From positions 8,527 through 72,526 of the forward strand of contig REBL01000110.1 in assembly GCA_007692755.1 (NCBI GenBank): a stretch of 64,000 nucleotides of DNA. The letters run 5' to 3'. Numbering within the stretch: the stretch's first letter is position 1; every line of letters starts with the position of its first letter. Of the stretch, positions 1-64,000 are shown one piece after another. The DNA is from Nodularia sp. (in: cyanobacteria) (GTDB taxonomy: Bacteria > Cyanobacteriota > Cyanobacteriia > Cyanobacteriales > Nostocaceae). The translations under genes were made by a program, and so were the position numbers. Under the pieces are notes generated by a model that saw only the letters and a program-made list of their open reading frames with translations, made no database searches and was not told the origin of the DNA.

Positions 1-930
1 AAAGCAGTTGAACTGGTAAGGAAAGAAGAAATTGATTTTTTACTAGCAGTGGGTGGAGGTTCAGTACTTGATGGCACCAAATTTATTGCAGCTGCGGTTC
101 CCTTTGTCGGTGATCCTTGGGATATCCTCGCCAAGCAAGCACCTGTAACTGCGGCTATACCCTTTGGTACAGTTTTAACTTTACCAGCCACCGGTTCGGA
201 AATGAATACTAACTCGGTTGTGACTAAATGGGAAACTCAAGAAAAACTATTCTTTGCCAGTCCCTTGGTGTTTCCCCGCTTTTCTGTTCTTGACCCCGAA
301 ACAACTTTTTCCCTACCTCCTCGACAAATTAGCAATGGGATTGTCGATGCTTACGCCCATGTGATGGAACAATACTTAACTTATCCAGTGAATGCACCCT
401 TGCAAGATGGGATGGCTGAGTCGATTCTCAAAACTTTGATTGAAGAGGGGCCAAAAACTTTAGCTAAACCTCAAGACTACGATGCACGGGCTAATGTCAT
501 GTGGTCTGCAACGATGGCATTAAATGGGTTAATTGGTGCAGGAGTACCCCAAGATTGGTCAACCCACATGATCGGTCATGAGTTGACAGCACTGCACGGT
601 TTAGATCATGCTCAAACTTTGGCGGTTGTCTTACCCGGTAATTTGACCATTAGGCGCGATCGCAAATGCCAAAAACTTGTACAATATGCAGAGCGAGTTT
701 GGGGTATTGTTGATGGTACAGAAGCAGACCGGATTACGGAGGCGATCGCACAAACTCGTAAATTCTTCGAGTCCGTTGGTGTCCGCACTCACCTATCCGA
801 CTACGGTGTAGGCTTAGATACTATTCCTGTCATTATTGATCGTTTTGAAAAGCGCGGCTTTGTCACGTTAGGTGAACACCAAGATGTGAACCCTGAGATT
901 GTTGAGAAGATTTTAACTCTCTGTGCCTAA
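1..930 (+). CDS. Iron-containing (group III) alcohol dehydrogenase, 5'-truncated by the window edge
   Basis: The frame is open from nt 1 (KAVELVRKEEIDFLLAVGGGSVLDGTKF...), so the listed ORF 49..930 is only the part after an internal GTG. The GGGS-x-x-D cofactor loop and the His-rich metal site (STHMIGHELTALHGLDHAQ) are typical of the YqhD/butanol-DH family. Confidence 0.8.
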   Translation, partial: KAVELVRKEEIDFLLAVGGGSVLDGTKFIAAAVPFVGDPWDILAKQAPVTAAIPFGTVLTLPATGSEMNTNSVVTKWETQEKLFFASPLVFPRFSVLDPETTFSLPPRQISNGIVDAYAHVMEQYLTYPVNAPLQDGMAESILKTLIEEGPKTLAKPQDYDARANVMWSATMALNGLIGAGVPQDWSTHMIGHELTALHGLDHAQTLAVVLPGNLTIRRDRKCQKLVQYAERVWGIVDGTEADRITEAIAQTRKFFESVGVRTHLSDYGVGLDTIPVIIDRFEKRGFVTLGEHQDVNPEIVEKILTLCA

Positions 931-968
931 AAGATGACTGAGTAAAGCTACAGATGAACACAGCTAAA

Positions 969-1006
969 AGTTTGCGCGTCTGGATAACAGGGGCGCAAAA
1001 CTTTTT
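969..1006 (+). terminator. Possible rho-independent terminator after the alcohol dehydrogenase gene
   Basis: AGTTTGCGC (969-977) pairs with GCGCAAAACT (993-1002) and is followed by a T-run (1002-1006). It lies 40 nt after the stop codon. Confidence 0.4.
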
Positions 1007-1383
1007 CAGACGATGAACACATCTATAGACGTGTAGAAGCTACCCGCAGGGTATACAGATAATTCTGTTTACTGGATGATCTTATCCATCTCCTTGATAA
1101 TATCATACATCAGTTGGAACTGAAGTTTGTAAAACTCCTAAAAATCCTTGGGATGCTAACACAAAAAACTTTTGCACGACTGCGTTTTCAAATTTAATAT
1201 GATATTAAATTACTTCCAGCAAAGAAAATAATTAAATTTACTTAATCTAAGCTTAAACGAAATTTAACTCTTAATAGCAGCTTTTAATACTACAAAAGGT
1301 TAGTATTGTTTTTGTCTATACAGATTAAACAAAAATTAAAATGTGTCTAATTTAGTAGTAATGTTTTCCATATTTTCTGTTTT

Positions 1384-2109
1384 ATGTCTCATTACCAAAT
1401 GAACAATGAATCGAAAGTTGTAGACAGTTGTCCAGGTAAATTCTTAACGCCTTTTCAATTGAGGCTTTTGCAGAAAGGTCTACAAAAAAATCTACCTGAT
1501 TCCTATCGTCAGCGCATTGAAATTATGCTACTAGCAGACCAGGGGAAATCTCAAACAGCAATTTGTAAAACTTTAGGTTGTTGTCCAGCAACAGTCAGAC
1601 ATTGGACGCATATAGCCCGTACTGGTATGGCGCATCAATGGCAAGATTGTCCCATTGGTCGCCCGAAAGCAGTCAACGAGGAATACTTGGAACGGTTAAA
1701 AGAACTGGTTTTAAATAGTCCTCGCGATTACGGCTATGCTTTTCGCCGCTGGACAGCCAACTGGCTTCAAAAACATTTGGCTAAAGAATTTGGGATTGAA
1801 GTGAGCGATCGCCATATCAAGCGACTGCTTAAACAAATGGGATTATCTACGCGACCAAAAACCAATAACCAGCCAGAAGCAGGATCTGAAAATACGAAAA
1901 GTTCCAGCATATTGATTCACGACCTGAAATCCGACAACATCCCCGAACATATCGGATTTCTGCCTATTCAATTCGCAAAACTAGGTATGGAGTCAGAAAC
2001 TTATGGTGCAAAATCTATCCGATCCTGTGGTTTTCTTACAACAGTTGAACCATGCATTAGGTCATTCACTGGGCGAAGCGGAATTTCAGCGCTACTACCA
2101 ACAATTTAA
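1384..2109 (+). CDS. Helix-turn-helix protein resembling the DNA-binding N-terminus of IS630/Tc1-type transposases (no DDE domain); possible cluster regulator
   Basis: The HTH is LLADQGKSQTAICKTLGCCPATVRHW. A second winged-helix segment is RRWTANWLQKHLAKEFGIEVSDRHIKRLLKQMGLS. No catalytic domain follows. The last 107 nt overlap the exporter ORF in another frame, so the real C-terminus is uncertain. Confidence 0.55.
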   Translation: MSHYQMNNESKVVDSCPGKFLTPFQLRLLQKGLQKNLPDSYRQRIEIMLLADQGKSQTAICKTLGCCPATVRHWTHIARTGMAHQWQDCPIGRPKAVNEEYLERLKELVLNSPRDYGYAFRRWTANWLQKHLAKEFGIEVSDRHIKRLLKQMGLSTRPKTNNQPEAGSENTKSSSILIHDLKSDNIPEHIGFLPIQFAKLGMESETYGAKSIRSCGFLTTVEPCIRSFTGRSGISALLPTI

Positions 2110-4723
2110 ATTTCTCAGCCCGAAAGTCGGAAAGTTTTGGCAAGGAGAAGATACAGAAGCTGGAGTATATATTGCGATCGCTGGCAAAGTCAGGTTGTTA
2201 AATGATCAGGGAGAGCTAATTACCACTTTGGGATCTGGAGAGTCTTTTGGGGAATTTACCTTATTCCCAGAGGCTAACTTCCAACCCTATGGGGCTAGAG
2301 CAAGTGTTAATTTACAACTATGCTTTATTCCCGCCGCAGTTTTATCGGCCTTGATGATTAAATATCCTTCAATTAAAGAGCATTTACTAGCTAAGGCAAA
2401 TGCCAATAATTCGCTGCTGGTGGGTTCCGATCAATCACCTCAACACAATAAAACCGAAATTCCCTCAGCACCAGTCATACCAGTTACAGAACCTCAGCTA
2501 GACAAAAAACTTAGCAAAGCTTACTTTCCCAGTCCTAACCAGCGAGTTGGACATTTATTACAACGAACAATTCGCCGTTACCCATTTTTTAACCAACAAA
2601 GTGCATCAGATTGTGGTGCAGCTTGTTTAGTCATGGTGTCTCGTTATTGGGGTAAACGCTTTAGTGTGAATCGCTTACGGGATATCGCTAATGTTGACCG
2701 CAATGGTGCATCTTTGCGTGGTTTATCCACAGCAGCAGAAAGTATTGGGTTTAGCACACGACCAGTAAAAGCCAGCCTAGATCAGTTAGCCAAGCAAAAA
2801 CTACCAGCCATTGTTCACTGGGAAGGCAAACATTACATTGTGGTTTATGAAATTACCCAGAAATCTGTGATTGTCGCCGACCCAGCAATTGGTCAACGGA
2901 CTCTGAGTCATGCTGAATTTAAAGCAAATTGGACTGGCTATACACTGCTGCTGCAACCCACAGCCTTTTTAAAAGATACCAAAGACACGATAACTCCCTT
3001 CTGGCAATTCTTTGAACTACTCAAGCCTCACAGCTTGGTCATGTTGGAAGTATTTGCCGCATCTGTGTTTATTCAGATATTTGGACTGATTACCCCTTTA
3101 TTCACTCAGTTAATTTTAGATAGGGTAGTAGTACAGCGTTCTGAACTCACCTTATTTGCCGTCGGTTTAGGATTACTAATTTTTAGTTTATTCCGTGTAG
3201 CAATGATGGGTTTGCGGCAATATTTATTAGACCACACGGCTAATAAAATAGATGTGGCATTAATCGTGGCATTTATTCGCCATACTCTGCGCCTACCCCT
3301 CAGTTACTTTGAGTCCCGTTATGTGGGGGATATTACCTCTCGCGTCCAAGAAAATCGCAAAATTCAACGTTTTCTTTCTGGTGAAGCATTATCTATCCTG
3401 CTAGATTTACTCACTGTTTTTATCTATCTAGGATTGATGTTTTGGTATAGCTGGAAAATGGCATTGTTATCCTTAGTAATTGTGCCACCTTTTGTGCTAT
3501 TAGCTTTGGTTGCCACACCTTTTTTACGCAAAATTTCCAGAGAGATTTTTAATGCCTATGCCACTGAAAGTAGTTATCTAATTGAAGCTCTTTCTGGTGT
3601 CAGAACAGTGAAGTCTACGGCAGTAGAACAGACAGTGCGTTGGCATTGGGAAGAGTTATTGCATAAGGAAATTAAAACTGGTTTTTCTGGACAGATTATT
3701 GGTAATCGCCTGCAAATATTTAGTAATTCTATTCACGCAATTGTTACGACTACTTTACTGTGGTTTGGGGCATATCAAGTAATTCACAATCAGTTAACTA
3801 TTGGTCAGTTAGTAGCATTTAATATGCTCTTAGGAAATGTAATTGCACCATTTCAGCGATTAACAGTTTTGTGGAGTGAATTACAAGAAGTCACCATTGC
3901 AGTAGAGCGGATTAATGATGTATTAGATGCAGAACCAGAAGAGGACTTACAGCATCAAGCTAGGCAATCTTTACCACCAATTAAAGGACATATTCACTTT
4001 GACAATGTGACATTCCGCTATCATCAAGAAAGTGATATTAACGTTTTAGAAAACCTCAGTTTTAGGGTTAAACCAGGACAGATGGTGGCTTTAGTCGGTC
4101 GTAGTGGTTCAGGAAAGACAACTATTTCTAAGTTAGCTTTGGGGTTGTATCCGCCTACAGATGGCAAAGTCTTAATTGATGGACAAGATATTACTAGCCT
4201 TTCCTTACGTTCCTTACGGGAACAAGTTGGGGTAGTTGACCAAGATACTTTTCTATTTGGCGGCACAATTCGAGAGAATATTAGCTTAGGATATCCTGGG
4301 GCAAAATTAGAAGAAATTATTGAAGCCGCCACATTAGCGGGTGCTGATGAGTTTATCAAAAAAATGCCTATGGGCTATGAAAGTCAAATCGGTGAAGGTG
4401 GGGGAATGTTGTCTGGTGGACAACGACAAAGAATTGCGATCGCGAGAGCATTATTAGGCAATCCTCAATTGTTAATTTTAGATGAGGCTACTTCCCATTT
4501 AGACGCTGAATCAGAGCGAATTATTCAGAGTAATTTAAATATCATCCTCAAGGGAAGAACCACATTAGTAATTGCTCATCGTCTCTCAACTGTACGTAAT
4601 GCAGATTTAATCTTAGTGCTGGATCGAGGTGTGCTAATCGAGAGTGGTACTCACGAAGAGTTAATGGCTAAACGGGGACATTATTTTTATCTGAATCACC
4701 AGCAATTAGATAACGCAGCCTAA
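2003..4723 (+). CDS. Bacteriocin/RiPP exporter: cyclic-nucleotide-binding domain + C39 peptidase + ABC transporter (TMD + NBD)
   Basis: N-terminal cNMP fold (GESFGEFTLF ... GARASV). C39 catalytic Cys (QQSASDCGAACLVMVSRYWG) and His (GKHYIVVYE). Multi-helix TMD. Walker A GRSGSGKTT, signature LSGGQRQRIAIARAL, Walker B LLILDEATS, H-loop IAHRLST. Confidence 0.9.
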   Translation: MVQNLSDPVVFLQQLNHALGHSLGEAEFQRYYQQFKFLSPKVGKFWQGEDTEAGVYIAIAGKVRLLNDQGELITTLGSGESFGEFTLFPEANFQPYGARASVNLQLCFIPAAVLSALMIKYPSIKEHLLAKANANNSLLVGSDQSPQHNKTEIPSAPVIPVTEPQLDKKLSKAYFPSPNQRVGHLLQRTIRRYPFFNQQSASDCGAACLVMVSRYWGKRFSVNRLRDIANVDRNGASLRGLSTAAESIGFSTRPVKASLDQLAKQKLPAIVHWEGKHYIVVYEITQKSVIVADPAIGQRTLSHAEFKANWTGYTLLLQPTAFLKDTKDTITPFWQFFELLKPHSLVMLEVFAASVFIQIFGLITPLFTQLILDRVVVQRSELTLFAVGLGLLIFSLFRVAMMGLRQYLLDHTANKIDVALIVAFIRHTLRLPLSYFESRYVGDITSRVQENRKIQRFLSGEALSILLDLLTVFIYLGLMFWYSWKMALLSLVIVPPFVLLALVATPFLRKISREIFNAYATESSYLIEALSGVRTVKSTAVEQTVRWHWEELLHKEIKTGFSGQIIGNRLQIFSNSIHAIVTTTLLWFGAYQVIHNQLTIGQLVAFNMLLGNVIAPFQRLTVLWSELQEVTIAVERINDVLDAEPEEDLQHQARQSLPPIKGHIHFDNVTFRYHQESDINVLENLSFRVKPGQMVALVGRSGSGKTTISKLALGLYPPTDGKVLIDGQDITSLSLRSLREQVGVVDQDTFLFGGTIRENISLGYPGAKLEEIIEAATLAGADEFIKKMPMGYESQIGEGGGMLSGGQRQRIAIARALLGNPQLLILDEATSHLDAESERIIQSNLNIILKGRTTLVIAHRLSTVRNADLILVLDRGVLIESGTHEELMAKRGHYFYLNHQQLDNAA

Positions 4724-4774
4724 CCCAAGCTAATTTTCAATTTTTCACATCCATCATTAATCTTCAGAGAAGTT

Positions 4775-6355
4775 ATGACAGATACATTAAATGGACAAGT
4801 AAAAAACCAACTTCATGAAGATGGAATCTATCAGGAAGTTTTAACACCTCAAAATCCAGCTATTTCTAAACCAGAACTTAATCAGGAAACGAGAACATCT
4901 CAGACATCAGCTATAGCCATCTCAACTGATGATTGGTCTCATGTTACCAAAGATTTGCTTGATAGCTTACCACAAGTTTGGACAAGAGGATTACTATACT
5001 TTTTAATTATTTTTGTAGCGATTATTTTACCTTGGGCAATGTTTTCGCGCGTAGATGAAACAGGTGTAGCTAGAGGCAGATTAGAACCCCAAGGTAAGAC
5101 GGTGAGACTGGATGCTCCTGTTGCTGGAACTGTTGCCGAAATTCAAGTTAAAGAGGGTGATATAGTTAAGAATGGACAGATTTTGTTAGTATTGGAATCT
5201 GAATTAGTCCAAGCCGAGTTACGACAGGTAAAAGACAGGTTAGAAGGGCAATTAAATAGGCGATCGCAGTTAAATTTATTACAGAGCCAGTTAATTGTAG
5301 CTTTAGCCACTCAAGAACAACAAAATCAATCTCAAGAGTTAGAAAAACAATCTCAAATAGACCAAGCCAGACAGAACTTGAATGCTATTAGAAGTTCATC
5401 TAATTTACAAAAAGAAGAAAAATTATCTCAGGTCAATCAAGCACAGCAAACAGTTGAATATAGTCAAACTGCTAACAACTTAATAGCAAGTAGTTTAGCC
5501 AGTACCCAACGAGAAGTTAACCGCTACCGTCAACTTTGGGAAGAAGAAGTAATTCCAGAAATTACAGTTATAGAAAAACAAGATATTGCTAAAGAACAGC
5601 AAAGATTGTATGAACAGAGTAAATCAGATATTCGGCAAGCTAAGTTAAGGTTAGCAGAACAACAGAGTAGTTATGAACGGACTCTTAGTCAATTTAATGC
5701 CGATATTGAACAGGCTAAATTACGGCTTAATGAACAAGAAAATAGTTATCAGACAGTAACTCATGTGGGTAAACTTGCGGTACTCAAAACTCAGGAACAA
5801 TTAAAAAATATAGATACAGAAATTTCCACACTCAATGCAGAAATTGCACAAACTCAAAGCCAAATTCAGTCTTTAGAGTTTCAAATAAGTCAACGAGTTT
5901 TAAAAGCAAACGTGAATGGTACTGTATTTCAGTTACCAATTGAAAAAGCTGGTTCTGTAGTTCAGCCAGGCACAATGATTGCCGAAATTGCCCCAATAGA
6001 TTCGCCTTTAATTATTAGAGCGCAAATGGCTACAACTGAGAGCGGTTCTTTACAAAAAGGATTACCCGTTAAGCTCAAATTCGATGCTTATCCTTTCCAA
6101 GATTATGGAGTTATTGCCGGCGAATTACTAGAAATTTCTCCGACGACAACAGAAATAGATACACCTAGCGGAAGAGTAGCGGCGTATAACTTAGAAATTG
6201 CGATGAATCAGCATTGTATTCCTAGTCGTGATCAATGTATTCCCTTAAATCCTGGGGATACTGCAACTGCTGAAGTGATAGTGCGTCAGCGTCGCATTAT
6301 TGATTTTATCCTTGATCCATTTAAGAAATTACAACAAGGAGGAGTGAAATTATAA
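4775..6355 (+). CDS. HlyD-family periplasmic adaptor / secretion protein partnered with the C39 exporter
   Basis: N-terminal TM helix (LLYFLIIFVAIILPWAMF), lipoyl-like hairpin (VAEIQVKEGDIVKNGQILLVLE), a long Q/E-rich coiled coil and a C-terminal barrel. It starts 51 nt after the exporter stop. Confidence 0.85.
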   Translation: MTDTLNGQVKNQLHEDGIYQEVLTPQNPAISKPELNQETRTSQTSAIAISTDDWSHVTKDLLDSLPQVWTRGLLYFLIIFVAIILPWAMFSRVDETGVARGRLEPQGKTVRLDAPVAGTVAEIQVKEGDIVKNGQILLVLESELVQAELRQVKDRLEGQLNRRSQLNLLQSQLIVALATQEQQNQSQELEKQSQIDQARQNLNAIRSSSNLQKEEKLSQVNQAQQTVEYSQTANNLIASSLASTQREVNRYRQLWEEEVIPEITVIEKQDIAKEQQRLYEQSKSDIRQAKLRLAEQQSSYERTLSQFNADIEQAKLRLNEQENSYQTVTHVGKLAVLKTQEQLKNIDTEISTLNAEIAQTQSQIQSLEFQISQRVLKANVNGTVFQLPIEKAGSVVQPGTMIAEIAPIDSPLIIRAQMATTESGSLQKGLPVKLKFDAYPFQDYGVIAGELLEISPTTTEIDTPSGRVAAYNLEIAMNQHCIPSRDQCIPLNPGDTATAEVIVRQRRIIDFILDPFKKLQQGGVKL

Positions 6356-6440
6356 ATATTCTCATAGTTACTTAACGCTTTTAAGCACCAACTAAGCGAA
6401 AAACTTGTTTAGCATTACGTTAATTTATTGGAAACAACTC

Positions 6441-7187
6441 ATGTCAGAAAATGTAACTATTACCACTGAAGATATTCTGCATCAAATCAAATTATCTTGC
6501 AAAATTCCCGATATAGTCAAGGAAAGTATTACTCGCAAAATTATTAAAAATGCTGCCATTGAGGCAGATATAAAGGTTGAGACAGAAGAACTTCAAAGAT
6601 CAGCAGACCAAATTCGGCTAATCAACAAACTCAATAGTGCTGATGATACCTGGAAATGGTTGGAAAAAAATGGTTTGTCCCTAGATGACTTTGAAGAAAT
6701 AGTCTACGATACTGTGATTTCTGGAAAGTTAGCTGCTCATCTGATGGCGGATAAGGTCGAAGCTTATTTTTATGAGAATCAACTTGATTATTTTGGTGTG
6801 GTGATTTACGAAGTTGTACTAGATAATGAGGATTTAGCGCTAGAACTTTTCTATGCGATTCAAGAAGGTGAAATGAGCTTCTATGATGTTGCTCACAAAT
6901 ATATTCAAGATACAGAGTTGCGGCGTAAAGGAGGATATTTAGGTAGAGTGAATCGTCAGGATTTAAGACCAGAAATTTCTGCTGCTGTTTTTGCAGCTAC
7001 ACCACCACAGCTTCTCAAACCGATATTAACTTCTAAAGGAGTTCATTTGATTTTGGTGGAAGAGATAATTCCAGCAGAATTAAATAACTTATTACGTTTT
7101 CAAATCTTGTCAGATTTGTTTGGTGAATGGCTGAAGCCACAAATTGAAGATGTAGAATATTACACTAACCTGAAGCTAAATAACTAA
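6441..7187 (+). CDS. Parvulin-type peptidyl-prolyl isomerase with SurA-N-like helical domain (copy 1)
   Basis: C-terminal rotamase signature RRKGGYLGRVNRQDL ... TSKGVHLILVEE. I place the start at ATG 6441 rather than the TTG at 6405 used by the ORF track. Confidence 0.7.
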   Translation: MSENVTITTEDILHQIKLSCKIPDIVKESITRKIIKNAAIEADIKVETEELQRSADQIRLINKLNSADDTWKWLEKNGLSLDDFEEIVYDTVISGKLAAHLMADKVEAYFYENQLDYFGVVIYEVVLDNEDLALELFYAIQEGEMSFYDVAHKYIQDTELRRKGGYLGRVNRQDLRPEISAAVFAATPPQLLKPILTSKGVHLILVEEIIPAELNNLLRFQILSDLFGEWLKPQIEDVEYYTNLKLNN

Positions 7188-7771
7188 GCAGGTGGGCGTA
7201 AATAAGTTTAACTATAGAACTATTATTGATTTTTGTTGGCATAGCCTAGCTAAAGCTCTGCTTTAAGCGTTCGCGTAGCGTCTTGGAGAGGAGAGGGTTG
7301 TCATTTGTCCTTTGTCATTGCTAATGATTTGAGGATTTTTGACTTTCCTTGACATAATTTTATTTATTCCTACTGACTATCTTGTAGGTGTTTTGTTCTC
7401 ATAAATTTTTGCTTTTTATAATTGTTCCAACTCTGTGCGCTTTTTTAAATGATATTTAAATTTTGAAGACATTCGCCACAAAACTTGTAGATTTTTATAT
7501 CTAAAATCAGGACAAAAATGATGCACTTAATGTATGACTATTTCATTTATTCATGTAATTGCTATGCGGTTATATGAATATTTTAGAGCAACCCGCTACT
7601 AAATTAGGCTTGTGTATACGAATTTAGTAAATGAAATAACTGTAACAATTATATCCATCTATTAGATTCAAAATGCTTGTTTAATAGAATTTGATTCTAG
7701 ATAATAAGAATGAAATTGAACAATAAATTGTTTAATTCCAAGTAAAAGCTGAAAAATCCAGGAGTTTCAAA

Positions 7772-7978
7772 ATGGCTTCCATTACAGTTTCTAATCTTTA
7801 TCCACTTGGCTCTGATCTATTCATGGATTCTGAGAGCTTTATGGATGCATTGAATGATAACGAACTTGCTGAAATCAATGGTGGAGTAACACCAGCAGTG
7901 ATTACCACAATTGCTACCAAGTGGTTTATTGGTGCTGCTGTTGGTGGTGCTATCGTTGGTAGCATCATTTATTGGTAA
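7772..7978 (+). CDS. Double-glycine-leader precursor peptide A1 (38-aa leader, 30-aa Cys-free hydrophobic core)
   Basis: AGGAG lies 8 nt upstream of the ATG. The leader ...GSDLFMDSESFMDALNDNELAEINGG ends in the canonical L-x-x-x-E-L-x-x-I-x-GG. The core is VTPAVITTIATKWFIGAAVGGAIVGSIIYW, with G-x-x-x-G-type motifs, 4 Thr, 1 Ser and no Cys. Confidence 0.8.
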   Translation: MASITVSNLYPLGSDLFMDSESFMDALNDNELAEINGGVTPAVITTIATKWFIGAAVGGAIVGSIIYW

Positions 7979-8054
7979 TAGCAATAGCAATAGCTTCCCT
8001 GGCGAACTATCCCTCCACTCATATCAATTCTACTGAACATAACGGAGAACAATC

Positions 8055-8270
8055 ATGTCAACAATTAATATCCAAGATATCAAAGTAGCCGGTTCTGATC
8101 TATTTTTTGACGAAGAAACCTATCTAAATGAGCTTTCTCATGATGAGATAGGGGCTGCTAAAGGTGGTATCACTCCCACTGTTGCTGGAACTATTGCACT
8201 CAGCAGTGCTTTTGTACTCAGCTACAACCTGAGCAAAATTGGTACTGAATTGAAGAACAAATTTTTCTAA
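8055..8270 (+). CDS. Double-glycine-leader precursor peptide A2 (38-aa leader, 33-aa Cys-free core)
   Basis: GGAGAA RBS. The leader ...GSDLFFDEETYLNELSHDEIGAAKGG shares the GSDLF-x-D-x-E box and exact length with A1. The core ITPTVAGTIALSSAFVLSYNLSKIGTELKNKFF shares the N-terminal (V/I)TP(A/T)V motif. Confidence 0.8.
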   Translation: MSTINIQDIKVAGSDLFFDEETYLNELSHDEIGAAKGGITPTVAGTIALSSAFVLSYNLSKIGTELKNKFF

Positions 8271-8455
8271 AAAATATGTGCTTGAGTAGACAATAATACA
8301 CAAAATTAATTGTTTACTTAGGTTAAATTTTTAAACAAAGGATGTGAGAGTTACAATTACCTTAACAATACTAGGTTGACTAACTCTCAATTCCTTACTT
8401 CTTCAGAATCAAACACTGTGGTGTTTATCATTAGCCCTCACTTACAAAGGCAATT

Positions 8456-8710
8456 ATGAACTTCAATGATTTTCCAACTGTTATGTCTATAATTGCTTTA
8501 CTAATAGGTATAACATTTTTAATTTTGTCTGATTACATAGCGGCTGGCGTGTGGCTATGTTATGGTTTAGCGACATTATTAGTTAATAAAGTTGGTTCAT
8601 CTAATATGGATAATTTTAGCCGTATAGATGTAATAATTGCTTGGGCTACAATTGTCAGTTTTATTAGTTTATTGTTGTTTCAGCTACACAGGGATTTCGT
8701 TGCTAGATAG
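8456..8710 (+). CDS. Small integral membrane protein (candidate immunity protein)
   Basis: 84 aa dominated by hydrophobic helices (VMSIIALLIGITFLILSDYIAAGVWLCYGLATLLV; IIAWATIVSFISLLLFQL). It sits directly after the two precursor genes, and its stop is 10 nt before the kinase ATG. Confidence 0.5.
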   Translation: MNFNDFPTVMSIIALLIGITFLILSDYIAAGVWLCYGLATLLVNKVGSSNMDNFSRIDVIIAWATIVSFISLLLFQLHRDFVAR

Positions 8711-8720
8711 AGAATAACTG

Positions 8721-9899
8721 ATGATATTTGCATTAAGCTCTCAAAATGTTTTTGATTATTTAGTTACACACCAGATATGTCAACTAGAAGAACAACCGAG
8801 TAGTATTGAGATTAAATTTGCTAAAAACTTTAATTTGCTATTGCAGTTGAAAAATGGCTGTCAGCTTTTAGTTAAACAAGAGCGCCACACCCTGGATGGA
8901 AAAACTGCTGGTGAATTTCTCAATGAATGGCGAACTCAAGAGTTATTACGAAAATTTTCAGAATTTGAGGGCATTAAGTCATCATTTCCAGAAGTGCTGT
9001 ATTTTAATGCCATTGATTCAATTATTGTTTTCAATTACCTGGCCGATTATCGTGACTTAAACGATTTTCATATCAAGACAAATATTTTCCCGGCTGAGGT
9101 CGCTACCTTAATTGGAGGCATATTAGCAGAAGTACATCGCACCACAATTAATCATCGAAAATATCAGGAATTTTTGGTTGAGCAACTTAATGGTGAAGCA
9201 AATTTACAGGTTTCCGACTTTACGCGTGGGTTGGAGCGTGTTGAACCTGAAATATTTGGCTTGGTTCCCGCAGATGCTCTGAAATTTTTTGCACTTTATC
9301 AGCGCTATGACAGTCTTGGTCAAGCATTAACAGAACTTTCTGGCGCGTTTACACCTTGCTGTTTGACTCACAATGACTTGAAGTTAAATAACATTTTACT
9401 GCACAATGACTGGGAGCAATTCTTGGGTAGTGCAGAACCAGCTAGGGCTGGGATAATTCGGATCATCGATTGGGAACGCTCCGGTTGGGGAGATCCTGCT
9501 TATGATTTGGGGACTATTATTGCTAGTTACCTGCAAATTTGGCTCAGTAGCTTGGTAATTAGCCAATCTCTAGATATTCAAGCAGCATTACGCCTGGCCA
9601 TAGTACCTTTAGAATATCTACAACCTTCAATAACAGCTTTGATCAAAGCTTATTTTAGTAAATTCCCGGAAATTTTAGAGCATCGCCCAGATTTTTTAAA
9701 ACGTACAATTCAATTTTCAGGACTTGCCTTGATTCAACAAATTCAGGCAATGATTCAATACCAAAAATCCTTTGGTAATGCGGGTATTTTTATGCTGCAA
9801 GTTGCCAAAAGTTTGCTATGTCGTCCAGAGCAATCGATATCGACAGTGTTTGGAATGACAGAGTTAGAGTTGATTAACCTCAGCTACTCTCAAGTCTGA
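8721..9899 (+). CDS. APH / eukaryotic-like protein-kinase-fold phosphotransferase
   Basis: The catalytic loop HNDLKLNNILL matches the H-x-D-L-K-x-x-N type. The metal-binding segment is IRIIDWERSGWGDPAYDLG. The size and layout fit the aminoglycoside-phosphotransferase-family kinases used in class V lanthipeptide clusters. Confidence 0.7.
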   Translation: MIFALSSQNVFDYLVTHQICQLEEQPSSIEIKFAKNFNLLLQLKNGCQLLVKQERHTLDGKTAGEFLNEWRTQELLRKFSEFEGIKSSFPEVLYFNAIDSIIVFNYLADYRDLNDFHIKTNIFPAEVATLIGGILAEVHRTTINHRKYQEFLVEQLNGEANLQVSDFTRGLERVEPEIFGLVPADALKFFALYQRYDSLGQALTELSGAFTPCCLTHNDLKLNNILLHNDWEQFLGSAEPARAGIIRIIDWERSGWGDPAYDLGTIIASYLQIWLSSLVISQSLDIQAALRLAIVPLEYLQPSITALIKAYFSKFPEILEHRPDFLKRTIQFSGLALIQQIQAMIQYQKSFGNAGIFMLQVAKSLLCRPEQSISTVFGMTELELINLSYSQV

Positions 9900-9924
9900 G
9901 TTTCGTTGTTTAACCAAGATTTTT

Positions 9925-11052
9925 ATGCAATTACTGGATTCTCTTCAAAATCAATTACCAGTTAATTTCTCCAATAATGTGCTGGATGCAATCCGAGACA
10001 TTGCGCGCAATGTTCAGTTTCAGTCTAATTTCTGTGTCAGCCATCCAGCATACAAACCTTTGGATTTACCAGAAGAGGTGGTGACTCGATTTCAAAAAGT
10101 ACCTTTAGACCTGCAAAATAAGTATCTAAGTTTGCAATTACGCAGCTTTATTTATGGAATTTATTATAACGGTTCCTTGTGGAATACTCTCGCTTTGGGT
10201 AAAGATTCAAAAGATTTGCTTCTACAACAAAATCTAGAGAACAATACTCTATTGGGAGTAGATTGGGAATTTTATGCCCGACTGCATGAAAGCAATAGTG
10301 GACAAGGTTACTTTGATCCTGGTTGGCAGGTGTTGAAGTTAGAAATTGATGGTGATCTAGTGGTCACGAAGGGTGGATTAAAACTTCATATTAACCGCGA
10401 TCGCCATCTGCAACTCGAAGAACAATCTGCTAACCTGGGAGACATTGTGGCCATCCGCCTCCCACGAAATTTGATTCAAAATGGCTTTTATGTAGCTGTT
10501 GGTAATGCAGGGACAAATAGCCATAAAAAGGCAGAAAATCAGACTCAATTGGTGCGCGTTTACTTCAATTTAGCTCCTGAAGGCGCACCTGCTGTGATGA
10601 AAAATTTAACGCAACACCTCAATGCAGCGTCAATCTTCTTTTCTTTTAAACTTCTCTACAATCCCGCCGACTATACCCGCTTTGATTCAGGTGTTCTCTA
10701 TTTTGAGCGCAGCCATTATGAAACTATGCGCCAAGTCATACAAACAGTGTATACCCAAGAGCGATCGCACTTCCAAAGAGAAATACCTCTATTTACCAAG
10801 TTCCTCGCACCAGGTTTAGGACTAGCCGAAGAACCAAATCATCAGTTTTCTGAACAAGAAAGTTTTGGAATGCATCGGTGTCAAATAGTCAGTAATGGGC
10901 TATTAACAGCGCAGCAATTAGGGGACGAGTCAGAAGATACCAGAATAAACTTGATTCTGGAAGAATTTTCGGCTCTGGGTATTAAGTTAGCACATCCTTA
11001 CTTAAACGCTAATTCGGAAGACATTTATACCCCACTGGACTTATGCGAATAG
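9925..11052 (+). CDS. HopA1-effector-family-like protein (candidate phospho-Ser/Thr lyase)
   Basis: The assignment is by recollection of family features: RVYFNLAPEGAPAVMKNLTQHLN...FSFKLLYNPADYTRFDSGVLYF, about 370 aa, and obligate adjacency to an APH-type kinase. I did not verify it by HMM. The gene is tightly packed between the kinase and the reductase genes. Confidence 0.5.
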   Translation: MQLLDSLQNQLPVNFSNNVLDAIRDIARNVQFQSNFCVSHPAYKPLDLPEEVVTRFQKVPLDLQNKYLSLQLRSFIYGIYYNGSLWNTLALGKDSKDLLLQQNLENNTLLGVDWEFYARLHESNSGQGYFDPGWQVLKLEIDGDLVVTKGGLKLHINRDRHLQLEEQSANLGDIVAIRLPRNLIQNGFYVAVGNAGTNSHKKAENQTQLVRVYFNLAPEGAPAVMKNLTQHLNAASIFFSFKLLYNPADYTRFDSGVLYFERSHYETMRQVIQTVYTQERSHFQREIPLFTKFLAPGLGLAEEPNHQFSEQESFGMHRCQIVSNGLLTAQQLGDESEDTRINLILEEFSALGIKLAHPYLNANSEDIYTPLDLCE

Positions 11053-12056
11053 GCGATTTATCTCAAAAGCCAACAACTGTACTCGGTGAATCAAACCAAT
11101 TAATCGCTAAATTTACCGAGTCAGATATACCTTTTTATCGCCAACTGGGGCGAACTAATTTAAAAGTAAGTTGTCTGGGTTTAGGCGGTGGGGGATCAAT
11201 TTCCAGTGAAGATACCCTTTACGCCTTTGAGCAAGGAATTAATTATTTCTTCTACTCCAGCGATCTGCATCATTTTTTATACAGGTCAATGGCTGATGCT
11301 CTGCGTAAACTCTGCGGACGAGGCTCTTCGGTACGCGAAAAAGTTGTTCTAGCAACAGTCACTTATATTAAAAATCCAGAAATTGTTCTCTCTGCTCTAT
11401 TCGATCAGTTTCAAGAACTGGGTATTGATTACATTGATGTCCTGCATTGGGGTTGGGTAGGAGAAAATGATCACTCAGCTCTGAATAATTGCTTGCAGCT
11501 TTCCCCAGATATCAGAGGTGCAAGTAGCGTTTATCAGCGCACCATTGAAAGAGTATTTGGTGTCTCAGAGCGCCTAAAAAAAATGGGAGCTGTCCGCTAT
11601 GTTGGTGCTTCTTTCCATGACCTCAATTTAGCTCATCAGTGGTTAAATAGCCCTTTGTTAGATGTGGTGATGGTGAGGCATAATGTCGCTCATCGCTCTG
11701 CTCAACATCAAGCCTTTAATTGTTTGAATGTAGCAGATCCACAGCGTCCAGGGATTGTCACATTTAAATCTACAGGCTCTCATACTGGTTCCTTGTGGGA
11801 AGTTCCTCCTAGTTTACCTAGTAATTGCTGGCGACCTAATGTGCCAGATTTATACCGATACTCCTTATCGCAGAATTCTGTTGATGTTTGCCTCATGGGC
11901 TTGCAGCGTCGGGAAGAAATTGATGCTGCGATCGCGGGTGTGCAAAGAGGTAAATTAACTCCTGGTGAGATAGAATACCTCAACTTCTACGGAGATTTAC
12001 ACCGCGATCGCATAAAAATTGGGGATATTCCCCCAGAAAAGTTGATTTACCGATAA
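11043..12056 (+). CDS. Aldo/keto-reductase-like oxidoreductase
   Basis: FYRQLGRTNLKVSCLGLGGG matches the AKR N-terminal Y-x-x-LG-x-T-x-x-x-VS-x-LG-x-G. A (beta/alpha)8-like periodicity follows. The canonical D-T-A..Y catalytic stretch is replaced by GINYFFYSSDLHHFLY, so the tetrad is not confidently identifiable. The ATG overlaps the upstream stop by 10 nt. Confidence 0.55.
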   Translation: MRIGDLSQKPTTVLGESNQLIAKFTESDIPFYRQLGRTNLKVSCLGLGGGGSISSEDTLYAFEQGINYFFYSSDLHHFLYRSMADALRKLCGRGSSVREKVVLATVTYIKNPEIVLSALFDQFQELGIDYIDVLHWGWVGENDHSALNNCLQLSPDIRGASSVYQRTIERVFGVSERLKKMGAVRYVGASFHDLNLAHQWLNSPLLDVVMVRHNVAHRSAQHQAFNCLNVADPQRPGIVTFKSTGSHTGSLWEVPPSLPSNCWRPNVPDLYRYSLSQNSVDVCLMGLQRREEIDAAIAGVQRGKLTPGEIEYLNFYGDLHRDRIKIGDIPPEKLIYR

Positions 12057-12152
12057 ATGAAAGCAACCGCCGATGTGTGGGGTTTACCTACCTCTGGCCG
12101 CAATCTCTAATTTCATTCATCCAAATTGCTCATAATTACAAAGGATAGAGTC

Positions 12153-12890
12153 ATGGTAGAAAGTTTGACAAAACCTTCATCAATTGTCCCAGCCACAGAT
12201 GCAGAAATTTTAGCTTACCTGCGTTATTCTCACAAAATTACTGATATTGCTGCTTTAGTAGAACGAAATACCATAGTTTTACGAGCTTGCGAGAAGTTTA
12301 ATATTATAGTTACCGATGAAGAACTACAAGCAGCCGGAGATACATTTCGTTTAGAACACAAGCTTGTGGGAGCATCAGAAACCTTTAACTGGCTGTCTCA
12401 GCAGCGAATTTCTGTAGAAGATTGGTCTTTAGGCATCAAAATTGACCTTCTTACCAAAAAACTGAAAGAATATCTCTTTGGTATGGAAGTTGACGCTGAT
12501 TACATGAACAACCGCAATGGCTATCGGCGAGTCATGCTATCTCAGATTTTAGTACCTGATTTATCTGATGCCTTAAAAATTGTCCATTTAATTCAAAAAG
12601 AAAATGCTTCTTTTGCAGCCCTAGCTGTAGAATATTCTCAAGGTAAAAAATCTCAAGAAAATGGTGGTTTTGTTGGCTTACATTTGCTAGTAGAATTGAT
12701 GCCAGAAATTGTCCAAGCTCTCACTGATGCAGTAGCAGGAGAAATAATTGGACCAATTTCCAGCCAACTTGGTCATCACATTCTGAGAATTGAAAAATGG
12801 TTCCCTTCTGAACTGACTAATTCAGGTAGGGAAAATATTTTAGAATCTCTTTTCCAAGTTTGGTTACAAAATTTTCGCGCTAATTTTTGA
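12153..12890 (+). CDS. Parvulin-type peptidyl-prolyl isomerase with SurA-N-like domain (copy 2)
   Basis: It has the same architecture as copy 1. The rotamase region is SQENGGFVGLHLLVELMPEIV ... SSQLGHHILRIEK. I place the start at ATG 12153; the track uses the TTG at 12126. Confidence 0.65.
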   Translation: MVESLTKPSSIVPATDAEILAYLRYSHKITDIAALVERNTIVLRACEKFNIIVTDEELQAAGDTFRLEHKLVGASETFNWLSQQRISVEDWSLGIKIDLLTKKLKEYLFGMEVDADYMNNRNGYRRVMLSQILVPDLSDALKIVHLIQKENASFAALAVEYSQGKKSQENGGFVGLHLLVELMPEIVQALTDAVAGEIIGPISSQLGHHILRIEKWFPSELTNSGRENILESLFQVWLQNFRANF

Positions 12891-13211
12891 AATCAGCCAC
12901 TTTTTTAAAGAGTGGAATTTTACTGCCATTTTCTAGCATAAAAATGCCAAAATACGACGTATTTACTTAAAATTCATTTTAAGTGATTTGGCTCATCTTC
13001 TATTCTGTCTAAAGCTTTTTTAGCTCTAAATACAAGTCGTAAATAAGCTAATTGGCTATTCCAAGCTGAACGAGGTAACAGAGGTTCAGGGGAATTTAAC
13101 TCGGCTTGAGTTTGATTGGAGGATGAATCCAAATTACTGTTCATTTCTTTTGTGGACATATTCAGATCAATCAAAAAATTGGTGAACTGGCTTTCAATTA
13201 GAAGCAACTGA

Positions 13212-14456
13212 CTATGGGACTGACTCTGGTTCCTTTTGCCAACTGTCTGACCAATGAACGCGATCGCTTGTAAAATGTAGTGGATCGTTTTCTGGCCAAG
13301 GGGCATCAATCGGTTCTTCAATCAAAGCAAACTCCCCATTATCAAAGGGATTGCCATCGGCTCGACGTTGGAGAAATACTCGTTCTCTCATGCCATTTTT
13401 TTCGTGAGTCAAGGCGCGATGATGACAGTAAGGATTATTCCCGCGCTTGTCAAAAAAGACGTGTGCAGTCCAACTGCAACCACCTCGACACAATTCGGCA
13501 AACTCGCAAGTTTTGCAGAAACCCCAGAGATGATCTGTACCTTGGGGAGTACCAGCACCTAAATTAAACCGCAATTCTTCCGTTTCCTCAATGATGCTTC
13601 GCAAAGAGCGATCGCGGATATTACCACCTGTATAAGCTGAAGTTGGTAATGAAGGACAACCTTTAATCGCCCCATCGGCTTCAATTCCTAAAGCCGAGAG
13701 TCCAGCACTGCATCCCTGCCAAAAAGTCCAAGCATCCCCATCACCTCTTAACAATCGCTCATAGGGGCCGTAGTAACCGATATTATTCCCTGCTTGCAGT
13801 CTGACCCCCTCTTCCTTGGCACGTTTAGCAACACGAGCAATCATCGGATAAACATCCAAGAGTTCGTAAGGTTGCAACAGAATCTCATTATTATCCGCCG
13901 CATTGCCCATCGGTACAGTTAACTGAATCTGCCAAGCAAAAATACCTGCATCCCGGAGATGTTCATATATACTGGGGAATTCTGGTGCAGAAAGGCGATT
14001 GATTTGTGTATTGCAACCAAAAGGAATACCTGCTTGCTTCAGATGACTCATAGTTTTAAAAGCCCATTGCCAAGCACCTTGTTTACCACGGATGCGATCG
14101 TGAGTTGCTTCCAAGCCATCTACAGATACAGAAACTACACCAATACCAGCGGCTTTCATCCGGTGGGCTGTGTCTAAAGTAATTCCATAACCCCCAGTAG
14201 TCATACCACATAGCATTCCCGCTTGGGTAATGGCTTGGGCAATTTCTAACCAATCTGGACGGAGAAACGCTTCACCTCCAATAATAGTTACTTCAGTGAT
14301 GCCAACATCTGCCATTTGTTTAACCATATCCAGGGCTTCTGCTGTGGTCAATTCATTTACCCTAGTTTGTCCAGCACGAGAACCGCAGTGTTGACAAGCA
14401 AGATTGCATTTTAATGTAATTTCCCAAACCGCATAGCTAATTCGGCGATAGGTCAT
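13212..14456 (-). CDS. Radical SAM / SPASM-domain peptide maturase (splicease-like candidate)
   Basis: C-x3-C-x2-C at WEITLKCNLACQHCGSRAG. The C-terminal auxiliary-cluster Cys set is CSAG...GCPSLP...CKTCEFAELCRGGCSWTAH...YCHH. It is the last large gene of an operon containing Nif11-leader precursors. Confidence 0.85.
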   Translation of the reverse strand: MTYRRISYAVWEITLKCNLACQHCGSRAGQTRVNELTTAEALDMVKQMADVGITEVTIIGGEAFLRPDWLEIAQAITQAGMLCGMTTGGYGITLDTAHRMKAAGIGVVSVSVDGLEATHDRIRGKQGAWQWAFKTMSHLKQAGIPFGCNTQINRLSAPEFPSIYEHLRDAGIFAWQIQLTVPMGNAADNNEILLQPYELLDVYPMIARVAKRAKEEGVRLQAGNNIGYYGPYERLLRGDGDAWTFWQGCSAGLSALGIEADGAIKGCPSLPTSAYTGGNIRDRSLRSIIEETEELRFNLGAGTPQGTDHLWGFCKTCEFAELCRGGCSWTAHVFFDKRGNNPYCHHRALTHEKNGMRERVFLQRRADGNPFDNGEFALIEEPIDAPWPENDPLHFTSDRVHWSDSWQKEPESVP

Positions 14457-14483
14457 AAAAGTTACCTCTAATTAATTTAGATA

Positions 14484-14509
14484 GGGACGAGTTTCATTTC
14501 ATCCGTCCC
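14484..14509 (-). promoter_or_regulatory. Intercistronic stem-loop between the precursor genes and the rSAM gene
   Basis: GGGACG (14484-14489) pairs with CGTCCC (14504-14509) around a 14-nt loop. It lies between the stop of the Nif11 precursor (14525) and the rSAM start (14456). Confidence 0.3.
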
Positions 14510-14524
14510 CAATACTCTAATTTC

Positions 14525-14872
14525 CTAAAATTCAGAGTTTACAACTCCATACAATGGCTGAGGTTGAGGTTCCCACGGCATAGGTGGCCACGTAATTACC
14601 CCATATAGTGGCCGAATTACAGGCTTGCCCAGAAAGCCACCAAAAACAGCTTCTAGTTCTTTTTCACTCAAATCTTGGAGTTCACCTTTATTAGCAGTGG
14701 ATTCCAACAATTGGATGGTATATTCTTCAAACTCTTGTTGTGTAAAATCGTAACCTGCACTTTGAACTACTTGGCTACATTCATCTTTACTTTGCACACC
14801 TTGTATTTGAGTGCGAAAAGTTTCATCATTTGCTAACTGTTCGTAGAAACCTTTGACGTTTTCTAGAGACAT
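14525..14872 (-). CDS. Nif11-type leader precursor peptide N1 (79-aa leader ending GG, 36-aa core with two L-Y-G motifs)
   Basis: The leader MSLENVKGFYEQLANDETFRTQIQGVQSKDECSQVVQSAGYDFTQQEFEEY...LSEKELEAVFGG is the Nif11 leader family. The core is FLGKPVIRPLYGVITWPPMPWEPQPQPLYGVVNSEF. The LYG codons are at 14600-14608 and 14546-14554. Confidence 0.9.
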   Translation of the reverse strand: MSLENVKGFYEQLANDETFRTQIQGVQSKDECSQVVQSAGYDFTQQEFEEYTIQLLESTANKGELQDLSEKELEAVFGGFLGKPVIRPLYGVITWPPMPWEPQPQPLYGVVNSEF

Positions 14873-14896
14873 AGTTTTATCCTCAAAAAGTCACTT

Positions 14897-15226
14897 TTAA
14901 AGAGTATTTCGTGGCAAAAGATTAATTGGTGGCAACCCATACAGTAAGACCATATAAGGTAATATAGATCCCACAAGTGCTGTAGTTGCACCACCAACAA
15001 CTGCTGCTAATTCTTTTTCACTCAAATCTTGGAGTTCACCTTCATTAGCAGTGGATTCCAATAATTGGAGAGTATATTCTTCAAACTCTTCTTGTGTGAA
15101 ATCGTAGCCAGCACTTTTAACTATTTGGCTACATTCATCTTTACTTGTAGCACCTTGAACTTGAGCGCGGAAATGCTCATCTTTTGCTATTGTTTCGTAG
15201 AAAAATTTGACGTGTTCTAAAGACAT
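14897..15226 (-). CDS. Nif11-type leader precursor peptide N2 (79-aa leader ending GG, 30-aa core with one L-Y-G motif)
   Basis: The leader closely matches N1 by eye (MSLEHVKFFYETIAKDEHFRAQVQG...LSEKELAAVVGG). The core ATTALVGSILPYMVLLYGLPPINLLPRNTL is unrelated. The LYG codons are at 14936-14944. Confidence 0.9.
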   Translation of the reverse strand: MSLEHVKFFYETIAKDEHFRAQVQGATSKDECSQIVKSAGYDFTQEEFEEYTLQLLESTANEGELQDLSEKELAAVVGGATTALVGSILPYMVLLYGLPPINLLPRNTL

Positions 15227-15258
15227 ATTCTGCTCCTAAAATAGAATTGTAAATTGGC

Positions 15259-15696
15259 TTATCTAGAAATGGGAGTTGCTACATCTACTATGAGGTCAGA
15301 TGCATTGTAGTTATCTGTAATCACTTGCGGGCAACGCTTACAAGCTGCCTTACCTTCTTGTTGCCACCAACGACAATCTCTGCGTATAGAACAGGGAGGA
15401 AGTTCCTCAGCTACCGCAGGTAATTTCTCTACAACTTGCATTGCGAGACGGCAATCTTGTCCATCAAAATGCTGACAGTTTTTAGTCGCGCAAGGTGAAG
15501 CTGTACGGAAGATTTCGGCAGGTGTAATGGGACTAGCTTTGGCTAATAGTTCACTTGTGACAGGCTGTGGCTGCTTGAGATAAGCTACACGAGGTTCTGC
15601 TACAGTTCCACCGATGACTCCAAAGACAACACTATTTACAGATTCTGGCCTAGCACTGGGACAGAGTGTGGTATTTTCAGTAGGCAAATTTTCCAT
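15259..15696 (-). CDS. Small 8-Cys protein of unknown function (candidate rSAM accessory / PlpY-like partner)
   Basis: 145 aa. The Cys pattern is CATKNCQHFDGQDCRLA ... PPCSIRRDCRWWQQEGKAACKRCPQV. It lies between precursor genes in the same operon as the rSAM enzyme. I recognise no enzymatic motif. Confidence 0.5.
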   Translation of the reverse strand: MENLPTENTTLCPSARPESVNSVVFGVIGGTVAEPRVAYLKQPQPVTSELLAKASPITPAEIFRTASPCATKNCQHFDGQDCRLAMQVVEKLPAVAEELPPCSIRRDCRWWQQEGKAACKRCPQVITDNYNASDLIVDVATPISR

Positions 15697-15741
15697 TAAT
15701 CAAGCCTCTAGCAAAGAAACTGTTTTTACTTCAGGCTCAAA

Positions 15742-15996
15742 TTACTTAATTGTTATTGTTGGTGGGATATAAATAATGCCTAGTGTAATTGGAGGACAAA
15801 TAGGGAAGTAACCCGCGATCGCAAACTTTGTCACCAGACCGCCAGAAATATTTGCAGCTTCTTCTTCAGACAAGCCTGACAAAGCTGGTTCGGCATCTAA
15901 TGCTTGGTTTCTTCTTTCTACTGCATTGTTCACAGCATCATCAATCAAATCATTAATTTCAAATTGACTGTGACGCTCACTTTGATTCTTTGCCAT
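15742..15996 (-). CDS. Double-glycine-leader precursor peptide G3 (53-aa non-Nif11 leader, 31-aa Pro-rich core)
   Basis: I place the start at ATG 15996 (MAKNQSERH...), which is preceded by GAGGAAA. The track begins at 16080. The leader ends LSGLSEEEAANISGG. The core is LVTKFAIAGYFPICPPITLGIIYIPPTITIK. Confidence 0.7.
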   Translation of the reverse strand: MAKNQSERHSQFEINDLIDDAVNNAVERRNQALDAEPALSGLSEEEAANISGGLVTKFAIAGYFPICPPITLGIIYIPPTITIK

Positions 15997-16957
15997 TTTG
16001 AATTTCCTCTTTATTTGGGTTTTATTTTTACCACTAAATATAGTGATAGTAGAACTTTTCAAATTATAGAGGAAAGTCAAATTACTTATCTAGTTAACTA
16101 GAGCTTTCTGGAAGATATAAATAAATCATTTATGTCACTAACATTTATTAAAAATTAAGTGTGGAATTCGTTAATGGCTTAAGCTATAGGACTGCAATTT
16201 GATTCTAGAAAATATACTGAGGCTCCAAAGCCCTATTTAACAAGGTTAAAGCTGAAATCACTCTAGTTTTTCGATACAATTTTGTGCATAAACTAAAACA
16301 TTTATGTCCCAATAAACTTTTTGTTGGATCAGCAATTGCCGCTATTAGTCAACACCTGATAGCATCAAAACCCGGATAAATAATGTTTGTTATGTACCTT
16401 GCTAGGGAAATTTAATATTCTGTTCAAACTGAGAATTAAACAATAAATAATATTTTGTTTTGATAACTTTTAGTCAAAAAGTAGTGGTAAATATTACTAG
16501 ATGAATATACAAAGATTGCCTTAATGAAGGATTTTTCCATAGCGATGTACAATAAAACTAACTGCCAAAGGTTCACCCTTACTTCTAGGATCACAGCGAA
16601 GCCACTTTCACCCAAATTGTTGCATCCTGCGGTAAACCTATATGTATTAGAAGTAGGTGATCAACAGCATACCTGTAGGCAACGGAAAAATTGCGTAAAA
16701 CCTGCCTGAAAAAGAGTTAATCAGCTCCTTGGGGCGTGATATTTGGGAATCTCTACAATCACCACAATTTGAGTTTATTTGCAGCTAGTACCGCTGCGCG
16801 GAAGTCAAAAGTCAAAAAGCTTAACTATATAGGCTTGGCATTGATTTTGGATAGTTGTGCTAATTCCGCTGTGCTGGACTAGGATAACCTATCTGCAAAG
16901 ACGACCTATTGACAATTTACCCAAAAGCGTTTCCAGATTTAAAATCTAGAGGAGTCC

Positions 16958-17668
16958 ATGAGTACGACTAATTTTACCAAAGCAGAAAATTCCCATAAAC
17001 GCCCAGAGGAACAACCTCATTTACCAAGGAAAAACTTGATAAAAAATGGTACGAAACATGAAAATTACCAAAAACGGGAGTCTTTACCTGATCGTTCCTC
17101 GTTACAACTTGAAAATCGTGGTCGCGTAGCTATTTTCATTGATGGCGTAAGTCTATTTCATACAGCTTTACAACTCGGTATTGAAATCGACTATCTCAAA
17201 TTGCTGTGCCATTTAACTGGGGGTTCGCGGTTGCTGCGGGCTTTCTTTTACACTGCTGTTGATACCTCTCGACCCAGTACCGCACGTCCACGCCCGAATG
17301 AAAAGCAACAAGGTTTTCTGTTTTGGATGCGTCGCAATGGTTATCGTGTAGTTACTAAAGAAGTTCAGCTGGCAGACCATACCAAGAAACACAATTTGAA
17401 TGTAGAAATTGCTGTGGATATGATTACTTTAGCTCCTTACTATGATACAGCAATTTTAGTTAGTGGAGATAGAGATTTAGCTTATGCTGTAAATGCTGTC
17501 AGCGCCACAGGTTCTCGCGTTGAAGTTGTGAGTTTACGGGCTATAACTAGTGATAGTTTGATTGATGTCGCTGATGAGTTCATTGACCTCGATAGAATTA
17601 AACAACACATTCAGAAAGATTCCCATATCGGCTATAGTTATCGGGTGCTTTCCAATTCCAAACTGTAA
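16958..17668 (+). CDS. NYN-domain (LabA-like, PIN-fold) protein
   Basis: VAIFIDGVSLFHTAL ... FFYTAVD ... ILVSGDRDLAYAVNAV ... GSRVEVVS are the NYN/LabA acidic-residue blocks. GGAG RBS. Confidence 0.7.
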   Translation: MSTTNFTKAENSHKRPEEQPHLPRKNLIKNGTKHENYQKRESLPDRSSLQLENRGRVAIFIDGVSLFHTALQLGIEIDYLKLLCHLTGGSRLLRAFFYTAVDTSRPSTARPRPNEKQQGFLFWMRRNGYRVVTKEVQLADHTKKHNLNVEIAVDMITLAPYYDTAILVSGDRDLAYAVNAVSATGSRVEVVSLRAITSDSLIDVADEFIDLDRIKQHIQKDSHIGYSYRVLSNSKL

Positions 17669-17783
17669 ATCTCCATTGTTAATTGAGCAAATTTGACATT
17701 GGTTACTGCCTACCTACTTAGATGGAGTAGAATGGCGAATTAGGGAATTACTCTGCGTATTTTTTTATTAAATCCTGATTGAG

Positions 17784-18488
17784 ATGGATATTTTAATTGT
17801 TGAGGATGAACTGGAAATTTCTCAGTTAATCCAACATTCTTTAACCAAAGAGGGTTTTTCCTGTCGCATTAGCCGCGATGGCCTCAACGCTTTGCAGATG
17901 TTTCAGGAACAACCACCAGATTTAATTATCCTCGACTTAATGATTCCGGGGTTGGATGGACTGGAAGTGTGTGCAAGGATTCGTCAAAAACCCGGTGCAA
18001 AAGACCCCTATATTTTGATGCTGACAGCTAGGGGTGAGGAAATTGATCGCGTGATTGGTTTATCCACTGGTGCTGATGACTACATGGTTAAACCCTTTAG
18101 TCCCAGAGAATTAGTTGCTAGAGTCCGGGCCTTATTGCGGCGTAGTCTCCGCCAAGGGGGACAGCATCAGGTGAATCGAACTCAACACTTTGTGATTGAT
18201 TTAGACCAACACACTGCGGTTCGGCAGATAAATTCCCAACCAGCTGAAACCTTGGACTTAACTACTTTAGAATTTAATTTATTAAACACCTTTGTCAGTA
18301 ATCCTGGTCGAGTTTGGAACCGGACTCAGTTAATTGATAAACTTTGGGGTAATGATTTTTTTGGTGATGAACGGGTTGTAGATACTCATGTGGCACGATT
18401 GCGGAAAAAAGTTGAGCCTGATTCTGCTAGTCCCACTTTTATTAAAACTGTGGTTGGTGTAGGGTATAAGTTTGAAGATTCCCTGTAA
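17784..18488 (+). CDS. OmpR-family response regulator
   Basis: Receiver domain (ILIVEDE..., DLIILDLMIPGLDG, KPF) plus a winged-helix output domain (TLEFNLLNTF...VWNRTQLIDKLWG...VDTHVARLRKK...GVGYKF). Confidence 0.9.
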   Translation: MDILIVEDELEISQLIQHSLTKEGFSCRISRDGLNALQMFQEQPPDLIILDLMIPGLDGLEVCARIRQKPGAKDPYILMLTARGEEIDRVIGLSTGADDYMVKPFSPRELVARVRALLRRSLRQGGQHQVNRTQHFVIDLDQHTAVRQINSQPAETLDLTTLEFNLLNTFVSNPGRVWNRTQLIDKLWGNDFFGDERVVDTHVARLRKKVEPDSASPTFIKTVVGVGYKFEDSL

Positions 18489-18503
18489 CGTGAGGATAAT
18501 TGC

Positions 18504-19610
18504 ATGGGCTGGCGTTGGGCAAAGTCTTTGCCTCTGGCATCGCGTCTGTTTTTATCCCACCTCGTAGTGATGATTGTGGGGTTAGTTACTCTGGTGACCA
18601 TTAGTGGAATTTCTTCTCCCCGCTTTTTTGTCCTGCACTTGCAAAGGTTAGAAAGTCGAGGGATGAGATTAATTAATATTCGGACTGAATTGGTGCAAGG
18701 ATTTGAAACTGCTTGGCGGCGTAGCACGATTTGGTCTGTGATTGTCGGTAGCACTGCGGCGGGAGGATTAAGTTATTGGGTATCTAAACGAATTATGCTG
18801 CGGTTGACAGAGATGGAACAAATCACTCAAAAGTTTGCAGCTGGTCAGCTAGAGGCGCGATTACCTTTATCTGATATTCCCGAACTGCAAAGGCTGGGGA
18901 CTAGTTTTAATCAGATGGCGGCTAGTTTAGAAGGGGTGGAAGCACGGCGGCGAGAATTAATTGGGGATATGACCCATGAATTGCGGACTCCATTAACGGT
19001 TGTGCGGGGTTACTTAGAGGAACTCGCTGATGGAGAAATGGAACCATCTCCTGAGATTTATCGCCGATTGGCGAAGGAAACGAAGCGGTTAGAGAGGTTA
19101 GTTAACGATTTACAAGAATTATCCAAGGCAGAAGCTGGTTATCTGCCAATTAAGATTCAACCTGTGAATTTATGGCCTTTATTAGAGTCATTAGTGGAAA
19201 AATTTAGCGACCAGCTGCTAGAAGATGGCCCGGTTTTAGGCTGGGAATGTCCCGATTATTTACCGCTGGTGTTAGCAGATATTGACCGCACAGAACAGGT
19301 TTTAGTCAATTTGCTGGGTAATGCTATCCGTCATACTGTCAAAGGTACAATTACTATTCGTGTTTGGGTTGAAGCGTCTCAAATCTGGATTGCAGTTATG
19401 GATACAGGTATTGGTATTTCCCCAGAGGATTTACCCCATGTGTTTGAACGCTTTTGGCGTGCTGACCAATCACGCGATCGCGATTCTGGTGGTACAGGTA
19501 TTGGTTTAACTATAACCCGCCGTTTAGTAGAATTGCAAGGCGGTCGGATTTACGTAGAAAGTCAACTGGGAATTGGTAGCACTTTTGGTTTTTGCTTGCC
19601 TTTGGCATGA
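18504..19610 (+). CDS. Sensor histidine kinase (2 TM, HAMP, HisKA, HATPase_c)
   Basis: H-box MTHELRTPLTVVRGYLE, N-box LVNLLGNAIRHT, G-boxes DTGIGI and GGTGIGLTI. It starts 15 nt after the regulator stop. Confidence 0.9.
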   Translation: MGWRWAKSLPLASRLFLSHLVVMIVGLVTLVTISGISSPRFFVLHLQRLESRGMRLINIRTELVQGFETAWRRSTIWSVIVGSTAAGGLSYWVSKRIMLRLTEMEQITQKFAAGQLEARLPLSDIPELQRLGTSFNQMAASLEGVEARRRELIGDMTHELRTPLTVVRGYLEELADGEMEPSPEIYRRLAKETKRLERLVNDLQELSKAEAGYLPIKIQPVNLWPLLESLVEKFSDQLLEDGPVLGWECPDYLPLVLADIDRTEQVLVNLLGNAIRHTVKGTITIRVWVEASQIWIAVMDTGIGISPEDLPHVFERFWRADQSRDRDSGGTGIGLTITRRLVELQGGRIYVESQLGIGSTFGFCLPLA

Positions 19611-19621
19611 ATACAAAAAAT

Positions 19622-19648
19622 TGACACAAGCAGGTTGCATTTGTGTCA
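19622..19648 (+). terminator. Possible terminator hairpin after the histidine kinase gene
   Basis: TGACACAA-11 nt-TTGTGTCA begins 12 nt after the stop. No clear T-run follows, so this is weak. Confidence 0.3.
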
Positions 19649-20168
19649 TATGAAATTGGTAGGTTGAAAAGCATGGGCAAGAATTATTCTTCCTCCTCTT
19701 TATTTACCATTTCCCAAATGTTTACTTTTCTTATAGCTACTTTTTTGGTAAGTTTACTGACTATATCTGGTGGAGCGGCGATCGCCTACTTATTTCCTCA
19801 AAATCATTCCCCAGACTAAGCAGATTATCTATTGTTTTAATCAAGAATCGTCTATTGTTACCAAGTATTTTGTATAGTTAAGTACCAGGGGTTTAACCCC
19901 TACGACAGTTACTATCTTCATGAATTAATGTAAGTTAATTGACTAAAAATGTGTGACCATTGCAACTTAGCCAATTTTTAGTTTAAATTAAGCCTAAGCA
20001 CTGTTGTAGGTGTTTGCAAGCTGCGGATTATATTTATATTTTAAAAGAATATTAGGGTGACATCAGAAAGAAGAAAATCCCAGTTAAATATATATCTGGA
20101 TTTTTCGCAATCAAATCATATAATAACTGTATTCAGTTTTGTGGGTTTAACCATAAGGAGTGTTAAAA

Positions 20169-20498
20169 ATGAATCAACTACAATTAACTTTACTGATTAG
20201 CTATTTTCTGATGACCTGCTATTTCTTCACCAATTGGCTTAAATTTTCCTTGCGCCATCCTAGTTTTACTCCAGAGGAAAAATTTTTATCTTTTGTGATG
20301 TTTGTGATCACAACTATTTTTTGGCCTTTAACTATTTTGATGAATTTATGGGAAATATTCAATAAACGTAAACTGGAATTGAGGACGATGATTCCGGTTA
20401 TCTTTGCCATATTTGCCTTTAGTTTTTCATACTATTTGACTTATCTGTATGAACATGGTTTTTGCTATAACGATTTATTTTGCTCATTCCCATCCTAA
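20169..20498 (+). CDS. Hypothetical integral membrane protein
   Basis: AAGGAG lies 8 nt upstream of ATG 20169. There are three to four hydrophobic helices and no recognisable motif. Confidence 0.4.
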   Translation: MNQLQLTLLISYFLMTCYFFTNWLKFSLRHPSFTPEEKFLSFVMFVITTIFWPLTILMNLWEIFNKRKLELRTMIPVIFAIFAFSFSYYLTYLYEHGFCYNDLFCSFPS

Positions 20499-20640
20499 TG
20501 TTGAAGAAGTTAAACATATACCCCCTGCATATTTTTCAGTATTTTTGTGTGAAATTGCGGTTGACTCCTAAGATATAAAATTTAAATAAGACCTGACCAC
20601 AACCATAGAATTTTATTTTATACACTAAAAATTAAAACCA

Positions 20641-20811
20641 ATGTTGCCCCCATTTTATCAACCAATTAGCCAACCTCCGGTTTTAAAGTTACCTGATCAT
20701 GCTAGAGTTGCTGTTTGGGTAGTGATGAATGTAGAATACTTCACCTTTGGTAAAATAGGAACTGCGATTCAACCCAATTATTTGATAAAATCTCCCTCCC
20801 CAAAAGATTAA
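20641..20811 (+). pseudogene. Short remnant resembling the N-terminus of a polysaccharide-deacetylase/PuuE-type (urate catabolism) protein
   Basis: The 56-codon ORF MLPPFYQPISQPPVLKLPDHARVAVWVVMNVEYFTFGKIGTAIQPNYL... stops abruptly and runs into a dispersed-repeat patch (20840-20890). The context is purine-catabolism accessory genes. The family call is from memory of the (A)R(V/I)AVWV..N(V/I)E motif only. Confidence 0.3.
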
Positions 20812-21062
20812 AACTTCAACTCCAACTAGAAATCTAAAACCCTCAGCGTACCTTTGCGTTTCCCTTAGCGTACCTCTGCGTTTAAAAAATGGATTTGCCA
20901 AACATCGAAACCTACCTCCAACCAAACCACCTCAGTAGAAAGCATCCTGAAAAATTATCAACCACAGATGCACAACTCCAACATCGGCGTTTGAAAACTC
21001 TTTCAAATCTGTTGGTAAAAACATTCCCAAACAAGAGCTTACTTTGCGGTTCGTGATCATAA

Positions 21063-22013
21063 ATGCTCAAATTCTACCAAAAACTAGCCAAAACTTTAAA
21101 ACAGAATCCCGCAGTTCTAGCCACCGTCACCAGCACCAAAGGTTCAGTACCCAGAGAAGTCGGCGCAAAAATGTTTATTAGCGCTGAAGGAAAAACCTGC
21201 GGCACAATTGGCGGTGGTGCAGGAGAAGCAAAAGTTTATCAGCAAGCCTTAGAAATATTGCAAACAGGCGAGAAAAAATTTGTCGAAATCGATTTAACCG
21301 GCACACCAGCCACTCAAGGCGTATGTGGTGGCACAATGCTCGTATGGTTAGAACGATGGACAGAAACTGAAAACTTACACTTAGTCAACCAAATTATAGA
21401 TATCTTAACATCTGGGGAATCCCTCGCAATTGTCACCCCATTTAATACAGATGCTCAACCCTACTTAGAAACAGCAAACACGCCCAGTTTTCCCCAGTTA
21501 CAAAATCATGCTTTAATCGAAACCTTACTACCACCACCCACACTCTTAATTATTGGTGCGGGACATATAGGCTTTTACCTAGCACAGGTTGCCAAAATAG
21601 CCGGATTTCAAATTATTATACAAGATGATCGCCCTGACTTTGCCACCCCAGAAAGATTTCCCGACGCATTACAGGTACTGGCGCAACCCATCAACTCAAT
21701 TCCCGAAAAACTAGAAAAAATTCCTAATTTATGCGTTGCTTTAGTCACCAGAGGCTATTCACAAGATTTAGAAGCTTTAGAAATGCTCAGTAATTTACAG
21801 CTACAATATATTGGGATGGTCGGTAGCGAGAAACGAGTTAAGACAGTATATAAAAAATTGCAACTTAATCCAGAATTTTTACAAAAAATATATGCCCCTA
21901 TTGGGTTAGATATTGGGGCTTTAACACCAGAAGAAATAGCTGTGAGTATCTGTGCTGAATTAATTAAAGTTCGCCGTGGTGGAACAGGAAATTCCTTATC
22001 TGGCAAAATGTAA
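21063..22013 (+). CDS. XdhC/CoxI-family molybdoenzyme maturation protein
   Basis: The N-terminal XdhC_CoxI block is ATVTSTKGSVPREVGAKMFI...GTIGGG. The C-terminal Rossmann-like block is LLIIGAGHIGFYLAQVAKIAGFQIIIQDDRPDF. Confidence 0.8.
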   Translation: MLKFYQKLAKTLKQNPAVLATVTSTKGSVPREVGAKMFISAEGKTCGTIGGGAGEAKVYQQALEILQTGEKKFVEIDLTGTPATQGVCGGTMLVWLERWTETENLHLVNQIIDILTSGESLAIVTPFNTDAQPYLETANTPSFPQLQNHALIETLLPPPTLLIIGAGHIGFYLAQVAKIAGFQIIIQDDRPDFATPERFPDALQVLAQPINSIPEKLEKIPNLCVALVTRGYSQDLEALEMLSNLQLQYIGMVGSEKRVKTVYKKLQLNPEFLQKIYAPIGLDIGALTPEEIAVSICAELIKVRRGGTGNSLSGKM

Positions 22014-22035
22014 TAATATTATATAGAAACCGAAA

Positions 22036-22668
22036 TTGTCAAATTTTGCGATTATTCTGGCTGCGGGTAAATCTACTCGTATGGGTACTTGTAAAACATC
22101 CCTACCTTGGGGTGAAGGAAAAACTCTATTAACCTATCAAATAGAACAGTGGTTAAGTGTAGATTTTACGCCTGTGGTAGTGCTGGGTTTACACAATAGC
22201 CAGAAACAGCAAGATTGTCCTTCAGATAGCTTGACTGTGATTAATCCTGATGCTAGTTCTGGGAAAACTACTTCAATTTTGACAGGTTTACAAAATATTC
22301 CCCCAGACTTTGATATTTTAGCAATTTCGGCTGTTGACCAACCCAGGAAATTAACTATTTACCAAAAACTTATCTCAGCCCATAAAACTAATTTATCATT
22401 GATAACTGCCCCCACCTATCATGGTAAAATGGGGCATCCCATACTGCTGGGAAATGAGATGCGATCGCACTTAGAAAATATTCATGAAAATACTTTAGGT
22501 TTGCGTCAAGTTATCCAGGATTTTCACTCAGTCATTTATCAAGTTGAATTTGATAATTCGGCTATATTACTAGATATTAACACACCGGAAATATATCGAG
22601 AGCAACTATTAAAGCTCAAGTCACCATCTCAAATTCTAATTGATGACTCTGGCGAAAATCATGAGTGA
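22036..22668 (+). CDS. MobA/MocA-like nucleotidyltransferase (molybdenum cofactor cytidylyl/guanylyl-transferase family)
   Basis: The N-terminal motif is ILAAGKSTRMG. The size of 210 aa and the position directly after xdhC fit. The start codon is TTG. Confidence 0.7.
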   Translation: MSNFAIILAAGKSTRMGTCKTSLPWGEGKTLLTYQIEQWLSVDFTPVVVLGLHNSQKQQDCPSDSLTVINPDASSGKTTSILTGLQNIPPDFDILAISAVDQPRKLTIYQKLISAHKTNLSLITAPTYHGKMGHPILLGNEMRSHLENIHENTLGLRQVIQDFHSVIYQVEFDNSAILLDINTPEIYREQLLKLKSPSQILIDDSGENHE

Positions 22669-23113
22669 AATGATCCACCACATTAGTATCAGCCAGTTCT
22701 AGATTATAAAAATCCACAAAGTCATGCTCAAAATAAGGGCCAGCGTGCCAAGTACCCTGATTTAACTTAATGAAGCAATCTCCCGGTATGCGGAAAGCCG
22801 CAATTTCTGCTAATACTGGTTGATTCAAATCATTATGAGGAGGACAAACCGCAATTAACCAATCCTTTCCTGCCAAAGAACCTAAACATTGGGTACATTG
22901 TAAATGGCGAGTAATTTTATCAAACTTGCGTCCGCGTTTTTCTAGCCTCATAATATAAAATCGTGGTGTGCCATTTTGCAGGTTTAATTGGGCATCTTCC
23001 CCATCAAAAGTTTTCCCATCGTCACTAGCGGAAATTACCTGTCCATAACGCCGAAAATTTTCTGGTGTGATCCATTGCGCCTGTAATTGTTTTACTGTCT
23101 GCGATGTACTCAT
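22616..23113 (-). CDS. Ureidoglycolate-lyase-family (cupin-like) protein
   Basis: The size and the motifs FRRYGQVI ... FYIMRL ... ITRHLQCTQCLG ... GTWHAGPYF match my memory of the PF04115-type family. It converges with the MocA-like gene and overlaps it by 53 nt. Confidence 0.55.
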   Translation of the reverse strand: MSTSQTVKQLQAQWITPENFRRYGQVISASDDGKTFDGEDAQLNLQNGTPRFYIMRLEKRGRKFDKITRHLQCTQCLGSLAGKDWLIAVCPPHNDLNQPVLAEIAAFRIPGDCFIKLNQGTWHAGPYFEHDFVDFYNLELADTNVVDHFTHDFRQSHQLEFEMVT

Positions 23114-23203
23114 AAACTTAACTACCTATATTAATATCGGCATAATTATAGGATATTATCTTTTTCTGTCTACTCGCACCCGCATCTGCTATGAGGTTCA
23201 TCT

Positions 23204-24199
23204 ATGCCAATCTATGTTTACTGGGGTGAAGATGATTTCGCCATCGAAAAAGCAGTTACAATATTACGCGATCGCATACTCGATCCTTTATGGACAAGCT
23301 TTAACTATACATCTTTATCCCCAGACCAACCCGATGCCGCAATTTCAGGTTTAAATCAAGTCATGACACCGCCCTTTGGTGCTGGTGGACGGTTGGTGTG
23401 GCTAATTAATACTACCCTGTGTCAGCATTGCCCAGAAAATGTTTTAGCAGAACTAACGCGCACCCTATCAGTAATTCCCGAAAACTCCTGGTTATTACTC
23501 ACCAGCCGCAACAAACCAGATGAACGCCTGAAAGCTACAAAATTGCTGAAAAAATCCGCCAATGAATTTCGAGAATTTCCCCTCATCCCACCTTGGAAAA
23601 CAGAATTATTGGTACAGTCAGTAAATCAAGCTGCTCAAACTGTGGGAGTGAAACTAACTCCCCGGACTGCGGAAATTTTAGCAGAAGCTGTAGGTAATGA
23701 TACACGACTGCTGTATAACGAAATGGAAAAACTACGTCTTTATACATCAAATAGCGGTAAACCTTTAGACGTAGAGACCATTACACAATTAGTCAGAAAT
23801 ACTACACAAAATAGTTTACAATTAGCAGCAGCGATTAGAATGGGAGAAACAGCTAAAGCTTTAACTATTTTGGCTGATCTCATTAACGCCGCAGAACCGG
23901 GATTGAGAATAGTTGCTACTCTTATAGGTCAGTTTCGTACTTGGTTATTGGTCAGGATTGCTATAGAAAGTGGGGAACGCAATCCCCAAGCCATCGCCCA
24001 ATTAGCCGAGGTTAGTAACCCCAAACGTATTTACTTTTTACAACAAGAAGTCAAATCACTTTCTGTAAAGCAACTAGTCTCATGCTTACCACTACTACTA
24101 GAGTTAGAAGTGAGTCTCAAGCAAGGATACACTGAAGTATCTGCACTCCAGACCAAAGTAATAGAACTTTGTCACGTATGCCAAAGGGGCGGACATTAA
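23204..24199 (+). CDS. holA: DNA polymerase III delta subunit
   Basis: MPIYVYWGEDDFAIEKAV... is the typical cyanobacterial HolA N-terminus. The length is about 330 aa, with an LYNEMEKL clamp-loader-like helical C-terminal half. Confidence 0.75.
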   Translation: MPIYVYWGEDDFAIEKAVTILRDRILDPLWTSFNYTSLSPDQPDAAISGLNQVMTPPFGAGGRLVWLINTTLCQHCPENVLAELTRTLSVIPENSWLLLTSRNKPDERLKATKLLKKSANEFREFPLIPPWKTELLVQSVNQAAQTVGVKLTPRTAEILAEAVGNDTRLLYNEMEKLRLYTSNSGKPLDVETITQLVRNTTQNSLQLAAAIRMGETAKALTILADLINAAEPGLRIVATLIGQFRTWLLVRIAIESGERNPQAIAQLAEVSNPKRIYFLQQEVKSLSVKQLVSCLPLLLELEVSLKQGYTEVSALQTKVIELCHVCQRGGH

Positions 24200-24303
24200 A
24201 TATAAAAATTTAGTTGACAGAGAATTCTCTGGAACTTCTCAGGCTAAAAATAATTCAAAGCTATTAACATATCCCTACTATACTTCCGTGTGTCATAGAC
24301 TTT

Positions 24304-24774
24304 ATGAAAAGAATTCCTAATTTATTTTTTCAAACTAGCCTGCAACATCTATTTCCCCGGAGTTTATTCTTCGGTATGCTTACCACTGCTAGTTTAGTTA
24401 CCAGCAGTATGACCTTCAGTTCCCATGTCAATGCTCAAACACCTGCGGTTAAAAATACTGATGACATTACCAGCTACGCCCAAGCTGTGTTGGCAATGGA
24501 AACACCGCGTCAACAGGCTTTTGATGAAATTAAGAAACTAATTGGGGATAGAGAAATACCCAAAATTATTTGTAACGATCCTAAAAGCATGAATAGCCTA
24601 CCACGGCAGGCTCAAGATATCGCAGTTACTTACTGTAATAACTCTCAAAAAATAGTTGAAGATAATGGACTCAGTATTGATCGATTTAATAAAATTACTT
24701 TAGAGTTACAAAATAACAACAACTTAAAACGACAAGTTTATAATACATTGATCCGCCTGCAAAAAACTCCATAA
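24304..24774 (+). CDS. Secreted DUF4168-like protein
   Basis: A signal-like N-terminus is followed by YAQAVLAMETPRQQAFDEIKK ... IVEDNGLSIDRFNKITLELQNN, the duplicated helical motif of DUF4168. Confidence 0.55.
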   Translation: MKRIPNLFFQTSLQHLFPRSLFFGMLTTASLVTSSMTFSSHVNAQTPAVKNTDDITSYAQAVLAMETPRQQAFDEIKKLIGDREIPKIICNDPKSMNSLPRQAQDIAVTYCNNSQKIVEDNGLSIDRFNKITLELQNNNNLKRQVYNTLIRLQKTP

Positions 24775-25224
24775 TCTCGGTAGAATAAATTCCTAAAAAT
24801 ACCCTGAGATTACGCCAAGGCTAAGGATAACTTATTGGCGATGAGAAACTAATAACTATTAATCATTTTCGTTTTTACGAGTCGATGTTTAAAGACTGTA
24901 ACACTAGTGGCTACAATTTTGCAGGTTCTCAAGCTACTCCTGATAGACTTATTTGTACACCTAACTTTATTGGTGGCTCTGGTAATGAACTCAGCATGGT
25001 TATAAGGTCAAAAAAATCAATTTTCTAGACAACAATCTGATATTTGTCGTCTTTTACCACCAGGACGAAGCAGAAAAAGACATAGTGCTTTTTGGATGGG
25101 CTTGTATGGTTATAGCGGAAACCAGTTTGATTGATGAAAAAAATTAAGTCCTGTAAACTTAGGTTGGGTTGAGTAACCAAACCCAACCTAAAATTTTTTA
25201 CAACATTTTAAGCGTACCACGCCA

Positions 25225-26511
25225 CTAGTCTACTAGTAAACTCCTTGCCAATGCGATCGCTTGTTCTGGAGTGGAAATTTTACCCTCAGCTTGGGCGACA
25301 GCGATTTCCGTCAATAATTCGCCCAACTTTGGCGAGGGTGCAATATTTAATGCTATGATTAGTTCGTTACCACTGACTATTTTAGTGGGGTGAGCAACCA
25401 AATCATTAGGGTTCAGGTGGCGGTTGATTAATGGTGCGTAAACTTGTAGCGACTGGTCACCAGGTATCGCCGAGACCAAATTATTATCTATTAAGGCTAA
25501 AATTATTGTAGCCGCAAATACATTTCCCGCTTCTTGAAAGAAAGAATACTGTTCTCGCACTGACATACTAGCTGATTTTAGCTGCGGTAATAGTCTCAGT
25601 GCAGTGGTAACAGCTTTAATTTCCGCCTGACTGTAAGTTAGTGCTTGCAGTTCTATTTTGGCAAATTCTGGCTCAGGGTGAACAAGACAAGCCAGTTTAG
25701 CAATACCTAACCAAGTAGTTTTTACGGTGTCGCGCACAGACTGTTGTAGTTCTCCACTCAGTTGCGGCCAATTTTGGGCGATTAAAGCGGCTACTGTGTC
25801 CACTTTTACTAGTTTTTTCCAGCTTTGGGGAGTTGCATTTTTGCAGAAAGGCGCAAGTAAACCATTTTCTGCGGCCTTAATTAGCCAAAATGTCCCTTGA
25901 GAATTTGCTAATAAATAATTAATTTCTACTCGCACTCGTTCAGCAGCGACTTCTGAGATATATGATGCCAAAGTCTGAATAGTTTTTTCTGTATCGGACT
26001 CAATGGTAAAATCAAGTTGGGCAGCTTGACGATATGCCCGCATTAATCGCAGAGGGTCGTCTTTGAGGTTAGCTGGTGATACCATTCGCAATCTACCCTG
26101 TTCTAAGTCAGCCCGGCCTTGTAAGGGGTCAATGATTTCTTGGGTATGGGGATTATAAGCGATCGCATTAATTGTAAAATCTCTTCTATGCAAGTCAGTC
26201 TCTAAACTACCGCCTTCCTGTTGGGCAAAATCGGCTGTAGCTTGGGGAAATACCACACGGGCGATTTGCCTTTGGGCATCGAGAACTACAAAACCAGCAT
26301 GATAATGAAGTGCGATCGCTTCAGCCACTGCCACTGCCCCAGAGGGTATAATAAAATCTAGATCCAAGTAGTCACGAGTTCGACCCAGAAGGGCATCCCG
26401 TACCGCACCACCGACAATATAAGCAGGTCGTGGCAACCATTCCAAACTAAAAGGCCAATTTTCGGGATCTAGAGTAGGATATATCAAACCGTACATTGTC
26501 ATAAAAATCAA
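25225..26511 (-). CDS. cca: CCA-adding tRNA nucleotidyltransferase / poly(A) polymerase family protein
   Basis: The head-domain motifs are YIVGGAVRDALLGR, DLDFI and RRDFTINAIAY, followed by DPLRLMRAYR. The start could be any of three Met codons in MIFMTM. Confidence 0.85.
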   Translation of the reverse strand: MIFMTMYGLIYPTLDPENWPFSLEWLPRPAYIVGGAVRDALLGRTRDYLDLDFIIPSGAVAVAEAIALHYHAGFVVLDAQRQIARVVFPQATADFAQQEGGSLETDLHRRDFTINAIAYNPHTQEIIDPLQGRADLEQGRLRMVSPANLKDDPLRLMRAYRQAAQLDFTIESDTEKTIQTLASYISEVAAERVRVEINYLLANSQGTFWLIKAAENGLLAPFCKNATPQSWKKLVKVDTVAALIAQNWPQLSGELQQSVRDTVKTTWLGIAKLACLVHPEPEFAKIELQALTYSQAEIKAVTTALRLLPQLKSASMSVREQYSFFQEAGNVFAATIILALIDNNLVSAIPGDQSLQVYAPLINRHLNPNDLVAHPTKIVSGNELIIALNIAPSPKLGELLTEIAVAQAEGKISTPEQAIALARSLLVD

Positions 26512-26586
26512 CCCAACAACTAGTGAATAAAAGTTGGGCTTAAGTTACATTAGCAATAAAGACAGGTTCTTGGAGTCAGTTCTATT

Positions 26587-26835
26587 ATGTGTATTTGCGT
26601 GAACTGCCACTACGTAGACCGTTGTGAAACCTACCACGCCGTAGAAGCACAGCACCAACAGCCCCACTTAACTGAAAATCCCACCTTTGACCCGAATGAA
26701 CCCTCCATTAATGTCAACATCCGCACCAGCGACGATGTAATTGAAATGGAATGGGATGTTGTCGGTTGTCTCAGCTTTAAGCGGGAAATGGGTAAGTGGT
26801 CGAAATTACGTCCTGGTGAACTAGTACCGACGTGA
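26587..26835 (+). CDS. ycf34: Ycf34 family protein
   Basis: MCICVNCHYVDRC.TYHAVE..H is the conserved Ycf34 Cys motif. The length is 82 aa. Confidence 0.85.
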   Translation: MCICVNCHYVDRCETYHAVEAQHQQPHLTENPTFDPNEPSINVNIRTSDDVIEMEWDVVGCLSFKREMGKWSKLRPGELVPT

Positions 26836-27072
26836 TGAAAACTAATTGTTGGATATTCAAAGCGGCTACTATTCACTTTAGTAGTCGTATATTTTACTGT
26901 GAATATAGCCGTTCCCAGTTTAATAAAGCACAAAATTATCTGCGTTTATCTGCGCCCATCTGCGTTTAATTATTACTGCTTGTACCTCAGTGGAATCGGA
27001 ATTGCTATATAAAGCAACGGTTATATGCTTGAATAAACAAAATACCCACAAATCATAAATTTTAAATTAACC

Positions 27073-27732
27073 TTGACCCCAGAACCACAAAACCTTGCAA
27101 CCACAAAATACGCCATATCGCTACACACCACAACACCCGAATTGGGGTTGGCTATCAGTAATTTTGCTGGTGAAACTCGTGCTGATACTTGGGATTTGGG
27201 GCGTGATTTATCTAGCTACGTACATCAATATTTAATAGAATTTATCCAGCCCCACACCTGGGCAGACATAGAATTTATTGCCGTAGCTAGAGGCCCAGGA
27301 GGTTTTACAGGGACTCGGATTGGTGTAGTTATTGCCCGCACCTTGGGACAACAGTTAAATATACCTGTATTTGCCATTTCCACCTTAGCAGCAGTAGCTT
27401 GGGCGAACAAAGGTCAAAACCAATCAAAACCAGCAGTTATAGCCGTAGAAATGGCAGCACAACGGGGTAAAAATTTCGGTGCTATTTACCAAATATCGCC
27501 TGATAACTTGAGTATCACAGCCTTATTGCCAGATACCGTATTTACACCAGAAGCATGGCAAGAAACCTTAGCTAATTGGCAGAGTGAATATCAACTAATT
27601 AAAGCTACATCTGGTTTAGCTGCAACAGTCAGTAGTATTTTGGAACTAGCTTATTTAGATTGGCAACAAGGTAAACATCCTGATTGGTCTGAAGCTTTAC
27701 CATATTACGGACAGCATCCTGTAGATACTTGA
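27073..27732 (+). CDS. tsaB: tRNA t6A37 biosynthesis protein TsaB
   Basis: The motif is IAVARGPGGFTGTRIGVVIARTLGQQLNIPVFAIS. The length is about 220 aa and the start codon is TTG. Confidence 0.8.
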   Translation: MTPEPQNLATTKYAISLHTTTPELGLAISNFAGETRADTWDLGRDLSSYVHQYLIEFIQPHTWADIEFIAVARGPGGFTGTRIGVVIARTLGQQLNIPVFAISTLAAVAWANKGQNQSKPAVIAVEMAAQRGKNFGAIYQISPDNLSITALLPDTVFTPEAWQETLANWQSEYQLIKATSGLAATVSSILELAYLDWQQGKHPDWSEALPYYGQHPVDT

Positions 27733-27878
27733 TTAGACTCGGAGCAATGCGATTTTGTGAAATACGAAAAATTTGTAATCTAAATTATCTATATTTGTAG
27801 CAACGTGACAAGTTAATGCTGGGGCTATAGCTGCCTCGAAGTTGATATGCTCGATTCTCTGGAGGCATAGAATTTTTT

Positions 27879-27893
27879 TTACCAATATGGTAA
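27879..27893. promoter_or_regulatory. Palindromic candidate operator 1 (TTACCAATATGGTAA)
   Basis: This is a perfect 15-bp palindrome embedded in a T-run, 126 nt upstream of the toxin start. A near-identical copy lies 103 bp downstream. Confidence 0.45.
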
Positions 27894-27981
27894 AGTATAA
27901 TTTGATATAAGTTTCTTTTGGCACACAACAAATTTATTACATAGATTGATATGATATCTCCTCTGGGATATACCAATTTTT

Positions 27982-27996
27982 TTACCAAAATGGTAA
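27982..27996. promoter_or_regulatory. Palindromic candidate operator 2 (TTACCAAAATGGTAA)
   Basis: The half-sites TTACCA/TGGTAA are the same as in operator 1, and both copies share the flank TTTTTTACCA..ATGGTAAA. It lies 23 nt upstream of ATG 28019. Confidence 0.45.
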
Positions 27997-28018
27997 ACTT
28001 GTATTAGTCTATTAACAC

Positions 28019-28348
28019 ATGGAAATCGCCTTCGCTGACAGCAAACTGCAAAAACTATGCGAGCAAGAAAAACTAGCACAAAGAAAATTGGGTGCAAACT
28101 GTGCCAAAAAATTGAGAACCCAGCTGACTATGCTTCGTGTTGCTAGTTGTGTCGCGGAATTAGTTATAGGTCGTCCCCATCCTTTAAGAGGAGATAGGGC
28201 TGGTGAATTTGCAGTAAACCTAGAAGGTGGTAAACGACTTGTATTTAAACCAGATAACGACCCCATCCCCTTGACTGAGGATGAAAGCATTGATTGGTCA
28301 AAAGTTACTGCTGTTTGTATTGTTTTCATTGGAGATTACCATGACTAA
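28019..28348 (+). CDS. HigB-like ('killer protein') RelE/ParE-superfamily toxin
   Basis: The motifs PHPLRGDRAGEFAVNLEGGKRLVF ... IGDYHD match the h-P-L-K-G-D-R-x-G-x-w ... DYH pattern of plasmid-maintenance killer proteins. The stop overlaps the next ATG (ATGACTAA). Confidence 0.7.
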   Translation: MEIAFADSKLQKLCEQEKLAQRKLGANCAKKLRTQLTMLRVASCVAELVIGRPHPLRGDRAGEFAVNLEGGKRLVFKPDNDPIPLTEDESIDWSKVTAVCIVFIGDYHD

Positions 28349-29447
28349 GACCACCCGACCCTTTACTCCCAATTGGGTATCTTCCCCTGGTGATGCGATC
28401 GCGGATTTCTTAGAAGAGCGTGATTGGACACAAGCACAGTTAGCAGAGCGTTTAGGCTATAGCATCAAACATATCAGTTTGCTGGTTAACGGCAAAGCAC
28501 CTCTTAATGAAGAAACAGCCCTGAAGCTAGAACGCGTTGTGGGGAGTACAGCAGCATTCTGGCTCAGATATGAAGCTCAATATCGCGCTGCTTTAGCCAA
28601 GAAAGAAGAAGAAAACCGCTTACAGGGGTGGACATCTTGGTTAGATGAGTTACCAGTCAAAGAATTGATGAACCAAGGTGTAATTCCCAAGTGCCGTTTA
28701 ATCGCTCAGAATAAGCCAGATTTGGTAAAAAAGCTATTGCAATTTTTCGGTGTAGCCTCACCGGAAGATTGGCAGAATTACTATGTAGGTATGGAAGCTG
28801 CTTTTCGTCGCACCCGAGAAGAACAAAGTGATGTGGGTGCTATTTCTGCTTGGTTGCGGTTGGGTGAAATAGAAGCCGAAAAACAGGACTGTCCTAAGTA
28901 CAGTAAACCCAAGTTTGAAAAAGCAGTGCGGGAAATTCGCACTCTGACAGTGTTACCACCAGAAGAATTTGAACCACAAATACAACAGTTGTGTCGGGAA
29001 GCCGGTGTTGTGCTGGTTTTAGTACCATCAATCAAGCGATCGCACGTTAGTGGTGTAGCCCGGTGGTTAAATCCCCATAAGGCATTGATTCAACTTTCAC
29101 TTTATGGTAAAACAAATGACCGCTTCTGGTTTAATTTCTTCCATGAAGCTGCACATATCCTACTACATAATCAAAAAAAGATTTTTCTAGATGAATGGGA
29201 TAGTGGGGAAAATTTATCATCGGAACAAGAACGCGAAGCAAATCAATGGTCGCGGGAATTCTTGATCCCACCTAAGTATGAAGAAGAATTAGCACAAATT
29301 AGATTTGAAACTGATGTTGTTGATTTTGCAGAACGTATCGGTATTCATCCAGCTATTGTACTAGGTCGGCTGCAACATGATGATCTCATAGACTATTCTT
29401 CTATGAATGGTTTAAAGGAGAGTTTGCGTTTTCCAGAGGTAAAATAA
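28341..29447 (+). CDS. HigA-type XRE HTH antitoxin fused to an ImmA/IrrE-family zinc metallopeptidase
   Basis: The N-terminus is SPGDAIADFLEERDWTQAQLAERLGYSIKHISLLVNGKAPLNEETALKLERVVGSTAAFWL (HigA HTH). The C-terminus has the HEXXH motif FFHEAAHILLH. I use ATG 28341; the track start 28281 lies inside the toxin gene. Confidence 0.7.
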   Translation: MTKTTRPFTPNWVSSPGDAIADFLEERDWTQAQLAERLGYSIKHISLLVNGKAPLNEETALKLERVVGSTAAFWLRYEAQYRAALAKKEEENRLQGWTSWLDELPVKELMNQGVIPKCRLIAQNKPDLVKKLLQFFGVASPEDWQNYYVGMEAAFRRTREEQSDVGAISAWLRLGEIEAEKQDCPKYSKPKFEKAVREIRTLTVLPPEEFEPQIQQLCREAGVVLVLVPSIKRSHVSGVARWLNPHKALIQLSLYGKTNDRFWFNFFHEAAHILLHNQKKIFLDEWDSGENLSSEQEREANQWSREFLIPPKYEEELAQIRFETDVVDFAERIGIHPAIVLGRLQHDDLIDYSSMNGLKESLRFPEVK

Positions 29448-29556
29448 GTACGAAATAATACAAGTTAGAAACTTTGTGGTGGCTATATCACTACAGTTTC
29501 TCTGGAGGTGAAGCAGCGAGAGACAGGTATGAAAACCCATCCTCGCTGATGATGGC

Positions 29557-30879
29557 TTAAGCTGTCAGAGAAGCGATCGCCTCTTCAACAGCTTGCAAAG
29601 CCAAATTCACCTCCGCCTCGGTGACAATCAACGGCGGCACAAACCGCACAACTTTCGGACCGGCTGGTACTAGCAATAAACCCTTGTCCATAGCAGCTTT
29701 GACAATATCAGCGGCGGTGAGTGGAATGTCTGCTTGTAACTCCATTCCATTAATTAAACCCCAGCCTCTGACTTCAGAAATGTGGTGAGGATATTTAGCT
29801 GCGATCGCGTTTAATCCATCTCGCAATTGTATACCCCGTTCTTCCACATTCTGCAATATATTCTCTTTTTCTAAAGTCTGGCAAACAGCCAGCGCCACAC
29901 CACAAACAAAGGGATTACCCCCAAAAGTGCTAGCGTGTTCACCTGGTTGGAAGACATCGCAGAACTTCTTACTCATCATCGCCCCAATGGGGATACCACC
30001 ACCCAAACCTTTGGCACTGGTGAAGATATCCGGTTCCACACCCAGATGTTCATAACCCCATAACTTACCGCTGCGTCCCATTCCCACTTGCACTTCGTCG
30101 AACATTAACAAAACGCCAGTTTCATCACAAACTTGGCGCAGCTTTTGGAAATAAGCTACATCACCCGGACGCACACCGCCTTCTCCTTGCAAAGGTTCAA
30201 TTAAAATTGCCGATACACCGTAATCTCCTTCATCTAATTCACTAATTGCTGCCTCTATAGCATTAATATCGTTATAAGGGACATATTCAAAACCTGGTAC
30301 TAAAGGATCAAAGTATTTTTGATACTTCGGTTGTCCTGTTGCGGTAATTGTCGCCAAAGTCCGACCGTGGAAACTAGCATTGGCTGTTAAAATAAGTGGC
30401 TTGTCAATTTTTTGAACTGTATGGGCATATTTCCGCGCCAGTTTGATTGCGGCTTCATTAGCCTCAGCACCAGAGTTGCAGAAAAATACGCTATCGGCAC
30501 AGGAATGTTCAACTAACCATTTGGCTAATTCACCTTGTTCAGGAATATAGTACAAATTAGAAACATGGTGCAGCTTCTGGATTTGGCGCGTTACCGCTTC
30601 TACCATTGCTGGGTGGGCGTGTCCGAGGGTGCAAGTGGCAATTCCGGCTACAAAGTCCAGATATTCACGTCCCTGGGTATCCCAAACGCGACAGCCAGCA
30701 CCCCTGTCTAAGGCTAGGGGAAAACGGGCATAAGTTGACATGACGGCTTCATTGAAGCTGTCAGCATCAAAAGGACTGGATGACATAGAACCTGATGTTG
30801 GGGGGATGGTAGCTTGCTCAATGAGAGTTTCTATGCTCACAACCGCGCCTCCTGATAAGTCTTTTATTTTAATACTCAC
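29557..30879 (-). CDS. argD: Acetylornithine aminotransferase (class III PLP aminotransferase)
   Basis: The motifs are VMSTYARFPLALDRGAGCRVWD, FFCNSGAEANEAAIKLARKY, DEVQVGMGRSGKLW and the PLP lysine in FTSAKGLGGG. The start could be the downstream Met at 30786. Confidence 0.85.
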   Translation of the reverse strand: MSIKIKDLSGGAVVSIETLIEQATIPPTSGSMSSSPFDADSFNEAVMSTYARFPLALDRGAGCRVWDTQGREYLDFVAGIATCTLGHAHPAMVEAVTRQIQKLHHVSNLYYIPEQGELAKWLVEHSCADSVFFCNSGAEANEAAIKLARKYAHTVQKIDKPLILTANASFHGRTLATITATGQPKYQKYFDPLVPGFEYVPYNDINAIEAAISELDEGDYGVSAILIEPLQGEGGVRPGDVAYFQKLRQVCDETGVLLMFDEVQVGMGRSGKLWGYEHLGVEPDIFTSAKGLGGGIPIGAMMSKKFCDVFQPGEHASTFGGNPFVCGVALAVCQTLEKENILQNVEERGIQLRDGLNAIAAKYPHHISEVRGWGLINGMELQADIPLTAADIVKAAMDKGLLLVPAGPKVVRFVPPLIVTEAEVNLALQAVEEAIASLTA

Positions 30880-30991
30880 TTACTAGTTTGCTAGATATTC
30901 TTAAAAATTACATTTTATTTAACAAATCTGATACTTTTTTGTAGGCTAACGGTTAAATATCCTGCTAAAAAATGGTAACGGTGGAAAAATT

Positions 30992-32056
30992 TTGTATTCC
31001 GTACTTGAGCAAAAATACCGACGACTGCAAAAAGAACTCACGGTAGGGGCGATTTCTCTGGGTGGCGTTTTCCTGACTGGTACTTTTTGGTACACGTTCA
31101 TGGAGGGTTGGTCATGGGAAGAAGCTGCTTACATGACAGTGATCACCTTAACGACAGTGGGCTTTGGGGAGACTAATCCCTTGAGTCGCCAAGGTCGATT
31201 ATTTACAATTGGCTTGATTATGTTGGGTGTAATCACTATTGGTTACATGGTGAACAGATTTACAGAAGCCGTAATTCAAGGCTACTTTCAAGAAGGAATC
31301 AGACTACGGCAGCAGAGAAGGTTAATGGAATCACTGACAAAACATTATATTATCTGTGGATTTAGTCGCACTGGTCGGCAAATTGCCAAAGAATTTCAGG
31401 CGGAGGGTGTTCCTTTTGTCGTAGTTGATTTAAATCTCGAAGCTGTAGAAGAGGTACAAGCACAGAACTACATAGCATTCCAAGGTGATGTGACTCTCGA
31501 TGAAACTTTATTGAGAGTTGGCGTGGAACGAGCGATTTGTATTGTGGCTGCTTTACCTTCAGATGCAGAAAATTTATATACAGTGTTAACAGCAAAAACA
31601 CTGAATCCCGGAATTCGCGCGATCGCACGGGCAAGTACAGAAGAATCTGTGAAAAAATTACAACGTGGTGGGGCTGATATTGTGGTTTCACCCTACATTA
31701 CTGGTGGTAAGCGCATGGCGGCGGCGGCTTTGAGACCCCAAGTATTAGATTTTGTCGATGGTTTCATCTCCGGTGCAGACAGCCAGTTTTATATGGAAGA
31801 ATTTTTACTTGATCCGGCTGTGTATCCTTATGTGGGTCAAACTTTAAAAGAAGCTAGGTTGCGATCGCAATCCGGGGCATTAGTGATTGCCATTCGTCGC
31901 GCCGATGGTCGTCTAATTGGTGGCCCCACTGGCAATACTATTTTATTACCAGGAGATATCCTGATTTGTATGGGGACATCGGAACAATTGCGTAGTCTGA
32001 ACCAAATTCTCATCCCTATTAAACATCTCCGACGACAACGACCGGGAAATACCTAA
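30992..32056 (+). CDS. Two-TM potassium channel with TrkA-N/TrkA-C (RCK) domains
   Basis: The selectivity filter is TLTTVGFGE. The RCK Rossmann motif is HYIICGFSRTGRQIAKE and a TrkA-C domain lies at the C-terminus. The start codon is TTG. Confidence 0.8.
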   Translation: MYSVLEQKYRRLQKELTVGAISLGGVFLTGTFWYTFMEGWSWEEAAYMTVITLTTVGFGETNPLSRQGRLFTIGLIMLGVITIGYMVNRFTEAVIQGYFQEGIRLRQQRRLMESLTKHYIICGFSRTGRQIAKEFQAEGVPFVVVDLNLEAVEEVQAQNYIAFQGDVTLDETLLRVGVERAICIVAALPSDAENLYTVLTAKTLNPGIRAIARASTEESVKKLQRGGADIVVSPYITGGKRMAAAALRPQVLDFVDGFISGADSQFYMEEFLLDPAVYPYVGQTLKEARLRSQSGALVIAIRRADGRLIGGPTGNTILLPGDILICMGTSEQLRSLNQILIPIKHLRRQRPGNT

Positions 32057-33033
32057 TTCTTTAACCACTGCAAAATTCTGGTTTTACTCTCTAATAAACC
32101 CTTGTATCCCAGTGATGCTGATGTCATAGACTCAATTGCTGCACACAATTTAGCTCGTAATACTGGGTCTTGTTTCAGCTCGTAACAATCTCTAAAGTAA
32201 GTCCGAATAGTAAACAGTGCCGCCTCATACTTGGGTAATCCCCAAATCACTTGTCGCTCAATTCTTAAGTAAAGTTGGGGATGCTGCGGGTCAAAACTTC
32301 TACCTTGCCATTGATGGACTGAGACACCAAGGGGTGGTTGAGGATGATGATTCAGACGGGTATCGGTACTCAAACCCCAAGCAAAACGCACCATTGGTTT
32401 TTGGTCAATCATTGTATTCGCGATCGCATCTCCCCGCAGATTTATTTTTTCCATCCCGGCGACAGGTGCATGAATCGCGGCAAAGTTTTTCCCAATTTTT
32501 GACTCGGCTGACCAGTGATTGGGATAGCAAAGATGGACTGCACTCAACCAATTACTACCATCCCCAGAACGACAAATTACTGTGATATCTTCTTGAATTT
32601 GTGCGGCTAAAGCATCAAGAGTAGAGGCGTAAGGGGGAATAACTGAACTACCTTGGACTTGCTGTAACTGCCAATCTGCATCTAAAATCAGGGTTTCTTG
32701 AGTAAGTCGGCTATGGAATTTGAGCGTGTTGGCTATTTTTTGACACTCAAAATATTGTGGGTGTTCTTGAGTGAGGCGTTCAATAATTAAACAAGCGATC
32801 GCACCAGCTACAGCCTGAGAATAGTTGCAGGTCTGATAATATTTACTCAAACTTTCCCCACGAACTAAAATTTTATTTTGGCGGTAATGGGTAAAATTAT
32901 CATCAATTTGGAACACCTGTTGATCAGCTTCACCATTACCCAAGCAGCAACCAAAAGGCATCATTCCCGGCTTGACTTCATAGCGTCCATTGATCAAGGG
33001 GAAATAACAAGCTGGATGATTATCAGGTTTCAC
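32053..33033 (-). CDS. DUF3445-like (heme-dependent oxidative N-demethylase alpha-type) protein
   Basis: The family assignment is from memory of the general pattern (about 320 aa, ...IQEDITVI...HLCYPNHWS...HAPV). I did not verify it. Confidence 0.4.
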   Translation of the reverse strand: MKPDNHPACYFPLINGRYEVKPGMMPFGCCLGNGEADQQVFQIDDNFTHYRQNKILVRGESLSKYYQTCNYSQAVAGAIACLIIERLTQEHPQYFECQKIANTLKFHSRLTQETLILDADWQLQQVQGSSVIPPYASTLDALAAQIQEDITVICRSGDGSNWLSAVHLCYPNHWSAESKIGKNFAAIHAPVAGMEKINLRGDAIANTMIDQKPMVRFAWGLSTDTRLNHHPQPPLGVSVHQWQGRSFDPQHPQLYLRIERQVIWGLPKYEAALFTIRTYFRDCYELKQDPVLRAKLCAAIESMTSASLGYKGLLESKTRILQWLKN

Positions 33034-33042
33034 TGTTAACTG

Positions 33043-33609
33043 TTAACTTTTGACTGTTGACTGTTCAATCCATCCGTGTAAAGGTGCGATATCTTTGGTG
33101 AAAGTTTCGATAATTATCGGCGGTGCTGCTGATATTAAAACACTGGGATAAACTGCTGCACCCCAGAGAGGATGAACCAGCACCCGACATTTGTTTTTCA
33201 TCACTGGATAGTTGAGCAAAGCTTTCACCACTGCGGTGTCATTGTGGGGAATTTGTCCAGGATGAGAAAGTAAAGGATAGCCAGTGCGAGGGTCAATCAG
33301 GTCTGTTAAATAGCCGCAATCGCGCAATTGAAAAGCGAGGTCACAGCCAAACCGCATAAACTTTTCCCGCAAGCGTTCTTTCTCTATTTCTATTTCTGGC
33401 GTACTTTTTACGAGTTGATAACGTGACTGCTGTAAGACAATGACAACCCATATACAAGGTTGATTTTTCCAATCTGGTAATATCCGTTCGCAGTTGGCAC
33501 AGATATACTGACTGGGTGAATGAATGGAAATTTGCACCGCTTGTCCTGTTTCACCAACTAAATTAATAGGACAGGCTTGCTCCGAAGTGTAAACTTGGGA
33601 ATAAGTCAC
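33043..33609 (-). CDS. Conserved cyanobacterial protein, possibly MMADHC-like
   Basis: 188 aa, with the motifs FGCDLAFQLRDCGYLTDLIDPRTGYPLLS ... VLVHPLWGAAVYPSVLIS. The assignment is by recollection only. Confidence 0.35.
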   Translation of the reverse strand: MTYSQVYTSEQACPINLVGETGQAVQISIHSPSQYICANCERILPDWKNQPCIWVVIVLQQSRYQLVKSTPEIEIEKERLREKFMRFGCDLAFQLRDCGYLTDLIDPRTGYPLLSHPGQIPHNDTAVVKALLNYPVMKNKCRVLVHPLWGAAVYPSVLISAAPPIIIETFTKDIAPLHGWIEQSTVKS

Positions 33610-34230
33610 TATATTAATTCGGTATTTGCAAGTTTTACATTTAGCTATTGGTTATGATGATAACTCTTAAAAGTTCCTAAAACTCATCAACTTTACATAA
33701 TCGGTGAGGTTTTTTGAAACTTATTGTGCATAAATTGTTATTTTTTTAATCTAACTTTTATGGTTCATTAACCTATACTTAGGTATTTCGCTACTATTAC
33801 TACTTAGATTTAGAGCCAAAATTTTCAGGTGCAAAATTATCTGTGTTCATCTGTAATTAATTCTTTCCATTGCTAGGGACGCGGTTAATCGCATCACTAC
33901 AAGTCTAAATATGCTACAACACCTGTGAGTAGGATTGGAACCAAAATATACTTATACCAATTCTGTATAAAATGCGCTCAATTTAAAGATAAATAAACCA
34001 CACCAGACGCAGAGGACACAGAGAAGAAAAAGACAAGGTTAAGGCATTCGGCGCTGCCTCATAAAGAAATGGTATTAGTTCAGTTATGGTGTGAGGATGA
34101 GCAGTTTATTTGCTAATGATGTACCAACTTGAGTTAGCCATTGCTTATGACCACTTTGCTACTTCTATGTACATGGTAAACTTAAAATAAGTAATACATT
34201 AAAAATCAAAATGTCGCAACACTAAAAATA

Positions 34231-35730
34231 ATGACCACACAAATACCACAACAAAACCCCACAACTAATATACGTAGATATCAAAACTTTATTAATGGTA
34301 AATGGGTTACTCCAAGTTCTGGAGAAACTTACGAACGCAAAAGTCCATTAACTGGAAAAGGCATAGTTCAAATACCTTGGAGTAATAAAATAGATACAGA
34401 TAGGGCAATTCAAGTTGCCAGACAGGTATTTGATCATCATAATTGGTCAAAATCTCCTGCCCGGATTCGCCACGATATCTTGCGAAAAACAGCGGATTTA
34501 CTCAGAACCAAAGCCCAAGAGATTGCACAGACCCTTTGTGAAGAAGTAGGCAGACCCATTGGCATTTGTTTTGGCGAAGTACAAATTACTGCCGATGTAT
34601 ATGATTATTTTGCAGCTTTGGCACTAAATATTCATGGTGAATCCACGACTCAATATGTTAATAATGCCATTGGTTTAACAATGTCTGAACCTGTGGGTGT
34701 AATTGGCATTATTACTCCGTGGAATTTCCCCTTATTACTAGTTTCTTGGAAAATTGCCCCTGCCATAGCTGCTGGTTGCACAATGGTAGTCAAACCTAGT
34801 GAATTTACGCCTTCTAATACTTTTATCCTCGCAGAAATTCTGGCTGAAGCTGGGTTACCTGAAGGTGTAATGAATGTGGTCACAGGTGATGGAACTATTG
34901 TCGGAGAACGTTTAGTTGAGTCGCCCTTAGTTGACAAAATTGCCTTTACTGGTTCCACTGCTGTTGGTAAACAAATTATGGCCAAAGCTGCACCAACTCT
35001 CAAACGAATTAGTTTAGAATTGGGAGGAAAAAGCCCGAATATTGTCTTTCCAGATGCGGATTTAGCACAAGCAGTAGGTGGTGCATTATTTGGCATTTAT
35101 CTAAACAGTGGTCAGGTTTGCCAAGCTGGTTCTCGTTTGCTGTTGCATGAATCAATTAAAGATGAATTTATGCACCAATTAATAGCTGCAACCAAAACTC
35201 TGAAATTAGGTAACCCAATGGATGAAACAACTACGATGGGACCAGTAATTAACGAGCGGCAATTTGACAGAATTCAAAGCTATATTAAAACTGGGCAAAG
35301 TGAAGGAGCAAAACTACTAATTGGTGGGAGTGAACGCTATCATGTTGAGGGTTTTGAACAAGGATTATTTATCCAACCAACAATTTTTGATGGTGTCTCC
35401 AATGAAATGGTAATTGCCCAAGAAGAAATCTTTGGGCCTGTCCTGTCTGTCATAACTTTTAAGGACGAAGACCAAGCCCTACAAATAGCGAATAATACGC
35501 TATATGGCTTAACAGCAGCAGTGTGGACAAAAAATATTGATACCGCTATTGGCGTAGCGAAGGGAATTCGGGCTGGTACTGTCTGGGTGAATACTTATCA
35601 CGCTTCTGGACTAGAACCTTGTATGCCTTATGGCGGCTATAAACAAAGTGGTATTGGTCGAGAAGTAGGACACCAAGGTCTAGAAGAGTATTTAGAAACG
35701 AAATCCGTTCACATCAAGTTAGCAGAATAA
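34231..35730 (+). CDS. NAD(P)+-dependent aldehyde dehydrogenase
   Basis: The catalytic Glu motif is ELGGKSPNIVF, the catalytic Cys is in NSGQVCQAGSR, and WNFPL and GSTAVGK are present. Confidence 0.9.
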   Translation: MTTQIPQQNPTTNIRRYQNFINGKWVTPSSGETYERKSPLTGKGIVQIPWSNKIDTDRAIQVARQVFDHHNWSKSPARIRHDILRKTADLLRTKAQEIAQTLCEEVGRPIGICFGEVQITADVYDYFAALALNIHGESTTQYVNNAIGLTMSEPVGVIGIITPWNFPLLLVSWKIAPAIAAGCTMVVKPSEFTPSNTFILAEILAEAGLPEGVMNVVTGDGTIVGERLVESPLVDKIAFTGSTAVGKQIMAKAAPTLKRISLELGGKSPNIVFPDADLAQAVGGALFGIYLNSGQVCQAGSRLLLHESIKDEFMHQLIAATKTLKLGNPMDETTTMGPVINERQFDRIQSYIKTGQSEGAKLLIGGSERYHVEGFEQGLFIQPTIFDGVSNEMVIAQEEIFGPVLSVITFKDEDQALQIANNTLYGLTAAVWTKNIDTAIGVAKGIRAGTVWVNTYHASGLEPCMPYGGYKQSGIGREVGHQGLEEYLETKSVHIKLAE

Positions 35731-35787
35731 TTTTAGTCATTATTTTGCGTTCACATTTGCGGAGTTTAGAATCAGAGGATCTCGTAT

Positions 35788-35994
35788 TTAATCAAGTTTA
35801 AGAGCATTAACTGGTACTTCATCCCAAGAACTAACTATCCGCAATTGTGCTATCCAACCGGATGACTTTTGGCTAGGGGTCAAGTTTCCTTGAAAGGACT
35901 CATGACAATCTTTAGCTTGCGATTCATCACAACAAGCAATACAGGCATAAATCATCCCCGAAGGATCAATTTGCTCATTTACCCAAATTTTCAT
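35788..35994 (-). CDS. Hypothetical small protein
   Basis: This 68-aa ORF has an AGAGGATAT-like RBS region upstream. I see no recognisable motif. Confidence 0.3.
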   Translation of the reverse strand: MKIWVNEQIDPSGMIYACIACCDESQAKDCHESFQGNLTPSQKSSGWIAQLRIVSSWDEVPVNALKLD

Positions 35995-36098
35995 AGATAT
36001 ATCCTCTAAAATTAAACACTGAAGACTATTAAATACAGAATCTCACCCTGATCAAGGAAAGGGGAGACTTTGATGCAAGTTGGCGAAATGTCTTCACT

Positions 36099-36848
36099 TT
36101 AATGCATTGTGGCAACATCCACACCATTAGTCTTTAGCTGACCATCTTCCATATAAATAATCCGGTCAGCAATATCAAGAATCCGGTTGTCATGGGTAAC
36201 TAGCAAGATTGTACAGCCTTGTTCTTTGGCTAACTTTTGCATTAATTCCACGACATCGCGCCCAGATTTTTTGTCTAATGCAGCGGTGGGTTCATCGGCT
36301 AAAACAATTTTCGGGTGACTGACTAAAGCCCGCGCGATCGCAACTCTTTGTTTTTGTCCCCCTGACAAATTCTCTGGATAGTAATTCACATGATCTGCTA
36401 AACCCACAGTTTCCAGCATGGCGATCGCTTTGGCGTTGATATCCTGCTGAAAAAACTCGTCATGCAACTCTATGGACATTCTGACATTATCTCTAGCTGT
36501 CAAAAAGGTCATCAGATTATGTGCTTGGAAAATATAACCAATCTGACGGCGCAGCTGCGTTAATTGTCCTTTACTGGCTCCACAAATTTCTTGTCCTAAA
36601 ATTTTTAAACTACCTTCCTGGGCAGAACGTAGACCACCCATGAGAGTTAATAGAGTGGTTTTACCTGAACCTGAGGGGCCAGTCATAATCACAATTTCAC
36701 CCGCGTTAATCTCCAAATTAATCTCAGATAAGACTTGTTTACGCAGGTTCCCACTGCCAAAGTAATGATTGACTTTGTGAACAGAAATCACAGGTTCCAC
36801 AGGAGATAAATTTAAGGGGTCATTTCCTGATATAGTGTTTTGTATCAT
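36099..36848 (-). CDS. DevA-type ABC exporter ATP-binding protein
   Basis: Walker A GPSGSGKTT, signature LSGGQKQRVAIARAL, Walker B IVLADEPTAALD. It is the last gene of the devB-devC-devA order. Confidence 0.9.
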   Translation of the reverse strand: MIQNTISGNDPLNLSPVEPVISVHKVNHYFGSGNLRKQVLSEINLEINAGEIVIMTGPSGSGKTTLLTLMGGLRSAQEGSLKILGQEICGASKGQLTQLRRQIGYIFQAHNLMTFLTARDNVRMSIELHDEFFQQDINAKAIAMLETVGLADHVNYYPENLSGGQKQRVAIARALVSHPKIVLADEPTAALDKKSGRDVVELMQKLAKEQGCTILLVTHDNRILDIADRIIYMEDGQLKTNGVDVATMH

Positions 36849-36883
36849 GGGTTTTTTAGTGCCAAAATTTTGTCAGGTGAGAA

Positions 36884-38050
36884 TTAGAAAACATCAGCGG
36901 GGTCAGCTGTGCGTAACTTCCTCATAGCGATCGCACCAGAAAAACTACACATGATTACTGTCAGAATAAACACAGTTAACGCCCTTTCTACCTTCATGGC
37001 TATGGGTAACATGGTGGCAGCATAGGCTAGCTGATATAATCCGAAGGAAAGGAAAAATGCCGGGATATAACCCAAAACAGCTAAGAATAAAGCCTCTTGC
37101 AGCAAAACTCCCAACAGATAGCGATCTCTATAACCCATTGCTTTGAGAGTGGCGTATTCTGGTAGGTGTTCGGAGACATCAGAGTAAAGAATCTGATAAA
37201 CAATCACGATACCAACAATAAACCCCACTACCACACCTAAACCGAAAATAAAACCAATCCCAGTACCCTCAGCCCAATATTCTTTTTCTATTTGAGCAAA
37301 ACCTTCTGGGGTCAGGACGCTGACATCATTGGGTAACTCTGCTGCTAGTTGCGATCGCACTTTATCCGCATTTACACCAGGATTCAGAGTAATTAAACCC
37401 ACTTCTACACGGTCTCTTTGACGTTCTGGAAACAGTTGTAAAAAGGTAGAATCACTGGTAATCACATTTCCATCAGCCGCAAAGGAAGCACCGTTACTAA
37501 ATACGCCCCTCACACGGATAGCTTGATTATTCAGTTCCGTGTCAAAGTTGCCTGTTTTTTGGAATATATCGCCCACAGCCCCATATTCCGGGCGACCTGC
37601 TTGATCAAACAGAACTTGATGCAACTGTTTAAGATGATCCTGATTTTGTTGAACTTCGGGAAATTTGAATGCAGATTGGGCTGGATCGATACCCCAAACC
37701 AAGATAGCGCGATCAAGACGCGTTTGGGGATTGCGCCATTGTCCAGTGCCAATATAAACAGAATTTACTGATTTTACACCCTCATAACCCAATGTTTGAT
37801 AAAGTCGCTCTCTAGAAAAGCTTTTGACGGAAAACAGAGTTTGAAATTGGGGATTAATCAAAACCAAATCGGCTGCTAAATTGCGGTGAGGTTGAATAGC
37901 TGCGTCAAATAGCGCACTCTCAAAACCTAGCTGAATAAACATTAGCATATCAGCAAAAGTAATCCCGGCAACTGCAACTAACAGACGAGTTTTTTCTTTC
38001 ATTAACTGTCGCCATGCTAGCGGAGTTTTGCGTGATGATTGGAAAAACAT
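36884..38050 (-). CDS. DevC-type (FtsX-like) ABC exporter permease
   Basis: The DevC N-terminus is PLAWRQLMKEKTRLLVAVAGITFADMLMFIQLGF and the C-terminal FtsX helices end in ...KLRTADPADVF. I start at ATG 38050. The 29 extra codons of the track ORF translate an STRR heptamer array. Confidence 0.85.
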   Translation of the reverse strand: MFFQSSRKTPLAWRQLMKEKTRLLVAVAGITFADMLMFIQLGFESALFDAAIQPHRNLAADLVLINPQFQTLFSVKSFSRERLYQTLGYEGVKSVNSVYIGTGQWRNPQTRLDRAILVWGIDPAQSAFKFPEVQQNQDHLKQLHQVLFDQAGRPEYGAVGDIFQKTGNFDTELNNQAIRVRGVFSNGASFAADGNVITSDSTFLQLFPERQRDRVEVGLITLNPGVNADKVRSQLAAELPNDVSVLTPEGFAQIEKEYWAEGTGIGFIFGLGVVVGFIVGIVIVYQILYSDVSEHLPEYATLKAMGYRDRYLLGVLLQEALFLAVLGYIPAFFLSFGLYQLAYAATMLPIAMKVERALTVFILTVIMCSFSGAIAMRKLRTADPADVF

Positions 38051-38053
38051 AAT

Positions 38054-38097
<44 letters not shown>

Positions 38098-38126
38098 AAA
38101 ATACTGTTATTTTTAACTTGGGTGTT

Positions 38127-39416
38127 CTATAATTCAATTGCTGTTTGGACTTGCAAGTTAGTCAATCCGGCTACCTGTTTGCTATCTTCAGGATGCAGAC
38201 GAATCTTGACATCAATTACCCGGCTATCTAGGTTTTCTCCTGGTTGGTTGCTAAAAACATTTTGTCTATTTACCTGCAAACCAATCTGAGAAACTGTACC
38301 TCGCAATTCACCAGTAAATACTTGACTGGTAATTACTGCGGACTGTCCCACTTGAATTTTACTAATATCAGTTTGATAAACTTCCGCTACTGCGATCATT
38401 TGCTCAGTTTGTGCCAATTCTGCAATTCCAGATTCACTAATTTTTTCTCCAACTCGTGTGTGAATTTTGAGAATTTGTCCAGCTATTGGTGCTATAATGG
38501 AAGTAGACTCTAAATTAATTTGCATTTGTTTAAGTATCGCGATCGCATTCTCAATTTCACTCTTGGCTGCTTCCACATCTACGGGACGAATTTCGGCAAT
38601 ACTGTTGAGTGTGGCTTTCGCTTCACTAATTTGTTTATTACTGGTGGAGTTAATTCTGGTGAGTGTAACTTGGGCTTGGGCTAGTTCTCTACTAGCGGTA
38701 GAATTAATCCGATTCAGCACGGCTTCTCCTTCTGAAAGTTGCTGTTTTGCAGTTTCTAAACTTAAGCGCTTACTATCAAATAAAGAATTAGAAATTGCAC
38801 CCTCAGAAGATAGTTGCTGATAACGTTCATATTCAGCTTGAGAATTATTGAGTTCTGCTTCGAGCTTTTTAATTGTCGCCTCTTGTGCTATTCTGTCTCC
38901 TAACCACTGTGCTTCTATGCGAGCGATCGCTTCTTGTTGAGCGATTTTATCGCCTTGTGACTGAGCTTGTAAGCGTTCAATAGTTGCTTGCTGTGCCTGA
39001 ATTTCCCCAGTTTTTGCCCCGGCTTTAACTTGAGCCAATTTAGCTTCAGCCACTCTTACCTGTTGTTCTGCTTGGAGTACAGCAGTTTGTAGGCGAGTGC
39101 GTGAGTCTAAAATTGCCACCACCTGACCAGATTTGACTCTATCGCCTTCCTGGACTAAGATTTGAGCAATGCGATCGCCATCTAATTCCAAAGGTGCAGA
39201 CAGGCTAATTACCTCGGTTTCTGGTTCTAATCTGCCTAAAGCCGTAATTTTTGGTGTAATTGGCGCAGGTTCTCCCAGTTGAGATGAAGTATTTTGACCA
39301 ACGAAGCCAGACTGAGAAATCCCATAAACAGCAATTCCACCTGTAATCACTGTAGCCGCTACTACTAATAAAATTAACCGTTGATTGGGAACTTTTAAAA
39401 AACCATTTTGAATCAT
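38127..39416 (-). CDS. DevB-type (HlyD-family) membrane fusion protein
   Basis: It has an N-terminal TM helix, the motif ALGRLEPETEVISLSAP...VKSGQVVAILD, a coiled coil with AKLAQVKAGAKTGEIQAQ, and the C-terminus LTNLQVQTAIEL. ATG 39416 has a GGTGAGG RBS. Confidence 0.85.
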   Translation of the reverse strand: MIQNGFLKVPNQRLILLVVAATVITGGIAVYGISQSGFVGQNTSSQLGEPAPITPKITALGRLEPETEVISLSAPLELDGDRIAQILVQEGDRVKSGQVVAILDSRTRLQTAVLQAEQQVRVAEAKLAQVKAGAKTGEIQAQQATIERLQAQSQGDKIAQQEAIARIEAQWLGDRIAQEATIKKLEAELNNSQAEYERYQQLSSEGAISNSLFDSKRLSLETAKQQLSEGEAVLNRINSTASRELAQAQVTLTRINSTSNKQISEAKATLNSIAEIRPVDVEAAKSEIENAIAILKQMQINLESTSIIAPIAGQILKIHTRVGEKISESGIAELAQTEQMIAVAEVYQTDISKIQVGQSAVITSQVFTGELRGTVSQIGLQVNRQNVFSNQPGENLDSRVIDVKIRLHPEDSKQVAGLTNLQVQTAIEL

Positions 39417-39502
39417 TTTTACCTCACCACACATATTATTTTTTGGATCTATTTAGTTAGGCAGAAAAATTAAACTTTTTGTCTTTTAAGGGATTAGCTA
39501 TG

Positions 39503-40075
39503 TTATGGTTTTTCTTGTAAATATTTAGTCAGCATTTTACCTAGCAATTCACATTGTTCAGAAAAATCAATTGTTTGATCACCCCAGAGTTTCGCCAAAA
39601 TTAAACCATCAATAAAGCTCAAAACAAAAGAAGCTAATACTGGATCTTGAATTCCCAAAAAATCACAAACTGCTTGCTGATACCTTTGCTTTACAAGTTG
39701 AAATATAGGACTATTGGCTATTGTTTCTTTGCCTTGATGCTGATAAAAATCCACCAAAATATAAGTTTGATTAATGAAGTAATCTTCATTTTTAACTAAA
39801 TATTTCCCCATCGCAGTCATTATTTCTGACAATGTTTGGTTTCCTTCCATCTCCGCCAAAGCTGAACTGACATCTTCCTTGCTTATCTCCTCGACTAATT
39901 GCTCAAACAGAGCTTGTTTGCTAGGAAAATAATGATATAGCGTACCAGTAGAAACATTTAAACTCTGAGCAATTTGTCTCATGGTGAGCGCACCGTAACC
40001 TTTTTTAGCAAATAAATCAAAGCACTTGCCCAGTAATTCTTTACGGTATTGGTCATGGTCAACTATTTTAGGCAT
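39503..40075 (-). CDS. TetR-family transcriptional regulator
   Basis: The HTH is GYGALTMRQIAQSLNVSTGTLYHYFPSKQALF. It lies directly upstream of the devBCA-type genes on the same strand. Confidence 0.9.
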   Translation of the reverse strand: MPKIVDHDQYRKELLGKCFDLFAKKGYGALTMRQIAQSLNVSTGTLYHYFPSKQALFEQLVEEISKEDVSSALAEMEGNQTLSEIMTAMGKYLVKNEDYFINQTYILVDFYQHQGKETIANSPIFQLVKQRYQQAVCDFLGIQDPVLASFVLSFIDGLILAKLWGDQTIDFSEQCELLGKMLTKYLQEKP

Positions 40076-40411
40076 TTTTTATATCGAACGCTCGATATTT
40101 TTTAATATATCAGAGATATCTCCCGAATGCTAGATAATTGCAGAAATTAAATATACTTACGCCAAAATTTTTTGTAGGGTGTGTTGTCGCGTAGCGCAAC
40201 GCACCATCCTCAATTTTCGGTGCGTTGGGACTAACTTCGGTAACAAACCCTACCCAAATAAAGGTTTTTAGACTTGTGTGTACACGGGAGTGCAAGCGAT
40301 GAGGGGGACTGGTTCATCCTGGAAACTTCCTCTGGACAAGGATTTGTGTACACCATAGCCTACAAAAAGGAAAAATTAGCTCTCAGCGACTTTTCAAACA
40401 ACCTCTAAACT

Positions 40412-41638
40412 CTAATTCTTAGCCATTTTACTAAAAACTCGGTAATACAGCCACGTACTAGTTTCCTTTAAAGGAAAGAAGACATAAGTCAGAGGATTTA
40501 TGGTAACAATAATATTACGGTAATCTCGTCGGGCTAAAAATAGAATACCACGAGCTACCTGCTGGGCTGACATCACCCCATAAGGATTGAGTTGACTTTT
40601 AAAAGGCCCCAGAATTAACTTGCGGATTACACAATTTCCATCCAACCGCTTCAGGGTGACAAGATTTCCTAATGTGCGTTTACTCAGTTCATAAAGGGGA
40701 CTTAAAGCCGGGGAAACCTCAGCTTCAGAAGTATTCACCCAGATTTCCTTGGTGGCTTTGGCTTGTGGTCCGGTGACCGTAGTTAAAAATATATCCATCA
40801 ACCGCAAGGCTGAGAAAGTATTCACCTCATAGGAAGATGCGATCGCTTGTGGTGTGCGGCTATTGTAAACATTGACACCGTGGTTGATAATCAAAATATC
40901 GATTTTTGCTAAACTGTCCTTGAGTTCAGCTTCATTACCTAACTCCCAGGAAAGCACTTTAAAATTAGTTTGCGGTGCTAATTTTTCGGGGTTAGTGGTT
41001 AAAGCCACCACTTTGGCATTATGCTTGAGCAATTCCGTTGCCAATGCTTGACCGAGAGAACCTGATGCACCAGTTAAAGCGACGGTTTTACCTTTGAGAG
41101 ATAAACCCGTACCAAGTATTTTATCCACGAGAGGAAACACACCACTATAGTAAGCATTCACATCATCAAAATGATGTCGCCAATGATAAGTGCGATTTAC
41201 CCACCAAACAGAGGGAATTATCTGTAATGGGCCGGGTAAGTGATTGTAATCTGTATCGATTTTACCAAAGAAATATCGCACAGAAGCACCATACAAGAAA
41301 GTGCAGCCATAGAATACGCCCAGCCATAACCCCATTTGGTGAAAGACTAAAGCCATGATGGTTAAAACTGCAACCAGTAAACCCGACTCATAAACATCAT
41401 GATAAAGTTGGGAATCTTGGTAAGCTTGCACAGAGACTATGGATAAATCCCGACGATATACCTGATGATGCTTATTGTGCCATTTAGCCAGCCATTTGAC
41501 TTGGTGACACAAAACATGATAACTGTCTCTTAAGACTTCAGCCAGCAACAACGAAAAGACTCCCCAGCCAGCAAACGGCAAAGCAGTACTTACCAACACC
41601 CCATTAATCTGACTAAACATTGTCATATTTTCCTGCAC
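40412..41638 (-). CDS. Fusion protein: fatty-acid hydroxylase/sterol-desaturase-family membrane domain + short-chain dehydrogenase (SDR)
   Basis: The His boxes are HVLCHQVKW, HNKHHQVY and HWRHHF. The SDR part has TGASGSLGQALA (TGxxGxxG) and YELSK (YxxxK). Confidence 0.75.
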   Translation of the reverse strand: MQENMTMFSQINGVLVSTALPFAGWGVFSLLLAEVLRDSYHVLCHQVKWLAKWHNKHHQVYRRDLSIVSVQAYQDSQLYHDVYESGLLVAVLTIMALVFHQMGLWLGVFYGCTFLYGASVRYFFGKIDTDYNHLPGPLQIIPSVWWVNRTYHWRHHFDDVNAYYSGVFPLVDKILGTGLSLKGKTVALTGASGSLGQALATELLKHNAKVVALTTNPEKLAPQTNFKVLSWELGNEAELKDSLAKIDILIINHGVNVYNSRTPQAIASSYEVNTFSALRLMDIFLTTVTGPQAKATKEIWVNTSEAEVSPALSPLYELSKRTLGNLVTLKRLDGNCVIRKLILGPFKSQLNPYGVMSAQQVARGILFLARRDYRNIIVTINPLTYVFFPLKETSTWLYYRVFSKMAKN

Positions 41639-41939
41639 ACCACTTGACTTAATCTTTCTTCATATTGTGACAGAATAGAATAACGTAACGTTACACAGCA
41701 AACTAAAAAGCTTGTAGTCAGGACTTCAGTCCTCTCCTTGAGACGCGACACAACGCACACAAGATATTTTCAGCGATTCCTATGGCGTTAAGAGCAAGGC
41801 AAAGCTAGATAATGGCTAGGTAACAGGATAAATCATTAATATTGAAAATATAGATTTGTTTCGCGCATTCGCCGTTAGGCGTTCCCGCAGGGTAGGCGCA
41901 AAGAAGAAAGCAAAGGTTTTTTATTTGAGATATAAGGTT

Positions 41940-42218
41940 ATGAATATCGCTGTTAAGCCAGAAATAGAGCAATTTATTCACGCACAGCTTGCACGTGGGA
42001 GATTCGCTCGTGCATAAAGAACAGCAAATTGAAGAATTACGCCAAAAAATTGCTATCGGGACTGAACAAATTGCTAAAGGTCAAGTAACTGATGGCGAAG
42101 TTGTTTTTGCGAGATTTCAAGAAAAAATTCGTAAAATTGCTGAGGAGTCTGAAGAATGAGTAGTTATTCATTTTCAGATGAAGCAATTCAAAATTCAATA
42201 TTTTGTGAATATATATAA
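41940..42218 (+). pseudogene. Decayed parD/parE-type toxin-antitoxin pair
   Basis: MNIAVKPEIEQFIHAQLARGRFARA* stops at 42017. The antitoxin C-terminus (KEQQIEELRQKIAIGTEQIAKGQVTDGEVVFARFQEKIRKIAEESEE*) continues in a different frame. The toxin start overlaps it by ATGA, but the toxin ends after 20 codons (MSSYSFSDEAIQNSIFCEYI*). Confidence 0.6.
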
Positions 42219-42271
42219 TTATGATGAAATTGGAACTAATCGCTTTTTAGCAGAATTAAAGTAATCACGCT

Positions 42272-42502
42272 ATGAAACCACTAACCCGAATCACATTCAA
42301 CCCAGAAATTATGGGTGGCAAACCCTGCATTCGAGGTATGCGTATTACTGTAGGTACTATTGTTGGCTTAATGGCAGCAGGATATACGCCAGAAGTTATT
42401 CTCAAAGCCTACCCATACTTAGAATCTGAAGATATTTATGAAGCCCTCGCTTATGCTGCATGGCGGGTAGAAGAAATTGAAGTCCCCCTTGCTTCTGCAT
42501 GA
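42272..42502 (+). CDS. DUF433 protein (antitoxin-like partner)
   Basis: ITFNPEIMGGKPCIRGMRITVGTIVGLMAAGYTPEVILKAYPYLESEDIYEALAYA is the DUF433 signature. Confidence 0.8.
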   Translation: MKPLTRITFNPEIMGGKPCIRGMRITVGTIVGLMAAGYTPEVILKAYPYLESEDIYEALAYAAWRVEEIEVPLASA

Positions 42503-42873
42503 AAATTTTACTTGATATCAATCTTTCGCCTGACTGGGTGCAAGTCTTGGAAAATGAGGGTTTTGAAGCTGTCCACTGGTCAAAAATTGGTAATCCCAGT
42601 GCTACAGACAAAGTAATCATGGCATGGGCGCTGACAAACGACTATATTGTTTTCACCCATGACTTAGATTTTGGGACACTGCTAGCAATGACTCAAGCTG
42701 ATGCACCCAGCGTAATTCAAGTTAGATCACAAGATATCCTACCAACTAATTTAGGTAATTTAGTAATCAATGCCTTGCGCCAATTTCAGCAAGAACTAGA
42801 AAGGGGCGCTTTAGTAACAGTTGACGAAGTAAAGGCAAAGGTAAAAATTTTACCAATTAAGCGAAATACTTAA
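42499..42873 (+). CDS. DUF5615 (Mut7-C/PIN-like) protein (toxin-like partner)
   Basis: The motifs are MKILLDINLSPDWVQVLENEGFEAVHW ... IVFTHDLDFGTLLA. There is a 4-nt ATGA overlap with the DUF433 gene. Confidence 0.75.
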   Translation: MKILLDINLSPDWVQVLENEGFEAVHWSKIGNPSATDKVIMAWALTNDYIVFTHDLDFGTLLAMTQADAPSVIQVRSQDILPTNLGNLVINALRQFQQELERGALVTVDEVKAKVKILPIKRNT

Positions 42874-43204
42874 ACACAGAATTTTTAGATAAAAATGGAG
42901 TAAATATATACTCTATACCTATGAGTCTCCTTCACCCAGACTCAAAAACAACGCTATAAAAAGCCACGATTGACCTATTTTCACAACTGTAATGGGAAAT
43001 AACCAACTGCTACTGTAAAAAGTTTCATAGGAATAATCACAGTTCTGAAAAGTTTCAATCAGCTGTAACTCTTTCTAATCGAACAGCCGCATAAAATAAT
43101 CCCCTGGGGAAGTTTTAACAATTTCAGGGGGTAGTAAATATGGTTATCTAGCTTAAACAGTTATATATATTGGGATAAAACCAAAAGATTTATTTTCCAG
43201 GTCT

Positions 43205-43726
43205 TTAACGAGGTTTAGGTTTAAAAAAAGTCCCCATCTTTTCCTCCGTCCCGGTATCGTACTTTTTCAAGGTTTGTACATCTACTTTGTATTCACCTTT
43301 ATATAAACCTTCTTTTATTTTATGGTCTTTTATTTTAGATATTCTACCTATGTACTTAGTTTGCTTGCAGGAATCTAGAAACCTTTCTATCTGGTCTAGT
43401 TCAGGGTTAAAGCCCATAGCCTTCAAAGTTTCACCGAGTTTATTATTTGGGCTATAGTCAACTCCACAAGTTATTAAGGCTTCAATACTGTCTTGACCTT
43501 GTGTAAAAACCTCAAATATGAATCTCCATTTTTCTTCTATTATCTGTTGTTCTTCCTGACCATTATTCTGACCTATCTTTTTCTGACTTATATTTATAGC
43601 TTCAATCAAAGGATCTTTTTTATAGCCTAAAAATGTTAGGATACTCATCCCCTGCCTGTTTGCGATTGGGGATAATGATGAATCTGATGATGCTGATGAA
43701 TCTGATGGGGGTTTGAATAAACTCAT
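43205..43726 (-). CDS. Hypothetical protein
   Basis: This 173-aa ORF has a Ser/Asp-rich N-terminus and a K-rich C-terminus. I recognise no motif. It lies in the accessory patch beside tRNA-Cys. Confidence 0.4.
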   Translation of the reverse strand: MSLFKPPSDSSASSDSSLSPIANRQGMSILTFLGYKKDPLIEAINISQKKIGQNNGQEEQQIIEEKWRFIFEVFTQGQDSIEALITCGVDYSPNNKLGETLKAMGFNPELDQIERFLDSCKQTKYIGRISKIKDHKIKEGLYKGEYKVDVQTLKKYDTGTEEKMGTFFKPKPR

Positions 43727-44052
43727 TGTCTTATCTTTGGGGGTGTTATTGTTTGCATTTGCCCCATGTATATGATATGCCCTAAGTAGATTCTCATGCC
43801 AAGACTGAAAACCGAACTAGAGCAAATCAGAGGATATGTAAGCTAAAACCAGTTATAGGCGGCTATTAATAGACTTCAGATGTTATCAACTATTTTGAAT
43901 CTATGGAGTAATATTACACCTATGTACATAGGCGGTTAGGTTGCGGTAATCCTGTCTTTTAATCAACACACAACTGTCTGATGATTGTCAATAGTTCCCA
44001 TGCAGCAGATAACACCTTAGATGGAATAGATACAGCTACCCTAACAAGACTA

Positions 44053-44157
44053 TGACGATCATTGACTATCCCCCGATTACTATTTGACTGTCTCTTGACG
44101 ATCATCTGACGATCATATGACTGCCTCTCTACCTGCTAGGAGTTACTTTGACGATCA
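44053..44157. repeat. Iteron-like cluster: four exact TGACGATCA copies plus TTGACT(A/G)TC variants
   Basis: TGACGATCA occurs at 44053-61, 44096-104, 44107-115 and 44149-157. TTGACTATC occurs at 44062-70 and 44159-67. The cluster ends 64 nt from the 3' end of tRNA-Cys. Confidence 0.7.
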
Positions 44158-44220
44158 GTTTGACTATCAAATAGCGGTTTTATTAACTTTGGGATTTCCT
44201 TAAAAGGCTGGAAACCTTAA

Positions 44221-44292
<72 letters not shown>

Positions 44293-44654
44293 GCGATGAT
44301 CGCTCTCACGATTCCTTATCATAGCATATTTTTTCTCAATGTATGCCCTATGTCTGAGGAAATTTTGCCGTACCTCAGCAAATTTAGTGGTTAATGGCAT
44401 TTAAACATCCCAGGAGATAGCAACCTGGAATCCAGTTTTGTAGAGATAGTGTGAGGATTTGATGAATTTTTGCCCAAGATGGGTGACGTAAAACACAAAA
44501 AAAAATACAATTTCACTCTTAAGATAGATGAAAATTCAGAGATTTTAAGAAATTAGATGTTTATTTATGGTTTTTAGCTTTATGATGACATCAAAATCAG
44601 TATGACCTGGGTCAGCTACTTTACCAGACAAGAATCAGATGTTAAGTTGCACAC

Positions 44655-45467
44655 ATGGCAATCAGTGAAATGAAACAAGTATCTCCCATCTCAATTGCTC
44701 AAATAACAGATACACATCTGTTTGCTTCGGAAAATCACGAAATGCTGGGAATGCCGACTATACAGTCTTTCCAGGCAGTTGTAGAAAGGTTAAAACAGCT
44801 AAGGGCTGAAGTCGATTTACTACTGCTAACAGGTGATTTGTCTGGTGATGGTAAGCCTGATTCCTATGACAATCTCCAAAATCTCGTGAATCCTCTACAA
44901 ATACCTGCTTACTGGTTACCAGGGAATCATGACTGCGCGATCGCAATGGAAGATATCTTAAATATGGGGATGCTTTCCCGGCGCAAGTCTTTTGTGCGTG
45001 GTGGCTGGAATTTTATTTTACTCGATTCTTCCGTTCCTGGTTGTTTGCATGGTTATCTCTCAGGTAAAAGTCTCGATTGGCTAGACTCTGAGTTAACAAT
45101 CCTGGGTGACCATCCGACTTTAGTCGCCCTACATCATCCGCCTTTTCCCGTAAATTCTGCGTGGTTAGATAGCAGTACTCTGAAAAATCCCCAAGAATTT
45201 TTTGCTGTTCTCGACCGCCATCCCCAAGTCAGGTTAGTTTTGTTTGGTCACATCCATCAGGAATTTCAACGCCAGCGTCATCAAGTTCACTACCTCAGCA
45301 CCCCGTCAACTGGGCTTCAGTTTCGCTCAAAAAGTCCAACGTTGATGATTGACCAACAATACCCCGGATTTAGGTTGTTGAAGCTATACCCCAATGGGAT
45401 GTGGGAAACTTCGGTGGAACGAGTTCCTTATTTCCAGCCATTGGAGTTAGCCGCTAAAGTATCGTAA
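44655..45467 (+). CDS. Metallophosphoesterase, CpdA-like 3',5'-cyclic-nucleotide phosphodiesterase
   Basis: The motifs are IAQITDTHLF, LLTGDLSGDG, LPGNHD, ALHHPP and FGHIHQ. Confidence 0.8.
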   Translation: MAISEMKQVSPISIAQITDTHLFASENHEMLGMPTIQSFQAVVERLKQLRAEVDLLLLTGDLSGDGKPDSYDNLQNLVNPLQIPAYWLPGNHDCAIAMEDILNMGMLSRRKSFVRGGWNFILLDSSVPGCLHGYLSGKSLDWLDSELTILGDHPTLVALHHPPFPVNSAWLDSSTLKNPQEFFAVLDRHPQVRLVLFGHIHQEFQRQRHQVHYLSTPSTGLQFRSKSPTLMIDQQYPGFRLLKLYPNGMWETSVERVPYFQPLELAAKVS

Positions 45468-45472
45468 GTTAG

Positions 45473-46084
45473 CTATACTTCTGCCATCGATATCACTTCA
45501 TCCGCAAAACTGTTTCGACGCACAAAGTACAAAGGGCCAGCCACAGACCCCCAAATACGCTCATTGGTTTCTAAATCACGTCCTCGGTCAAGGCTAATAA
45601 ATCTCTCTTCGCTAATTTCAAATTCACTATCTAAATAGGTATTTTGCCCTTTCCGAAATACGATACAAGCTTTACCTGGTTCGACTTTACCTTTGAAGCT
45701 GTTACCAGCCCACTCTACAATCATGTTACATCCTGGTAACTTTTCTAAGCGATCGCTCGTTAAACTTTTCAGGCGTTCGAGGTCACGGGATGCACCATAA
45801 AAGTTTTCTTCTTGCTTCACGGTATAGTTTTCAATTTCAATTCGGTCTCCTGCATTGACCAATTTCAGCACCCGCAGACGATAAGGGTCATTCAGCTGAT
45901 AATCATAAGCTTGTTCCACAAACAAACTGATTCCTGATAACACCTCTAGGGCTAGAGGACGCATACAGACGCGAATATGAGCATAAAAAGGTGGGTTTTC
46001 AAATGCTTGCGCTTGATTACTAAAATCAGCCGCCATCCAGCGAGCTAAGGTTGTAATATCCATAGAATTAGTCATTACATACAT
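45473..46084 (-). CDS. cpcT: Phycobiliprotein chromophore lyase CpcT/CpeT
   Basis: LARWMAADFSNQAQAFENPPFYAHIRVCMRPL is the characteristic CpcT N-terminus. The length is about 200 aa. Confidence 0.85.
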   Translation of the reverse strand: MYVMTNSMDITTLARWMAADFSNQAQAFENPPFYAHIRVCMRPLALEVLSGISLFVEQAYDYQLNDPYRLRVLKLVNAGDRIEIENYTVKQEENFYGASRDLERLKSLTSDRLEKLPGCNMIVEWAGNSFKGKVEPGKACIVFRKGQNTYLDSEFEISEERFISLDRGRDLETNERIWGSVAGPLYFVRRNSFADEVISMAEV

Positions 46085-46226
46085 TTAAATTCTCTGGATT
46101 TATTGTAGAGGGAATAGGGAGTGGGGAGAATTATCGATTTTTGATGCGTCATTCAAATTGGCAGTTAAAATCTTTGGGTATGGTAGTTATAACCTATACC
46201 CTATTCCCATCTCAGGTAAAGTACCC

Positions 46227-47441
46227 ATGCTCAGGCGCTTATGTATTGTTATTAGTGTCGCTGTCCTTTGTCAGCTTAACAGTTCGTTAACGCTAGCAGG
46301 GAGTAAAAAGCCGCAACAGCCGACTAAATTTCCTCCTAATCCCCTAGAACTTACCAAACCCGATCCATTATTACCGCCTTTAATTGACCAACAGCAGTTA
46401 ACTCTCCCAGAACGGCAAAACTTGGAAACGGCGCTGGATGAGTTGAATCAGGAAGCTGCGGCTAAATTGCAAGCCGGTGATCAAGAAGCAGCATTTGATA
46501 TTTGGAACCGGGAAGTGCGTTTGCGGCAATATTTGGGTTCATTGGCCCAAGTACAAGCATTATCGCGATTTGGTGCGATCGCCTGGAATCAAAATTCTAC
46601 TGAGCAGGTAAGATATATTACACAGCGATTGCAAACTATCCAAAAGTCAGCACAAAGCCAAAAGACGATTGATTTAAATTTAATGCGATCGCTTGGTGAA
46701 GCTTACCAAAAAGTGCGATCGCCCAAACTAGCTTTAGAAGTTTATGAGCAAATTTTAATCGCAGTGCAAGCACAACAAGATGCAGTCGCCGTATTGCAAA
46801 CCCTGACAACAATGGGCGAACTGCATTTGAGTTGGTTTGATTATCCTCAAGCAGCCGCCACCTATGAGAGATTATTAAATTTAACTGCTACTCAGAGCGA
46901 TCGCACGAATCAGTTAGCATACCTGCAACAGTTACGTTATATATATCAGCAAACCAAACAACCCCAGCCAGCCATAGATGTGCTTCAGAGGCTAGCAGAA
47001 ATTTACGAACAGGAAAATGATCTGACTAAAATCCCAGCATTGAAACTAGCTATAGGTGCAAATTATGAATCTTTAGCACAGGAAAATCCCAGTTTACTCA
47101 GAGAAGCATTTAACAACTATCAAGAAGCTTATCTTATGGCCACGCGATCGCGGCAGTATGTTCGGGCTGGTGAAGCTTTGCAAAAATTAATTTCTCTATA
47201 TATTGCTCAAGAACAAATAGATGAAGCTTTACAGACTAGCCAAATTTTAATTGAGACACAAGAACGAGCTGTTAATTATTATGGAATGATGCAAGCTTAT
47301 GACCAAATGGGGCAATTGTATCTAGAACGTCAAGAATATCCCCAAGCACTCACAGCCTTTCAAAAAGGTTTAGAACTAGCTCAACAACTCAAACATGAGG
47401 AAACATATTTTACACAGCAAGTTGAGAAAGCAACAAAATAA
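46227..47441 (+). CDS. Secreted TPR-repeat protein
   Basis: The signal-like start is MLRRLCIVISVAVLCQLNSSLTLAGS, at ATG 46227 (the track uses an upstream TTG). Repeated TPR-like A-x-x-x-Y-x-x-A/L helices run to the C-terminus. Confidence 0.65.
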   Translation: MLRRLCIVISVAVLCQLNSSLTLAGSKKPQQPTKFPPNPLELTKPDPLLPPLIDQQQLTLPERQNLETALDELNQEAAAKLQAGDQEAAFDIWNREVRLRQYLGSLAQVQALSRFGAIAWNQNSTEQVRYITQRLQTIQKSAQSQKTIDLNLMRSLGEAYQKVRSPKLALEVYEQILIAVQAQQDAVAVLQTLTTMGELHLSWFDYPQAAATYERLLNLTATQSDRTNQLAYLQQLRYIYQQTKQPQPAIDVLQRLAEIYEQENDLTKIPALKLAIGANYESLAQENPSLLREAFNNYQEAYLMATRSRQYVRAGEALQKLISLYIAQEQIDEALQTSQILIETQERAVNYYGMMQAYDQMGQLYLERQEYPQALTAFQKGLELAQQLKHEETYFTQQVEKATK

Positions 47442-47446
47442 TTACT

Positions 47447-47474
47447 AATTCGTAATTCGTAATTCGTAATTCGT
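47447..47474. repeat. STRR-like heptamer array AATTCGT x4
   Basis: I read it directly. It starts 6 nt after the TPR gene stop. Confidence 0.85.
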
Positions 47475-47612
47475 AGTGGCGTGACCAGCTTAAAATGTTG
47501 CAAAAAATCGTAGTTTGGGTTGACGTAACCAAACCCAACATCATTGGTCGCCTTGGGTTGCGCTACGCTTAACCCTTACTACGTCTAATGCACTTAAGCT
47601 TGCCACGCCAGT
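47475..47612. mobile_element. MITE-like dispersed repeat with imperfect terminal inverted repeats
   Basis: AGTGGCGTGACCAGCTTAA (left end) matches the reverse complement of TTAAGCTTGCCACGCCAGT (right end). The internal part is GTTTGGGTTGACGTAACCAAACCCAAC. Related pieces lie at 25165-25235, 50461-50470 and 59310-59325. Confidence 0.5.
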
Positions 47613-47633
47613 AACGTGTGTTGTGGGATAATT

Positions 47634-47668
47634 ACGAATTACGAATTACGAACTACGAACTACGAATT
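47634..47668. repeat. STRR-like heptamer array ACGAA(T/C)T x5, the inverse complement of the 47447 array
   Basis: The sequence is ACGAATT ACGAATT ACGAACT ACGAACT ACGAATT. The array abuts the stop codon of the GT4 gene. With 47447-47474 it forms a long split inverted repeat. Confidence 0.85.
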
Positions 47669-48932
47669 ACGCAGTTGTTGTTTCTAGTTTTTTCACATCT
47701 TGAACTATCTCATAAAGCTTTTCTTCAAACTTTTCTGAACACGCCGACCAATCATATTTGAGTATAGAAGGACGAGCCTGTTCAGCCATTTCTGCTTTAA
47801 GTTGAGAATTTTCCAGAATTGCTACCACTTGGTCAGCAAAATCTTGGGGATTATTAGCTTCAGCTAAAAAGCCATTGTAACCAGGAATAACTTGTTCAGC
47901 CGTTGAAGGTGCAACCACAGCCACCAAAGGAGTACCGGAAGCCAAGGCTTCGTTATTTGTCGTGCAGAAATTTTCAGTTGCAGAGGGGTTGACAAATATA
48001 TCTGCACGCGCAAACCAACCTAAAAGTTCTGTACCGTGAGACTCACCCCAAATGGTAATACCAGATTCAAACTGTTTAGACCGCCGACGCAGTTCTTCAT
48101 CTAAAGGTCCACTACCGATAATCACTAAATGAACATCAGGAATTTTGGCAGCAATGAGCGGAAACATATCGATAAGTTGGGTGACATTTTTTTCCGCCGT
48201 AATCCGTCCCACAAATAAGAGCGTTGGTCTGTTGTCGTCGGGAATCGGGTTGTGGATAATATTTCGGGGGTGAAATTTTTCACAATCAATTCCTTGATAA
48301 GGAACGTATTCACCCCGTTGACAATTGAGCTGATTGTACTTCGATAGTTGTGCTTGAGAAGGAAATAAATTCAGATCATAGACCTCAGTAGACTGCTTGA
48401 CTAAAAAGGGAATAATCGGGCGCATCAAATTGAAAATATGATTACCCAAATAATATTGGATGTAGGCAACTATGTCAGTATGGAAAATTGAAATAATTGG
48501 AGTCCCTGTTTTCTGCGCGTATTCAACTCCAATAGGACGACCATAACCTTGCAAGAACATTGAATAGAAACCTCGCATTTGTGGTGCTTCTTCCACTACC
48601 ACAATATCGGGTTGAAATTTTTCTAATAACTTGGTATCACTCCAATGGCGATAGTGTAAGGGTTGCGGTAAAGACTTGTAAAAGATTAGTGGCTTTGTGG
48701 GAAAAGCATAAGCAGAAAAGTTAGGAAAACACTGTAATTCCTCCAGTCCTGGCATAGGACGGGTACCCACATTTTTCGGATACTGGTCGTTGATTTCTGG
48801 ATGGACAAGAAAGACTTCATGCCCTTGTTCTAGTAACCAGTTAACCCTTTGGTGGACTGCAATTGAAACTCCTGTTAAAAAAGGAGCATATAATCCTGTA
48901 AACAAAGCAATGCGAAGTGGTTGCTTGTTCAT
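47667..48932 (-). CDS. Glycosyltransferase family 4 (group 1), HglT-like by position in the hgl island
   Basis: The GT-B C-terminal motifs are FVGRITAEKN and ENFCTTNNEALASGTPLVA (E-x7-E type). It is the terminal gene of the glycolipid gene block. Confidence 0.75.
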   Translation of the reverse strand: MNKQPLRIALFTGLYAPFLTGVSIAVHQRVNWLLEQGHEVFLVHPEINDQYPKNVGTRPMPGLEELQCFPNFSAYAFPTKPLIFYKSLPQPLHYRHWSDTKLLEKFQPDIVVVEEAPQMRGFYSMFLQGYGRPIGVEYAQKTGTPIISIFHTDIVAYIQYYLGNHIFNLMRPIIPFLVKQSTEVYDLNLFPSQAQLSKYNQLNCQRGEYVPYQGIDCEKFHPRNIIHNPIPDDNRPTLLFVGRITAEKNVTQLIDMFPLIAAKIPDVHLVIIGSGPLDEELRRRSKQFESGITIWGESHGTELLGWFARADIFVNPSATENFCTTNNEALASGTPLVAVVAPSTAEQVIPGYNGFLAEANNPQDFADQVVAILENSQLKAEMAEQARPSILKYDWSACSEKFEEKLYEIVQDVKKLETTTA

Positions 48933-49009
48933 AATTTTAGTGTATTTGTGTATTTTAGCTGAAAATAATGCTGTCTTTATCCGTTCTGCTTATTCTGTAA
49001 ACCGCATCT

Positions 49010-50272
49010 TCAATTCAAAGAAGTATTTGGCGGAACAGGTTGATCTAAGGACTGGTAAGGGCGATATTCAACTAACCGAATCTTCCAGGCATTTTTGAAT
49101 TGATAGGTTATCCCGCGCCACTTAACTTCTGACATCCAGAGGGAAGATAGGAAGACTAAGCCATAAACCCATTGTGTTAAGGGAATGCCAATTAACATCT
49201 GGAAAATTGCGGTAATGGTTAATTGTTTAGTTGGTTGATGATCAGAGCGAATAACTAGCTGTACTGCTTGCTCTAAGAAAAGTACAATCAATAGCAATGC
49301 CACTACATAGCTGCTATAGCAGCTCAAAGATATTGCCGCAGCATACCATTCTCCACTCAGCAAAGCTACCACAAACAATACACTTAAAACAGTCGGAAAC
49401 AGAATTGTTAAAATCGCGTTACCTGCGACAGCTAACCAGTGGGGATGATATAGTCGGCAAAAGAGTAGTTGGCGTTGCATCCAGGAACTTAAGTCAGATA
49501 AATTGCACTCTTCCTGATTCAGCATCATCAAAGAAGGTACAAATTTAATCTGTATTTTATGTTTACCCAAGATATGACGCATCATGGTGTCTTCGCAGAA
49601 AGCTTTTCCCCACTGATCTAGCAATCCTGTTTGATGCAGGACTTCTGTTTTCACCGCCAAAGTCCCACCCCAAGGAATGCCATATAAATACATCTGCACC
49701 ACCGCCGATACATTCCACAGATACCGGACTATAGAACCCCAATGGCTACCTGTAGGCACATACCAACGGTTCCCTGTTGTCGCCCCTACATTGGGGTCAG
49801 CTAAAGGAGTAACTAATTCACGCAGCCAATTAGCATGAACAATTGTATCAGCATCTACTAAAGCGATCGCTTTATAGGAATCGTCCAATTCTTTCACCGC
49901 TTGGATTAAAGAACTACATTTGAGGCTGCAATTTCTGCGGATAATTCGCAAAGGACTGATTTGCACATTAGTCGCTCCATGCTCCTGGACAGTATCATTA
50001 GCAATTGTCCAGGCTGGATCTTCGATCCGATCAACGACTAGTTTTAAATCATACTGTGGGTAATTTTGATTCAACAGCGCCTGCAAACAATTACTTAAAA
50101 ACGGATCAGCGCCACGTAGGCAAAGAATCACTGCCGTTTTGGGTAACTCTTCATCTGGAATGACATTTTTTTTGGATGAAGATAGATGCCATAAAAAGAC
50201 CAGCATAAAACATATTTGAACAGCCAGGGCAACGGTTAAACACCTACATAGGAATATTACCAAGTCGTTCAT
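49010..50272 (-). CDS. Membrane-bound glycosyltransferase family 2 (paralog A)
   Basis: The motifs are PKTAVILCLRGADPFL, ALVDADT (DxD) and TTGNRW, with C-terminal TM helices. It aligns along its full length to the adjacent gene. Confidence 0.8.
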   Translation of the reverse strand: MNDLVIFLCRCLTVALAVQICFMLVFLWHLSSSKKNVIPDEELPKTAVILCLRGADPFLSNCLQALLNQNYPQYDLKLVVDRIEDPAWTIANDTVQEHGATNVQISPLRIIRRNCSLKCSSLIQAVKELDDSYKAIALVDADTIVHANWLRELVTPLADPNVGATTGNRWYVPTGSHWGSIVRYLWNVSAVVQMYLYGIPWGGTLAVKTEVLHQTGLLDQWGKAFCEDTMMRHILGKHKIQIKFVPSLMMLNQEECNLSDLSSWMQRQLLFCRLYHPHWLAVAGNAILTILFPTVLSVLFVVALLSGEWYAAAISLSCYSSYVVALLLIVLFLEQAVQLVIRSDHQPTKQLTITAIFQMLIGIPLTQWVYGLVFLSSLWMSEVKWRGITYQFKNAWKIRLVEYRPYQSLDQPVPPNTSLN

Positions 50273-50316
50273 CTTTAATACCTGCTGTATGATTGACCTT
50301 GAAAGATGAACTAGGG

Positions 50317-50462
50317 CTAGTAGTCTGTCAACTCAAAAATGACGGGTAAATAAATCTTTCAATTTTTCTTCTTTCTTTCCTTCTTTCCTTCTTCCTTTGC
50401 GTTCTTTGTGTCCTTTGTGGTTCCTTCCTTTATCCGTCACAATAAATTTGACAGACTACTAG
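50317..50462. repeat. Nested inverted-repeat (MITE-like) element between the two GT2 paralogs
   Basis: The outer perfect 14-bp IR is CTAGTAGTCTGTCA (50317-30) / TGACAGACTACTAG (50449-62). The inner IR is GACGGGTAAA (50341-50) / TTTATCCGTC (50432-41). The core is a polypyrimidine CTTTCC/TTTGCGT tract related, in inverse orientation, to 56085-56145. Confidence 0.75.
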
Positions 50463-50491
50463 TGGCGTGGCGGTTCTTTGACTGATGTACC

Positions 50492-51751
50492 TCAAAGAGA
50501 AATTTTGCTGTCAATCGGTTGATCCAACAAATCATAAGGATGATATTCAACTAATCGAATATTCCAGGGATTTTGCACACGATAAACAATACCGCGCCAT
50601 TTCACTGTTGACATCCACAGCGAAGATAACAAAGCTAACCCATATACCCACTGTGTAAGAGGAATAGCAATGAATATTTTACCTATTGTCTTCACTGTTA
50701 ACTTTGTAGTTGGCTGACCATGAGAGTGAATCACTTGGCTGACCCCTAACTCTAAGATCAGCGTTACCAAAAGTAATCCCACAGTGTAAATGCAATAGGT
50801 GGAAAACAATACAACTGCTAAATCCCATTGTGCATCTAACAACGATACAAGAAACAGGACTATTGCCACAAAAGGAAACAGAATACTAGAAACAGCATCA
50901 CCAACCATCGCTAACCAACGGGGATGGTACAGTCGAGAATACAATATGAGACGCTTCAAAGAATCTATTAAGCCCAGTAAATCGCACTCTTCCCGATTCA
51001 GCATCATCAAAGAAGGTACAAGCTTCACCCGCATTCCATGTTTTTTCAGGATCTTGTGGATCATAAAATCCTCGCCAAAAGCCTGTCTCCACTTATCTAG
51101 CAGACCTGTTTCGCGCAGCACGTCTGTTTTGATAGCCAAACTACCGCCCCAAGGAACTTGGAAAAGGTACATTTGCACAACAGTAGACACATTCCCGATG
51201 TAGCGTACCAAAGACCCCCAATAGTTACCTGTGGGTACAAACCAACGGTTCCCGGTAGTCGCGCCCACTTTCGGGTCAGCTAGAGGACTAACTAATTCAC
51301 GTAACCAATTTCCATGAACAATAGTATCACCATCAACTAAAGCGATCGCCTGATAGGAATCATCCAACTCGGAAACAGCTTGCAACAGGGAACTGCATTT
51401 GAGACTACAGTTATGTCGTATAGTCCGGAGAGGGCTGAGTTGGACGTTGCTGGCTCCTTGTTCGTTAATAGTGTCACTGACAATTTGCCAAGCCGGATCT
51501 TCCTGACTATCAACAATCAGCTTTAAATCGTACTCTGGATAATTCTGATTTAACAGCGCCTTTACACAGTTAGGTAAATACGGATCGGCTCCGCGTAGGC
51601 AAAGAATCACAGCCGTTTTAGGTAACTGCTCATCAGCTAATAAATTTTGTTGACGCGATTGTAGGTAGAACAGAAAGACCAGCGCTAAACACATTTGAAT
51701 AGCCAGCCAACTCAGCAGAGACTGATTAATGAATATCGTCAACTCTTGCAT
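50492..51751 (-). CDS. Membrane-bound glycosyltransferase family 2 (paralog B)
   Basis: The motifs are PKTAVILCLRGADPYL, ALVDGDT and TTGNRW. The length (419 vs 420 aa) and helix layout match paralog A. Confidence 0.8.
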   Translation of the reverse strand: MQELTIFINQSLLSWLAIQMCLALVFLFYLQSRQQNLLADEQLPKTAVILCLRGADPYLPNCVKALLNQNYPEYDLKLIVDSQEDPAWQIVSDTINEQGASNVQLSPLRTIRHNCSLKCSSLLQAVSELDDSYQAIALVDGDTIVHGNWLRELVSPLADPKVGATTGNRWFVPTGNYWGSLVRYIGNVSTVVQMYLFQVPWGGSLAIKTDVLRETGLLDKWRQAFGEDFMIHKILKKHGMRVKLVPSLMMLNREECDLLGLIDSLKRLILYSRLYHPRWLAMVGDAVSSILFPFVAIVLFLVSLLDAQWDLAVVLFSTYCIYTVGLLLVTLILELGVSQVIHSHGQPTTKLTVKTIGKIFIAIPLTQWVYGLALLSSLWMSTVKWRGIVYRVQNPWNIRLVEYHPYDLLDQPIDSKISL

Positions 51752-51907
51752 ATGTATTCTTTGGCAAATTTTGCCTTGTGTAATAACGAGTCGCGATCAA
51801 AGATGAGGAGGAGGCAAGCTACGGTGTACACACAAGTCTTAGCGCAGCGTATCTATTCTGAGTCTCATAGCAGTCCCCTAAAGAAGACTCAATGAAAAAC
51901 TGAGTTT

Positions 51908-51956
51908 AGTCCACTTCAGTGGACTTTAGCTATTAGCCCGGAACTTAAGTTCCGGG
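51908..51956. repeat. Two perfect palindromic hairpins of a dispersed repeat
   Basis: The hairpins are AGTCCAC-TTCA-GTGGACT (51908-25) and the 20-nt palindrome CCCGGAACTTAAGTTCCGGG (51937-56). The same patch shares the 16-mer GTGTACACACAAGTCT (51824-39) with 40270-85 in inverse orientation. Confidence 0.75.
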
Positions 51957-52036
51957 CGGGGCGGCATAAGAGTGTATGTGTTACACCGTAGGTCGAAGGG
52001 GGGAAGAACTCCCACACTCCTTATTCCCCGCTTTTA

Positions 52037-52501
52037 TTAATCAAGGGAGTATTTCATCAAAATGTTGGTGGTGGTATTTTGCATCAGCATAAAACTGGCA
52101 TCATAAAAGCTTGGTGTACCAGTTGCGATGGAAACAGTGGGATTTCTCGATATACCAAAACCTTCTTTGGGTATACCTAAAAAGTTTGTATTAAGTTTGC
52201 GATCGCCATTTTGATCATCTACTACCACAACTGCATAATTTCCCAGCTTCAAGCCATAAAAATTATAAGTTAAACTACTGCCTACAGGCTTCACACAAGC
52301 GCTTTCTACTACTTCCTCCGTATTCATAGGAAACCCCTTCGGACTGGAGTAAATTCCCATGCAAATCTCCCCATTTTGGTTGCTTATTCCCTCAACTACA
52401 ACTGTCAGTGTTGCAGTCTGCTCGGCACTCACTGTTCTCACAGAGCTAATACTCAATAAAGCAGCTATCAGTACCCGGCTGAAAAAATTATATTTCAACA
52501 T
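52037..52501 (-). CDS. Secreted DUF2141-like protein
   Basis: A signal peptide is followed by LTVVVEGISNQNGEICMGIYS ... YAVVVVDDQNGDRKLNTNFLGIPKEGFGISRNP, the DUF2141 pattern. Confidence 0.65.
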   Translation of the reverse strand: MLKYNFFSRVLIAALLSISSVRTVSAEQTATLTVVVEGISNQNGEICMGIYSSPKGFPMNTEEVVESACVKPVGSSLTYNFYGLKLGNYAVVVVDDQNGDRKLNTNFLGIPKEGFGISRNPTVSIATGTPSFYDASFMLMQNTTTNILMKYSLD

Positions 52502-52544
52502 GATTTGGTTTCTTCCACAAGTGAATTTACTTTGAAATAATCTA

Positions 52545-53546
52545 TCACAGCAACTCCTTTTGTAAAGGAATAATTTGCCGTTGTTGCTTACTTGGATGCT
52601 GCCAAACCTGCCAGATAATTTGAGCAGCTTTGAGTAAATCTTTAAGCAACAAATATTCTCTACCGTGCAACTGCTGATAAATACTGAGATGGCAACGTAT
52701 GCGCTGATAAAAGCTGAGTTTAAACAGCCATACAGAAAGCATATATTCCCAAACTATTCTCCAATGTGGAAATAATAGCTTGCCTTTTTTAGCTGAGTCA
52801 AACCAAACTGTATAGGCATAGAAATCAGGTAAAATGCTAGAACTAAATTGAGATTGATTGTTCGCCAACAAATGATAATTGGGGAAAAACATACTCAAAG
52901 ATTGTTGGGAATGGCTTCTAGCAAAGAACAGGTATTCAGGAATTTCATAAAATTGACCCAGCAAACCAATTCTTAACAATAGAATTCCATCCGCAGTACC
53001 ATAACCACCCATGAGTGGTATTTTTCTGAGCGTGCTGGCACGAATTACTCCGTAAGTCTGATAGCAGAGATGCTTGGTAAGCAATTCGTGAAAACGTTTG
53101 TGGGGTTTTTCTGAATCGGTGTTGAGTTTTATTTTGTAGTTTTGCAGAAAATCACCGTTTTCATCAATGAAAGATACTTGAGAATGACACAATACCACTG
53201 AGGGGTTATTGTCAAGTACCTCAACACATTTCATCAGCATATCTGGAGCGTGTAAATCATCATGGGCTGCCCATTTAAAGTATTCGCCCACAGACAATTC
53301 AAAGACACGATTGAAATTATGTGAACAACCGAGATTACTTTGATTGCGGTAGTAACGAATCCGTTTATCTTGAGCAGCATATGCTCGACAAATTTCTTCA
53401 GTATTATCTGTAGAGGCGTTATCTGAGATGATTAACTCGAAATCTTCAAAGGTCTGAGCCAAAAGTGAATCGAGGGCTGCTTTGATAAACTTATCACCAT
53501 TATATACAGGCAATCCGATGCTTACTTTCGGCAGATTGTTGCTCAT
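52545..53546 (-). CDS. Glycosyltransferase family 2 (soluble type)
   Basis: VSIGLPVYNGDKFIKAALDSLLAQTFEDFELIISDNASTDNT is the GT2 N-terminal signature. I use ATG 53546; the track uses the TTG at 53555. Confidence 0.85.
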   Translation of the reverse strand: MSNNLPKVSIGLPVYNGDKFIKAALDSLLAQTFEDFELIISDNASTDNTEEICRAYAAQDKRIRYYRNQSNLGCSHNFNRVFELSVGEYFKWAAHDDLHAPDMLMKCVEVLDNNPSVVLCHSQVSFIDENGDFLQNYKIKLNTDSEKPHKRFHELLTKHLCYQTYGVIRASTLRKIPLMGGYGTADGILLLRIGLLGQFYEIPEYLFFARSHSQQSLSMFFPNYHLLANNQSQFSSSILPDFYAYTVWFDSAKKGKLLFPHWRIVWEYMLSVWLFKLSFYQRIRCHLSIYQQLHGREYLLLKDLLKAAQIIWQVWQHPSKQQRQIIPLQKELL

Positions 53547-53591
53547 ATAAAACAATTCTTTGGTAAAGTCTAAAAACTATTTGACTACCTT

Positions 53592-54581
53592 TTAGATATC
53601 AGTTTTCTTGAGCCATTCTTGTGTGAGACGTAAACCATCTTCTAAATCAATTTTTGGTTTATAATCTAACAAATTTTGTGCCTTAGCAATAGAATAAGCA
53701 TGAGGACGACTCATGAAATCTACAGACTCTGGGAGAATATCAGCTTTTTTGCGAAAAAGTTTTTGTCCTTGGGCGCGCAGCTTGAGAAATAACTTCATTT
53801 CATCTTTGGGTAAAGACATTGGTGCAGCTAAACCTTCCATTGCTGCTAAACGCAAAAAATATTCTTTCCAGGAGGTTTCTTGTCCGTCAGTGATGTTAAA
53901 TACTTCGCCGTAGGTTTCTTTTTGAATTGCTAGAAAAACAGCATCAATCAAGTTATCTACATATAGATGATTCATGACTCCTTGACCATCATTTGCATAA
54001 GCAAATAATTTTTGCCGCATCATCGAAATTGGTCGGACAACCCAAGAAGTACTTCCTGGCCCGTAAACATCTCCAGCCCGAATAACAATTACACCAAAAT
54101 CTGGGGGAGAATTTAAGGGTAAAAGTGCAGTTTCGGCTTCTATTTTTGTCTGACAGTAAGAATTATTCTCACCGGAGAGAGTCCCAGTTTCTGTAATGCC
54201 ATCTGCATAATTAAAGCCGTAGACCATCACACTAGAAAGATGGACAAAAGTTTTGACACCAGCATTTTTAGCAGCTTTGGCTATATTAACTGTGCCGTCA
54301 ACATTTACCGCGCGAAATTCTTTAATTGCGCCAGCTTCTTGAGCCATTTGAGCCGTATGTAAAACAATATCTACACCCTGACAAGCTTTTTGAGCAATAC
54401 TAGCATCGGTAATGCTACCCACAATTATTTCAATTCCCAAATTTTGGGCTGTTTTATTCACATCGGCAGAACTTTGTAGTCCCCGAACTTTCATTCCCTG
54501 CGCTATTGCTAATTCGGCTGCACGCAAACCGACAAATTCATCAGTACCAGTAATCAAGAGAGTTTTGCTTTGGAGGTTCAT
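53592..54581 (-). CDS. NAD-dependent epimerase/dehydratase-family (extended SDR) protein of the hgl island
   Basis: The motifs are LLITGTDEFVG (GxxGxxG variant), a YCQTK catalytic YxxxK and FNITDG. It lies immediately downstream of the DevC/DevB-like pair. Confidence 0.8.
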   Translation of the reverse strand: MNLQSKTLLITGTDEFVGLRAAELAIAQGMKVRGLQSSADVNKTAQNLGIEIIVGSITDASIAQKACQGVDIVLHTAQMAQEAGAIKEFRAVNVDGTVNIAKAAKNAGVKTFVHLSSVMVYGFNYADGITETGTLSGENNSYCQTKIEAETALLPLNSPPDFGVIVIRAGDVYGPGSTSWVVRPISMMRQKLFAYANDGQGVMNHLYVDNLIDAVFLAIQKETYGEVFNITDGQETSWKEYFLRLAAMEGLAAPMSLPKDEMKLFLKLRAQGQKLFRKKADILPESVDFMSRPHAYSIAKAQNLLDYKPKIDLEDGLRLTQEWLKKTDI

Positions 54582-54808
54582 GGTGGTATAATTGATGGGT
54601 GAATTAAGTGGAATAAAAAGTATTAGCTGGTAATGCTTTTATTAAAAGCAATTTTGTTAACTAACACTAAGTTTTGAAGAATGTTATCCTTGGTACTACA
54701 GGCTTTTAAATCCATAGCCTATGGAAAAGCCCAAGGTGAACTAGCATATTCTTCAAGAAAAGGGTTTCTTCTCTCAGATAAGCGGATTTTCATGGATGAT
54801 TGGTATAA

Positions 54809-55987
54809 CTAGAAAATATCAGCCGGGTCTGCCGAACGAAGTTTATTGATAGCAAGTGAGCCGGAAGTTATACACATTAAAACTGCTGAGACTAAAACAA
54901 TGATTGCATTATTAGTAGTCATCATGATTGGTAATTTCGTCACGTCCATAGCAAAGCTATATAAGCCGATGGAAACGATAAACCCAGGTATGTAACCTAA
55001 CAAAGCCAGAATTAATGCTTGTTGAAAAATTACATTTAGTAGATATCCGTTGGCATATCCAATAGCTTTTAAAGTTGCATAGGCAATCAATTGATTAGCA
55101 ATGTTGCTGTAAAGGATTTGATAGACAATGACGACACCAACTACAGAAGCCATAGTCAGCATCAGGTTGAGTATAAACCCGATGGGTGTTCTCACAGACC
55201 AATATTCTTTCTCGAAATCAATAAAGCCTTGACGACTAAAAATTTGGATATCATTCGGTAAATTTGCTTTTAATTGTTGTAAAACTGTATCTGGATTTAC
55301 ACCAGCGTTCAGGGTGATGACACCAATATCTATCATGTCTGCTGGACGAGTATTAGGATTTATCCTGAGAAAAGTTGAATCACTGACAATTAAATTACCA
55401 TCTACACCAAAGGAAGGGCCTAAGCTGAATAATCCTCCCACTCTAACTCTGTAACCAATGGGAGCATCAAAGGGAAATATTTCAATTGTCTGCTCAGTAT
55501 TTCCTGCATCAAAGTTGGTGGCGATAGGGCCAAACTCTGGGCGCGATATTCTATCAAAAAGAACAATATCAGGAATTTTGAGTCTGTCTAAGTTTTCAGA
55601 AACTTCGGGTATATTAAATACAGATTTTCCGGGGTCAAAGCCAATCACATATATGGAATATTTCTCTCCAGTCGCCGGATTTTTTAATTTGGCAAATTGC
55701 AAATATATGGGGCTAACTGACTCTACACCATCAAAACCCAAGGTTTGGAATAAACGACTCCGGGAAAAGCTTTGAGTTGCGGTCAAAGATTTATATTGCG
55801 AACTAACTAAAAATAAATCGCCTCGGAGATTTTGATGCAGTGCGGTAGCACTAGAGTAAAGCGCATCTTGAAAGCCGAGTTGGATGAAGGTCAGCAGCAC
55901 AATAAAAGCAATTCCAGCTACAGCCACTACAAACCTAACTTTTTCTTGGGCTAGCTGTAGCCATGCTAAAGGAATTTTAAACTTCAT
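54809..55987 (-). CDS. hgdC: DevC-family ABC exporter permease without a cognate ATPase gene (HgdC-like)
   Basis: PLAWLQLAQEKVRFVVAVAGIAFIVLLTFIQLGF and the C-terminus KLRSADPADIF parallel the DevC-type protein at 36884-38050. No devA-type gene follows. Confidence 0.65.
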   Translation of the reverse strand: MKFKIPLAWLQLAQEKVRFVVAVAGIAFIVLLTFIQLGFQDALYSSATALHQNLRGDLFLVSSQYKSLTATQSFSRSRLFQTLGFDGVESVSPIYLQFAKLKNPATGEKYSIYVIGFDPGKSVFNIPEVSENLDRLKIPDIVLFDRISRPEFGPIATNFDAGNTEQTIEIFPFDAPIGYRVRVGGLFSLGPSFGVDGNLIVSDSTFLRINPNTRPADMIDIGVITLNAGVNPDTVLQQLKANLPNDIQIFSRQGFIDFEKEYWSVRTPIGFILNLMLTMASVVGVVIVYQILYSNIANQLIAYATLKAIGYANGYLLNVIFQQALILALLGYIPGFIVSIGLYSFAMDVTKLPIMMTTNNAIIVLVSAVLMCITSGSLAINKLRSADPADIF

Positions 55988-56019
55988 GGTTTAATACCAT
56001 TGGGGATTTTATTTTGTGG

Positions 56020-56145
56020 AGACGCGATTTATCGCGTCTTATATGAGGAACGTTCGCGTAGCGTGCGCGAAGCGCATACCGCAAAGTACGCAAAGTACGC
56101 AAAGGAAGAAGGGAAGAAAGAAAGAAGGAAGGAAGGAAAGATGTT
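56020..56145. repeat. Dispersed-repeat patch in the hgdB-hgdC gap
   Basis: It has the hairpin AGACGCGAT-TT-ATCGCGTCT (56020-39) and CGTTCGCGTAGCGT (56051-64), which is identical to 7268-7281. It also has CGCAAAGTA x2 and a GGAAG/GAAAG purine tract, the complement of the 50355-50400 tract. Confidence 0.75.
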
Positions 56146-56193
56146 TGGCGCAACTATGGCTACGCTAGGCAAGTTATTACAAAAAAACGGTAA

Positions 56194-57426
56194 TTACAGT
56201 TGAATGGCAACATCTACTTGTAAGTTTGTTAAACGCGCTACCCGTTGACTATCTGCGGGGTTATCGATGCTAATTTTTACTTCAACTATTCTGCGGTCTG
56301 TATCTGCTGCGGGATTAAGACTGAAGATGCTTTGTCTGTCAACTTGCCAACCAATTTCGCTGACGGTTCCCTGGATTGTACCAGGAAAGGCATTACTATT
56401 AATGGTAGCTTTTTGACCTAAATTCACTTTTTGAATATCAGTTTGATAAACTTCTGCGACTACATACATTTGAGATATTTTACCTATCTCGGCAAATCCA
56501 TTGTTGCTAATTACTTCTCCTGTTTTGGCGTGAAGTTTTAAAATTTGGCCATTTATGGGAGATTTAAGGTAAGTTAATTCTTGGTCTGCTTGGGCTTGTT
56601 TGATGGCAGTTACAGCACTATTAACTTCAGTTTGTGCCAATTCCACATCAACAGTACGGACTTCGCTAATACTGTTAAGTCTGGCTTTACCTTCTTTGAG
56701 TTGGTCTTGAAGTGTGTTTTGAGTGCGGTTGAGGCTGGCTTTGGCTTCTGTGAGTTGCTGTTGTGCAGTCTTGAGTTGCAAAGCTTTACTATCTGCTACG
56801 GAGGCGGAAACAGCACCATCTTTGTATAACTGCTGATATCTATTGTTTTCGCTGGTGGCGTTATCTACTTCCGCCTGGATACGATTGATTGTCGCTTGTT
56901 GAGCTGCAACGTCTCCTTTTAATTGTGACTCTAAACGAGCGATCGCGGCCTTTTGAGCAGTAATATCTCCGGGTTTAGCTCCAGACTGGACTTGTGCTAG
57001 TCTAGCTTTAGCAACTGCGTGTTGATCTAAAGCCTGTTGCAGGGCGGCTGTAGAGCGAGCATAATTTTCTAAATGTGCTAGTACTTGTCCAGCTTTAACT
57101 TCTTCTCCTTCCCTAACCAAGGTTTTTTCTACCCGCACACCATTGACTGAATTGGGTGCAGATAGTCTAGTAACTTCACCCTCTGGTTGCAAACGTCCCA
57201 AAGCTGTCACAGCAATTCTACCAGGGGTAGCGGTAGGGGTAGCAGTAGGGGTCGCGGTAGCCTGGGGCGAATTCTTTGAGGGAATTGGAACTTGAGAACT
57301 AAATCGATTTTGTGAAAAGCTGTAAACAGCTCCTAAGCCAGTCGCTAAAGTGATAGAAGCTGCCAGAATTATCCGCCACCTACCGAGAGGTTTTGTGAGT
57401 AACTGGCTTTCTTTGTTTGCTGCCAT
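56194..57426 (-). CDS. hgdB: DevB-family (HlyD-type) membrane fusion protein (HgdB-like)
   Basis: The motifs are ALGRLQPEGEVTRLSAP...VKAGQVLAHLE, ARLAQVQSGAKPGDITAQ and LTNLQVDVAIQL, parallel to the protein at 38127-39416. An (ATPT)3 linker follows the TM helix. Confidence 0.65.
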   Translation of the reverse strand: MAANKESQLLTKPLGRWRIILAASITLATGLGAVYSFSQNRFSSQVPIPSKNSPQATATPTATPTATPGRIAVTALGRLQPEGEVTRLSAPNSVNGVRVEKTLVREGEEVKAGQVLAHLENYARSTAALQQALDQHAVAKARLAQVQSGAKPGDITAQKAAIARLESQLKGDVAAQQATINRIQAEVDNATSENNRYQQLYKDGAVSASVADSKALQLKTAQQQLTEAKASLNRTQNTLQDQLKEGKARLNSISEVRTVDVELAQTEVNSAVTAIKQAQADQELTYLKSPINGQILKLHAKTGEVISNNGFAEIGKISQMYVVAEVYQTDIQKVNLGQKATINSNAFPGTIQGTVSEIGWQVDRQSIFSLNPAADTDRRIVEVKISIDNPADSQRVARLTNLQVDVAIQL

Positions 57427-57871
57427 ATTTTTATTCCAATTGTGCTATACCAGGGAACAGCCTCAATGGCTATATCATTTGATTCCAATAGACTTATCTG
57501 CAAATTAACCAAGAGAAGTTTTTCTCTCTGGTTTTACCTTCACTAAATCGAGAGGTCTAATTAGTTCTATATAAATTGTTGTACGCCTGTACAGCTGCCT
57601 TGAATGACTAGATTAACAGCGAACTTAGTGGTGGTGTCACTTCCAATCTTTCTTAGTTTTATCCTAATTTGATACCGAAACAAGTAACGTAAAATACAAT
57701 ATTGCTAGGATGAAAAGCTAAATTTTAAAATGGTCGAAGCGCTGGGAAAAATAGCTGGGAAAACTTGGTTTAGCTCCTGTTTAAGTATTGCAAATATTGC
57801 TGATCTTGTCAATCGGGTATTGCTTGGTGTAAATATGAATTTACCGGGCTACGCCCCTTTCTTCTTCTCCC

Positions 57872-57890
57872 CTCCCTGCCCCCCTGCCTC
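57872..57890. repeat. Left copy of a 19-nt direct repeat flanking the ParB-like gene
   Basis: CTCCCTGCCCCCCTGCCTC differs at one base from 59385-59403 (CTCCCTGCACCCCTGCCTC). Confidence 0.7.
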
Positions 57891-57966
57891 ATTAACTCGC
57901 CATTGAGTATACTGATGCAATATATTGAGATAGACCTTTGACTGACTGCACTCAAGTTTAGTAATT

Positions 57967-59298
57967 ATGCCTATAGTGTCCATAGATCAAATTCGCATTG
58001 GTCTTAATCGCCGTCCGGTTAAGGGCGAAAAGGTTCAGGAGTTGAAGGAGTCGATTCAGGCTAATGGTTTGTTAAACCCGATTACGGTGGATCAAAAGCT
58101 GAATTTGATTGCTGGGCTGCATCGTCTGACGGCTTGCAAACTTTTGGGGCTAGAGGCTGTTGAGTGTCATATTGTTAATTATGAAAATTCTGATCAATCC
58201 CGGTTGGCGGAAATTGACGAAAATTTGATTCGCAATGAGTTAGAACCACTGGAACGTTCGGAATTGTGGTTTGAACGCGACCAGATTTTAGGGCGGATGG
58301 GTTTAAGGGCAAAGGTTGGCGATAATCAATATACAGCCAAAGGTGGTGCAACGGTTTCACCACCTTTAAAACGGACTGTGGAGTTAGCCAGAGAAGTTGG
58401 CTACTCTGAACGCACCTTTCAGCACGGTAAGCAAATTGCTAAAAGTATTCACTCGGAGGTGAAACAGTTAATTAAGGGTTCGCCTATTGCTGATAGTCCG
58501 ACTGCTTTACTCAAGGTGGCTAGGGCTGGGAGTAAGGAACGTATTTTGGCGGAAGAGTCTCAAAAGGCTTGGGAGTTAGCCCAGACCAGGGGAGATGCAG
58601 CAGAATCGGCAAAGCAAGCGCAATTGATGCTGGAAGCTAGGGCGAAGCAAAAAGATTTACAGATTTTGGCGTACAAAAGTGCTATGGCGCAACGAGAAGC
58701 GAAGTTAGCACTGAAAAAAGGTCAACGTCAGCCAGAACCTGCGATCGCTAGTCATGAACCTAGTGTTAAAGTTGGTGAAGAATGGATGCTGGGACGGCAT
58801 TTAGTGTATTGTGATCGTACTGCTAATTCAGAATTTAGAAACCTGTTACCATCAAATGCAGCTTTAGCGATCGCTACCCTGTCTCAGACTTGGGAGCATA
58901 ATTACTTGGTAGATGAGGCGCGGGTGGTGGCGGTGCTGCGTTCTGAGGGTCATATTTATAATTTCTATCGCCATAACCAAATGCCCTTTCAATATGAATT
59001 AGTTCTAGGTAATCTTTATGTGGGCATTTTTTCTCACCAATCAATACTTCAGCCACAGACACCAATTAATATTGATGGGGTGGAAGGTATTGTCAACTAC
59101 TTAATTAATTTGTATACCAATCAGAATAATTTTGTAATTGCGCCATTTATGGGAAACGGCGAAATTCTGATTGCTTGTGAAAGAATGGGGCGGATTTGTT
59201 TTGTGGGCGACGAAAACCCTCAATTGGTGAATCGGGGTATCATGCGATGGCAGAAATGGACTGGTAAACTACCGCAGAAAATGGGTTTGGTGTCTTAG
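57967..59298 (+). CDS. ParB-like nuclease-domain protein fused to a degenerate N6/N4 DNA-methyltransferase-like domain
   Basis: The ParB N-terminal motif is NPITVDQKLNLIAGLHRLTACKLLG. The C-terminal half keeps the methylase framing motifs WMLGRHLVYCD (cf. W-x-LG-x-H-R-L-x-CGD) and VIAPFMGNGEILIACERMGRICFVGDENPQLV (cf. DPF-x-GSG-T..A.E..GR). The position of the catalytic (D/N/S)PP(Y/F) reads IATLSQTW. Confidence 0.6.
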   Translation: MPIVSIDQIRIGLNRRPVKGEKVQELKESIQANGLLNPITVDQKLNLIAGLHRLTACKLLGLEAVECHIVNYENSDQSRLAEIDENLIRNELEPLERSELWFERDQILGRMGLRAKVGDNQYTAKGGATVSPPLKRTVELAREVGYSERTFQHGKQIAKSIHSEVKQLIKGSPIADSPTALLKVARAGSKERILAEESQKAWELAQTRGDAAESAKQAQLMLEARAKQKDLQILAYKSAMAQREAKLALKKGQRQPEPAIASHEPSVKVGEEWMLGRHLVYCDRTANSEFRNLLPSNAALAIATLSQTWEHNYLVDEARVVAVLRSEGHIYNFYRHNQMPFQYELVLGNLYVGIFSHQSILQPQTPINIDGVEGIVNYLINLYTNQNNFVIAPFMGNGEILIACERMGRICFVGDENPQLVNRGIMRWQKWTGKLPQKMGLVS

Positions 59299-59384
59299 GA
59301 TTTATGTCCGCCACGCCAGCTATCAGATTTTTTACCACAGACCCCCACTTTTAAAACATTCTCTTAACTCTCCCTTGCTCCCTG

Positions 59385-59439
59385 CTCCCTGCACCCCTGC
59401 CTCTTCTGGTCAATCCAAAATCCAAAATCCAAAATCTAA
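59385..59439. repeat. Right copy of the 19-nt direct repeat plus STRR-like heptamers (TCCCTGC-type, then ATCCAAA x4)
   Basis: CTCCCTGCACCCCTGCCTC lies at 59385-403. ATCCAAA ATCCAAA ATCCAAA ATCTAAA lies at 59412-39. Confidence 0.75.
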
Positions 59440-60137
59440 AATTGTTTGACTCACAAAGTTATTTCTAAATCTGTAACTGCTTTGTCAGATATAACTAGAT
59501 GATGTCAAAGTTTAGGCGATTCATCACAAATGAGTTTTGTTTATTATGCACTATCTTCTAAATTAACGTTTGCTTTATAAATTACTATTGCTTTGTATAG
59601 GTACTTTTATCTTTAAACATGATCGAATTTTTGGCTTTAATTATGATGTTCTGCTGAAAAACAAATCTAGCTAATTTTGTATTTTATTTATGTATTGATT
59701 AAATATTAGCTGGGTGAAGAAAATATGCGTACTGAGATAAAAAATCAGGCTAGCCAAGCAATTGAACTAAATCAGCAGGATGAGAATTCAGTTTTTAATT
59801 ATACTTGAGCATCGGGCATTTTTCAACATTGCTACCAGCAAGAATCTAGCTTGATTATAAAATTACCTTAAACAAATGATTTAGTTTCTGTGAATCATGC
59901 TATTGTTTTTATTAATTCAAACGTTTCAAAACGGCAAGGAAAATTAGTTATTTTGTTGAAATTTAAAAAAACAAAACTAAACCTAACCGTATTGGCATCA
60001 CCCTATAAGTGTGTGAGTATTTATTCAGAAAAGTGCATGAATTCAGAATTTAGGGGAATGTTTGTTCTGTAACGAAGTTGTCAACTTTTCTGGGTCAAAT
60101 TGCTTAAAATAAATTATCCTGGACGCTGAAACTGGCT

Positions 60138-60416
60138 ATGGCATTTATCAAGATACAGAACGTTGTCATTAACACCAGCTACGTTGCTGCGGTTAGGCTA
60201 GATACTCAAACTAGTTTGGGAGAAAAAAGCGTTTCTGTCCTAGTAGCTACTCCTCAGTTTCCCTTAATCCAGTGGGATACAATCGCTCAAAATCTCTACC
60301 ATTACGAATGGATGGAATTCACTGGTCAAGCTGCTAACGTACTCCAAGACTATTTTTCTAGCTTCAACAACGTTATTGACCTATTGCCTCAATATCAAGA
60401 ATCGAGTGTTGTATAA
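60138..60416 (+). CDS. Hypothetical small protein upstream of the PKS gene
   Basis: This 92-aa ORF is in the same orientation as the PKS. I recognise no motif. Confidence 0.4.
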   Translation: MAFIKIQNVVINTSYVAAVRLDTQTSLGEKSVSVLVATPQFPLIQWDTIAQNLYHYEWMEFTGQAANVLQDYFSSFNNVIDLLPQYQESSVV

Positions 60417-60768
60417 CATTATTTCACGAATACTGTACTCCGAAATTGCCTGAAAATGCTCAAATCATCCATTTCTTAAGGCGGAAAGGCAGTATATATT
60501 GTGTGGTATTGGTTTAGAAACAAGCAGTTAACTGTTTGTGAGAAGAAATAGCTCATTTTCAGTGGAAAACAAAAATTACTGTAGCTATGGATGACTATGG
60601 CTATCGCTACGCCAGCTATCACAATCCACAGAACTTAAGAACAGTATATGCCCTATGTCTGCTTATTCAATTGATACGGCTTTGGCAGAGTTAGAGAGCC
60701 TTATCAAAAGTGTGGAAAATACTTTGATTAGGTCAATAGAGGACAAAAAATTGCACAAGGAAACACCG

Positions 60769-63700
60769 ATGTCAGTTAACAAAATTAATAGAAAATTAGA
60801 ACAAAATCCTATAGCTATCGTAGGGATGGCTTCTCTATTACCGCAAGCGAGAAATTTACGGGAATACTGGCAAAATATCGTTAACAAAATTGATTGTATT
60901 ACTGATGTTCCAGCGACACATTGGAGCGTCGAAGATTATTACGACCCCAACCCCAGAACCTCAGAAGATAAAACCTACTGTAAAAGAGGCGGGTTTATTC
61001 CAGAGATTGATTTTAACCCAATGGAGTTTGGGATTCCTCCCAGCATCTTGGAAGTTACAGATATTTCCCAGCTATTAAGTTTGGTGATTGCTAAAGAAGC
61101 AATGGAAGATGCTGGTTATGGTGACTCCCGTGAATTTAGCCGCGAAAAGATTGGGGTAATTTTAGGTGTGGCCATGGCCAAGCAATTGGGAATGCCACTT
61201 TCGGCTCGGTTAGAGTATCCTGTTTGGGAAAAGGCGCTGAAAAGCAGTGGTATTTCTGATGAAGATACCCAAAAAATTATTGAGAAAATTAAAAGCGCCT
61301 ATATCAAATGGGATGAAAATGCTTTCCCTGGAATGTTGGCGAATGTGGTCGCGGGAAGAATTGCCAACCGCTTGAATTTTGGCGGCACAAATTGTGTCGT
61401 GGATGCGGCTTGTGCTAGTTCCTTTGGCGCTTTGAAAATGGCTATCAGCGAACTGGTGGAACATCGGGCTGATATGATGCTGACCGGTGGGGTTGATACC
61501 GACAACACCATCATGGCTTATATCTCCTTCAGCAAAACCCCCGCCGTTTCTCCCAGTGAAAACGCCAAACCCTTCGATGCTAAATCTGATGGGATGTTGC
61601 TGGGTGAAGGTGTTTGTATGTATGTCCTCAAACGCTTGGAAGATGCGGAACGGGACAATGATAAAGTTTATGCGGTGATTAAAGGTATTGGCACTTCTAG
61701 CGATGGTCGCTACAAGAGTATTTATGCTCCCCGCAAGGAAGGCCAAGTCAAAGCTTTGGAACGTGCTTATGATGATGCTGGCTTTTCTCCCGCGACTGTG
61801 GGGTTAATGGAAGCCCACGGGACTGGGACAATGGCTGGTGACCCCATTGAATTTGGTTCTTTAAAAGACTTCTTTAGCAAACATGATTCCCAAAGACAGC
61901 ATATCGCTTTGGGTAGTGTAAAGTCTCAAATTGGACATACCAAAGCGGCGGCTGGGGCTGCAAGTTTGATTAAAACAGCTTTGGCTTTGCATCACAAAGT
62001 TTTACCCGCAACCATCAATATTACTGAACCAAATCCTAAACTGGATATCAAAAATTCATCATTTTATTTGAATACCCAAACCAGACCTTGGATTCGGGCG
62101 GAAGGTGAAGCACCAAGACGGGCTGGGGTGAGTTCTTTCGGTTTTGGTGGGACTAATTATCACGTTGTTTTGGAAGAATACCAAACTGAAGAAAATCTTC
62201 CCTACCGTTTACACAGTACCGCTCGTGAGGTGTTACTATTTGCGAATCATCCGGCTCAATTATTGAGTAAATGCGAAGAAACTCTCAATCAGTTGCAGTC
62301 GGCTGATGGTGATAGACATTTTGCCGCATTAATTCAAGAATGCCAATCTGTGGAGATTCCCCAGGTTGCAGCTAGGGTGGGATTTGTGGCTGAGAATCTG
62401 CAAGAAGCCTGTAAGTTGATGCAAGTGAGTATCGACTGGCTGAAAAACAAACCTGAAGCAGCATCTTGGGAACATCCTCAAGGTATTTATTACCGTTCCT
62501 CTGGGATGGAGTTGGGCGGAAAGGTTGTTTCTCTATTCTCTGGTCAAGGTTCGCAATATCTGGAAATGGGTCGGGAATTGGTGATGAACTTCCCTTCTAT
62601 GCGCCGTTTACATGGTTGTATGGATAGTTTGTTACTTAAAGATAATTTGCAACCAGTTTCAGAAATTGTCTTTCCCCATCCGGTGTTTAGTGAGGCAGAA
62701 AAAAATGCCCAAATTGCTGCACTACAACGTACCGAATACGCTCAACCTGCTATTGGGATATTTAGCGCTGGTTTGTATTCGATATTGCAACAAGCTGGAT
62801 TTAAATCTGATTTTGTGGCGGGACACAGCTTTGGGGAACTGACAGCTTTATGGGCTGCGGGGGTTTTGAGTGAACAGGATTACTTGTTCCTGGTGAAGTC
62901 TAGAGGTCAAGCTATGGCTGCACCAGAAGACCCAGACCATGATGCTGGAAGTATGTTGGCGGTGAAAGAAGAAATCAATAAGGTTGCAGTGGTGCTGCGG
63001 AATTATCCCCAGGTGACTATTGCTAACTTTAATTCTCCCACACAAATTGTCTTGGCTGGACCGACGGCAGAAATCGCTAAGGTGAGACAAGCTTTACATG
63101 ACCAAGGTTGTACAGCGGTGGTGTTACCTGTGTCTGCTGCTTTCCACACACCGCTAATTGCTTTTGCTCAAAAATCCTTTGCGATCGCCACTAAATCTGT
63201 TAAATTCAATCAGCCTCAAATTCCTGTCTTCACCAACGTTACAGGTAAAGCCTACCCCCAAGAATCCCTAGCGATTCAGAAAATTCTGGAAACTCACCTT
63301 TCTACTTCGGTGATGTTTAAACAGGAAATCGAAAATATCTATGCTGCTGGTGGTTATTGCTTTGTAGAGTTTGGCCCCCGACGGATTTTAACCAACTTAG
63401 TTAAAGATATTTTAGGCGATCGCCCGCATCTTACCATCTCATTGAACCCCAGCACTCAAAAGAACAGCGATCGCTCTCTGAGAGAAGCGGCTGTACAGTT
63501 ACGTGTAGTGGGCTTATCTTTGAAAAACCTCGATCCTTACCAAGTTGAACCTGCACTACCTCCAGTTGCGAAGAAGAAAGCGTTAAATGTGCGTCTAAAC
63601 GGCATTAACTATGTCTCCGAAAAAACTAAAAACGCCTTTCCTGAAGCTTTGCGTAACGGACATCAAGTCAGTTTACCCGTAACTTCTGCACCTGAATTTT

Positions 63701-64000
63701 CCCAAGTTGTAGCGACCACTCCACCAGTGAAAGAAAATACCACCAATGGACGTGTTGCCCATCCTACAGATAGTCTGCCCGAATTTTCACATAACTCTAC
63801 TAATTCTGCACCCCAGCCTGAAATGAATCCTGTGACCCTTCCTAGTGCAATAGCCCAGGAGACAAAGATGCAACCAACACCAGAAAAACCTGTAAATTAC
63901 CAACGGGCGTTAGAAAGTTTAGAATATCTGCTGACACAGTTCCAGCAAAATCAAACTGAAAATCTGCAAGTCCACGGGACTTATCTGCAACATCAGATGG
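60769..64000 (+). CDS. hglE: Type I (PfaA/HglE-like) polyketide synthase, KS-AT-..., 3'-truncated by the window edge
   Basis: It is not in the ORF track because no stop is reached. I translated it by hand. KS: IAIVGMASLLP, active-site Cys in VVDAACASS (TGT 61411-13), EAHGTGT, KSQIGHTKAAAG. AT: FSGQGSQYLEMGRE and GHSFGELTA (Ser AGC 62827-29). ATG 60769 has an AAGGAAA RBS. An in-frame ATG at 60655 is an alternative start. The frame stays open to nt 64000. Confidence 0.85.
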   Translation, partial: MSVNKINRKLEQNPIAIVGMASLLPQARNLREYWQNIVNKIDCITDVPATHWSVEDYYDPNPRTSEDKTYCKRGGFIPEIDFNPMEFGIPPSILEVTDISQLLSLVIAKEAMEDAGYGDSREFSREKIGVILGVAMAKQLGMPLSARLEYPVWEKALKSSGISDEDTQKIIEKIKSAYIKWDENAFPGMLANVVAGRIANRLNFGGTNCVVDAACASSFGALKMAISELVEHRADMMLTGGVDTDNTIMAYISFSKTPAVSPSENAKPFDAKSDGMLLGEGVCMYVLKRLEDAERDNDKVYAVIKGIGTSSDGRYKSIYAPRKEGQVKALERAYDDAGFSPATVGLMEAHGTGTMAGDPIEFGSLKDFFSKHDSQRQHIALGSVKSQIGHTKAAAGAASLIKTALALHHKVLPATINITEPNPKLDIKNSSFYLNTQTRPWIRAEGEAPRRAGVSSFGFGGTNYHVVLEEYQTEENLPYRLHSTAREVLLFANHPAQLLSKCEETLNQLQSADGDRHFAALIQECQSVEIPQVAARVGFVAENLQEACKLMQVSIDWLKNKPEAASWEHPQGIYYRSSGMELGGKVVSLFSGQGSQYLEMGRELVMNFPSMRRLHGCMDSLLLKDNLQPVSEIVFPHPVFSEAEKNAQIAALQRTEYAQPAIGIFSAGLYSILQQAGFKSDFVAGHSFGELTALWAAGVLSEQDYLFLVKSRGQAMAAPEDPDHDAGSMLAVKEEINKVAVVLRNYPQVTIANFNSPTQIVLAGPTAEIAKVRQALHDQGCTAVVLPVSAAFHTPLIAFAQKSFAIATKSVKFNQPQIPVFTNVTGKAYPQESLAIQKILETHLSTSVMFKQEIENIYAAGGYCFVEFGPRRILTNLVKDILGDRPHLTISLNPSTQKNSDRSLREAAVQLRVVGLSLKNLDPYQVEPALPPVAKKKALNVRLNGINYVSEKTKNAFPEALRNGHQVSLPVTSAPEFSQVVATTPPVKENTTNGRVAHPTDSLPEFSHNSTNSAPQPEMNPVTLPSAIAQETKMQPTPEKPVNYQRALESLEYLLTQFQQNQTENLQVHGTYLQHQM

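Follow-up and report, generated by a model that had tools for sequence, protein, structure and literature searches.

A putative modular ribosomal peptide island with three maturation modules around one export cassette in Nodularia

A long-type export cassette

The window analysed here, 64 kb of DNA from Nodularia sp., carries between positions 1384 and 16080 one export cassette (HTH/cNMP-C39-ABC/HlyD/PpiC) and five double-glycine precursors belonging to three leader families. All the ORFs described in an initial annotation of this DNA were present where it had placed them, and two that it lacked can be added: an 84-aa membrane protein (8456-8710) and a short conserved ORF that follows the radical SAM gene (12974-13207, minus strand). 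The cassette is encoded on the plus strand and begins with an HTH protein (1384..2109) that matches HTH_32, HTH_23 and HTH_33, with IS630-like N-terminal DNA-binding domains. The IS630 model aligned with this protein over positions 1-119 of 299 only, the transposase catalytic part being absent; the view of 1384-2109 as a stray transposase piece was rejected, and the gene is regarded as a conserved HTH member of the export cassette. At the 3' end it shares 107 nt with the start of the ABC gene, an HTH gene lies upstream of the ABC gene with a similar overlap in at least 12 loci, and the product is a probable regulator of the cassette.

The second gene encodes a peptidase-containing ABC exporter (PCAT/AMS, 'long type'; 2003..4723, plus strand), with Pfam matches to cNMP_binding (37 bits), Peptidase_C39 (145 bits), ABC_membrane and ABC_tran. 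The N-terminal cNMP-binding-like domain (aa 45-120) is followed by the C39 peptidase (aa 193-320), the transmembrane domain and the nucleotide-binding domain. Residues 187-899 align with PCAT1 (4ry2, E 4e-134), and the catalytic Gln/Cys/His/Asp of the C39 domain match those of PCAT1 in the alignment. Gating of the exporter by cNMP is putative, from a Pfam domain match; no study of the cNMP domain in any long-type exporter was found in the literature. Next to it are a type I HlyD-family periplasmic adaptor (4775..6355, plus strand; TIGR01843, 218 bits, above cut-off) and a PpiC/parvulin-type PPIase (6405..7187, plus strand; Rotamase match, E 2e-11), which accompanies HlyD/ABC in all cassette-bearing loci and corresponds to the 'SurA' of Wang et al. 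2011 (PMC3140520). The single PPIase initially reported is thus this gene at 6405-7187, but a second PpiC-like gene exists at 12126-12890.

The exporter shares with PCAT1, LahT and ComA a C39 domain with catalytic residues, an ABC core, an HlyD partner and, as predicted here, cleavage after GG. Its 'long type' N-terminal CAP_ED/cNMP domain and SurA-like rotamase recall the cyanobacterial group I bacteriocin clusters of Wang, Fewer and Sivonen 2011, while the window matches their group II once modification genes are counted in (PMC3140520). In contrast to both groups, its cassette adds the conserved overlapping HTH gene and adjoins three different maturation systems. That only one exporter set is present, as first proposed, was borne out: the C39-ABC count is 1, with no second copy anywhere in the 64 kb window.

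Three leader families with one export signature

Five GG-ending precursors from three leader families had also been claimed, and all five were returned by a six-frame scan of the whole 64 kb, whose pattern combined hydrophobic positions -4, -7, -12 and -15 with an acidic one at -8/-9 and GG. The sixth and last match, at 20799, is likely a chance one. The leaders belong to three unrelated N-terminal families and share one ending, L-S-x-x-E-[LIA]-x-x-[IVA]-x-G-G, and each of the five precursors is conserved, with homologues elsewhere. The leader lengths first given, 38, 38 and 53 aa, held, the last being counted from the ATG at 15996 and not from the TTG at 16080.

A kinase/lyase module with paired Cys-free precursors

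The precursors preA1 (7772..7978) and preA2 (8055..8270), both on the plus strand, have 38-aa GG leaders that are 40% identical and Cys-free cores of 30 aa (VTPAVITTIATKWFIGAAVGGAIVGSIIYW) and 33 aa (ITPTVAGTIALSSAFVLSYNLSKIGTELKNKFF), respectively. Their leader family always adjoins the Kin/HopA1 genes and is kept in at least 20 loci. With 28.9 bits, preA1 passes the 21.5-bit cut-off of TIGR03949, the model of class IIb two-peptide bacteriocins of the lactobin A/cerein 7B family, and it also matches Bacteriocin_IIc; preA2 gave no match with the family. The pair further resembles class IIb in its adjacent GG-leader peptides, GxxxG-rich hydrophobic cores and the small membrane protein encoded after them. 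The latter, a predicted membrane protein of 84 aa (8456..8710, plus strand), found no family match in Pfam and NCBIfam-type profile searches; its homologues follow preA genes in three loci (L001, L030, L031), which makes it, we infer, a candidate immunity protein for the preA pair. Class IIb bacteriocins carry no modifications, whereas in the window a dedicated kinase/lyase pair travels with the preA peptides.

This pair comprises an APH-fold Ser/Thr kinase (LanK-like; 8721..9899, plus strand; APH match, E 1.5e-8) and a HopA1-family phospho-Ser/Thr lyase (LanY-like; 9925..11052, plus strand; PF17914, 195 bits). The kinase scores 74.5 bits with the curated LxmK model, far under its 315-bit cut-off, and 34 orthologues all keep its residues K52, E69, H217, D219, N224 and D250. 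In the lyase, R211/K242/R252/Y259 have a spacing equal to that of the catalytic R187/K219/R229/Y236 of CaoY. Next comes a divergent AKR-like protein (11043..12056, plus strand), with a weak Aldo_ket_red match (26 bits) and 3h7r as its best PDB relative (E 1e-3). It is 64-89% identical between loci and was found only alongside Kin/HopA1; D74, Y80 and K110 are conserved, and in 11 of 13 sequences Phe takes the place of His. Its role as a reductase of the dehydro-peptide is therefore a guess, the canonical His being missing in most orthologues. The second PpiC-type PPIase (12126..12890, plus strand), a paralogue sharing about 30% identity with the first, forms with the AKR-like gene a sub-module that is jointly present or absent, and a terminator-like hairpin lies near its gene at 12897-12915.

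Separate APH kinase and HopA1 lyase, Ser/Thr-rich precursors and catalytic residues are shared with the class V LanK/LanY enzymes (cacaoidin CaoK/CaoY, lexapeptide LxmK/LxmY) and with thioamitide TvaC/TvaD (PMC9486802), a type of which no cyanobacterial member has yet been characterised. Unlike these systems, the window has no second APH, cyclase, core Cys, decarboxylase or F420 reductase, and has instead the AKR-like protein, a parvulin and GG leaders for PCAT export. The kinase would phosphorylate Ser/Thr of both preA cores, and the lyase would eliminate the phosphate to give dehydro-residues; Ser+Thr makes up 19% of preA cores versus 8% of Nif11 cores. Lanthionine formation is impossible in these cores because Cys is absent, so the proposed products would be linear dehydrated peptides resembling two-peptide bacteriocins, on which the AKR-like protein and the second PpiC may act in turn, reduction being one option.

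A predicted splicease module

The radical SAM/SPASM enzyme on the minus strand (13212..14456) scores 849 bits with TIGR04103 (Nif11-class maturase 3; 725-bit cut-off), is 77-97% identical to the enzymes of relatives and is predicted to be a splicease (X protein). The small Y-type protein (12974..13207, minus strand), whose conserved part of 61 aa starts at the Met at 13159, has 112 homologues across cyanobacteria, and its motif PLLPR[SL]AWNSQ[LI]AYLR..F[RK]AKKALDRIEKEAG directly follows the radical SAM gene in 12 of 12 loci examined. It is a candidate splicease activator, Y proteins being required in cyanobacterial type I systems (PMC11414181). The two Nif11-leader precursors, also on the minus strand, are encoded at 14525..14872 (TIGR03798, 53.6 bits; core FLGKPVIRPLYGVITWPPMPWEPQPQPLYGVVNSEF with two LYG sites) and 14897..15226 (TIGR03798, 52.2 bits; core ATTALVGSILPYMVLLYGLPPINLLPRNTL with one LYG site), and their leader DNA forms a 254-nt repeat of 84% identity. 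YG occurs in 68 of 69 distinct related Nif11 cores, as against a shuffle mean of 16 and a maximum of 27, and is mostly preceded by L, M or I.

These features are those of the type I spliceotide systems PlpAXY/PcpAXY of Pleurocapsa (Morinaka et al. 2018; PMC11414181), which likewise combine a radical SAM/SPASM enzyme, Nif11-type leaders, an [M/L]-Y-G motif and a small helical Y protein beside X. The likeness of the window's enzyme and Y ORF to PlpX and PlpY is by family model, motif and gene position. The window's cores, rich in Pro and Trp, do not resemble PlpA3, and its splicease genes lie among an exporter and further modules. Both splicing at XYG and its dependence on a Y protein have been published (PMC11414181, PMC11626197, PMC9811515), native spliceotide products being still unknown (PMC9811515). 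In the window, every [L/I/M]-Y-G site of both Nif11 precursors would lose a tyramine unit to the splicease, assisted by its Y activator.

Adjacent modules invite the reading that all belong to one hybrid pathway with enzymes crossing between them, for instance the AKR-like protein reducing the splicease ketoamide, or the kinase/lyase dehydrating Nif11 cores. Chemistry makes this tempting, with an aldo-keto reductase beside a producer of alpha-keto amides (PMC9811515), yet the AKR-like gene follows Kin/HopA1 in radical SAM-free loci (L003, L005-L010) and is missing from three-module loci (L014, L016, L026, L028). The motifs are also segregated, YG being no commoner in preA cores than expected by chance and Ser/Thr scarce in Nif11 cores, which leaves the hybrid pathway very improbable.

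An uncharacterised 8-Cys protein and its peptide partner

The last two genes encode, on the minus strand, a 145-aa 8-Cys protein of an uncharacterised family (15259..15696) and its partner preC (15742..15996), with a 53-aa GG leader and a core (LVTKFAIAGYFPICPPITLGIIYIPPTITIK) carrying the family motif PPxxxG[LIM][IV]. The 8-Cys protein has no Pfam or NCBIfam profile match, and its confidently predicted AF2 structure (pLDDT 94.5) has no fold match in the PDB. At 50% identity the family falls into about 1005 clusters, and an alignment of 60 sequences drawn from these keeps all eight Cys without exception; long members have a leader-like N-terminal helix. The protein, probably a metalloprotein, would bind preC through its leader helix and have the core motif as its target; a loose form of that motif is found in 45 of 73 preC cores.

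The initial annotation recognised two maturation modules, the minus-strand operon being one of them. Under that reading, the 8-Cys protein would be a splicease accessory, such as an Fe-S or electron-transfer helper, for which eight invariant Cys would be suited, and preC a further splicease substrate. The commonest gene order (preC, 8-Cys, Nif11, rSAM, Y) agrees with this, and sampled radical SAM loci usually include the 8-Cys gene. However, the YG splice motif occurs in none of the 73 preC cores, the radical SAM gene is found without the 8-Cys gene (L118, L002), and the peptide/8-Cys pair is found without the radical SAM gene, whether alone, with the kinase/lyase only or with the exporter only (L024, L037, L053, L085 and others). 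A preC-type peptide adjoins the 8-Cys gene, on either side, in essentially every locus, distant members included; the pair is tandemly duplicated in three loci (L067, L069, L098) and in another (L036) lies outside cyanobacteria-like contexts with a GG peptide and HlyD. An accessory role is accordingly rather improbable. The separate enzyme sets of the first reading stand, but their count is three, with the 8-Cys protein and the 53-aa-leader peptide as a unit of their own.

Recurrence and shuffling of the modules

Loci were sampled in other genomes by anchoring on HopA1 or the 8-Cys protein, and co-occurrence frequencies are biased accordingly. The comparison of synteny proposed at the outset revealed all three modules in the window and in eight other cyanobacterial loci (L001, L014, L016, L026, L028, L030, L031, L073), spanning Calothrix, Nostoc, Dolichospermum, Nodularia and Tolypothrix, with differing gene orders. 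Seven of the eight are at least 12 kb long, all seven contain exporter-cassette genes, and two C39-ABC genes occurred together in none of the sampled loci of any kind. The kinase/lyase and splicease co-occur in Chroococcidiopsis. Every module was also seen alone or in pairs, so the arrangement is combinatorial, as had been suggested. Comparable gatherings are the Rheinheimera RiPP multi-BGCs (graspetide and spliceotide, PMC11626197) and prochlorosin-type one-to-many systems, with RiPP classes clustered and kept across strains, GG leaders and a peptidase-fused exporter; the window differs in combining a dehydratase, a splicease and the 8-Cys pair, and its modules are shuffled among many cyanobacterial genera.

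It is possible, if unlikely, that the modules are independent neighbours gathered near the cassette by insertion or recombination, with products leaving through any compatible PCAT in the genome. Solitary modules do exist, with six loci of at least 12 kb carrying the peptide/8-Cys pair alone and five the kinase/lyase alone. Nostocales genomes hold 4-14 bacteriocin-type clusters each, and other long-type exporters are common in them (PMC3140520); insertion hotspots can underlie multi-cluster loci (PMC11626197, discussion). For some GG-leader peptide/8-Cys pairs, any exporter is over 6 kb away (L041, L068, L109, L112), so GG peptides are evidently able to use exporters in trans. Against mere neighbourhood, three-module loci recur in at least five genera in several gene orders, the seven of at least 12 kb all with cassette genes, arrays in two of them (L030, L031) run co-directionally and operon-like into the cassette, and the same export signature is kept in all leaders. 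The initial proposal of one gated exporter for different product families is upheld in part: comparative genomics lends good support to a putative exporter common to the three modules, but not to its exclusivity, given those distant pairs.

A probable modular island for ribosomal peptides

The locus is most likely a modular island for ribosomal peptides (RiPPs or bacteriocins), in which three self-contained maturation modules, each with its own precursor family and core motif, would stand beside a single cassette and share GG export. What was observed is which genes are present, their families and catalytic residues, the segregation of motifs and the recurrence of the arrangement; the chemical steps, shared export, the roles of the AKR-like and PpiC proteins and any cNMP role we infer. 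Following modification, all five peptides would be cleaved after GG by the C39 domain during their export by the ABC/HlyD machinery. The exporter, dehydratase and splicease are of known kinds, and the uncharacterised 8-Cys pair is the most novel part of the island.

Genetic organization of the locus

The ORF map, together with Pfam and NCBIfam scans, confirmed every element listed in the initial annotation at its coordinates and added one small gene that had been overlooked. The plus strand starts with the export cassette, composed of an HTH protein (1384-2109; ORF map and Pfam/NCBIfam scans), a 906-aa transporter with cNMP_binding, Peptidase_C39, ABC_membrane and ABC_tran domains (2003-4723; Pfam), a type I HlyD adaptor (4775-6355) and a first PpiC-type rotamase (6405-7187), the last two from the Pfam/NCBIfam scans. 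It continues with two short peptides whose 38-aa leaders end in GG, preA1 (7772-7978) and preA2 (8055-8270), and an 84-aa membrane protein (8456-8710), all three from the ORF map, then with an APH-fold kinase (8721-9899), a HopA1-family protein (9925-11052), an AKR-like protein based on a weak match (11043-12056) and a second PpiC-type rotamase (12126-12890), all four from the Pfam/NCBIfam scans. Converging on these, the minus strand carries preC, a peptide with a 53-aa GG leader (15742-15996), an eight-cysteine protein of 145 aa (8-Cys protein, 15259-15696), two Nif11-leader peptides (14525-14872 and 14897-15226), a radical SAM/SPASM enzyme (rSAM, 13212-14456) and the overlooked small ORF, a putative Y type (12974-13207); the Nif11 peptides and the rSAM were recognized in the Pfam/NCBIfam scans, and preC and the 8-Cys protein in the ORF map.

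A six-frame scan of the 64 kb for leaders with hydrophobic residues at -4, -7, -12 and -15 and an acidic residue at -8/-9 ahead of GG returned six matches. Five are the listed precursors, which have a leader end of about 12 residues in common (LNDNELAEINGG, LSHDEIGAAKGG, LSEKELEAVFGG, LSEKELAAVVGG and LSEEEAANISGG), and the sixth, at 20799, is probably a false match. The 64-kb window has no second C39-ABC gene, its other ABC systems being DevBCA-like and devoid of a peptidase, and the initial view that a single exporter set is present was thus upheld. Searches of positions 1-20000 against Rfam gave no match, and scans for promoter and terminator consensus sequences gave none above shuffled background.

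Further along the window are two DevBCA-like tripartite exporters (HlyD-like protein, FtsX permease and ABC ATPase; 36099-39434 and 54809-57426) and three neighbouring glycosyltransferase genes (47667-51751), all of which are unrelated to peptide export. The right flank (16958-19610) encodes an NYN-domain protein, a response regulator and a histidine kinase, and is 93-97% identical in the closest relative (L033, a Logan contig from SRR5237282). Among named organisms, Nodularia species are the nearest relatives for several proteins.

The export cassette

Residues 187-899 of the transporter align over their full length with PCAT1 (4ry2, E 4e-134), and also with ComA and HlyB. The C39-like domain of HlyB is inactive, an active C39 domain needing its catalytic Cys and His in addition to Gln and Asp. 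Here, the motifs QQSASDCGAACL, HYIVVYE and VADPA align with C21, H99 and D115 of PCAT1, and since this alignment accounts for each of the four catalytic residues (Gln, Cys, His and Asp), the C39 domain is predicted to be of the active rather than the inactive C39-like type. The peptidase, transmembrane and nucleotide-binding architecture is complete according to Pfam and the 4ry2 alignment, and as all five leaders fit the GG consensus, C39 cleavage after Gly-Gly is predicted for each of them.

This exporter type was described in 2011 by Wang, Fewer and Sivonen, whose group I clusters combine a long-type transporter carrying an N-terminal CAP_ED (cNMP) domain with HlyD and a SurA-like rotamase, and whose group II clusters add modification genes to this set (PMC3140520). 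The window cassette matches all of these components. Its cNMP_binding domain scores 37 bits against a Pfam cut-off of 27.5, and inspection by eye of the phosphate-binding-cassette region (FGEF...GARAS) indicated that Glu and Arg are kept around a longer insert. Nucleotide binding and gating by this cNMP-like domain are putative properties.

The HTH protein corresponds to the DNA-binding N-terminus alone of an IS630-type protein, and the last 107 nt of its gene (2003-2109) also encode the beginning of the ABC protein, in a different reading frame. A gene of this type lies upstream of the transporter gene, with an overlap of about 100 nt, in at least 12 loci, and is kept in Nodularia, Calothrix and Nostoc. 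This conservation is why we read the HTH gene as a member of the cassette, probably with a regulatory role, and why its interpretation as the transposase relic of a mobile island was discarded.

Distribution of the modules among cyanobacteria

Loci were sampled with a HopA1 anchor (one genome per species) and an 8-Cys anchor (genomes and metagenomes, the latter scanned with a 10-sequence 8-Cys alignment), and the window proteins were mapped onto the resulting 118 loci. The kinase/lyase, rSAM/Nif11 and preC/8-Cys modules occur together in the window and in eight other loci; seven of these are at least 12 kb long, all with exporter-cassette genes, and the eighth is a shorter metagenome contig (L073). 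Gene order is as in the window in Calothrix membranacea, while everything is co-directional in Calothrix NIES-2098 and Tolypothrix PCC 7910; two Nostoc MAGs have the three modules without the AKR-like gene or the second PpiC, and Dolichospermum and Nodularia spumigena have them with cassette genes. At least four gene orders are found among the three-module loci.

With K for kinase plus lyase, A for AKR, S for rSAM, C for the 8-Cys protein and E for any exporter part, the combinations in loci of at least 12 kb were SCE (6), C (6), K (5), KAE (4), KSCE (4), KASCE (3), KE (3), SC (3), KASE (1), CE (1), KCE (1) and none of the five (1), counts that are biased by the HopA1 and 8-Cys anchors through which the loci were drawn. 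None of the 118 loci has two C39-ABC genes. Taken together, these data indicate that the modules can be separated from one another and recombine around one type of cassette. The combinatorial arrangement proposed in the initial annotation is therefore supported by synteny, the outcome being the opposite of modules that each keep a separate exporter. A co-directional array in Chroococcidiopsis sp. SAG 2025 (L118), comprising kinase, HopA1, AKR-like, PpiC, Nif11 precursor, rSAM and Y genes and devoid of the 8-Cys pair, extends the kinase/lyase and splicease pairing beyond Nostocales.

The number of maturation modules has to be raised from two to three. The 8-Cys protein and the 53-aa-leader peptide had been assigned to the rSAM, yet the pair and the rSAM each occur without the other: the preC/8-Cys pair stands alone in six loci of at least 12 kb, accompanies only kinase/lyase genes or is tandem-duplicated elsewhere, and in Calothrix PCC 7507 adjoins the export cassette in a locus with neither rSAM nor kinase, while Chroococcidiopsis and Stigonema loci have the rSAM without the pair. 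In addition, YG is found in none of 73 preC-family cores. On GC-rich, apparently non-cyanobacterial contigs, the pair is found with a GG peptide and an HlyD gene. As for the proposal that one exporter serves several product families, a shared cassette is a prediction that comparative genomics supports well. Its use would not be exclusive, since GG-leader pairs also occur far from any exporter, which argues that GG peptides can use exporters in trans.

The kinase/lyase module

A separate APH kinase (LanK) and a HopA1-type lyase (LanY) form the dehydratase of class V lanthipeptides and thioamitides, as reconstituted in vitro for cacaoidin (PMC9486802). The adjacent PF01636 and PF17914 genes of the window are a LanK/LanY-type pair with its catalytic residues kept: K52, E69, H217, D219, N224 and D250 of the kinase are invariant in 34 orthologues, and R211, K242, R252 and Y259 of the HopA1 protein have the spacing of the catalytic R187, K219, R229 and Y236 of CaoY. 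Against the LxmK equivalog model, the kinase scores 74 bits for a cut-off of 315. The two preA leaders have a consensus in common (M-A-x-I-x-I-S-D-L-x-P-A-G-S-x-L-F-x-D-S-E-S-F-L-x-E-L-...-G-G), and this leader family adjoins kinase/lyase pairs in more than 20 cyanobacterial loci. The cores are hypervariable, with 19% Ser+Thr; Cys is absent from those of preA1 and preA2 and present in 14 of 45 related cores. Because these two cores have no Cys and the only APH-fold gene of the locus is the kinase, leaving no second APH-fold cyclase (LanX), lanthionine could not form. Judging from these features, the module would work like a class V dehydratase, yet strictly speaking it does not qualify as a lanthipeptide cluster. 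antiSMASH labels kinase/HopA1 clusters as 'lanthipeptide class V', and a census ranked them as the commonest predicted RiPP type in cyanobacteria (bioRxiv 10.64898/2026.09.06.749771); our literature searches found no characterised cyanobacterial member or product.

The preA cores are hydrophobic and GxxxG-rich, and preA1, although not preA2, passes the class IIb bacteriocin model TIGR03949. Together with the small membrane protein that trails the precursors, this suggests a dehydrated two-peptide bacteriocin with the membrane protein as candidate immunity protein. Known class IIb two-peptide bacteriocins are unmodified, and the dedicated modifying enzymes beside the preA genes argue against that simpler reading.

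The AKR-like gene is the best conserved of the module (64-89% identity). It always accompanies the second PpiC (11043-12890 for the two), both being missing from four loci with all three modules (L014, L016, L026 and L028), and the two genes may therefore form an optional tailoring sub-module attached to the kinase/lyase system. D74, Y80 and K110 of the AKR tetrad are kept, 11 of 13 orthologues have Phe in place of the His, and the pairwise alignment with 3h7r is weak. By analogy with LanJ enzymes, reduction of dehydro-residues to D-amino acids is only a hypothesis for this protein; literature searches on AKR-type LanJ gave nothing relevant. A role in reducing the ketoamide of spliceotides was rejected, as the gene follows kinase/lyase genes in rSAM-free loci and is missing from several loci with all three modules.

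The preA1 and preA2 cores start with VTP (7886-7894) and ITP (8169-8177), and x-[Ser/Thr]-Pro directly follows GG in 14 of 45 preA-family cores, in the vicinity of parvulin-type PPIases. The substrates of Pin1-type parvulins are phospho-Ser/Thr-Pro bonds, and it is conceivable that such core starts link the parvulins to the kinase step.

The putative spliceotide module

Spliceotides have been known since 2018. In precursors with Nif11 or NHLP leaders, spliceases cut a tyramine unit out of X-Tyr-Gly motifs, and the type I enzymes of cyanobacteria require a small Y protein, bound through an alpha-helix (PMC11414181, PMC9811515, PMC11626197); native products are still elusive, none having been isolated from a producer (PMC9811515). 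With 849 bits, the rSAM of the window clears the 725-bit cut-off of the equivalog model TIGR04103 ('nif11-class peptide radical SAM maturase 3'). We take this family to include PlpX (Morinaka 2018); literature searches on TIGR04103 itself returned nothing relevant. Three LYG sites occur in the two Nif11 cores of the window. Across all fetched loci, YG was present in 68 of 69 distinct Nif11 cores, mostly preceded by L, M or I, compared with a mean of 16 and a maximum of 27 for shuffled cores. A helical ORF of 54-67 aa immediately follows the rSAM gene in 12 of 12 loci examined; it carries the motif PLLPR[SL]AWNSQ[LI]AYLR..F[RK]AKKALDRIEKEAG and its 112 homologues are spread over cyanobacteria, Pleurocapsales-type genera among them. 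The splicease-family rSAM/SPASM enzyme and the core X-Tyr-Gly match spliceotide systems, the ORF being a candidate type I Y protein by position and size, and splicing of the two Nif11 precursors is predicted.

The DNA coding for the two Nif11 leaders forms a 254-nt direct repeat (14637-14890 and 14991-15244, 84% identity) ahead of diverged cores, as is usual after precursor duplication, where leaders stay conserved and cores vary.

The preC/8-Cys pair

A preC-type peptide adjoins the 8-Cys gene, upstream or downstream, in essentially every locus. The peptide family has a leader helix (EINDLIDDAVNNAV.RRN...GG) and the core motif PPxxxG[LIM][IV], which is at times repeated. Two to three copies were seen in some cores, such as CPPTVVGLIALPDD twice or NFPI[IT]AG two to three times (L032, 9602-9952; L094 and L103), a pattern that would be expected of an enzyme recognition site. 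The pair of Calothrix PCC 7507 precedes a GG-leader peptide of another type, whose core contains two Cys (L024, 10865-11076; ...KKAVFGG followed by DCVYASQTYSTNSVVTQGDGNNYVCQSNGTWKWYSFGK), which is annotated as a longer, 123-aa gene.

The 8-Cys family comprises 1005 clusters at 50% identity (E <= 1e-3). NCBI names the protein a 'nitrogen fixation protein'; sequence and profile searches gave no Pfam, NCBIfam or PDB match, and the Pfam and PDB profile searches were negative for its long forms too. In a 60-sequence alignment (36% mean identity), the eight Cys, P13, R64, R105 and W110 are invariant. AlphaFold2 yielded a model with pLDDT 94.5 and pTM 0.87 from this alignment (pLDDT 41 from a shallow one), for which Foldseek found no match in the PDB (best E 3.5, TM about 0.2). 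Long forms among the representative-library proteins (P0121, P0122 and P0178) are extended at the N-terminus by a segment similar to the leader helix of preC (...LEDLENAALRARQRAIEARQ...GG...), which may reflect either natural fusions of leader and enzyme or read-through in gene calling. This leader-like extension hints that the 8-Cys protein binds the preC leader, and we infer a metal-binding maturase or chaperone. Tentatively, and with a probability that we place somewhat short of even, the pair would constitute a new, widespread RiPP class in which a metalloprotein of new fold recognises the leader helix and modifies or chaperones the PPxxxG[LIM][IV] core, independently of the rSAM.

Parallel pathways and their implications

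Core signatures are mutually exclusive across the three precursor families: the kinase/lyase is accompanied by Ser/Thr-rich cores, the rSAM by [L/I/M]YG cores and the 8-Cys protein by PPxxxG[LIM][IV] cores. Combined with the common leader end, this fits parallel pathways that would converge only at cleavage and export, rather than a single hybrid product. Conserved multi-class RiPP loci have a precedent in Rheinheimera (PMC11626197), and literature searches for a described composite of class V and spliceotide systems gave nothing relevant. Homologues of the AKR-like, 8-Cys and Y proteins from PCC strains are deposited in UniRef/GenBank as cluster sequences, so that such neighbourhoods have been seen before; we found no paper that interprets them. 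The composite locus is thus a new combination of known kinds, and the preC/8-Cys pair alone may be new in kind.

Both the kinase/HopA1 and the splicease systems of this locus are complete and compact. Their GG cleavage sites are defined and a cognate exporter lies alongside, so that every residue of the mature products can be predicted and these products can be searched for. With interchangeable maturation modules and one export signature at the leader end, the locus illustrates a natural plug-in design that offers a template for combinatorial engineering. The 8-Cys family, with about 1000 clusters, a confidently modelled new fold and a paired peptide, is a concrete candidate for new peptide chemistry. 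The main value of the locus lies in these precise, testable product predictions and in this uncharacterised family.

Follow-up and report, generated by a model that had tools for sequence, protein, structure and literature searches.

What could a Ser/Thr kinase, a HopA1-like protein and an AKR-like protein do behind two precursor peptides that contain no Cys? The locus that raises this question lies in the window, that is, the whole stretch of 64,000 nucleotides analysed from contig REBL01000110.1 of Nodularia sp. It is interpreted here as a real cluster for two secreted peptides whose Ser and Thr residues are probably dehydrated and perhaps reduced, with no sulfur bridges. The features of the locus are as follows.

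2003..4723, + strand: exporter, 906-aa ORF with a cNMP-binding domain, a C39 double-glycine peptidase and an ABC transporter
4775..6355, + strand: HlyD-family membrane-fusion protein, partner of the exporter (Pfam HlyD_3, 6.5e-21)
6405..7187, + strand: PpiC/parvulin-like protein of the transport set (Pfam Rotamase, 2.3e-11)
7772..7978, + strand: precursor A1, 68 aa, 38-aa leader ending in GG and 30-aa Cys-free core (ORF with RBS)
8055..8270, + strand: precursor A2, 71 aa, 38-aa leader ending in GG and 33-aa Cys-free core (ORF with RBS)
8456..8710, + strand: 84-aa hydrophobic protein, candidate immunity protein, no family match
8721..9899, + strand: LanK-like putative Ser/Thr kinase with an APH fold (APH, PF01636, E = 1.5e-8)
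9925..11052, + strand: LanY-like putative phospho-Ser/Thr lyase of the HopA1 family, 375 aa (PF17914, E = 1.6e-57)
11043..12056, + strand: AKR-fold protein with a remodelled active site (PF00248, E = 4.3e-6), translationally coupled to the lyase gene
12126..12890, + strand: PpiC/parvulin-like protein of the modification module (Rotamase, 5.6e-11)

Precursor Peptides and Gene Arrangement

The cores are VTPAVITTIATKWFIGAAVGGAIVGSIIYW for A1 and ITPTVAGTIALSSAFVLSYNLSKIGTELKNKFF for A2. As the original prediction claimed, Cys is absent from both; its seven ORFs, its motifs and its 10-nt overlap were also all found where it had placed them. Both precursor genes carry AGGAG/GGAG 7–9 nt upstream of the ATG. 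The proposed common start of the cores holds in A1 and A2 as x-(T/S)-P. It is not strictly conserved, and paralogues start with LAP, IIP or LIH. Orthologues of the A2 core are present in three related loci (L001, L034 and L035). Little space separates the module genes: the gaps are 10 and 25 nt, followed by the 10-nt overlap of the AKR-like gene with the HopA1-like gene. A terminator-like hairpin is located at 12897–12915, past the module PpiC-like gene. The layout of two peptides with a small membrane protein, pointed out originally, does recur: homologues of the 84-aa protein are seen only in six other loci, each with A1/A2-type peptides.

Distribution of the Family

Relatives of the HopA1-like protein are encoded at no fewer than 543 loci of species-representative genomes. 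Of these, 80 were retrieved, and all are cyanobacterial except for one contig binned as Rhizobium; gene-content counts were taken over 81 loci. Kinase and HopA1 genes stand in the same locus in 78 of them, and the order precursors-kinase-HopA1-AKR-like-PpiC-like is kept in about 50, from many genera. With A1 or A2 as the query, phmmer detected 146–148 small ORFs (E < 1e-5) in 62–64 of the 81 loci, and the A1/A2 leader family is present in 72. The co-occurrence of A1/A2-type peptides with the kinase and the HopA1 gene is no accident. Among 154 canonical cores, 81 are devoid of Cys and every one contains Ser or Thr; Cys-free cores only are seen in 20 of the 72 loci. Unique cores with fewer than two Cys account for 99 of 111 where an AKR-like gene is present, versus 14 of 30 where it is not (Fisher p = 2e-6).

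A1 and A2 might instead form a plain class IIb two-peptide bacteriocin that is left unmodified, with the kinase, HopA1, AKR-like and PpiC-like genes merely adjacent and acting on other peptides or to some other end. A1 scores 28.9 bits against the 21.5-bit cut-off of TIGR03949, the model for class IIb bacteriocins of the lactobin A/cerein 7B family, and stands at the cut-off of Pfam Bacteriocin_IIc. GxxxG-like motifs are found in both cores, and the gene of a small membrane protein comes next. This likeness to unmodified class IIb bacteriocins counts against modification, as does the lack of any strictly conserved Ser/Thr position among A1-type or A2-type paralogues. However, the tight packing and the gene order kept across genera speak against mere adjacency. 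Moreover, one conserved leader fronts extremely divergent cores across the family, which is a hallmark of leader-guided modification, and the window contains no further peptide with an A1/A2-type leader. We consider an unmodified pair improbable.

Kinase and HopA1-Like Protein

The kinase contains the motifs HNDLKLNN and IDWE...GDPAYDLG. K52, E69, H217-N218-D219, N224 and D250 are conserved, and of the NCBIfam models LxmK (NF038156; E = 8e-21 over the full length) fits it best. Judged from these residues and matches, it is an intact LxmK-like APH kinase. Two observations count against the modification reading: the score of 74 bits is far under the 315-bit cut-off of the LxmK equivalog, and among PDB chains the kinase family profile gave no hit named LxmK at E < 0.01. 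The HopA1-like protein matches the LxmY lyase 9dk1_B at 1.6e-7. Mutagenesis of CaoY showed that R187 and K219 are needed and that R229 and H57 contribute, and Y236 is conserved (PMC9486802). The corresponding residues of the HopA1-like protein are R211, K242, R252, H40 and Y259. All five are invariant across 20 family members, and the K+10 and K+17 spacing is as in CaoY. The identifications of the kinase and of the 375-aa protein in the original prediction were thus right: the PF01636 and PF17914 matches it had called for were obtained, and the catalytic residues are conserved in both.

AKR-Like Protein

The PF00248 match of the AKR-like protein is barely over the curated cut-off. Its AF2 model (pLDDT 86.9) matches AKRs in Foldseek at E = 2e-16. 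The protein is 71–89% identical across cyanobacteria. It had been called a reductase; the AKR fold stands, and the activity is not established, as invariant V106, invariant G137 and F191 stand in place of the canonical Lys, His and nicotinamide-binding Asn, respectively.

The neighbourhoods of its relatives might shed light on its substrate. All five of the closest non-cyanobacterial relatives, counted on informative contigs only, are linked to a Ser/Thr dehydratase. One (P0297) is fused to a HopA1 domain. Another (L082) has split LanB-type dehydratase genes on one side and, on the other, overlaps a B12-radical-SAM gene. The third (L086) overlaps a LanB gene, and a B12-radical-SAM gene lies farther downstream; the fourth (L087) is divergent from a methyltransferase-LanB-LanC operon at a distance of about 0.8 kb; the fifth (L090) overlaps a LanM gene. 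Because these relatives adjoin LanB or LanM genes or are fused to HopA1, the protein acts most likely on dehydro-residues, a conclusion we regard as fairly probable. That the reaction is a reduction is more tentative and falls short of an even chance; D-residues are plausible.

Dehydration could also proceed as proposed with an AKR-fold protein that is no reductase and that adds a group to Dha/Dhb, isomerises them, or serves as a structural partner. The loss of the canonical Lys, His and Asn counts against reduction, and another set of polar residues is invariant (H76, Y108, H192, R212, N214 and H217). Besides, the TM-scores to real AKRs are only 0.6–0.7 with 14–19% identity, and the Foldseek matches include non-redox proteins of the same fold (SmbA, 7b0e). 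On the other hand, D74 and Y80 are invariant at the sites expected for the AKR Asp and Tyr, in the model immediately behind strand 2 and immediately ahead of helix 2. The nicotinamide-stacking aromatic appears to be kept as F241, based on a motif comparison outside the AKR alignment. Its gene turns up as a lone accessory in dehydratase clusters of class I, class II and class V type, which is the distribution known for LanJ reductases. We consider this reading as a whole rather unlikely; under it, the mature peptides would be linear dehydropeptides, linaridin-like in function, or would carry a novel modification.

Exporter and PpiC-Like Genes

The exporter matches Peptidase_C39 (1.8e-42), ABC_membrane (9e-50), ABC_tran (4e-36) and cNMP_binding (3e-9) in Pfam. 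Of the 81 related loci, 54 have a homologue, and the order exporter, HlyD, PpiC-like recurs in related loci. The two PpiC-like proteins of the window belong to separate clades, and the first parvulin His is substituted in both (YEVVL in the transport set and SQILV in the module). The real starts of their genes are probably the ATGs at about 6441 and 12153, respectively. In about 47 loci, the module copy comes after the AKR-like gene.

Proposed Pathway

The following chemical steps are all deduced from gene content and order, motifs, conservation of catalytic residues and the neighbourhoods of relatives. Two precursors with a common 38-aa double-glycine leader would be made, and the leader would recruit the kinase-lyase pair. 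The LanK-like kinase would phosphorylate Ser and Thr of the cores, and the HopA1/LanY-like lyase would eliminate the phosphate to leave Dha and Dhb. Lanthionine would not be formed, and is indeed impossible, because Cys is absent from both cores and no cyclase was found among the window ORFs scanned. The AKR-fold protein would then act on the dehydro-residues, the likeliest reaction being NAD(P)H-dependent reduction to D-Ala and D-Abu. The cNMP-C39-ABC exporter and HlyD would cut after GG and secrete the peptides. Finally, the pair would act jointly on membranes, and the 84-aa membrane protein would shield the producer. We consider dehydration of the A1 and A2 cores quite likely, and favour the full pathway, from dehydration and the AKR step to export and paired action, as the best explanation with modest confidence.

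Dehydro-residues might also be caught by an internal nucleophile other than Cys, such as Lys, to give cyclic, lanthionine-free products. Lysinoalanine forms from Dha in duramycin-type peptides, and A1 has one Lys and A2 three. However, many cores of the subfamily consist of Leu, Gly, Ile, Thr and Phe alone (e.g., LLGITLTITITITITFTL) and contain no nucleophile; therefore, such capture cannot be the general chemistry of the family, and it is very improbable here.

Comparison with Known Systems

The original prediction knew of no such combination described for cyanobacteria. Eyles et al. 2021 (Chem Sci, PMC8153245) had already reported it as 'Family 1A', which comprises 183 HopA1/phosphotransferase clusters of cyanobacteria with 570 peptides bearing GG leaders; neither Ser, Thr nor Cys is conserved in the core regions. 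That study proposed no product and did not examine the AKR-like protein. Peptidylprolyl isomerase and aldo/keto reductase each have a column in its ESI dataset. The host phylum, the conserved GG leader, the several non-identical precursors beside a HopA1-like protein and a phosphotransferase, the variable cores and the co-occurring PPIase and aldo/keto reductase genes are all as here. The A1 and A2 leaders are of one family with the leader in that dataset, MANIKVSELRPAGSEFFQDSESFLNDLND...GG. There is no difference in kind: the cluster in the window is one more member of this widespread cyanobacterial kinase/HopA1 RiPP family. Cyanobacterial 'type-B' LanA candidates were also reported (Liang et al. 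2022, PMC9486802). In the literature searched, no product of any cluster in this family is characterised, which counts against the modification reading.

Class V LanK/LanY systems (LxmK/LxmY of lexapeptide and CaoK/CaoY of cacaoidin; PDB 9DK1) have the same pair of APH-fold kinase and HopA1-family lyase, and the catalytic Arg, Lys, Arg, Tyr and His of LanY are conserved here. In contrast to class V, the cores here contain no Cys, making lanthionine or AviMeCys impossible, and the leader is of the GG type, predicted to be cleaved by the C39 exporter. An HFCD decarboxylase, a LanX-type cyclase and an F420-dependent LxmJ were not found in the ORFs scanned, nor were LanC, LanM or LanB domains; within about the first 49 kb of the window, the scan took in most ORFs that reach 100 aa.

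Class IIb bacteriocins of the lactobin A/cerein 7B family share the adjacent GG-leader pair, the GxxxG-like motifs, the small membrane protein and the C39-ABC exporter with an accessory protein, and A1 passes their model. Their peptides are unmodified, whereas a conserved four-gene modification module lies behind the peptides here. Linaridins such as cypemycin might share the outcome, linear Dhb peptides without lanthionine. Their dehydration machinery is unrelated to the kinase-lyase pair, and no window ORF tested matched a linaridin-type dehydration protein in Pfam or NCBIfam.

LanJ reductases have the role proposed for the AKR-fold protein and the same genomic pattern, a lone accessory gene next to dehydratases of class I, class II and class V type. 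They comprise LanJA (zinc/NADPH), LanJB (flavin) and LanJC (F420H2), and no AKR-type LanJ is reported in the literature searched. The candidate here differs from them in fold, being modelled as an AKR TIM barrel. The AKR fold with its canonical Lys and His replaced, and its dehydratase-linked relatives outside cyanobacteria, are the new findings of this analysis.

Gene organization of the cluster

The original prediction placed two Cys-free precursor genes (A1 and A2) with 38-aa leaders at the head of a module spanning 7772-12056. All the ORFs claimed there are present at these positions on the plus strand, including a 10-nt overlap between the last two genes, and both leaders end in GG. The cluster extends beyond these coordinates both upstream and downstream.

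Genes of the cluster in the window
2003-4723, +, exporter with cNMP-binding, C39-peptidase and ABC parts (906-aa ORF), upstream of the precursors
4775-6355, +, HlyD protein, upstream of the precursors
6405-7187, +, parvulin-type (PpiC-like) protein on the exporter side, upstream of the precursors
7772-7978, +, precursor A1, 68 aa
8055-8270, +, precursor A2, 71 aa
8456-8710, +, hydrophobic membrane protein, 84 aa
8721-9899, +, kinase, 392 aa
9925-11052, +, HopA1-like protein, 375 aa
11043-12056, +, aldo/keto reductase-like (AKR-like) protein, 337 aa, overlapping the preceding gene by 10 nt
12126-12890, +, second PpiC-like protein, downstream of the AKR-like gene and followed by a terminator-like hairpin

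Shine-Dalgarno-like sequences are present at the A1 and A2 genes, and 25 nt separate the kinase gene from the HopA1-like gene. Promoter and terminator scans gave results at or near background, and the hairpin after the last gene alone is worth mention. No further peptide with an A1/A2-type leader was found in the window. Domains of LanC, LanM, LanB, HFCD decarboxylases and LanX-type cyclases were not found in the window ORFs scanned (most of those of at least 100 aa, up to ~49 kb).

The 906-aa exporter ORF shares its first 107 nt with a 241-aa ORF that encodes transposase-type helix-turn-helix domains (1384-2109). This points either to a later start of the exporter or to the remnant of a mobile element bordering the cluster. 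TTG was taken as the start of both PpiC-like ORFs, and their orthologues start at an internal Met, at ~6441 and ~12153, respectively.

The two PpiC-like proteins belong to distinct clades and are ~30% identical; one accompanies the exporter genes and the other the modification genes. They match the Rotamase domain of Pfam, with an incomplete parvulin catalytic His pair: neither clade retains the first His (SQILV and YEVVL), and H218 is the only invariant His. A role as Pin1-like phospho-Ser/Thr-Pro isomerases was considered and rejected, because the first parvulin His is gone and the non-cyanobacterial relatives of the AKR-like protein have no PpiC neighbour.

A separate radical-SAM/Nif11-leader RiPP cluster lies at 13212-16080 on the minus strand. 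The C39 exporter is probably shared by this cluster. Several related loci have both a radical-SAM gene and similar precursors (INDLIDDAV...GG).

Genes of the Nif11-leader cluster
within 13212-16080, -, "nif11-class peptide radical SAM maturase 3" (TIGR04103, E 3.5e-256)
14525-14872 and 14897-15226, -, two Nif11-leader precursors ending in GG
15259-15696, -, 145-aa Cys-rich protein with no family match
15742-16080, -, third precursor type, core LVTKFAIAGYFPICPPITLGIIYIPPTITIK

Kinase and lyase

The assignment of the 375-aa protein to the HopA1 family was borne out by Pfam (PF17914, E 1.6e-57), as was that of the kinase to the APH family (PF01636, E 1.5e-8). The top NCBIfam model for the kinase is LxmK, the kinase subunit of a class V lanthipeptide system (8e-21, full length). 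The score of 74 bits is far under the equivalog cut-off of 315 bits, and thus the kinase is a relative of LxmK, not its orthologue. PDB sequence searches with the kinase alone and with its family profile returned no chain named LxmK at E<0.01; the putative link to LxmK comes from the NCBIfam model only. The kinase family keeps the ATP-binding K52, E69 of helix C, D219 of the HND loop, N224 and the metal-binding D250.

In CaoY, the lyase of another class V pair, mutagenesis showed that R187 and K219 are essential and that R229 and H57 contribute, and Y236 is conserved (PMC9486802). The HopA1-like protein aligns to the solved LxmY lyase (9dk1_B, E 1.6e-7). Its R211, K242, R252, Y259 and H40 are invariant across 20 family members, and the K+10 and K+17 spacing of the catalytic residues is that of CaoY. 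Judged by these residues, both kinase and lyase look active.

Distribution of the module

The HopA1-like protein has 1,449 database relatives, and the named top matches are all cyanobacterial. A scan of species-representative genomes gave at least 543 loci, the best 80 of which were analyzed together with the window (81 loci). In 78 of these 81, kinase and HopA1 genes occur together. The order precursors-kinase-HopA1-AKR-like-PpiC-like is seen in ~50 of the 81, with the exporter/HlyD/PpiC set on either side. The nearest locus among those analyzed, in Calothrix membranacea FACHB-236 (L001), has an arrangement identical to that of the window. The searches with A1 and A2 match 146-148 ORFs in 62-64 of the 81 loci (E<1e-5), and the leaders of these matches align, ending in GG.

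Two variant orders were observed. One has the precursors between the kinase and HopA1 genes. The other is kinase-HopA1-precursor-kinase-HopA1 without the AKR-like gene (L016, L027, L030, L031, L045, L047, L048, L055, L057-L060 and L062), and the cores of these loci contain repeated S-L-L-L-C motifs. Two of the second-copy kinases were inspected (L055 and L027), and both have Lys or Asn in place of the catalytic Asp. These loci resemble true class V-type lanthipeptide clusters, and a pseudo-kinase may serve as the cyclase there.

The fetched loci are cyanobacterial, save one contig labelled "Rhizobium sp. Q54" (L035, a MAG), which carries a full cyanobacterial-type cluster. Its A1/A2-type peptides are very near those of a Pseudanabaena MAG (L034), and its placement probably reflects faulty binning and not horizontal transfer.

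Precursor cores

Peptides with the canonical leader number 154, in 72 of the 81 loci (the best 80 of at least 543, and the window). Cores without Cys are usual in the family: among the 154, 81 contain no Cys and 44 contain one, and all contain Ser or Thr, which together make up 21% of core residues. Only Cys-free cores are seen in 20 of the 72 loci. The Cys content is related to the AKR-like gene (Fisher p = 2e-6): in loci with the gene, 99 of 111 unique cores have at most one Cys, whereas 16 of 30 cores from loci without it have at least two, typically in SLLLC motifs. The subtype of the window is therefore the non-lanthipeptide branch of the family, and the AKR-less branch looks like true class V lanthipeptides.

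The core start x-(T/S)-P was examined as a conserved modification site and rejected: paralogues start with LAP, IIP or LIH, and the motif is seen in 25 of 141 unique cores.

A class IIb two-peptide layout with an immunity protein had also been proposed. The adjacent pair with GG leaders and the C39-ABC exporter agree with it, and A1 scores above the cut-off of the class IIb "lactobin A/cerein 7B" model (TIGR03949); A2, however, matches no model. If A1 and A2 were class IIb peptides in the full sense, they would act unmodified, and the conserved modification module argues against this. Relatives of the 84-aa membrane protein are encoded in only six other loci among those analyzed, all of which encode A1/A2-type peptides, most of them both. 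This distribution fits a role in immunity, for which the protein is a candidate.

Fold and active site of the AKR-like protein

The AKR-like protein matches Aldo_ket_red (PF00248, E 4.3e-6) with 26.4 bits against a curated cut-off of 24, and is 71-89% identical across cyanobacteria. An AlphaFold model based on 85 diverse sequences reached pLDDT 86.9; a model based on 22 close homologues (pLDDT 39) was discarded. The top Foldseek matches in the PDB are all AKRs, with E down to 2.4e-16 and TM of only 0.6-0.7. The model predicts an (alpha/beta)8 barrel of AKR topology.

The catalytic tetrad Asp-Tyr-Lys-His is not complete. The Lys is replaced by the invariant V106, and the His position is the invariant G137. 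D74 and Y80 may be the retained Asp and Tyr, at sites where the alignment is ambiguous. S190 is kept, and the adjacent nicotinamide-binding Asn is replaced by F191; the reference in this alignment is what we take to be the AKR1B1 sequence. By motif comparison outside that alignment, F241 appears to be at the nicotinamide-stacking position. Polar residues conserved across the wider clade are H192, R212, N214, H217, Y271 and R272. Since the canonical Lys, His and Asn are replaced, "reductase" is a hypothesis rather than a reading of the sequence. Residue 135 (11445-11447) is His in the window and Phe in at least 90% of 22 family members; it adjoins, but is not, the canonical His position, which is an invariant Gly in the family.

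AKR-like relatives beside other dehydratases

A search of 1.84 billion representative proteins gave 736 relatives of the AKR-like protein. On informative contigs, each of the five closest non-cyanobacterial relatives is associated with a Ser/Thr dehydratase. The association is shown for these five only, because the contigs of the more distant P0272, P0273, P0281, P0288 and P0298 are short or uninformative.

Dehydratase context of the five closest non-cyanobacterial relatives
P0297, L081, 554-2329: HopA1 domain and AKR-like domain in a single polypeptide
P0250, L082: split LanB-type dehydratase genes on one side and, on the other, a B12-radical-SAM gene that it overlaps
P0255, L086: overlaps a LanB-type dehydratase gene, with a B12-radical-SAM gene further downstream
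P0254, L087: divergent from a methyltransferase-LanB-LanC operon ~0.8 kb away
P0245, L090: follows two lanthipeptide-like precursors and overlaps the beginning of a LanM gene

The fusion protein P0297 (591 aa) is encoded on a high-G+C metagenome contig, with its HopA1 domain at residues 123-293 and an AKR-like domain in the same clade as the protein of the window. Its gene is followed by those for a 953-aa AMMECR1-domain protein and a HEAT-repeat protein, and HEAT-repeat fusions are seen in other distant relatives of the AKR-like domain. The clusters of uncultured high-G+C bacteria in L086 (351-1499 and 7001-14550) and L082 (3242-10119) combine a LanB-type dehydratase, an AKR-like relative and a B12-binding radical-SAM enzyme, without LanC.

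All that the kinase/HopA1, LanB and LanM routes have in common is Dha/Dhb as their product, and dehydro-residues are therefore the most likely substrate of the AKR-fold protein. These gene neighbourhoods make reduction of Dha/Dhb to D-Ala/D-Abu by this protein plausible, not established. As to the reading first proposed for the window, dehydration without lanthionine is the best one and was strengthened by the family-wide data, but the reductase step stands as plausible and no firmer.

Alternating Ser/Thr cores

At least four strictly alternating Ser/Thr-X positions are seen in 24 of the 111 unique cores from loci with the AKR-like gene, for example LLGITLTITITITITFTL and LRIASVTVTVTVTWTWTWTW, against 2.8 ± 1.7 expected from composition-keeping shuffles. 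The pattern is absent from all 30 cores of AKR-less loci, and there is no alternation in the cores of the window. Because many of the alternating cores come from related Nostoc strains, they do not count as independent events. The LanB/AKR-like cluster of the unrelated high-G+C bacterium (L086) is independent: its Cys-free cores have long alternating Ser/Thr-X runs of the same style (TLTVTISISGTISISY...SLSISASASISASISW). The pattern fits reduction. If every second residue became D-Abu or D-Ala, alternating D/L peptides would result. Since alternating-Thr cores occur both in this subfamily and, independently, in the LanB cluster of an unrelated bacterium, the reduction question can be tested directly.

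Eight Nostoc loci (L026, L040, L041, L044, L050, L061, L072 and L076) have three to six precursors between the kinase and HopA1 genes. Their cores are 18-25 aa long and alternate Thr/Ser with hydrophobic residues; some end in WTWTWTW, and most lack Cys.

A joint reading can be sketched, which we regard as somewhat improbable as a whole. The AKR-fold proteins might form a fourth class of dehydroamino-acid reductase, new in structure (a "LanJ" built on an AKR barrel, its active site non-canonical), acting downstream of three mechanistically different dehydratase types (kinase/HopA1, LanB and LanM). In the window, a class IIb-like pair might become linear D-Abu/D-Ala peptides. In sister loci with strictly alternating Thr/Ser-X cores such as LRIASVTVTVTVTWTWTWTW, the products might be alternating D/L peptides with a gramicidin A-like D-Abu/L-Trp tail, that is, ribosomal beta-helix channel formers needing no radical-SAM epimerase.

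Comparison with known families

The original prediction knew of no such combination in cyanobacteria; the novelty that this implied is wrong, as such clusters were already defined bioinformatically. Eyles et al. (2021; PMC8153245) started from HopA1 proteins and saw that a phosphotransferase gene accompanied them in 96% of cases. Their Family 1A, exclusive to cyanobacteria, comprises 570 peptides from 183 clusters; the GG leader is conserved, and the cores vary and have no conserved Ser, Thr or Cys. Dataset 1 of that study has columns for peptidylprolyl isomerase and aldo/keto reductase, and dataset 2 contains peptides sharing the leader box of A1 and A2. Liang et al. (2022; PMC9486802) noted cyanobacterial "type-B" candidates and selected only Cys-containing ORFs. 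In the searched literature, which misses most subscription journals, we found no report of a characterized product of the cyanobacterial HopA1/kinase clusters, nor of an AKR-type dehydroamino-acid reductase (LanJ).

These clusters sit in hundreds of cyanobacterial genomes, with products unreported in that literature. The window is a compact test case: a single kinase, a single lyase and a single AKR-fold protein go with two short substrates free of Cys. Dehydration of these peptides would give class V-type dehydratases a large role in nature beyond lanthipeptides. Of most interest is the AKR-fold protein, with its ties to several types of dehydratase. If it reduces dehydro-residues, it would be a new enzyme class that puts D-amino acids into ribosomal peptides, and it would not be F420-dependent, unlike the class V reductase LxmJ, whose cofactor is F420. 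LanJ reductases are spread across lanthipeptide classes, and the AKR-fold protein matches this spread. If Thr became D-Abu, the WTWTWTW tails of the Nostoc cores would look like the end of gramicidin A, where D-Leu and L-Trp alternate.

The window shares with class V lanthipeptide clusters a LanK-like kinase and a LanY-like, HopA1-type lyase. Class V lanthipeptides, however, have core Cys for (methyl)lanthionine or AviMeCys, a LanX-type cyclase, and an HFCD decarboxylase for AviMeCys; the cores of the window lack Cys, and neither domain is seen in the window ORFs scanned. The likeness to Family 1A is closer. As in that family, the precursors of the window lie beside a HopA1-domain protein and a phosphotransferase, are several and non-identical, have the conserved GG leader, and come from a cyanobacterial host. 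The cluster is one more member of this bioinformatically defined, chemically uncharacterized family.

Follow-up and report, generated by a model that had tools for sequence, protein, structure and literature searches.

Does the operon that joins a radical SAM/SPASM enzyme (X) to two Nif11-leader precursors (N1 and N2) with L-Y-G motifs encode a splicease pathway, and which of its small proteins would be the partner of the enzyme? We addressed these questions in a window of 64,000 nucleotides from Nodularia sp., the window being the whole stretch of DNA that was analysed. A sequence-only reading had proposed a splicease and had pointed to a 145-aa protein (C145) as its PlpY-like partner. The comparisons reported here strongly support the prediction that the locus is a splicease system acting on the L-Y-G motifs of Nif11-leader precursors, and they support well its classification as an ordinary cyanobacterial cluster of known spliceotide type. 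We consider it very probable that the operon, extending from about 15996 to 12974 on the minus strand, holds a type I, PlpXY-like spliceotide pathway, and that C145 and the peptide encoded before it (P3) form a separate two-gene cassette that is not needed for splicing. The features of the locus are listed in Table 1.

Table 1. Features of the predicted spliceotide operon and of the nearby exporter genes (positions are those of the window)
Feature	Position	Strand	Basis
ABC transporter with C39 peptidase domain (PCAT)	2003-4723	+	Pfam Peptidase_C39, ABC_membrane, ABC_tran, cNMP_binding
HlyD-family membrane-fusion protein, PCAT partner	4775-6355	+	Pfam HlyD_3
sY: 61-aa ORF, likely PlpY equivalent (splicease activator)	12974-13159	-	conservation, position
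X: radical SAM/SPASM enzyme, predicted tyramine splicease, 414 aa	13212-14456	-	TIGR04103, Pfam, Cys motifs
N1: Nif11-leader precursor, 115 aa, core FLGKPVIRPLYGVITWPPMPWEPQPQPLYGVVNSEF, two L-Y-G	14525-14872	-	Pfam Nif11, TIGR03798
N1 L-Y-G site 2, L107-Y108-G109	14546-14554	-	codons counted from ORF
N1 L-Y-G site 1, L89-Y90-G91	14600-14608	-	codons counted from ORF
N2: Nif11-leader precursor, 109 aa, core ATTALVGSILPYMVLLYGLPPINLLPRNTL, one L-Y-G	14897-15226	-	Pfam Nif11, TIGR03798
N2 L-Y-G site, L95-Y96-G97	14936-14944	-	codons counted from ORF
C145: 145-aa protein, eight conserved Cys	15259-15696	-	ORF; alignment of homologues
P3: 84-aa double-glycine-leader peptide, core LVTKFAIAGYFPICPPITLGIIYIPPTITIK	15742-15996	-	pairing with C145 across loci
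Promoter-like site, 5' of P3, TAGATA-18-TATAAT	16063-16092	-	10/12 consensus matches

The existence and positions of the ORFs for X, N1, N2 and C145 were confirmed. Six minus-strand genes, in the order P3, C145, N2, N1, X and sY, follow one another with gaps of no more than 68 nt as calculated from the ORF coordinates. The operon begins farther upstream than the span of the sequence-only reading, with P3, and it does not end with the radical SAM gene as had been claimed: a conserved 61-aa ORF (sY) starts with an ATG at 13159, 52 nt beyond the stop codon of X. Its position is just outside the coordinates 13212-15696 that were originally considered. The promoter-like site 5' of P3 is a possible promoter of the operon, although it is a consensus match only and the number of such sites across the region is not above that in shuffles. 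Neither a second X homologue nor a further Nif11 precursor was found across the whole 64 kb window, and the other large ORFs scanned within it gave no Radical_SAM match.

The family assignment of X is clear. X scores 849 bits against the NCBIfam model TIGR04103 ('nif11-class peptide radical SAM maturase 3', cut-off 725), and this is the only SPASM maturase model whose equivalog cut-off it exceeds. The next family is TIGR03913 (423 bits, cut-off 592, residues 8-385), and the models for PqqE, MftC, SkfB, StsB, WgkB, DynA and PapB gave 58-101 bits against cut-offs of 265-650, so that X does not fall in another of these maturase families. Its description as a radical SAM/SPASM enzyme is borne out by a CX3CX2C motif (C17/C21/C24), a complete seven-Cys SPASM motif (C249, C267, C314, C317, C323, C327 and C344) and Pfam matches to Radical_SAM (3e-23) and SPASM (at its gathering score), and its best matches among solved structures are SkfB and PqqE. 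TIGR04103 presumably corresponds to the InterPro entry IPR026482. PlpX (WP_019503880.1) is a described member of IPR026482. The family to which X belongs has already been described and is named in the NCBI annotation pipeline, and Nostocales commonly carry it.

A protein-guided genome scan placed X homologues in 377 species-level genomes (82-98% identical, the bound of at least 82% holding for the best 80 of 377 loci), and these best 80 loci were the ones examined around X. Pleurocapsa was absent from the best 80 of 377 loci and from two top-120 protein lists. Pleurocapsa was likewise missing among the matches listed when a Xenococcaceae X protein served as the query of a homologue search, all of these matches being more than 82% identical to it, and the back-translated PlpA2 tag PIRPLYGLPI had no match in the genome-collection scan. 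A batch deposition of clusters from PCC strains (AVH79461-AVH79563) shows 88-90% identity to X, which is consistent with these being the plpX homologues of the Pasteur collection that are mentioned in connection with Morinaka et al. 2018.

Both precursors match Pfam Nif11 (E 2e-15 for N1 and 1e-14 for N2) and NCBIfam TIGR03798. Their leaders are 79 aa long and finish in GG at residue 79, as first described, but at 62/79 identical positions (78%) they are similar rather than near-identical, the word used in that description. The absence of Cys from both cores was confirmed, and the positions originally given for the L-Y-G codons proved exact on recount. Among the best 80 of 377 loci (80 genomes), all 134 Nif11 precursors adjoining X homologues, with 126 unique cores, contain one to three YG. 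An x-Y-G is present in 126/126 unique cores compared to a mean of 23 and a maximum of 39 in 1000 shuffles; the YG motif in these cores is far beyond chance. The consensus of the sites in the 126 unique cores is [QR]P[LM]YG[VA][VI], with the rest of the cores hypervariable. PlpXY natively splices MYG and LYG, and the tags listed for it are PIRPLYGLPI (PlpA2) and AVAAMYGVVFP (PlpA3). The site contexts in the window are VIRPLYGVI and QPLYGVV in N1 and LLYGLPPI in N2: the IRPLYG of N1 is identical to part of the PlpA2 tag, its YGVV matches the PlpA3 tag, and the LYGLP of N2 is common to the PlpA2 tag. The proposal of a splicease is thus supported, at the level of sequence, by a TIGR04103 score above cut-off, by universal x-Y-G at homologous loci and by sites near-identical to the PlpA2 and PlpA3 tags.

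The gene that follows X was found directly downstream of it in 80/80 loci (the best 80 of 377). Its homologues differ at the N-terminus and share the C-terminal sequence LLPRSAWNSQxAYLRxxFRAKKALDRIEKEAG. Scanned against PADLOC, Pfam and NCBIfam, sY gave hits at chance level only, with no Pfam or PDB match, and no PqqD match that would indicate an RRE was obtained for 24 sY sequences, even at E<=1 to 10. In published accounts PlpY (WP_019503879.1) comes from a small, unannotated gene that immediately follows plpX (PMC5995677); it is smaller than an RRE fold would require (PMC12710340) and is described as binding X through a helix. sY matches the published description of plpY in being small, unannotated, directly downstream and below RRE size. 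Since similarity to PqqD, Pfam or PDB entries is not detectable, the equivalence rests on position, size and conservation, and on these sY is likely to be the PlpY equivalent and would act as an activator of X. For reconstitution of Nostocales spliceases, the gene to co-express would then be the unannotated one of 48-81 aa that follows X, rather than that of C145.

We infer the following pathway from these comparisons. Encoded directly 3' of X, sY would activate the enzyme, which would act on N1 at two sites and on N2 at one. At each L-Y-G, X would remove a tyramine equivalent (C8H9NO, 135.07 Da) and the backbone would be rejoined. The nearby ABC transporter with a C39 peptidase domain, together with its HlyD partner, would then probably cleave off the GG leaders and export the cores; because N1, N2 and P3 carry GG leaders, this PCAT is a candidate protease and exporter for all three. 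The known pathway family, prized both for protease-inhibitor pharmacophores and for its use in protein engineering, thereby gains three predicted ketoamide sites derived from Leu. According to a 2022 review, the native end product of a spliceotide pathway had not yet been isolated from any producer.

Known systems share some features of the window and differ in others. PlpXY with PlpA2 and PlpA3, from Pleurocapsa sp. PCC 7319 (type I; Morinaka et al. 2018), likewise comprises a radical SAM/SPASM X with a small Y directly downstream, and PlpA2 and PlpA3 resemble the window precursors, by layout, motifs and tags, in their Nif11 leaders ending in GG and their P-L-Y-G-[LV] context. As differences from the Plp system, neither a PlpD-type epimerase nor an NHLP-type precursor was found anywhere in the window, and the window operon has the extra cassette of P3 and the eight-Cys protein at its start. 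The type I system of Pleurocapsa sp. PCC 7327 is ternary (PcpX, PcpY and PcpA), and in vitro its Y is required and mediates the binding of X to A. PcpA has two sites, as does N1, with MYG at its N-terminal site versus LYG in the window (compared by description). RhaX/RhaA and RasX/RasA, the type II systems of Rheinheimera, carry out the same reaction at x-Y-G (LYG in RasA) and yield ketoamide products that inhibit proteases. They are binary, however, with a precursor-leader helix in place of a Y gene, whereas a separate Y-like gene and Nif11 leaders are present in the window. The nearest other family, TIGR03913, comprises GDL-motif peptide-associated radical SAM/SPASM maturases, and the window precursors carry YG, not GDL. 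MftC, PqqE, SkfB and other SPASM peptide maturases have the radical SAM core and the SPASM auxiliary-cluster domain in common with X, but they differ in substrates and chemistry, and X scores only 58-101 bits against their models, far below the cut-offs.

Other explanations would change either the reaction or its partners. At Y-G, X could instead carry out another Tyr-directed reaction, for instance crosslinking of the cyclophane or ether type or decarboxylation of the MftC kind; such reactions are known from related SPASM enzymes, and MftC, PqqE, WgkB and DynA are detectable homologues of X at 61-101 bits. We judge this very improbable, given that TIGR04103 is the only model whose equivalog cut-off X reaches, that the sites equal validated PlpXY tags residue for residue around Y-G and that Tyr is invariably followed by Gly, the hallmark of spliceases. 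Slightly less probable still is the suggestion that C145 is the PlpY-like partner which X needs for splicing. C145 is co-operonic, lying 32 nt upstream of N2, and accompanies X at 48/62 fully covered loci, but the other 14 lack it and still have X, YG precursors and sY. Where C145 is present, it nearly always comes with a peptide of its own, P3 lying directly upstream in 47/48 loci. In other bacteria the C145 family follows small peptide genes at the six further loci read, five of which have no radical SAM gene within the 6-7 kb read; at the sixth, such a gene lies about 6.7 kb away, at the edge of the locus. An eight-Cys protein of 145 aa encoded 5' of the precursors also mismatches PlpY, whose published description fits sY.

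A further possibility is that C145 and P3 belong to the same pathway, with C145 as an extra maturase or redox partner for X, or P3 as a third, non-tyrosine substrate. The two genes are tightly co-operonic in most Nostocales, and the P-I-T-I-G-L-I of P3 formally parallels the splice site Q-P-L-Y-G-V-V (xI-G-LI resembling xY-G-VV). This explanation is nevertheless unlikely, if less so than the two above: the cassette is found alone elsewhere, the splicease core is found without it, and YG is present in just 1/66 unique P3 cores, whereas splicing as described needs Tyr. We retain the reading of a splicease operon with sY as the likely partner and P3 and C145 as a separate cassette.

The cassette is more novel than the splicease part. 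The C145 family comprises 1083 representatives of 50%-identity clusters at E<=1e-3, and in an alignment of 102 sequences seven Cys are invariant and C102 is at least 90% conserved. C145 belongs to no Pfam, NCBIfam or PADLOC family, and scans of P3 with the same three collections also gave chance-level matches only. An AF2 model of C145 from a deep alignment is confident (pLDDT 93.5, pTM 0.86), and a fold search with it found no match in the PDB (best E 2.2). An RRE reading of C145 had been hinted at by a shallow-alignment AF2 model with three strands and three helices (pLDDT 49), whose fold search is meaningless; it was rejected, as this order is absent from the deep-alignment model, which matched no PDB fold. 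PqqD was not matched by any of 36 + 102 C145 homologues, even at E<=1 to 10. Among P3 homologues the leader helix is conserved, and the core motif xG[LIV][IVL][IVAY] is found in 49/66 unique cores versus 5.3 in shuffles. Several cassettes adjoin HlyD and PCAT exporters. In sources, C145 is labelled a 'nitrogen fixation protein'.

We tentatively propose, giving it somewhat less than an even chance, that C145, instead of serving the splicease as an accessory, marks as signature protein a widespread and as yet undescribed peptide-maturation cassette, which became fused into the spliceotide operon in Nostocales. Such a cassette would consist of a peptide of about 55-110 aa, whose leader helix is acidic and rich in Ala, in most cases with a GG cleavage site, and whose core is short and of hydrophobic-Gly-hydrophobic type, followed by an eight-Cys protein of about 145 aa with a confidently predicted fold that has no PDB match. 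With the cassette fused into the operon, modified peptides of two unrelated classes would come from a single transcript. With more than 1000 50%-identity cluster representatives and neither a family model nor a structural relative, the cassette may be a new RiPP-like system. Kinase and HopA1 genes were also considered as tailoring enzymes for P3 and set aside; they are present in 33/62 loci, and so absent from about half, and have two GG-leader peptides of their own immediately upstream.

The spliceotide operon comprises six minus-strand genes, all co-directional and separated by gaps of no more than 68 nt. The sequence-only reading had covered the genes from C145, a 145-aa protein with eight Cys, to X, the radical SAM/SPASM enzyme, and had missed both ends of the operon, the 84-aa double-glycine peptide P3 and the 61-aa ORF sY. 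It had placed all L-Y-G codons of the Nif11-leader precursors N1 and N2 correctly, and the precursor cores are, as it claimed, free of Cys. X does contain CNLACQHC and a Cys-rich C-terminus, the latter a complete seven-Cys SPASM motif. The N1 and N2 leaders had been called near-identical, an overstatement given their 78% identity.

Features of the window and of related loci (window positions unless a locus is named)
Feature	Position	Strand	Remarks
ABC transporter, cNMP-binding, C39 peptidase	2003-4723	+	cyclic-nucleotide-binding domain N-terminal
HlyD	4775-6355	+	
First PpiC-like protein	6405-7187	+	31% identity to second PpiC-like protein
Two double-glycine bacteriocin-like peptides	7772-7978, 8055-8270	+	Thr-rich cores
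84-aa ORF	8456-8710	+	hydrophobic stretches
LxmK-like kinase	8721-9899	+	
HopA1-family protein	9925-11052	+	
Aldo/keto reductase	11043-12056	+	
Second PpiC-like protein	12126-12890	+	weak TIGR04500 match
sY	12974-13159	-	61-aa ORF; start 52 nt past X stop codon
X	13212-14456	-	radical SAM/SPASM enzyme, 414 aa
Overlap of longest sY ORF with X	13212-13321	-	110 nt
N1	14525-14872	-	Nif11-leader precursor
N2	14897-15226	-	Nif11-leader precursor
C145	15259-15696	-	145-aa protein
P3	15742-15996	-	84-aa peptide, leader end ...ANISGG
Peptide plus eight-Cys-protein cassette	15259-15996	-	P3 and C145
Same cassette, distant loci	L081 5741-6423; L084 4858-6696; L086 5666-6423; L087 6253-7456; L088 6796-7426; L089 6552-7435		
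Glycosyltransferase genes	47667-51751	-	three in tandem, ~420 aa each
Expanded operon, Hyella patelloides	L070 1560-8521		
Duplicated unit, Microseira wollei	L057 406-2598, 6582-8501		opposite orientation

X scored 849 bits against the NCBIfam equivalog TIGR04103, 'nif11-class peptide radical SAM maturase 3' (cut-off 725). The second-best family, TIGR03913, reached 423 bits, under its cut-off of 592, and the PqqE, MftC, SkfB, StsB, WgkB, DynA and PapB models gave just 58-101 bits. The sequence-only reading had proposed this comparison as a test, and by these scores X does not group with another maturase family. InterPro entry IPR026482 is presumably built on TIGR04103. PlpX, the splicease of Pleurocapsa, has been placed in IPR026482 by a review. 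The nearest relatives of X are Nodularia proteins with 96-98% identity, which points to a Nodularia-like member of the Nostocales as the source of the window. Relatives are encoded in 377 species-level genomes. The best 80 of these, from Nostocales, Moorena, Hyella and Xenococcaceae, are 82-96% identical to X; the conservation of this family is unusually high. The call of a spliceotide pathway from raw sequence was correct. The pathway adds one more member to a family already described, and because that family is named by NCBI annotation and very common in Nostocales, its presence here is not surprising in itself.

We collected all Nif11-leader ORFs near X homologues in the best 80 loci and the window, yielding 134 precursors with 126 distinct cores. 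Every core contains at least one Y-G (one in 48, two in 71, three in 7), compared with a mean of 23 and a maximum of 39 of the 126 when cores were shuffled, and 211 of their 276 Tyr residues are followed by Gly. The consensus is [QR]P[LM]-Y-G-[VA][VI] and the remainder of the cores is hypervariable; what is conserved in the substrates is the Y-G motif. In the PlpXY literature MYG and LYG are natively spliced, and the tag cores listed are PIRPLYGLPI (PlpA2) and AVAAMYGVVFP (PlpA3). The window sites PVIRPLYGVI and VLLYGLPPI share IRPLYG and LYGLP, respectively, with the PlpA2 tag, while QPLYGVV shares YGVV with that of PlpA3. Given this match to the splice tags, products with Leu-derived alpha-keto-beta-amino acids are predicted. 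N1 would yield two such residues and N2 one, every one of them formed by loss of C8H9NO (135.07 Da). The expanded operon of H. patelloides encodes, in this order, four P3-type peptides, the 145-aa protein, seven Nif11 precursors with a single x-Y-G each (PYG, MYG, AYG, TYG, CYG, VYG, VYG), X and sY; in M. wollei the X/sY/precursor unit occurs twice within 8 kb.

The assignment of the partner of X needs correcting. The 145-aa protein had been taken for it. Of 62 loci in which X is flanked by 5 kb or more in both directions, 48 have C145; the other 14 retain X, Y-G precursors and sY. sY follows X in 80 of 80 loci. Like published PlpY it lies directly downstream of X and is small (61 aa in the window, 48-81 aa in relatives). 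Its N-terminal half is variable and its C-terminal stretch, LLPRSAWNSQxAYLRxxFRAKKALDRIEKEAG, is strongly conserved; we read this stretch as a helix. Modelling by the Piel group has Y contacting X via an alpha-helical region, which the conserved stretch fits. On this match to the published description of PlpY, the likely partner of X is sY and not the 145-aa protein. Searches of Pfam and the PDB with sY gave no match. The longest ORF containing sY (115 aa) begins with a TTG codon that lies within the 3'-terminal part of X; the apparent tblastn conservation of the overlapping part is probably no more than the conservation of X itself, seen in another frame, and the conserved protein starts at the ATG at 13159.

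C145 belongs with P3: a P3-type peptide directly precedes it in 47 of the 48 loci. The leaders of P3 homologues have a helix in common (xEINDLIDDAVNNAVxRRN...SDEEAKNVAGG), and in their cores the unit P(P)I[IT]x-G-[LI][IV][AY] is found once or twice; 49 of the 66 unique cores contain xG[LIV][IVL][IVAY], versus 5.3 in shuffles. In form, this repeated unit resembles the splice site [QR]P[LM]-Y-G-[VA][VI], with Tyr replaced by Ile, Val, Thr or Leu. When a C145 profile was run against 1.84 billion cluster representatives (50% identity), 1083 matched at E<=1e-3, of which 723 reached E<=1e-10. The arrangement recurs in six distant loci, where the gene for the C145 homologue is preceded by a small ORF or a pair of them (54-112 aa). 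The encoded peptides resemble P3 in their Ala-rich acidic helix and carry hydrophobic-Gly-hydrophobic core motifs. In several of these loci the C145 homologue adjoins HlyD, a C39-peptidase ABC transporter (PCAT) and an outer-membrane factor (OEP). No radical SAM gene was found within the 6-7 kb read in five of the six; in the sixth, L087, one is located at the edge of the locus, at a distance of ~6.7 kb. The two-gene cassette is widespread, and it is the uncharacterised part of the operon. No Pfam, NCBIfam or PADLOC model covers the C145 family, and annotations of its relatives do not go beyond 'nitrogen fixation protein' or 'hypothetical protein'. Of its eight conserved Cys, C102 is found in at least 90% of sequences and the other seven in all of them; R64 and R105 do not vary either, and H76 hardly does. 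An AlphaFold2 model from a 102-sequence alignment (pLDDT 93.5, pTM 0.86) had no Foldseek match in the PDB (best E 2.2, TM <0.2). Our guesses for its function are that it binds metal at two sites of four Cys each and that it recognises the leader helix.

Convergent with the operon is a plus-strand cluster, of which 7772-12890 resembles a class V-type lanthipeptide set that includes precursors of its own. Of the 62 loci, 33 have such a set adjoining the spliceotide operon, in either orientation. For cleavage of the GG leaders of N1, N2 and P3, the natural candidate would be the ABC transporter of this cluster. Elsewhere in the window, and unrelated to the spliceotide operon, the three tandem glycosyltransferase genes encode one GT4-type enzyme and two GT2-type paralogues.
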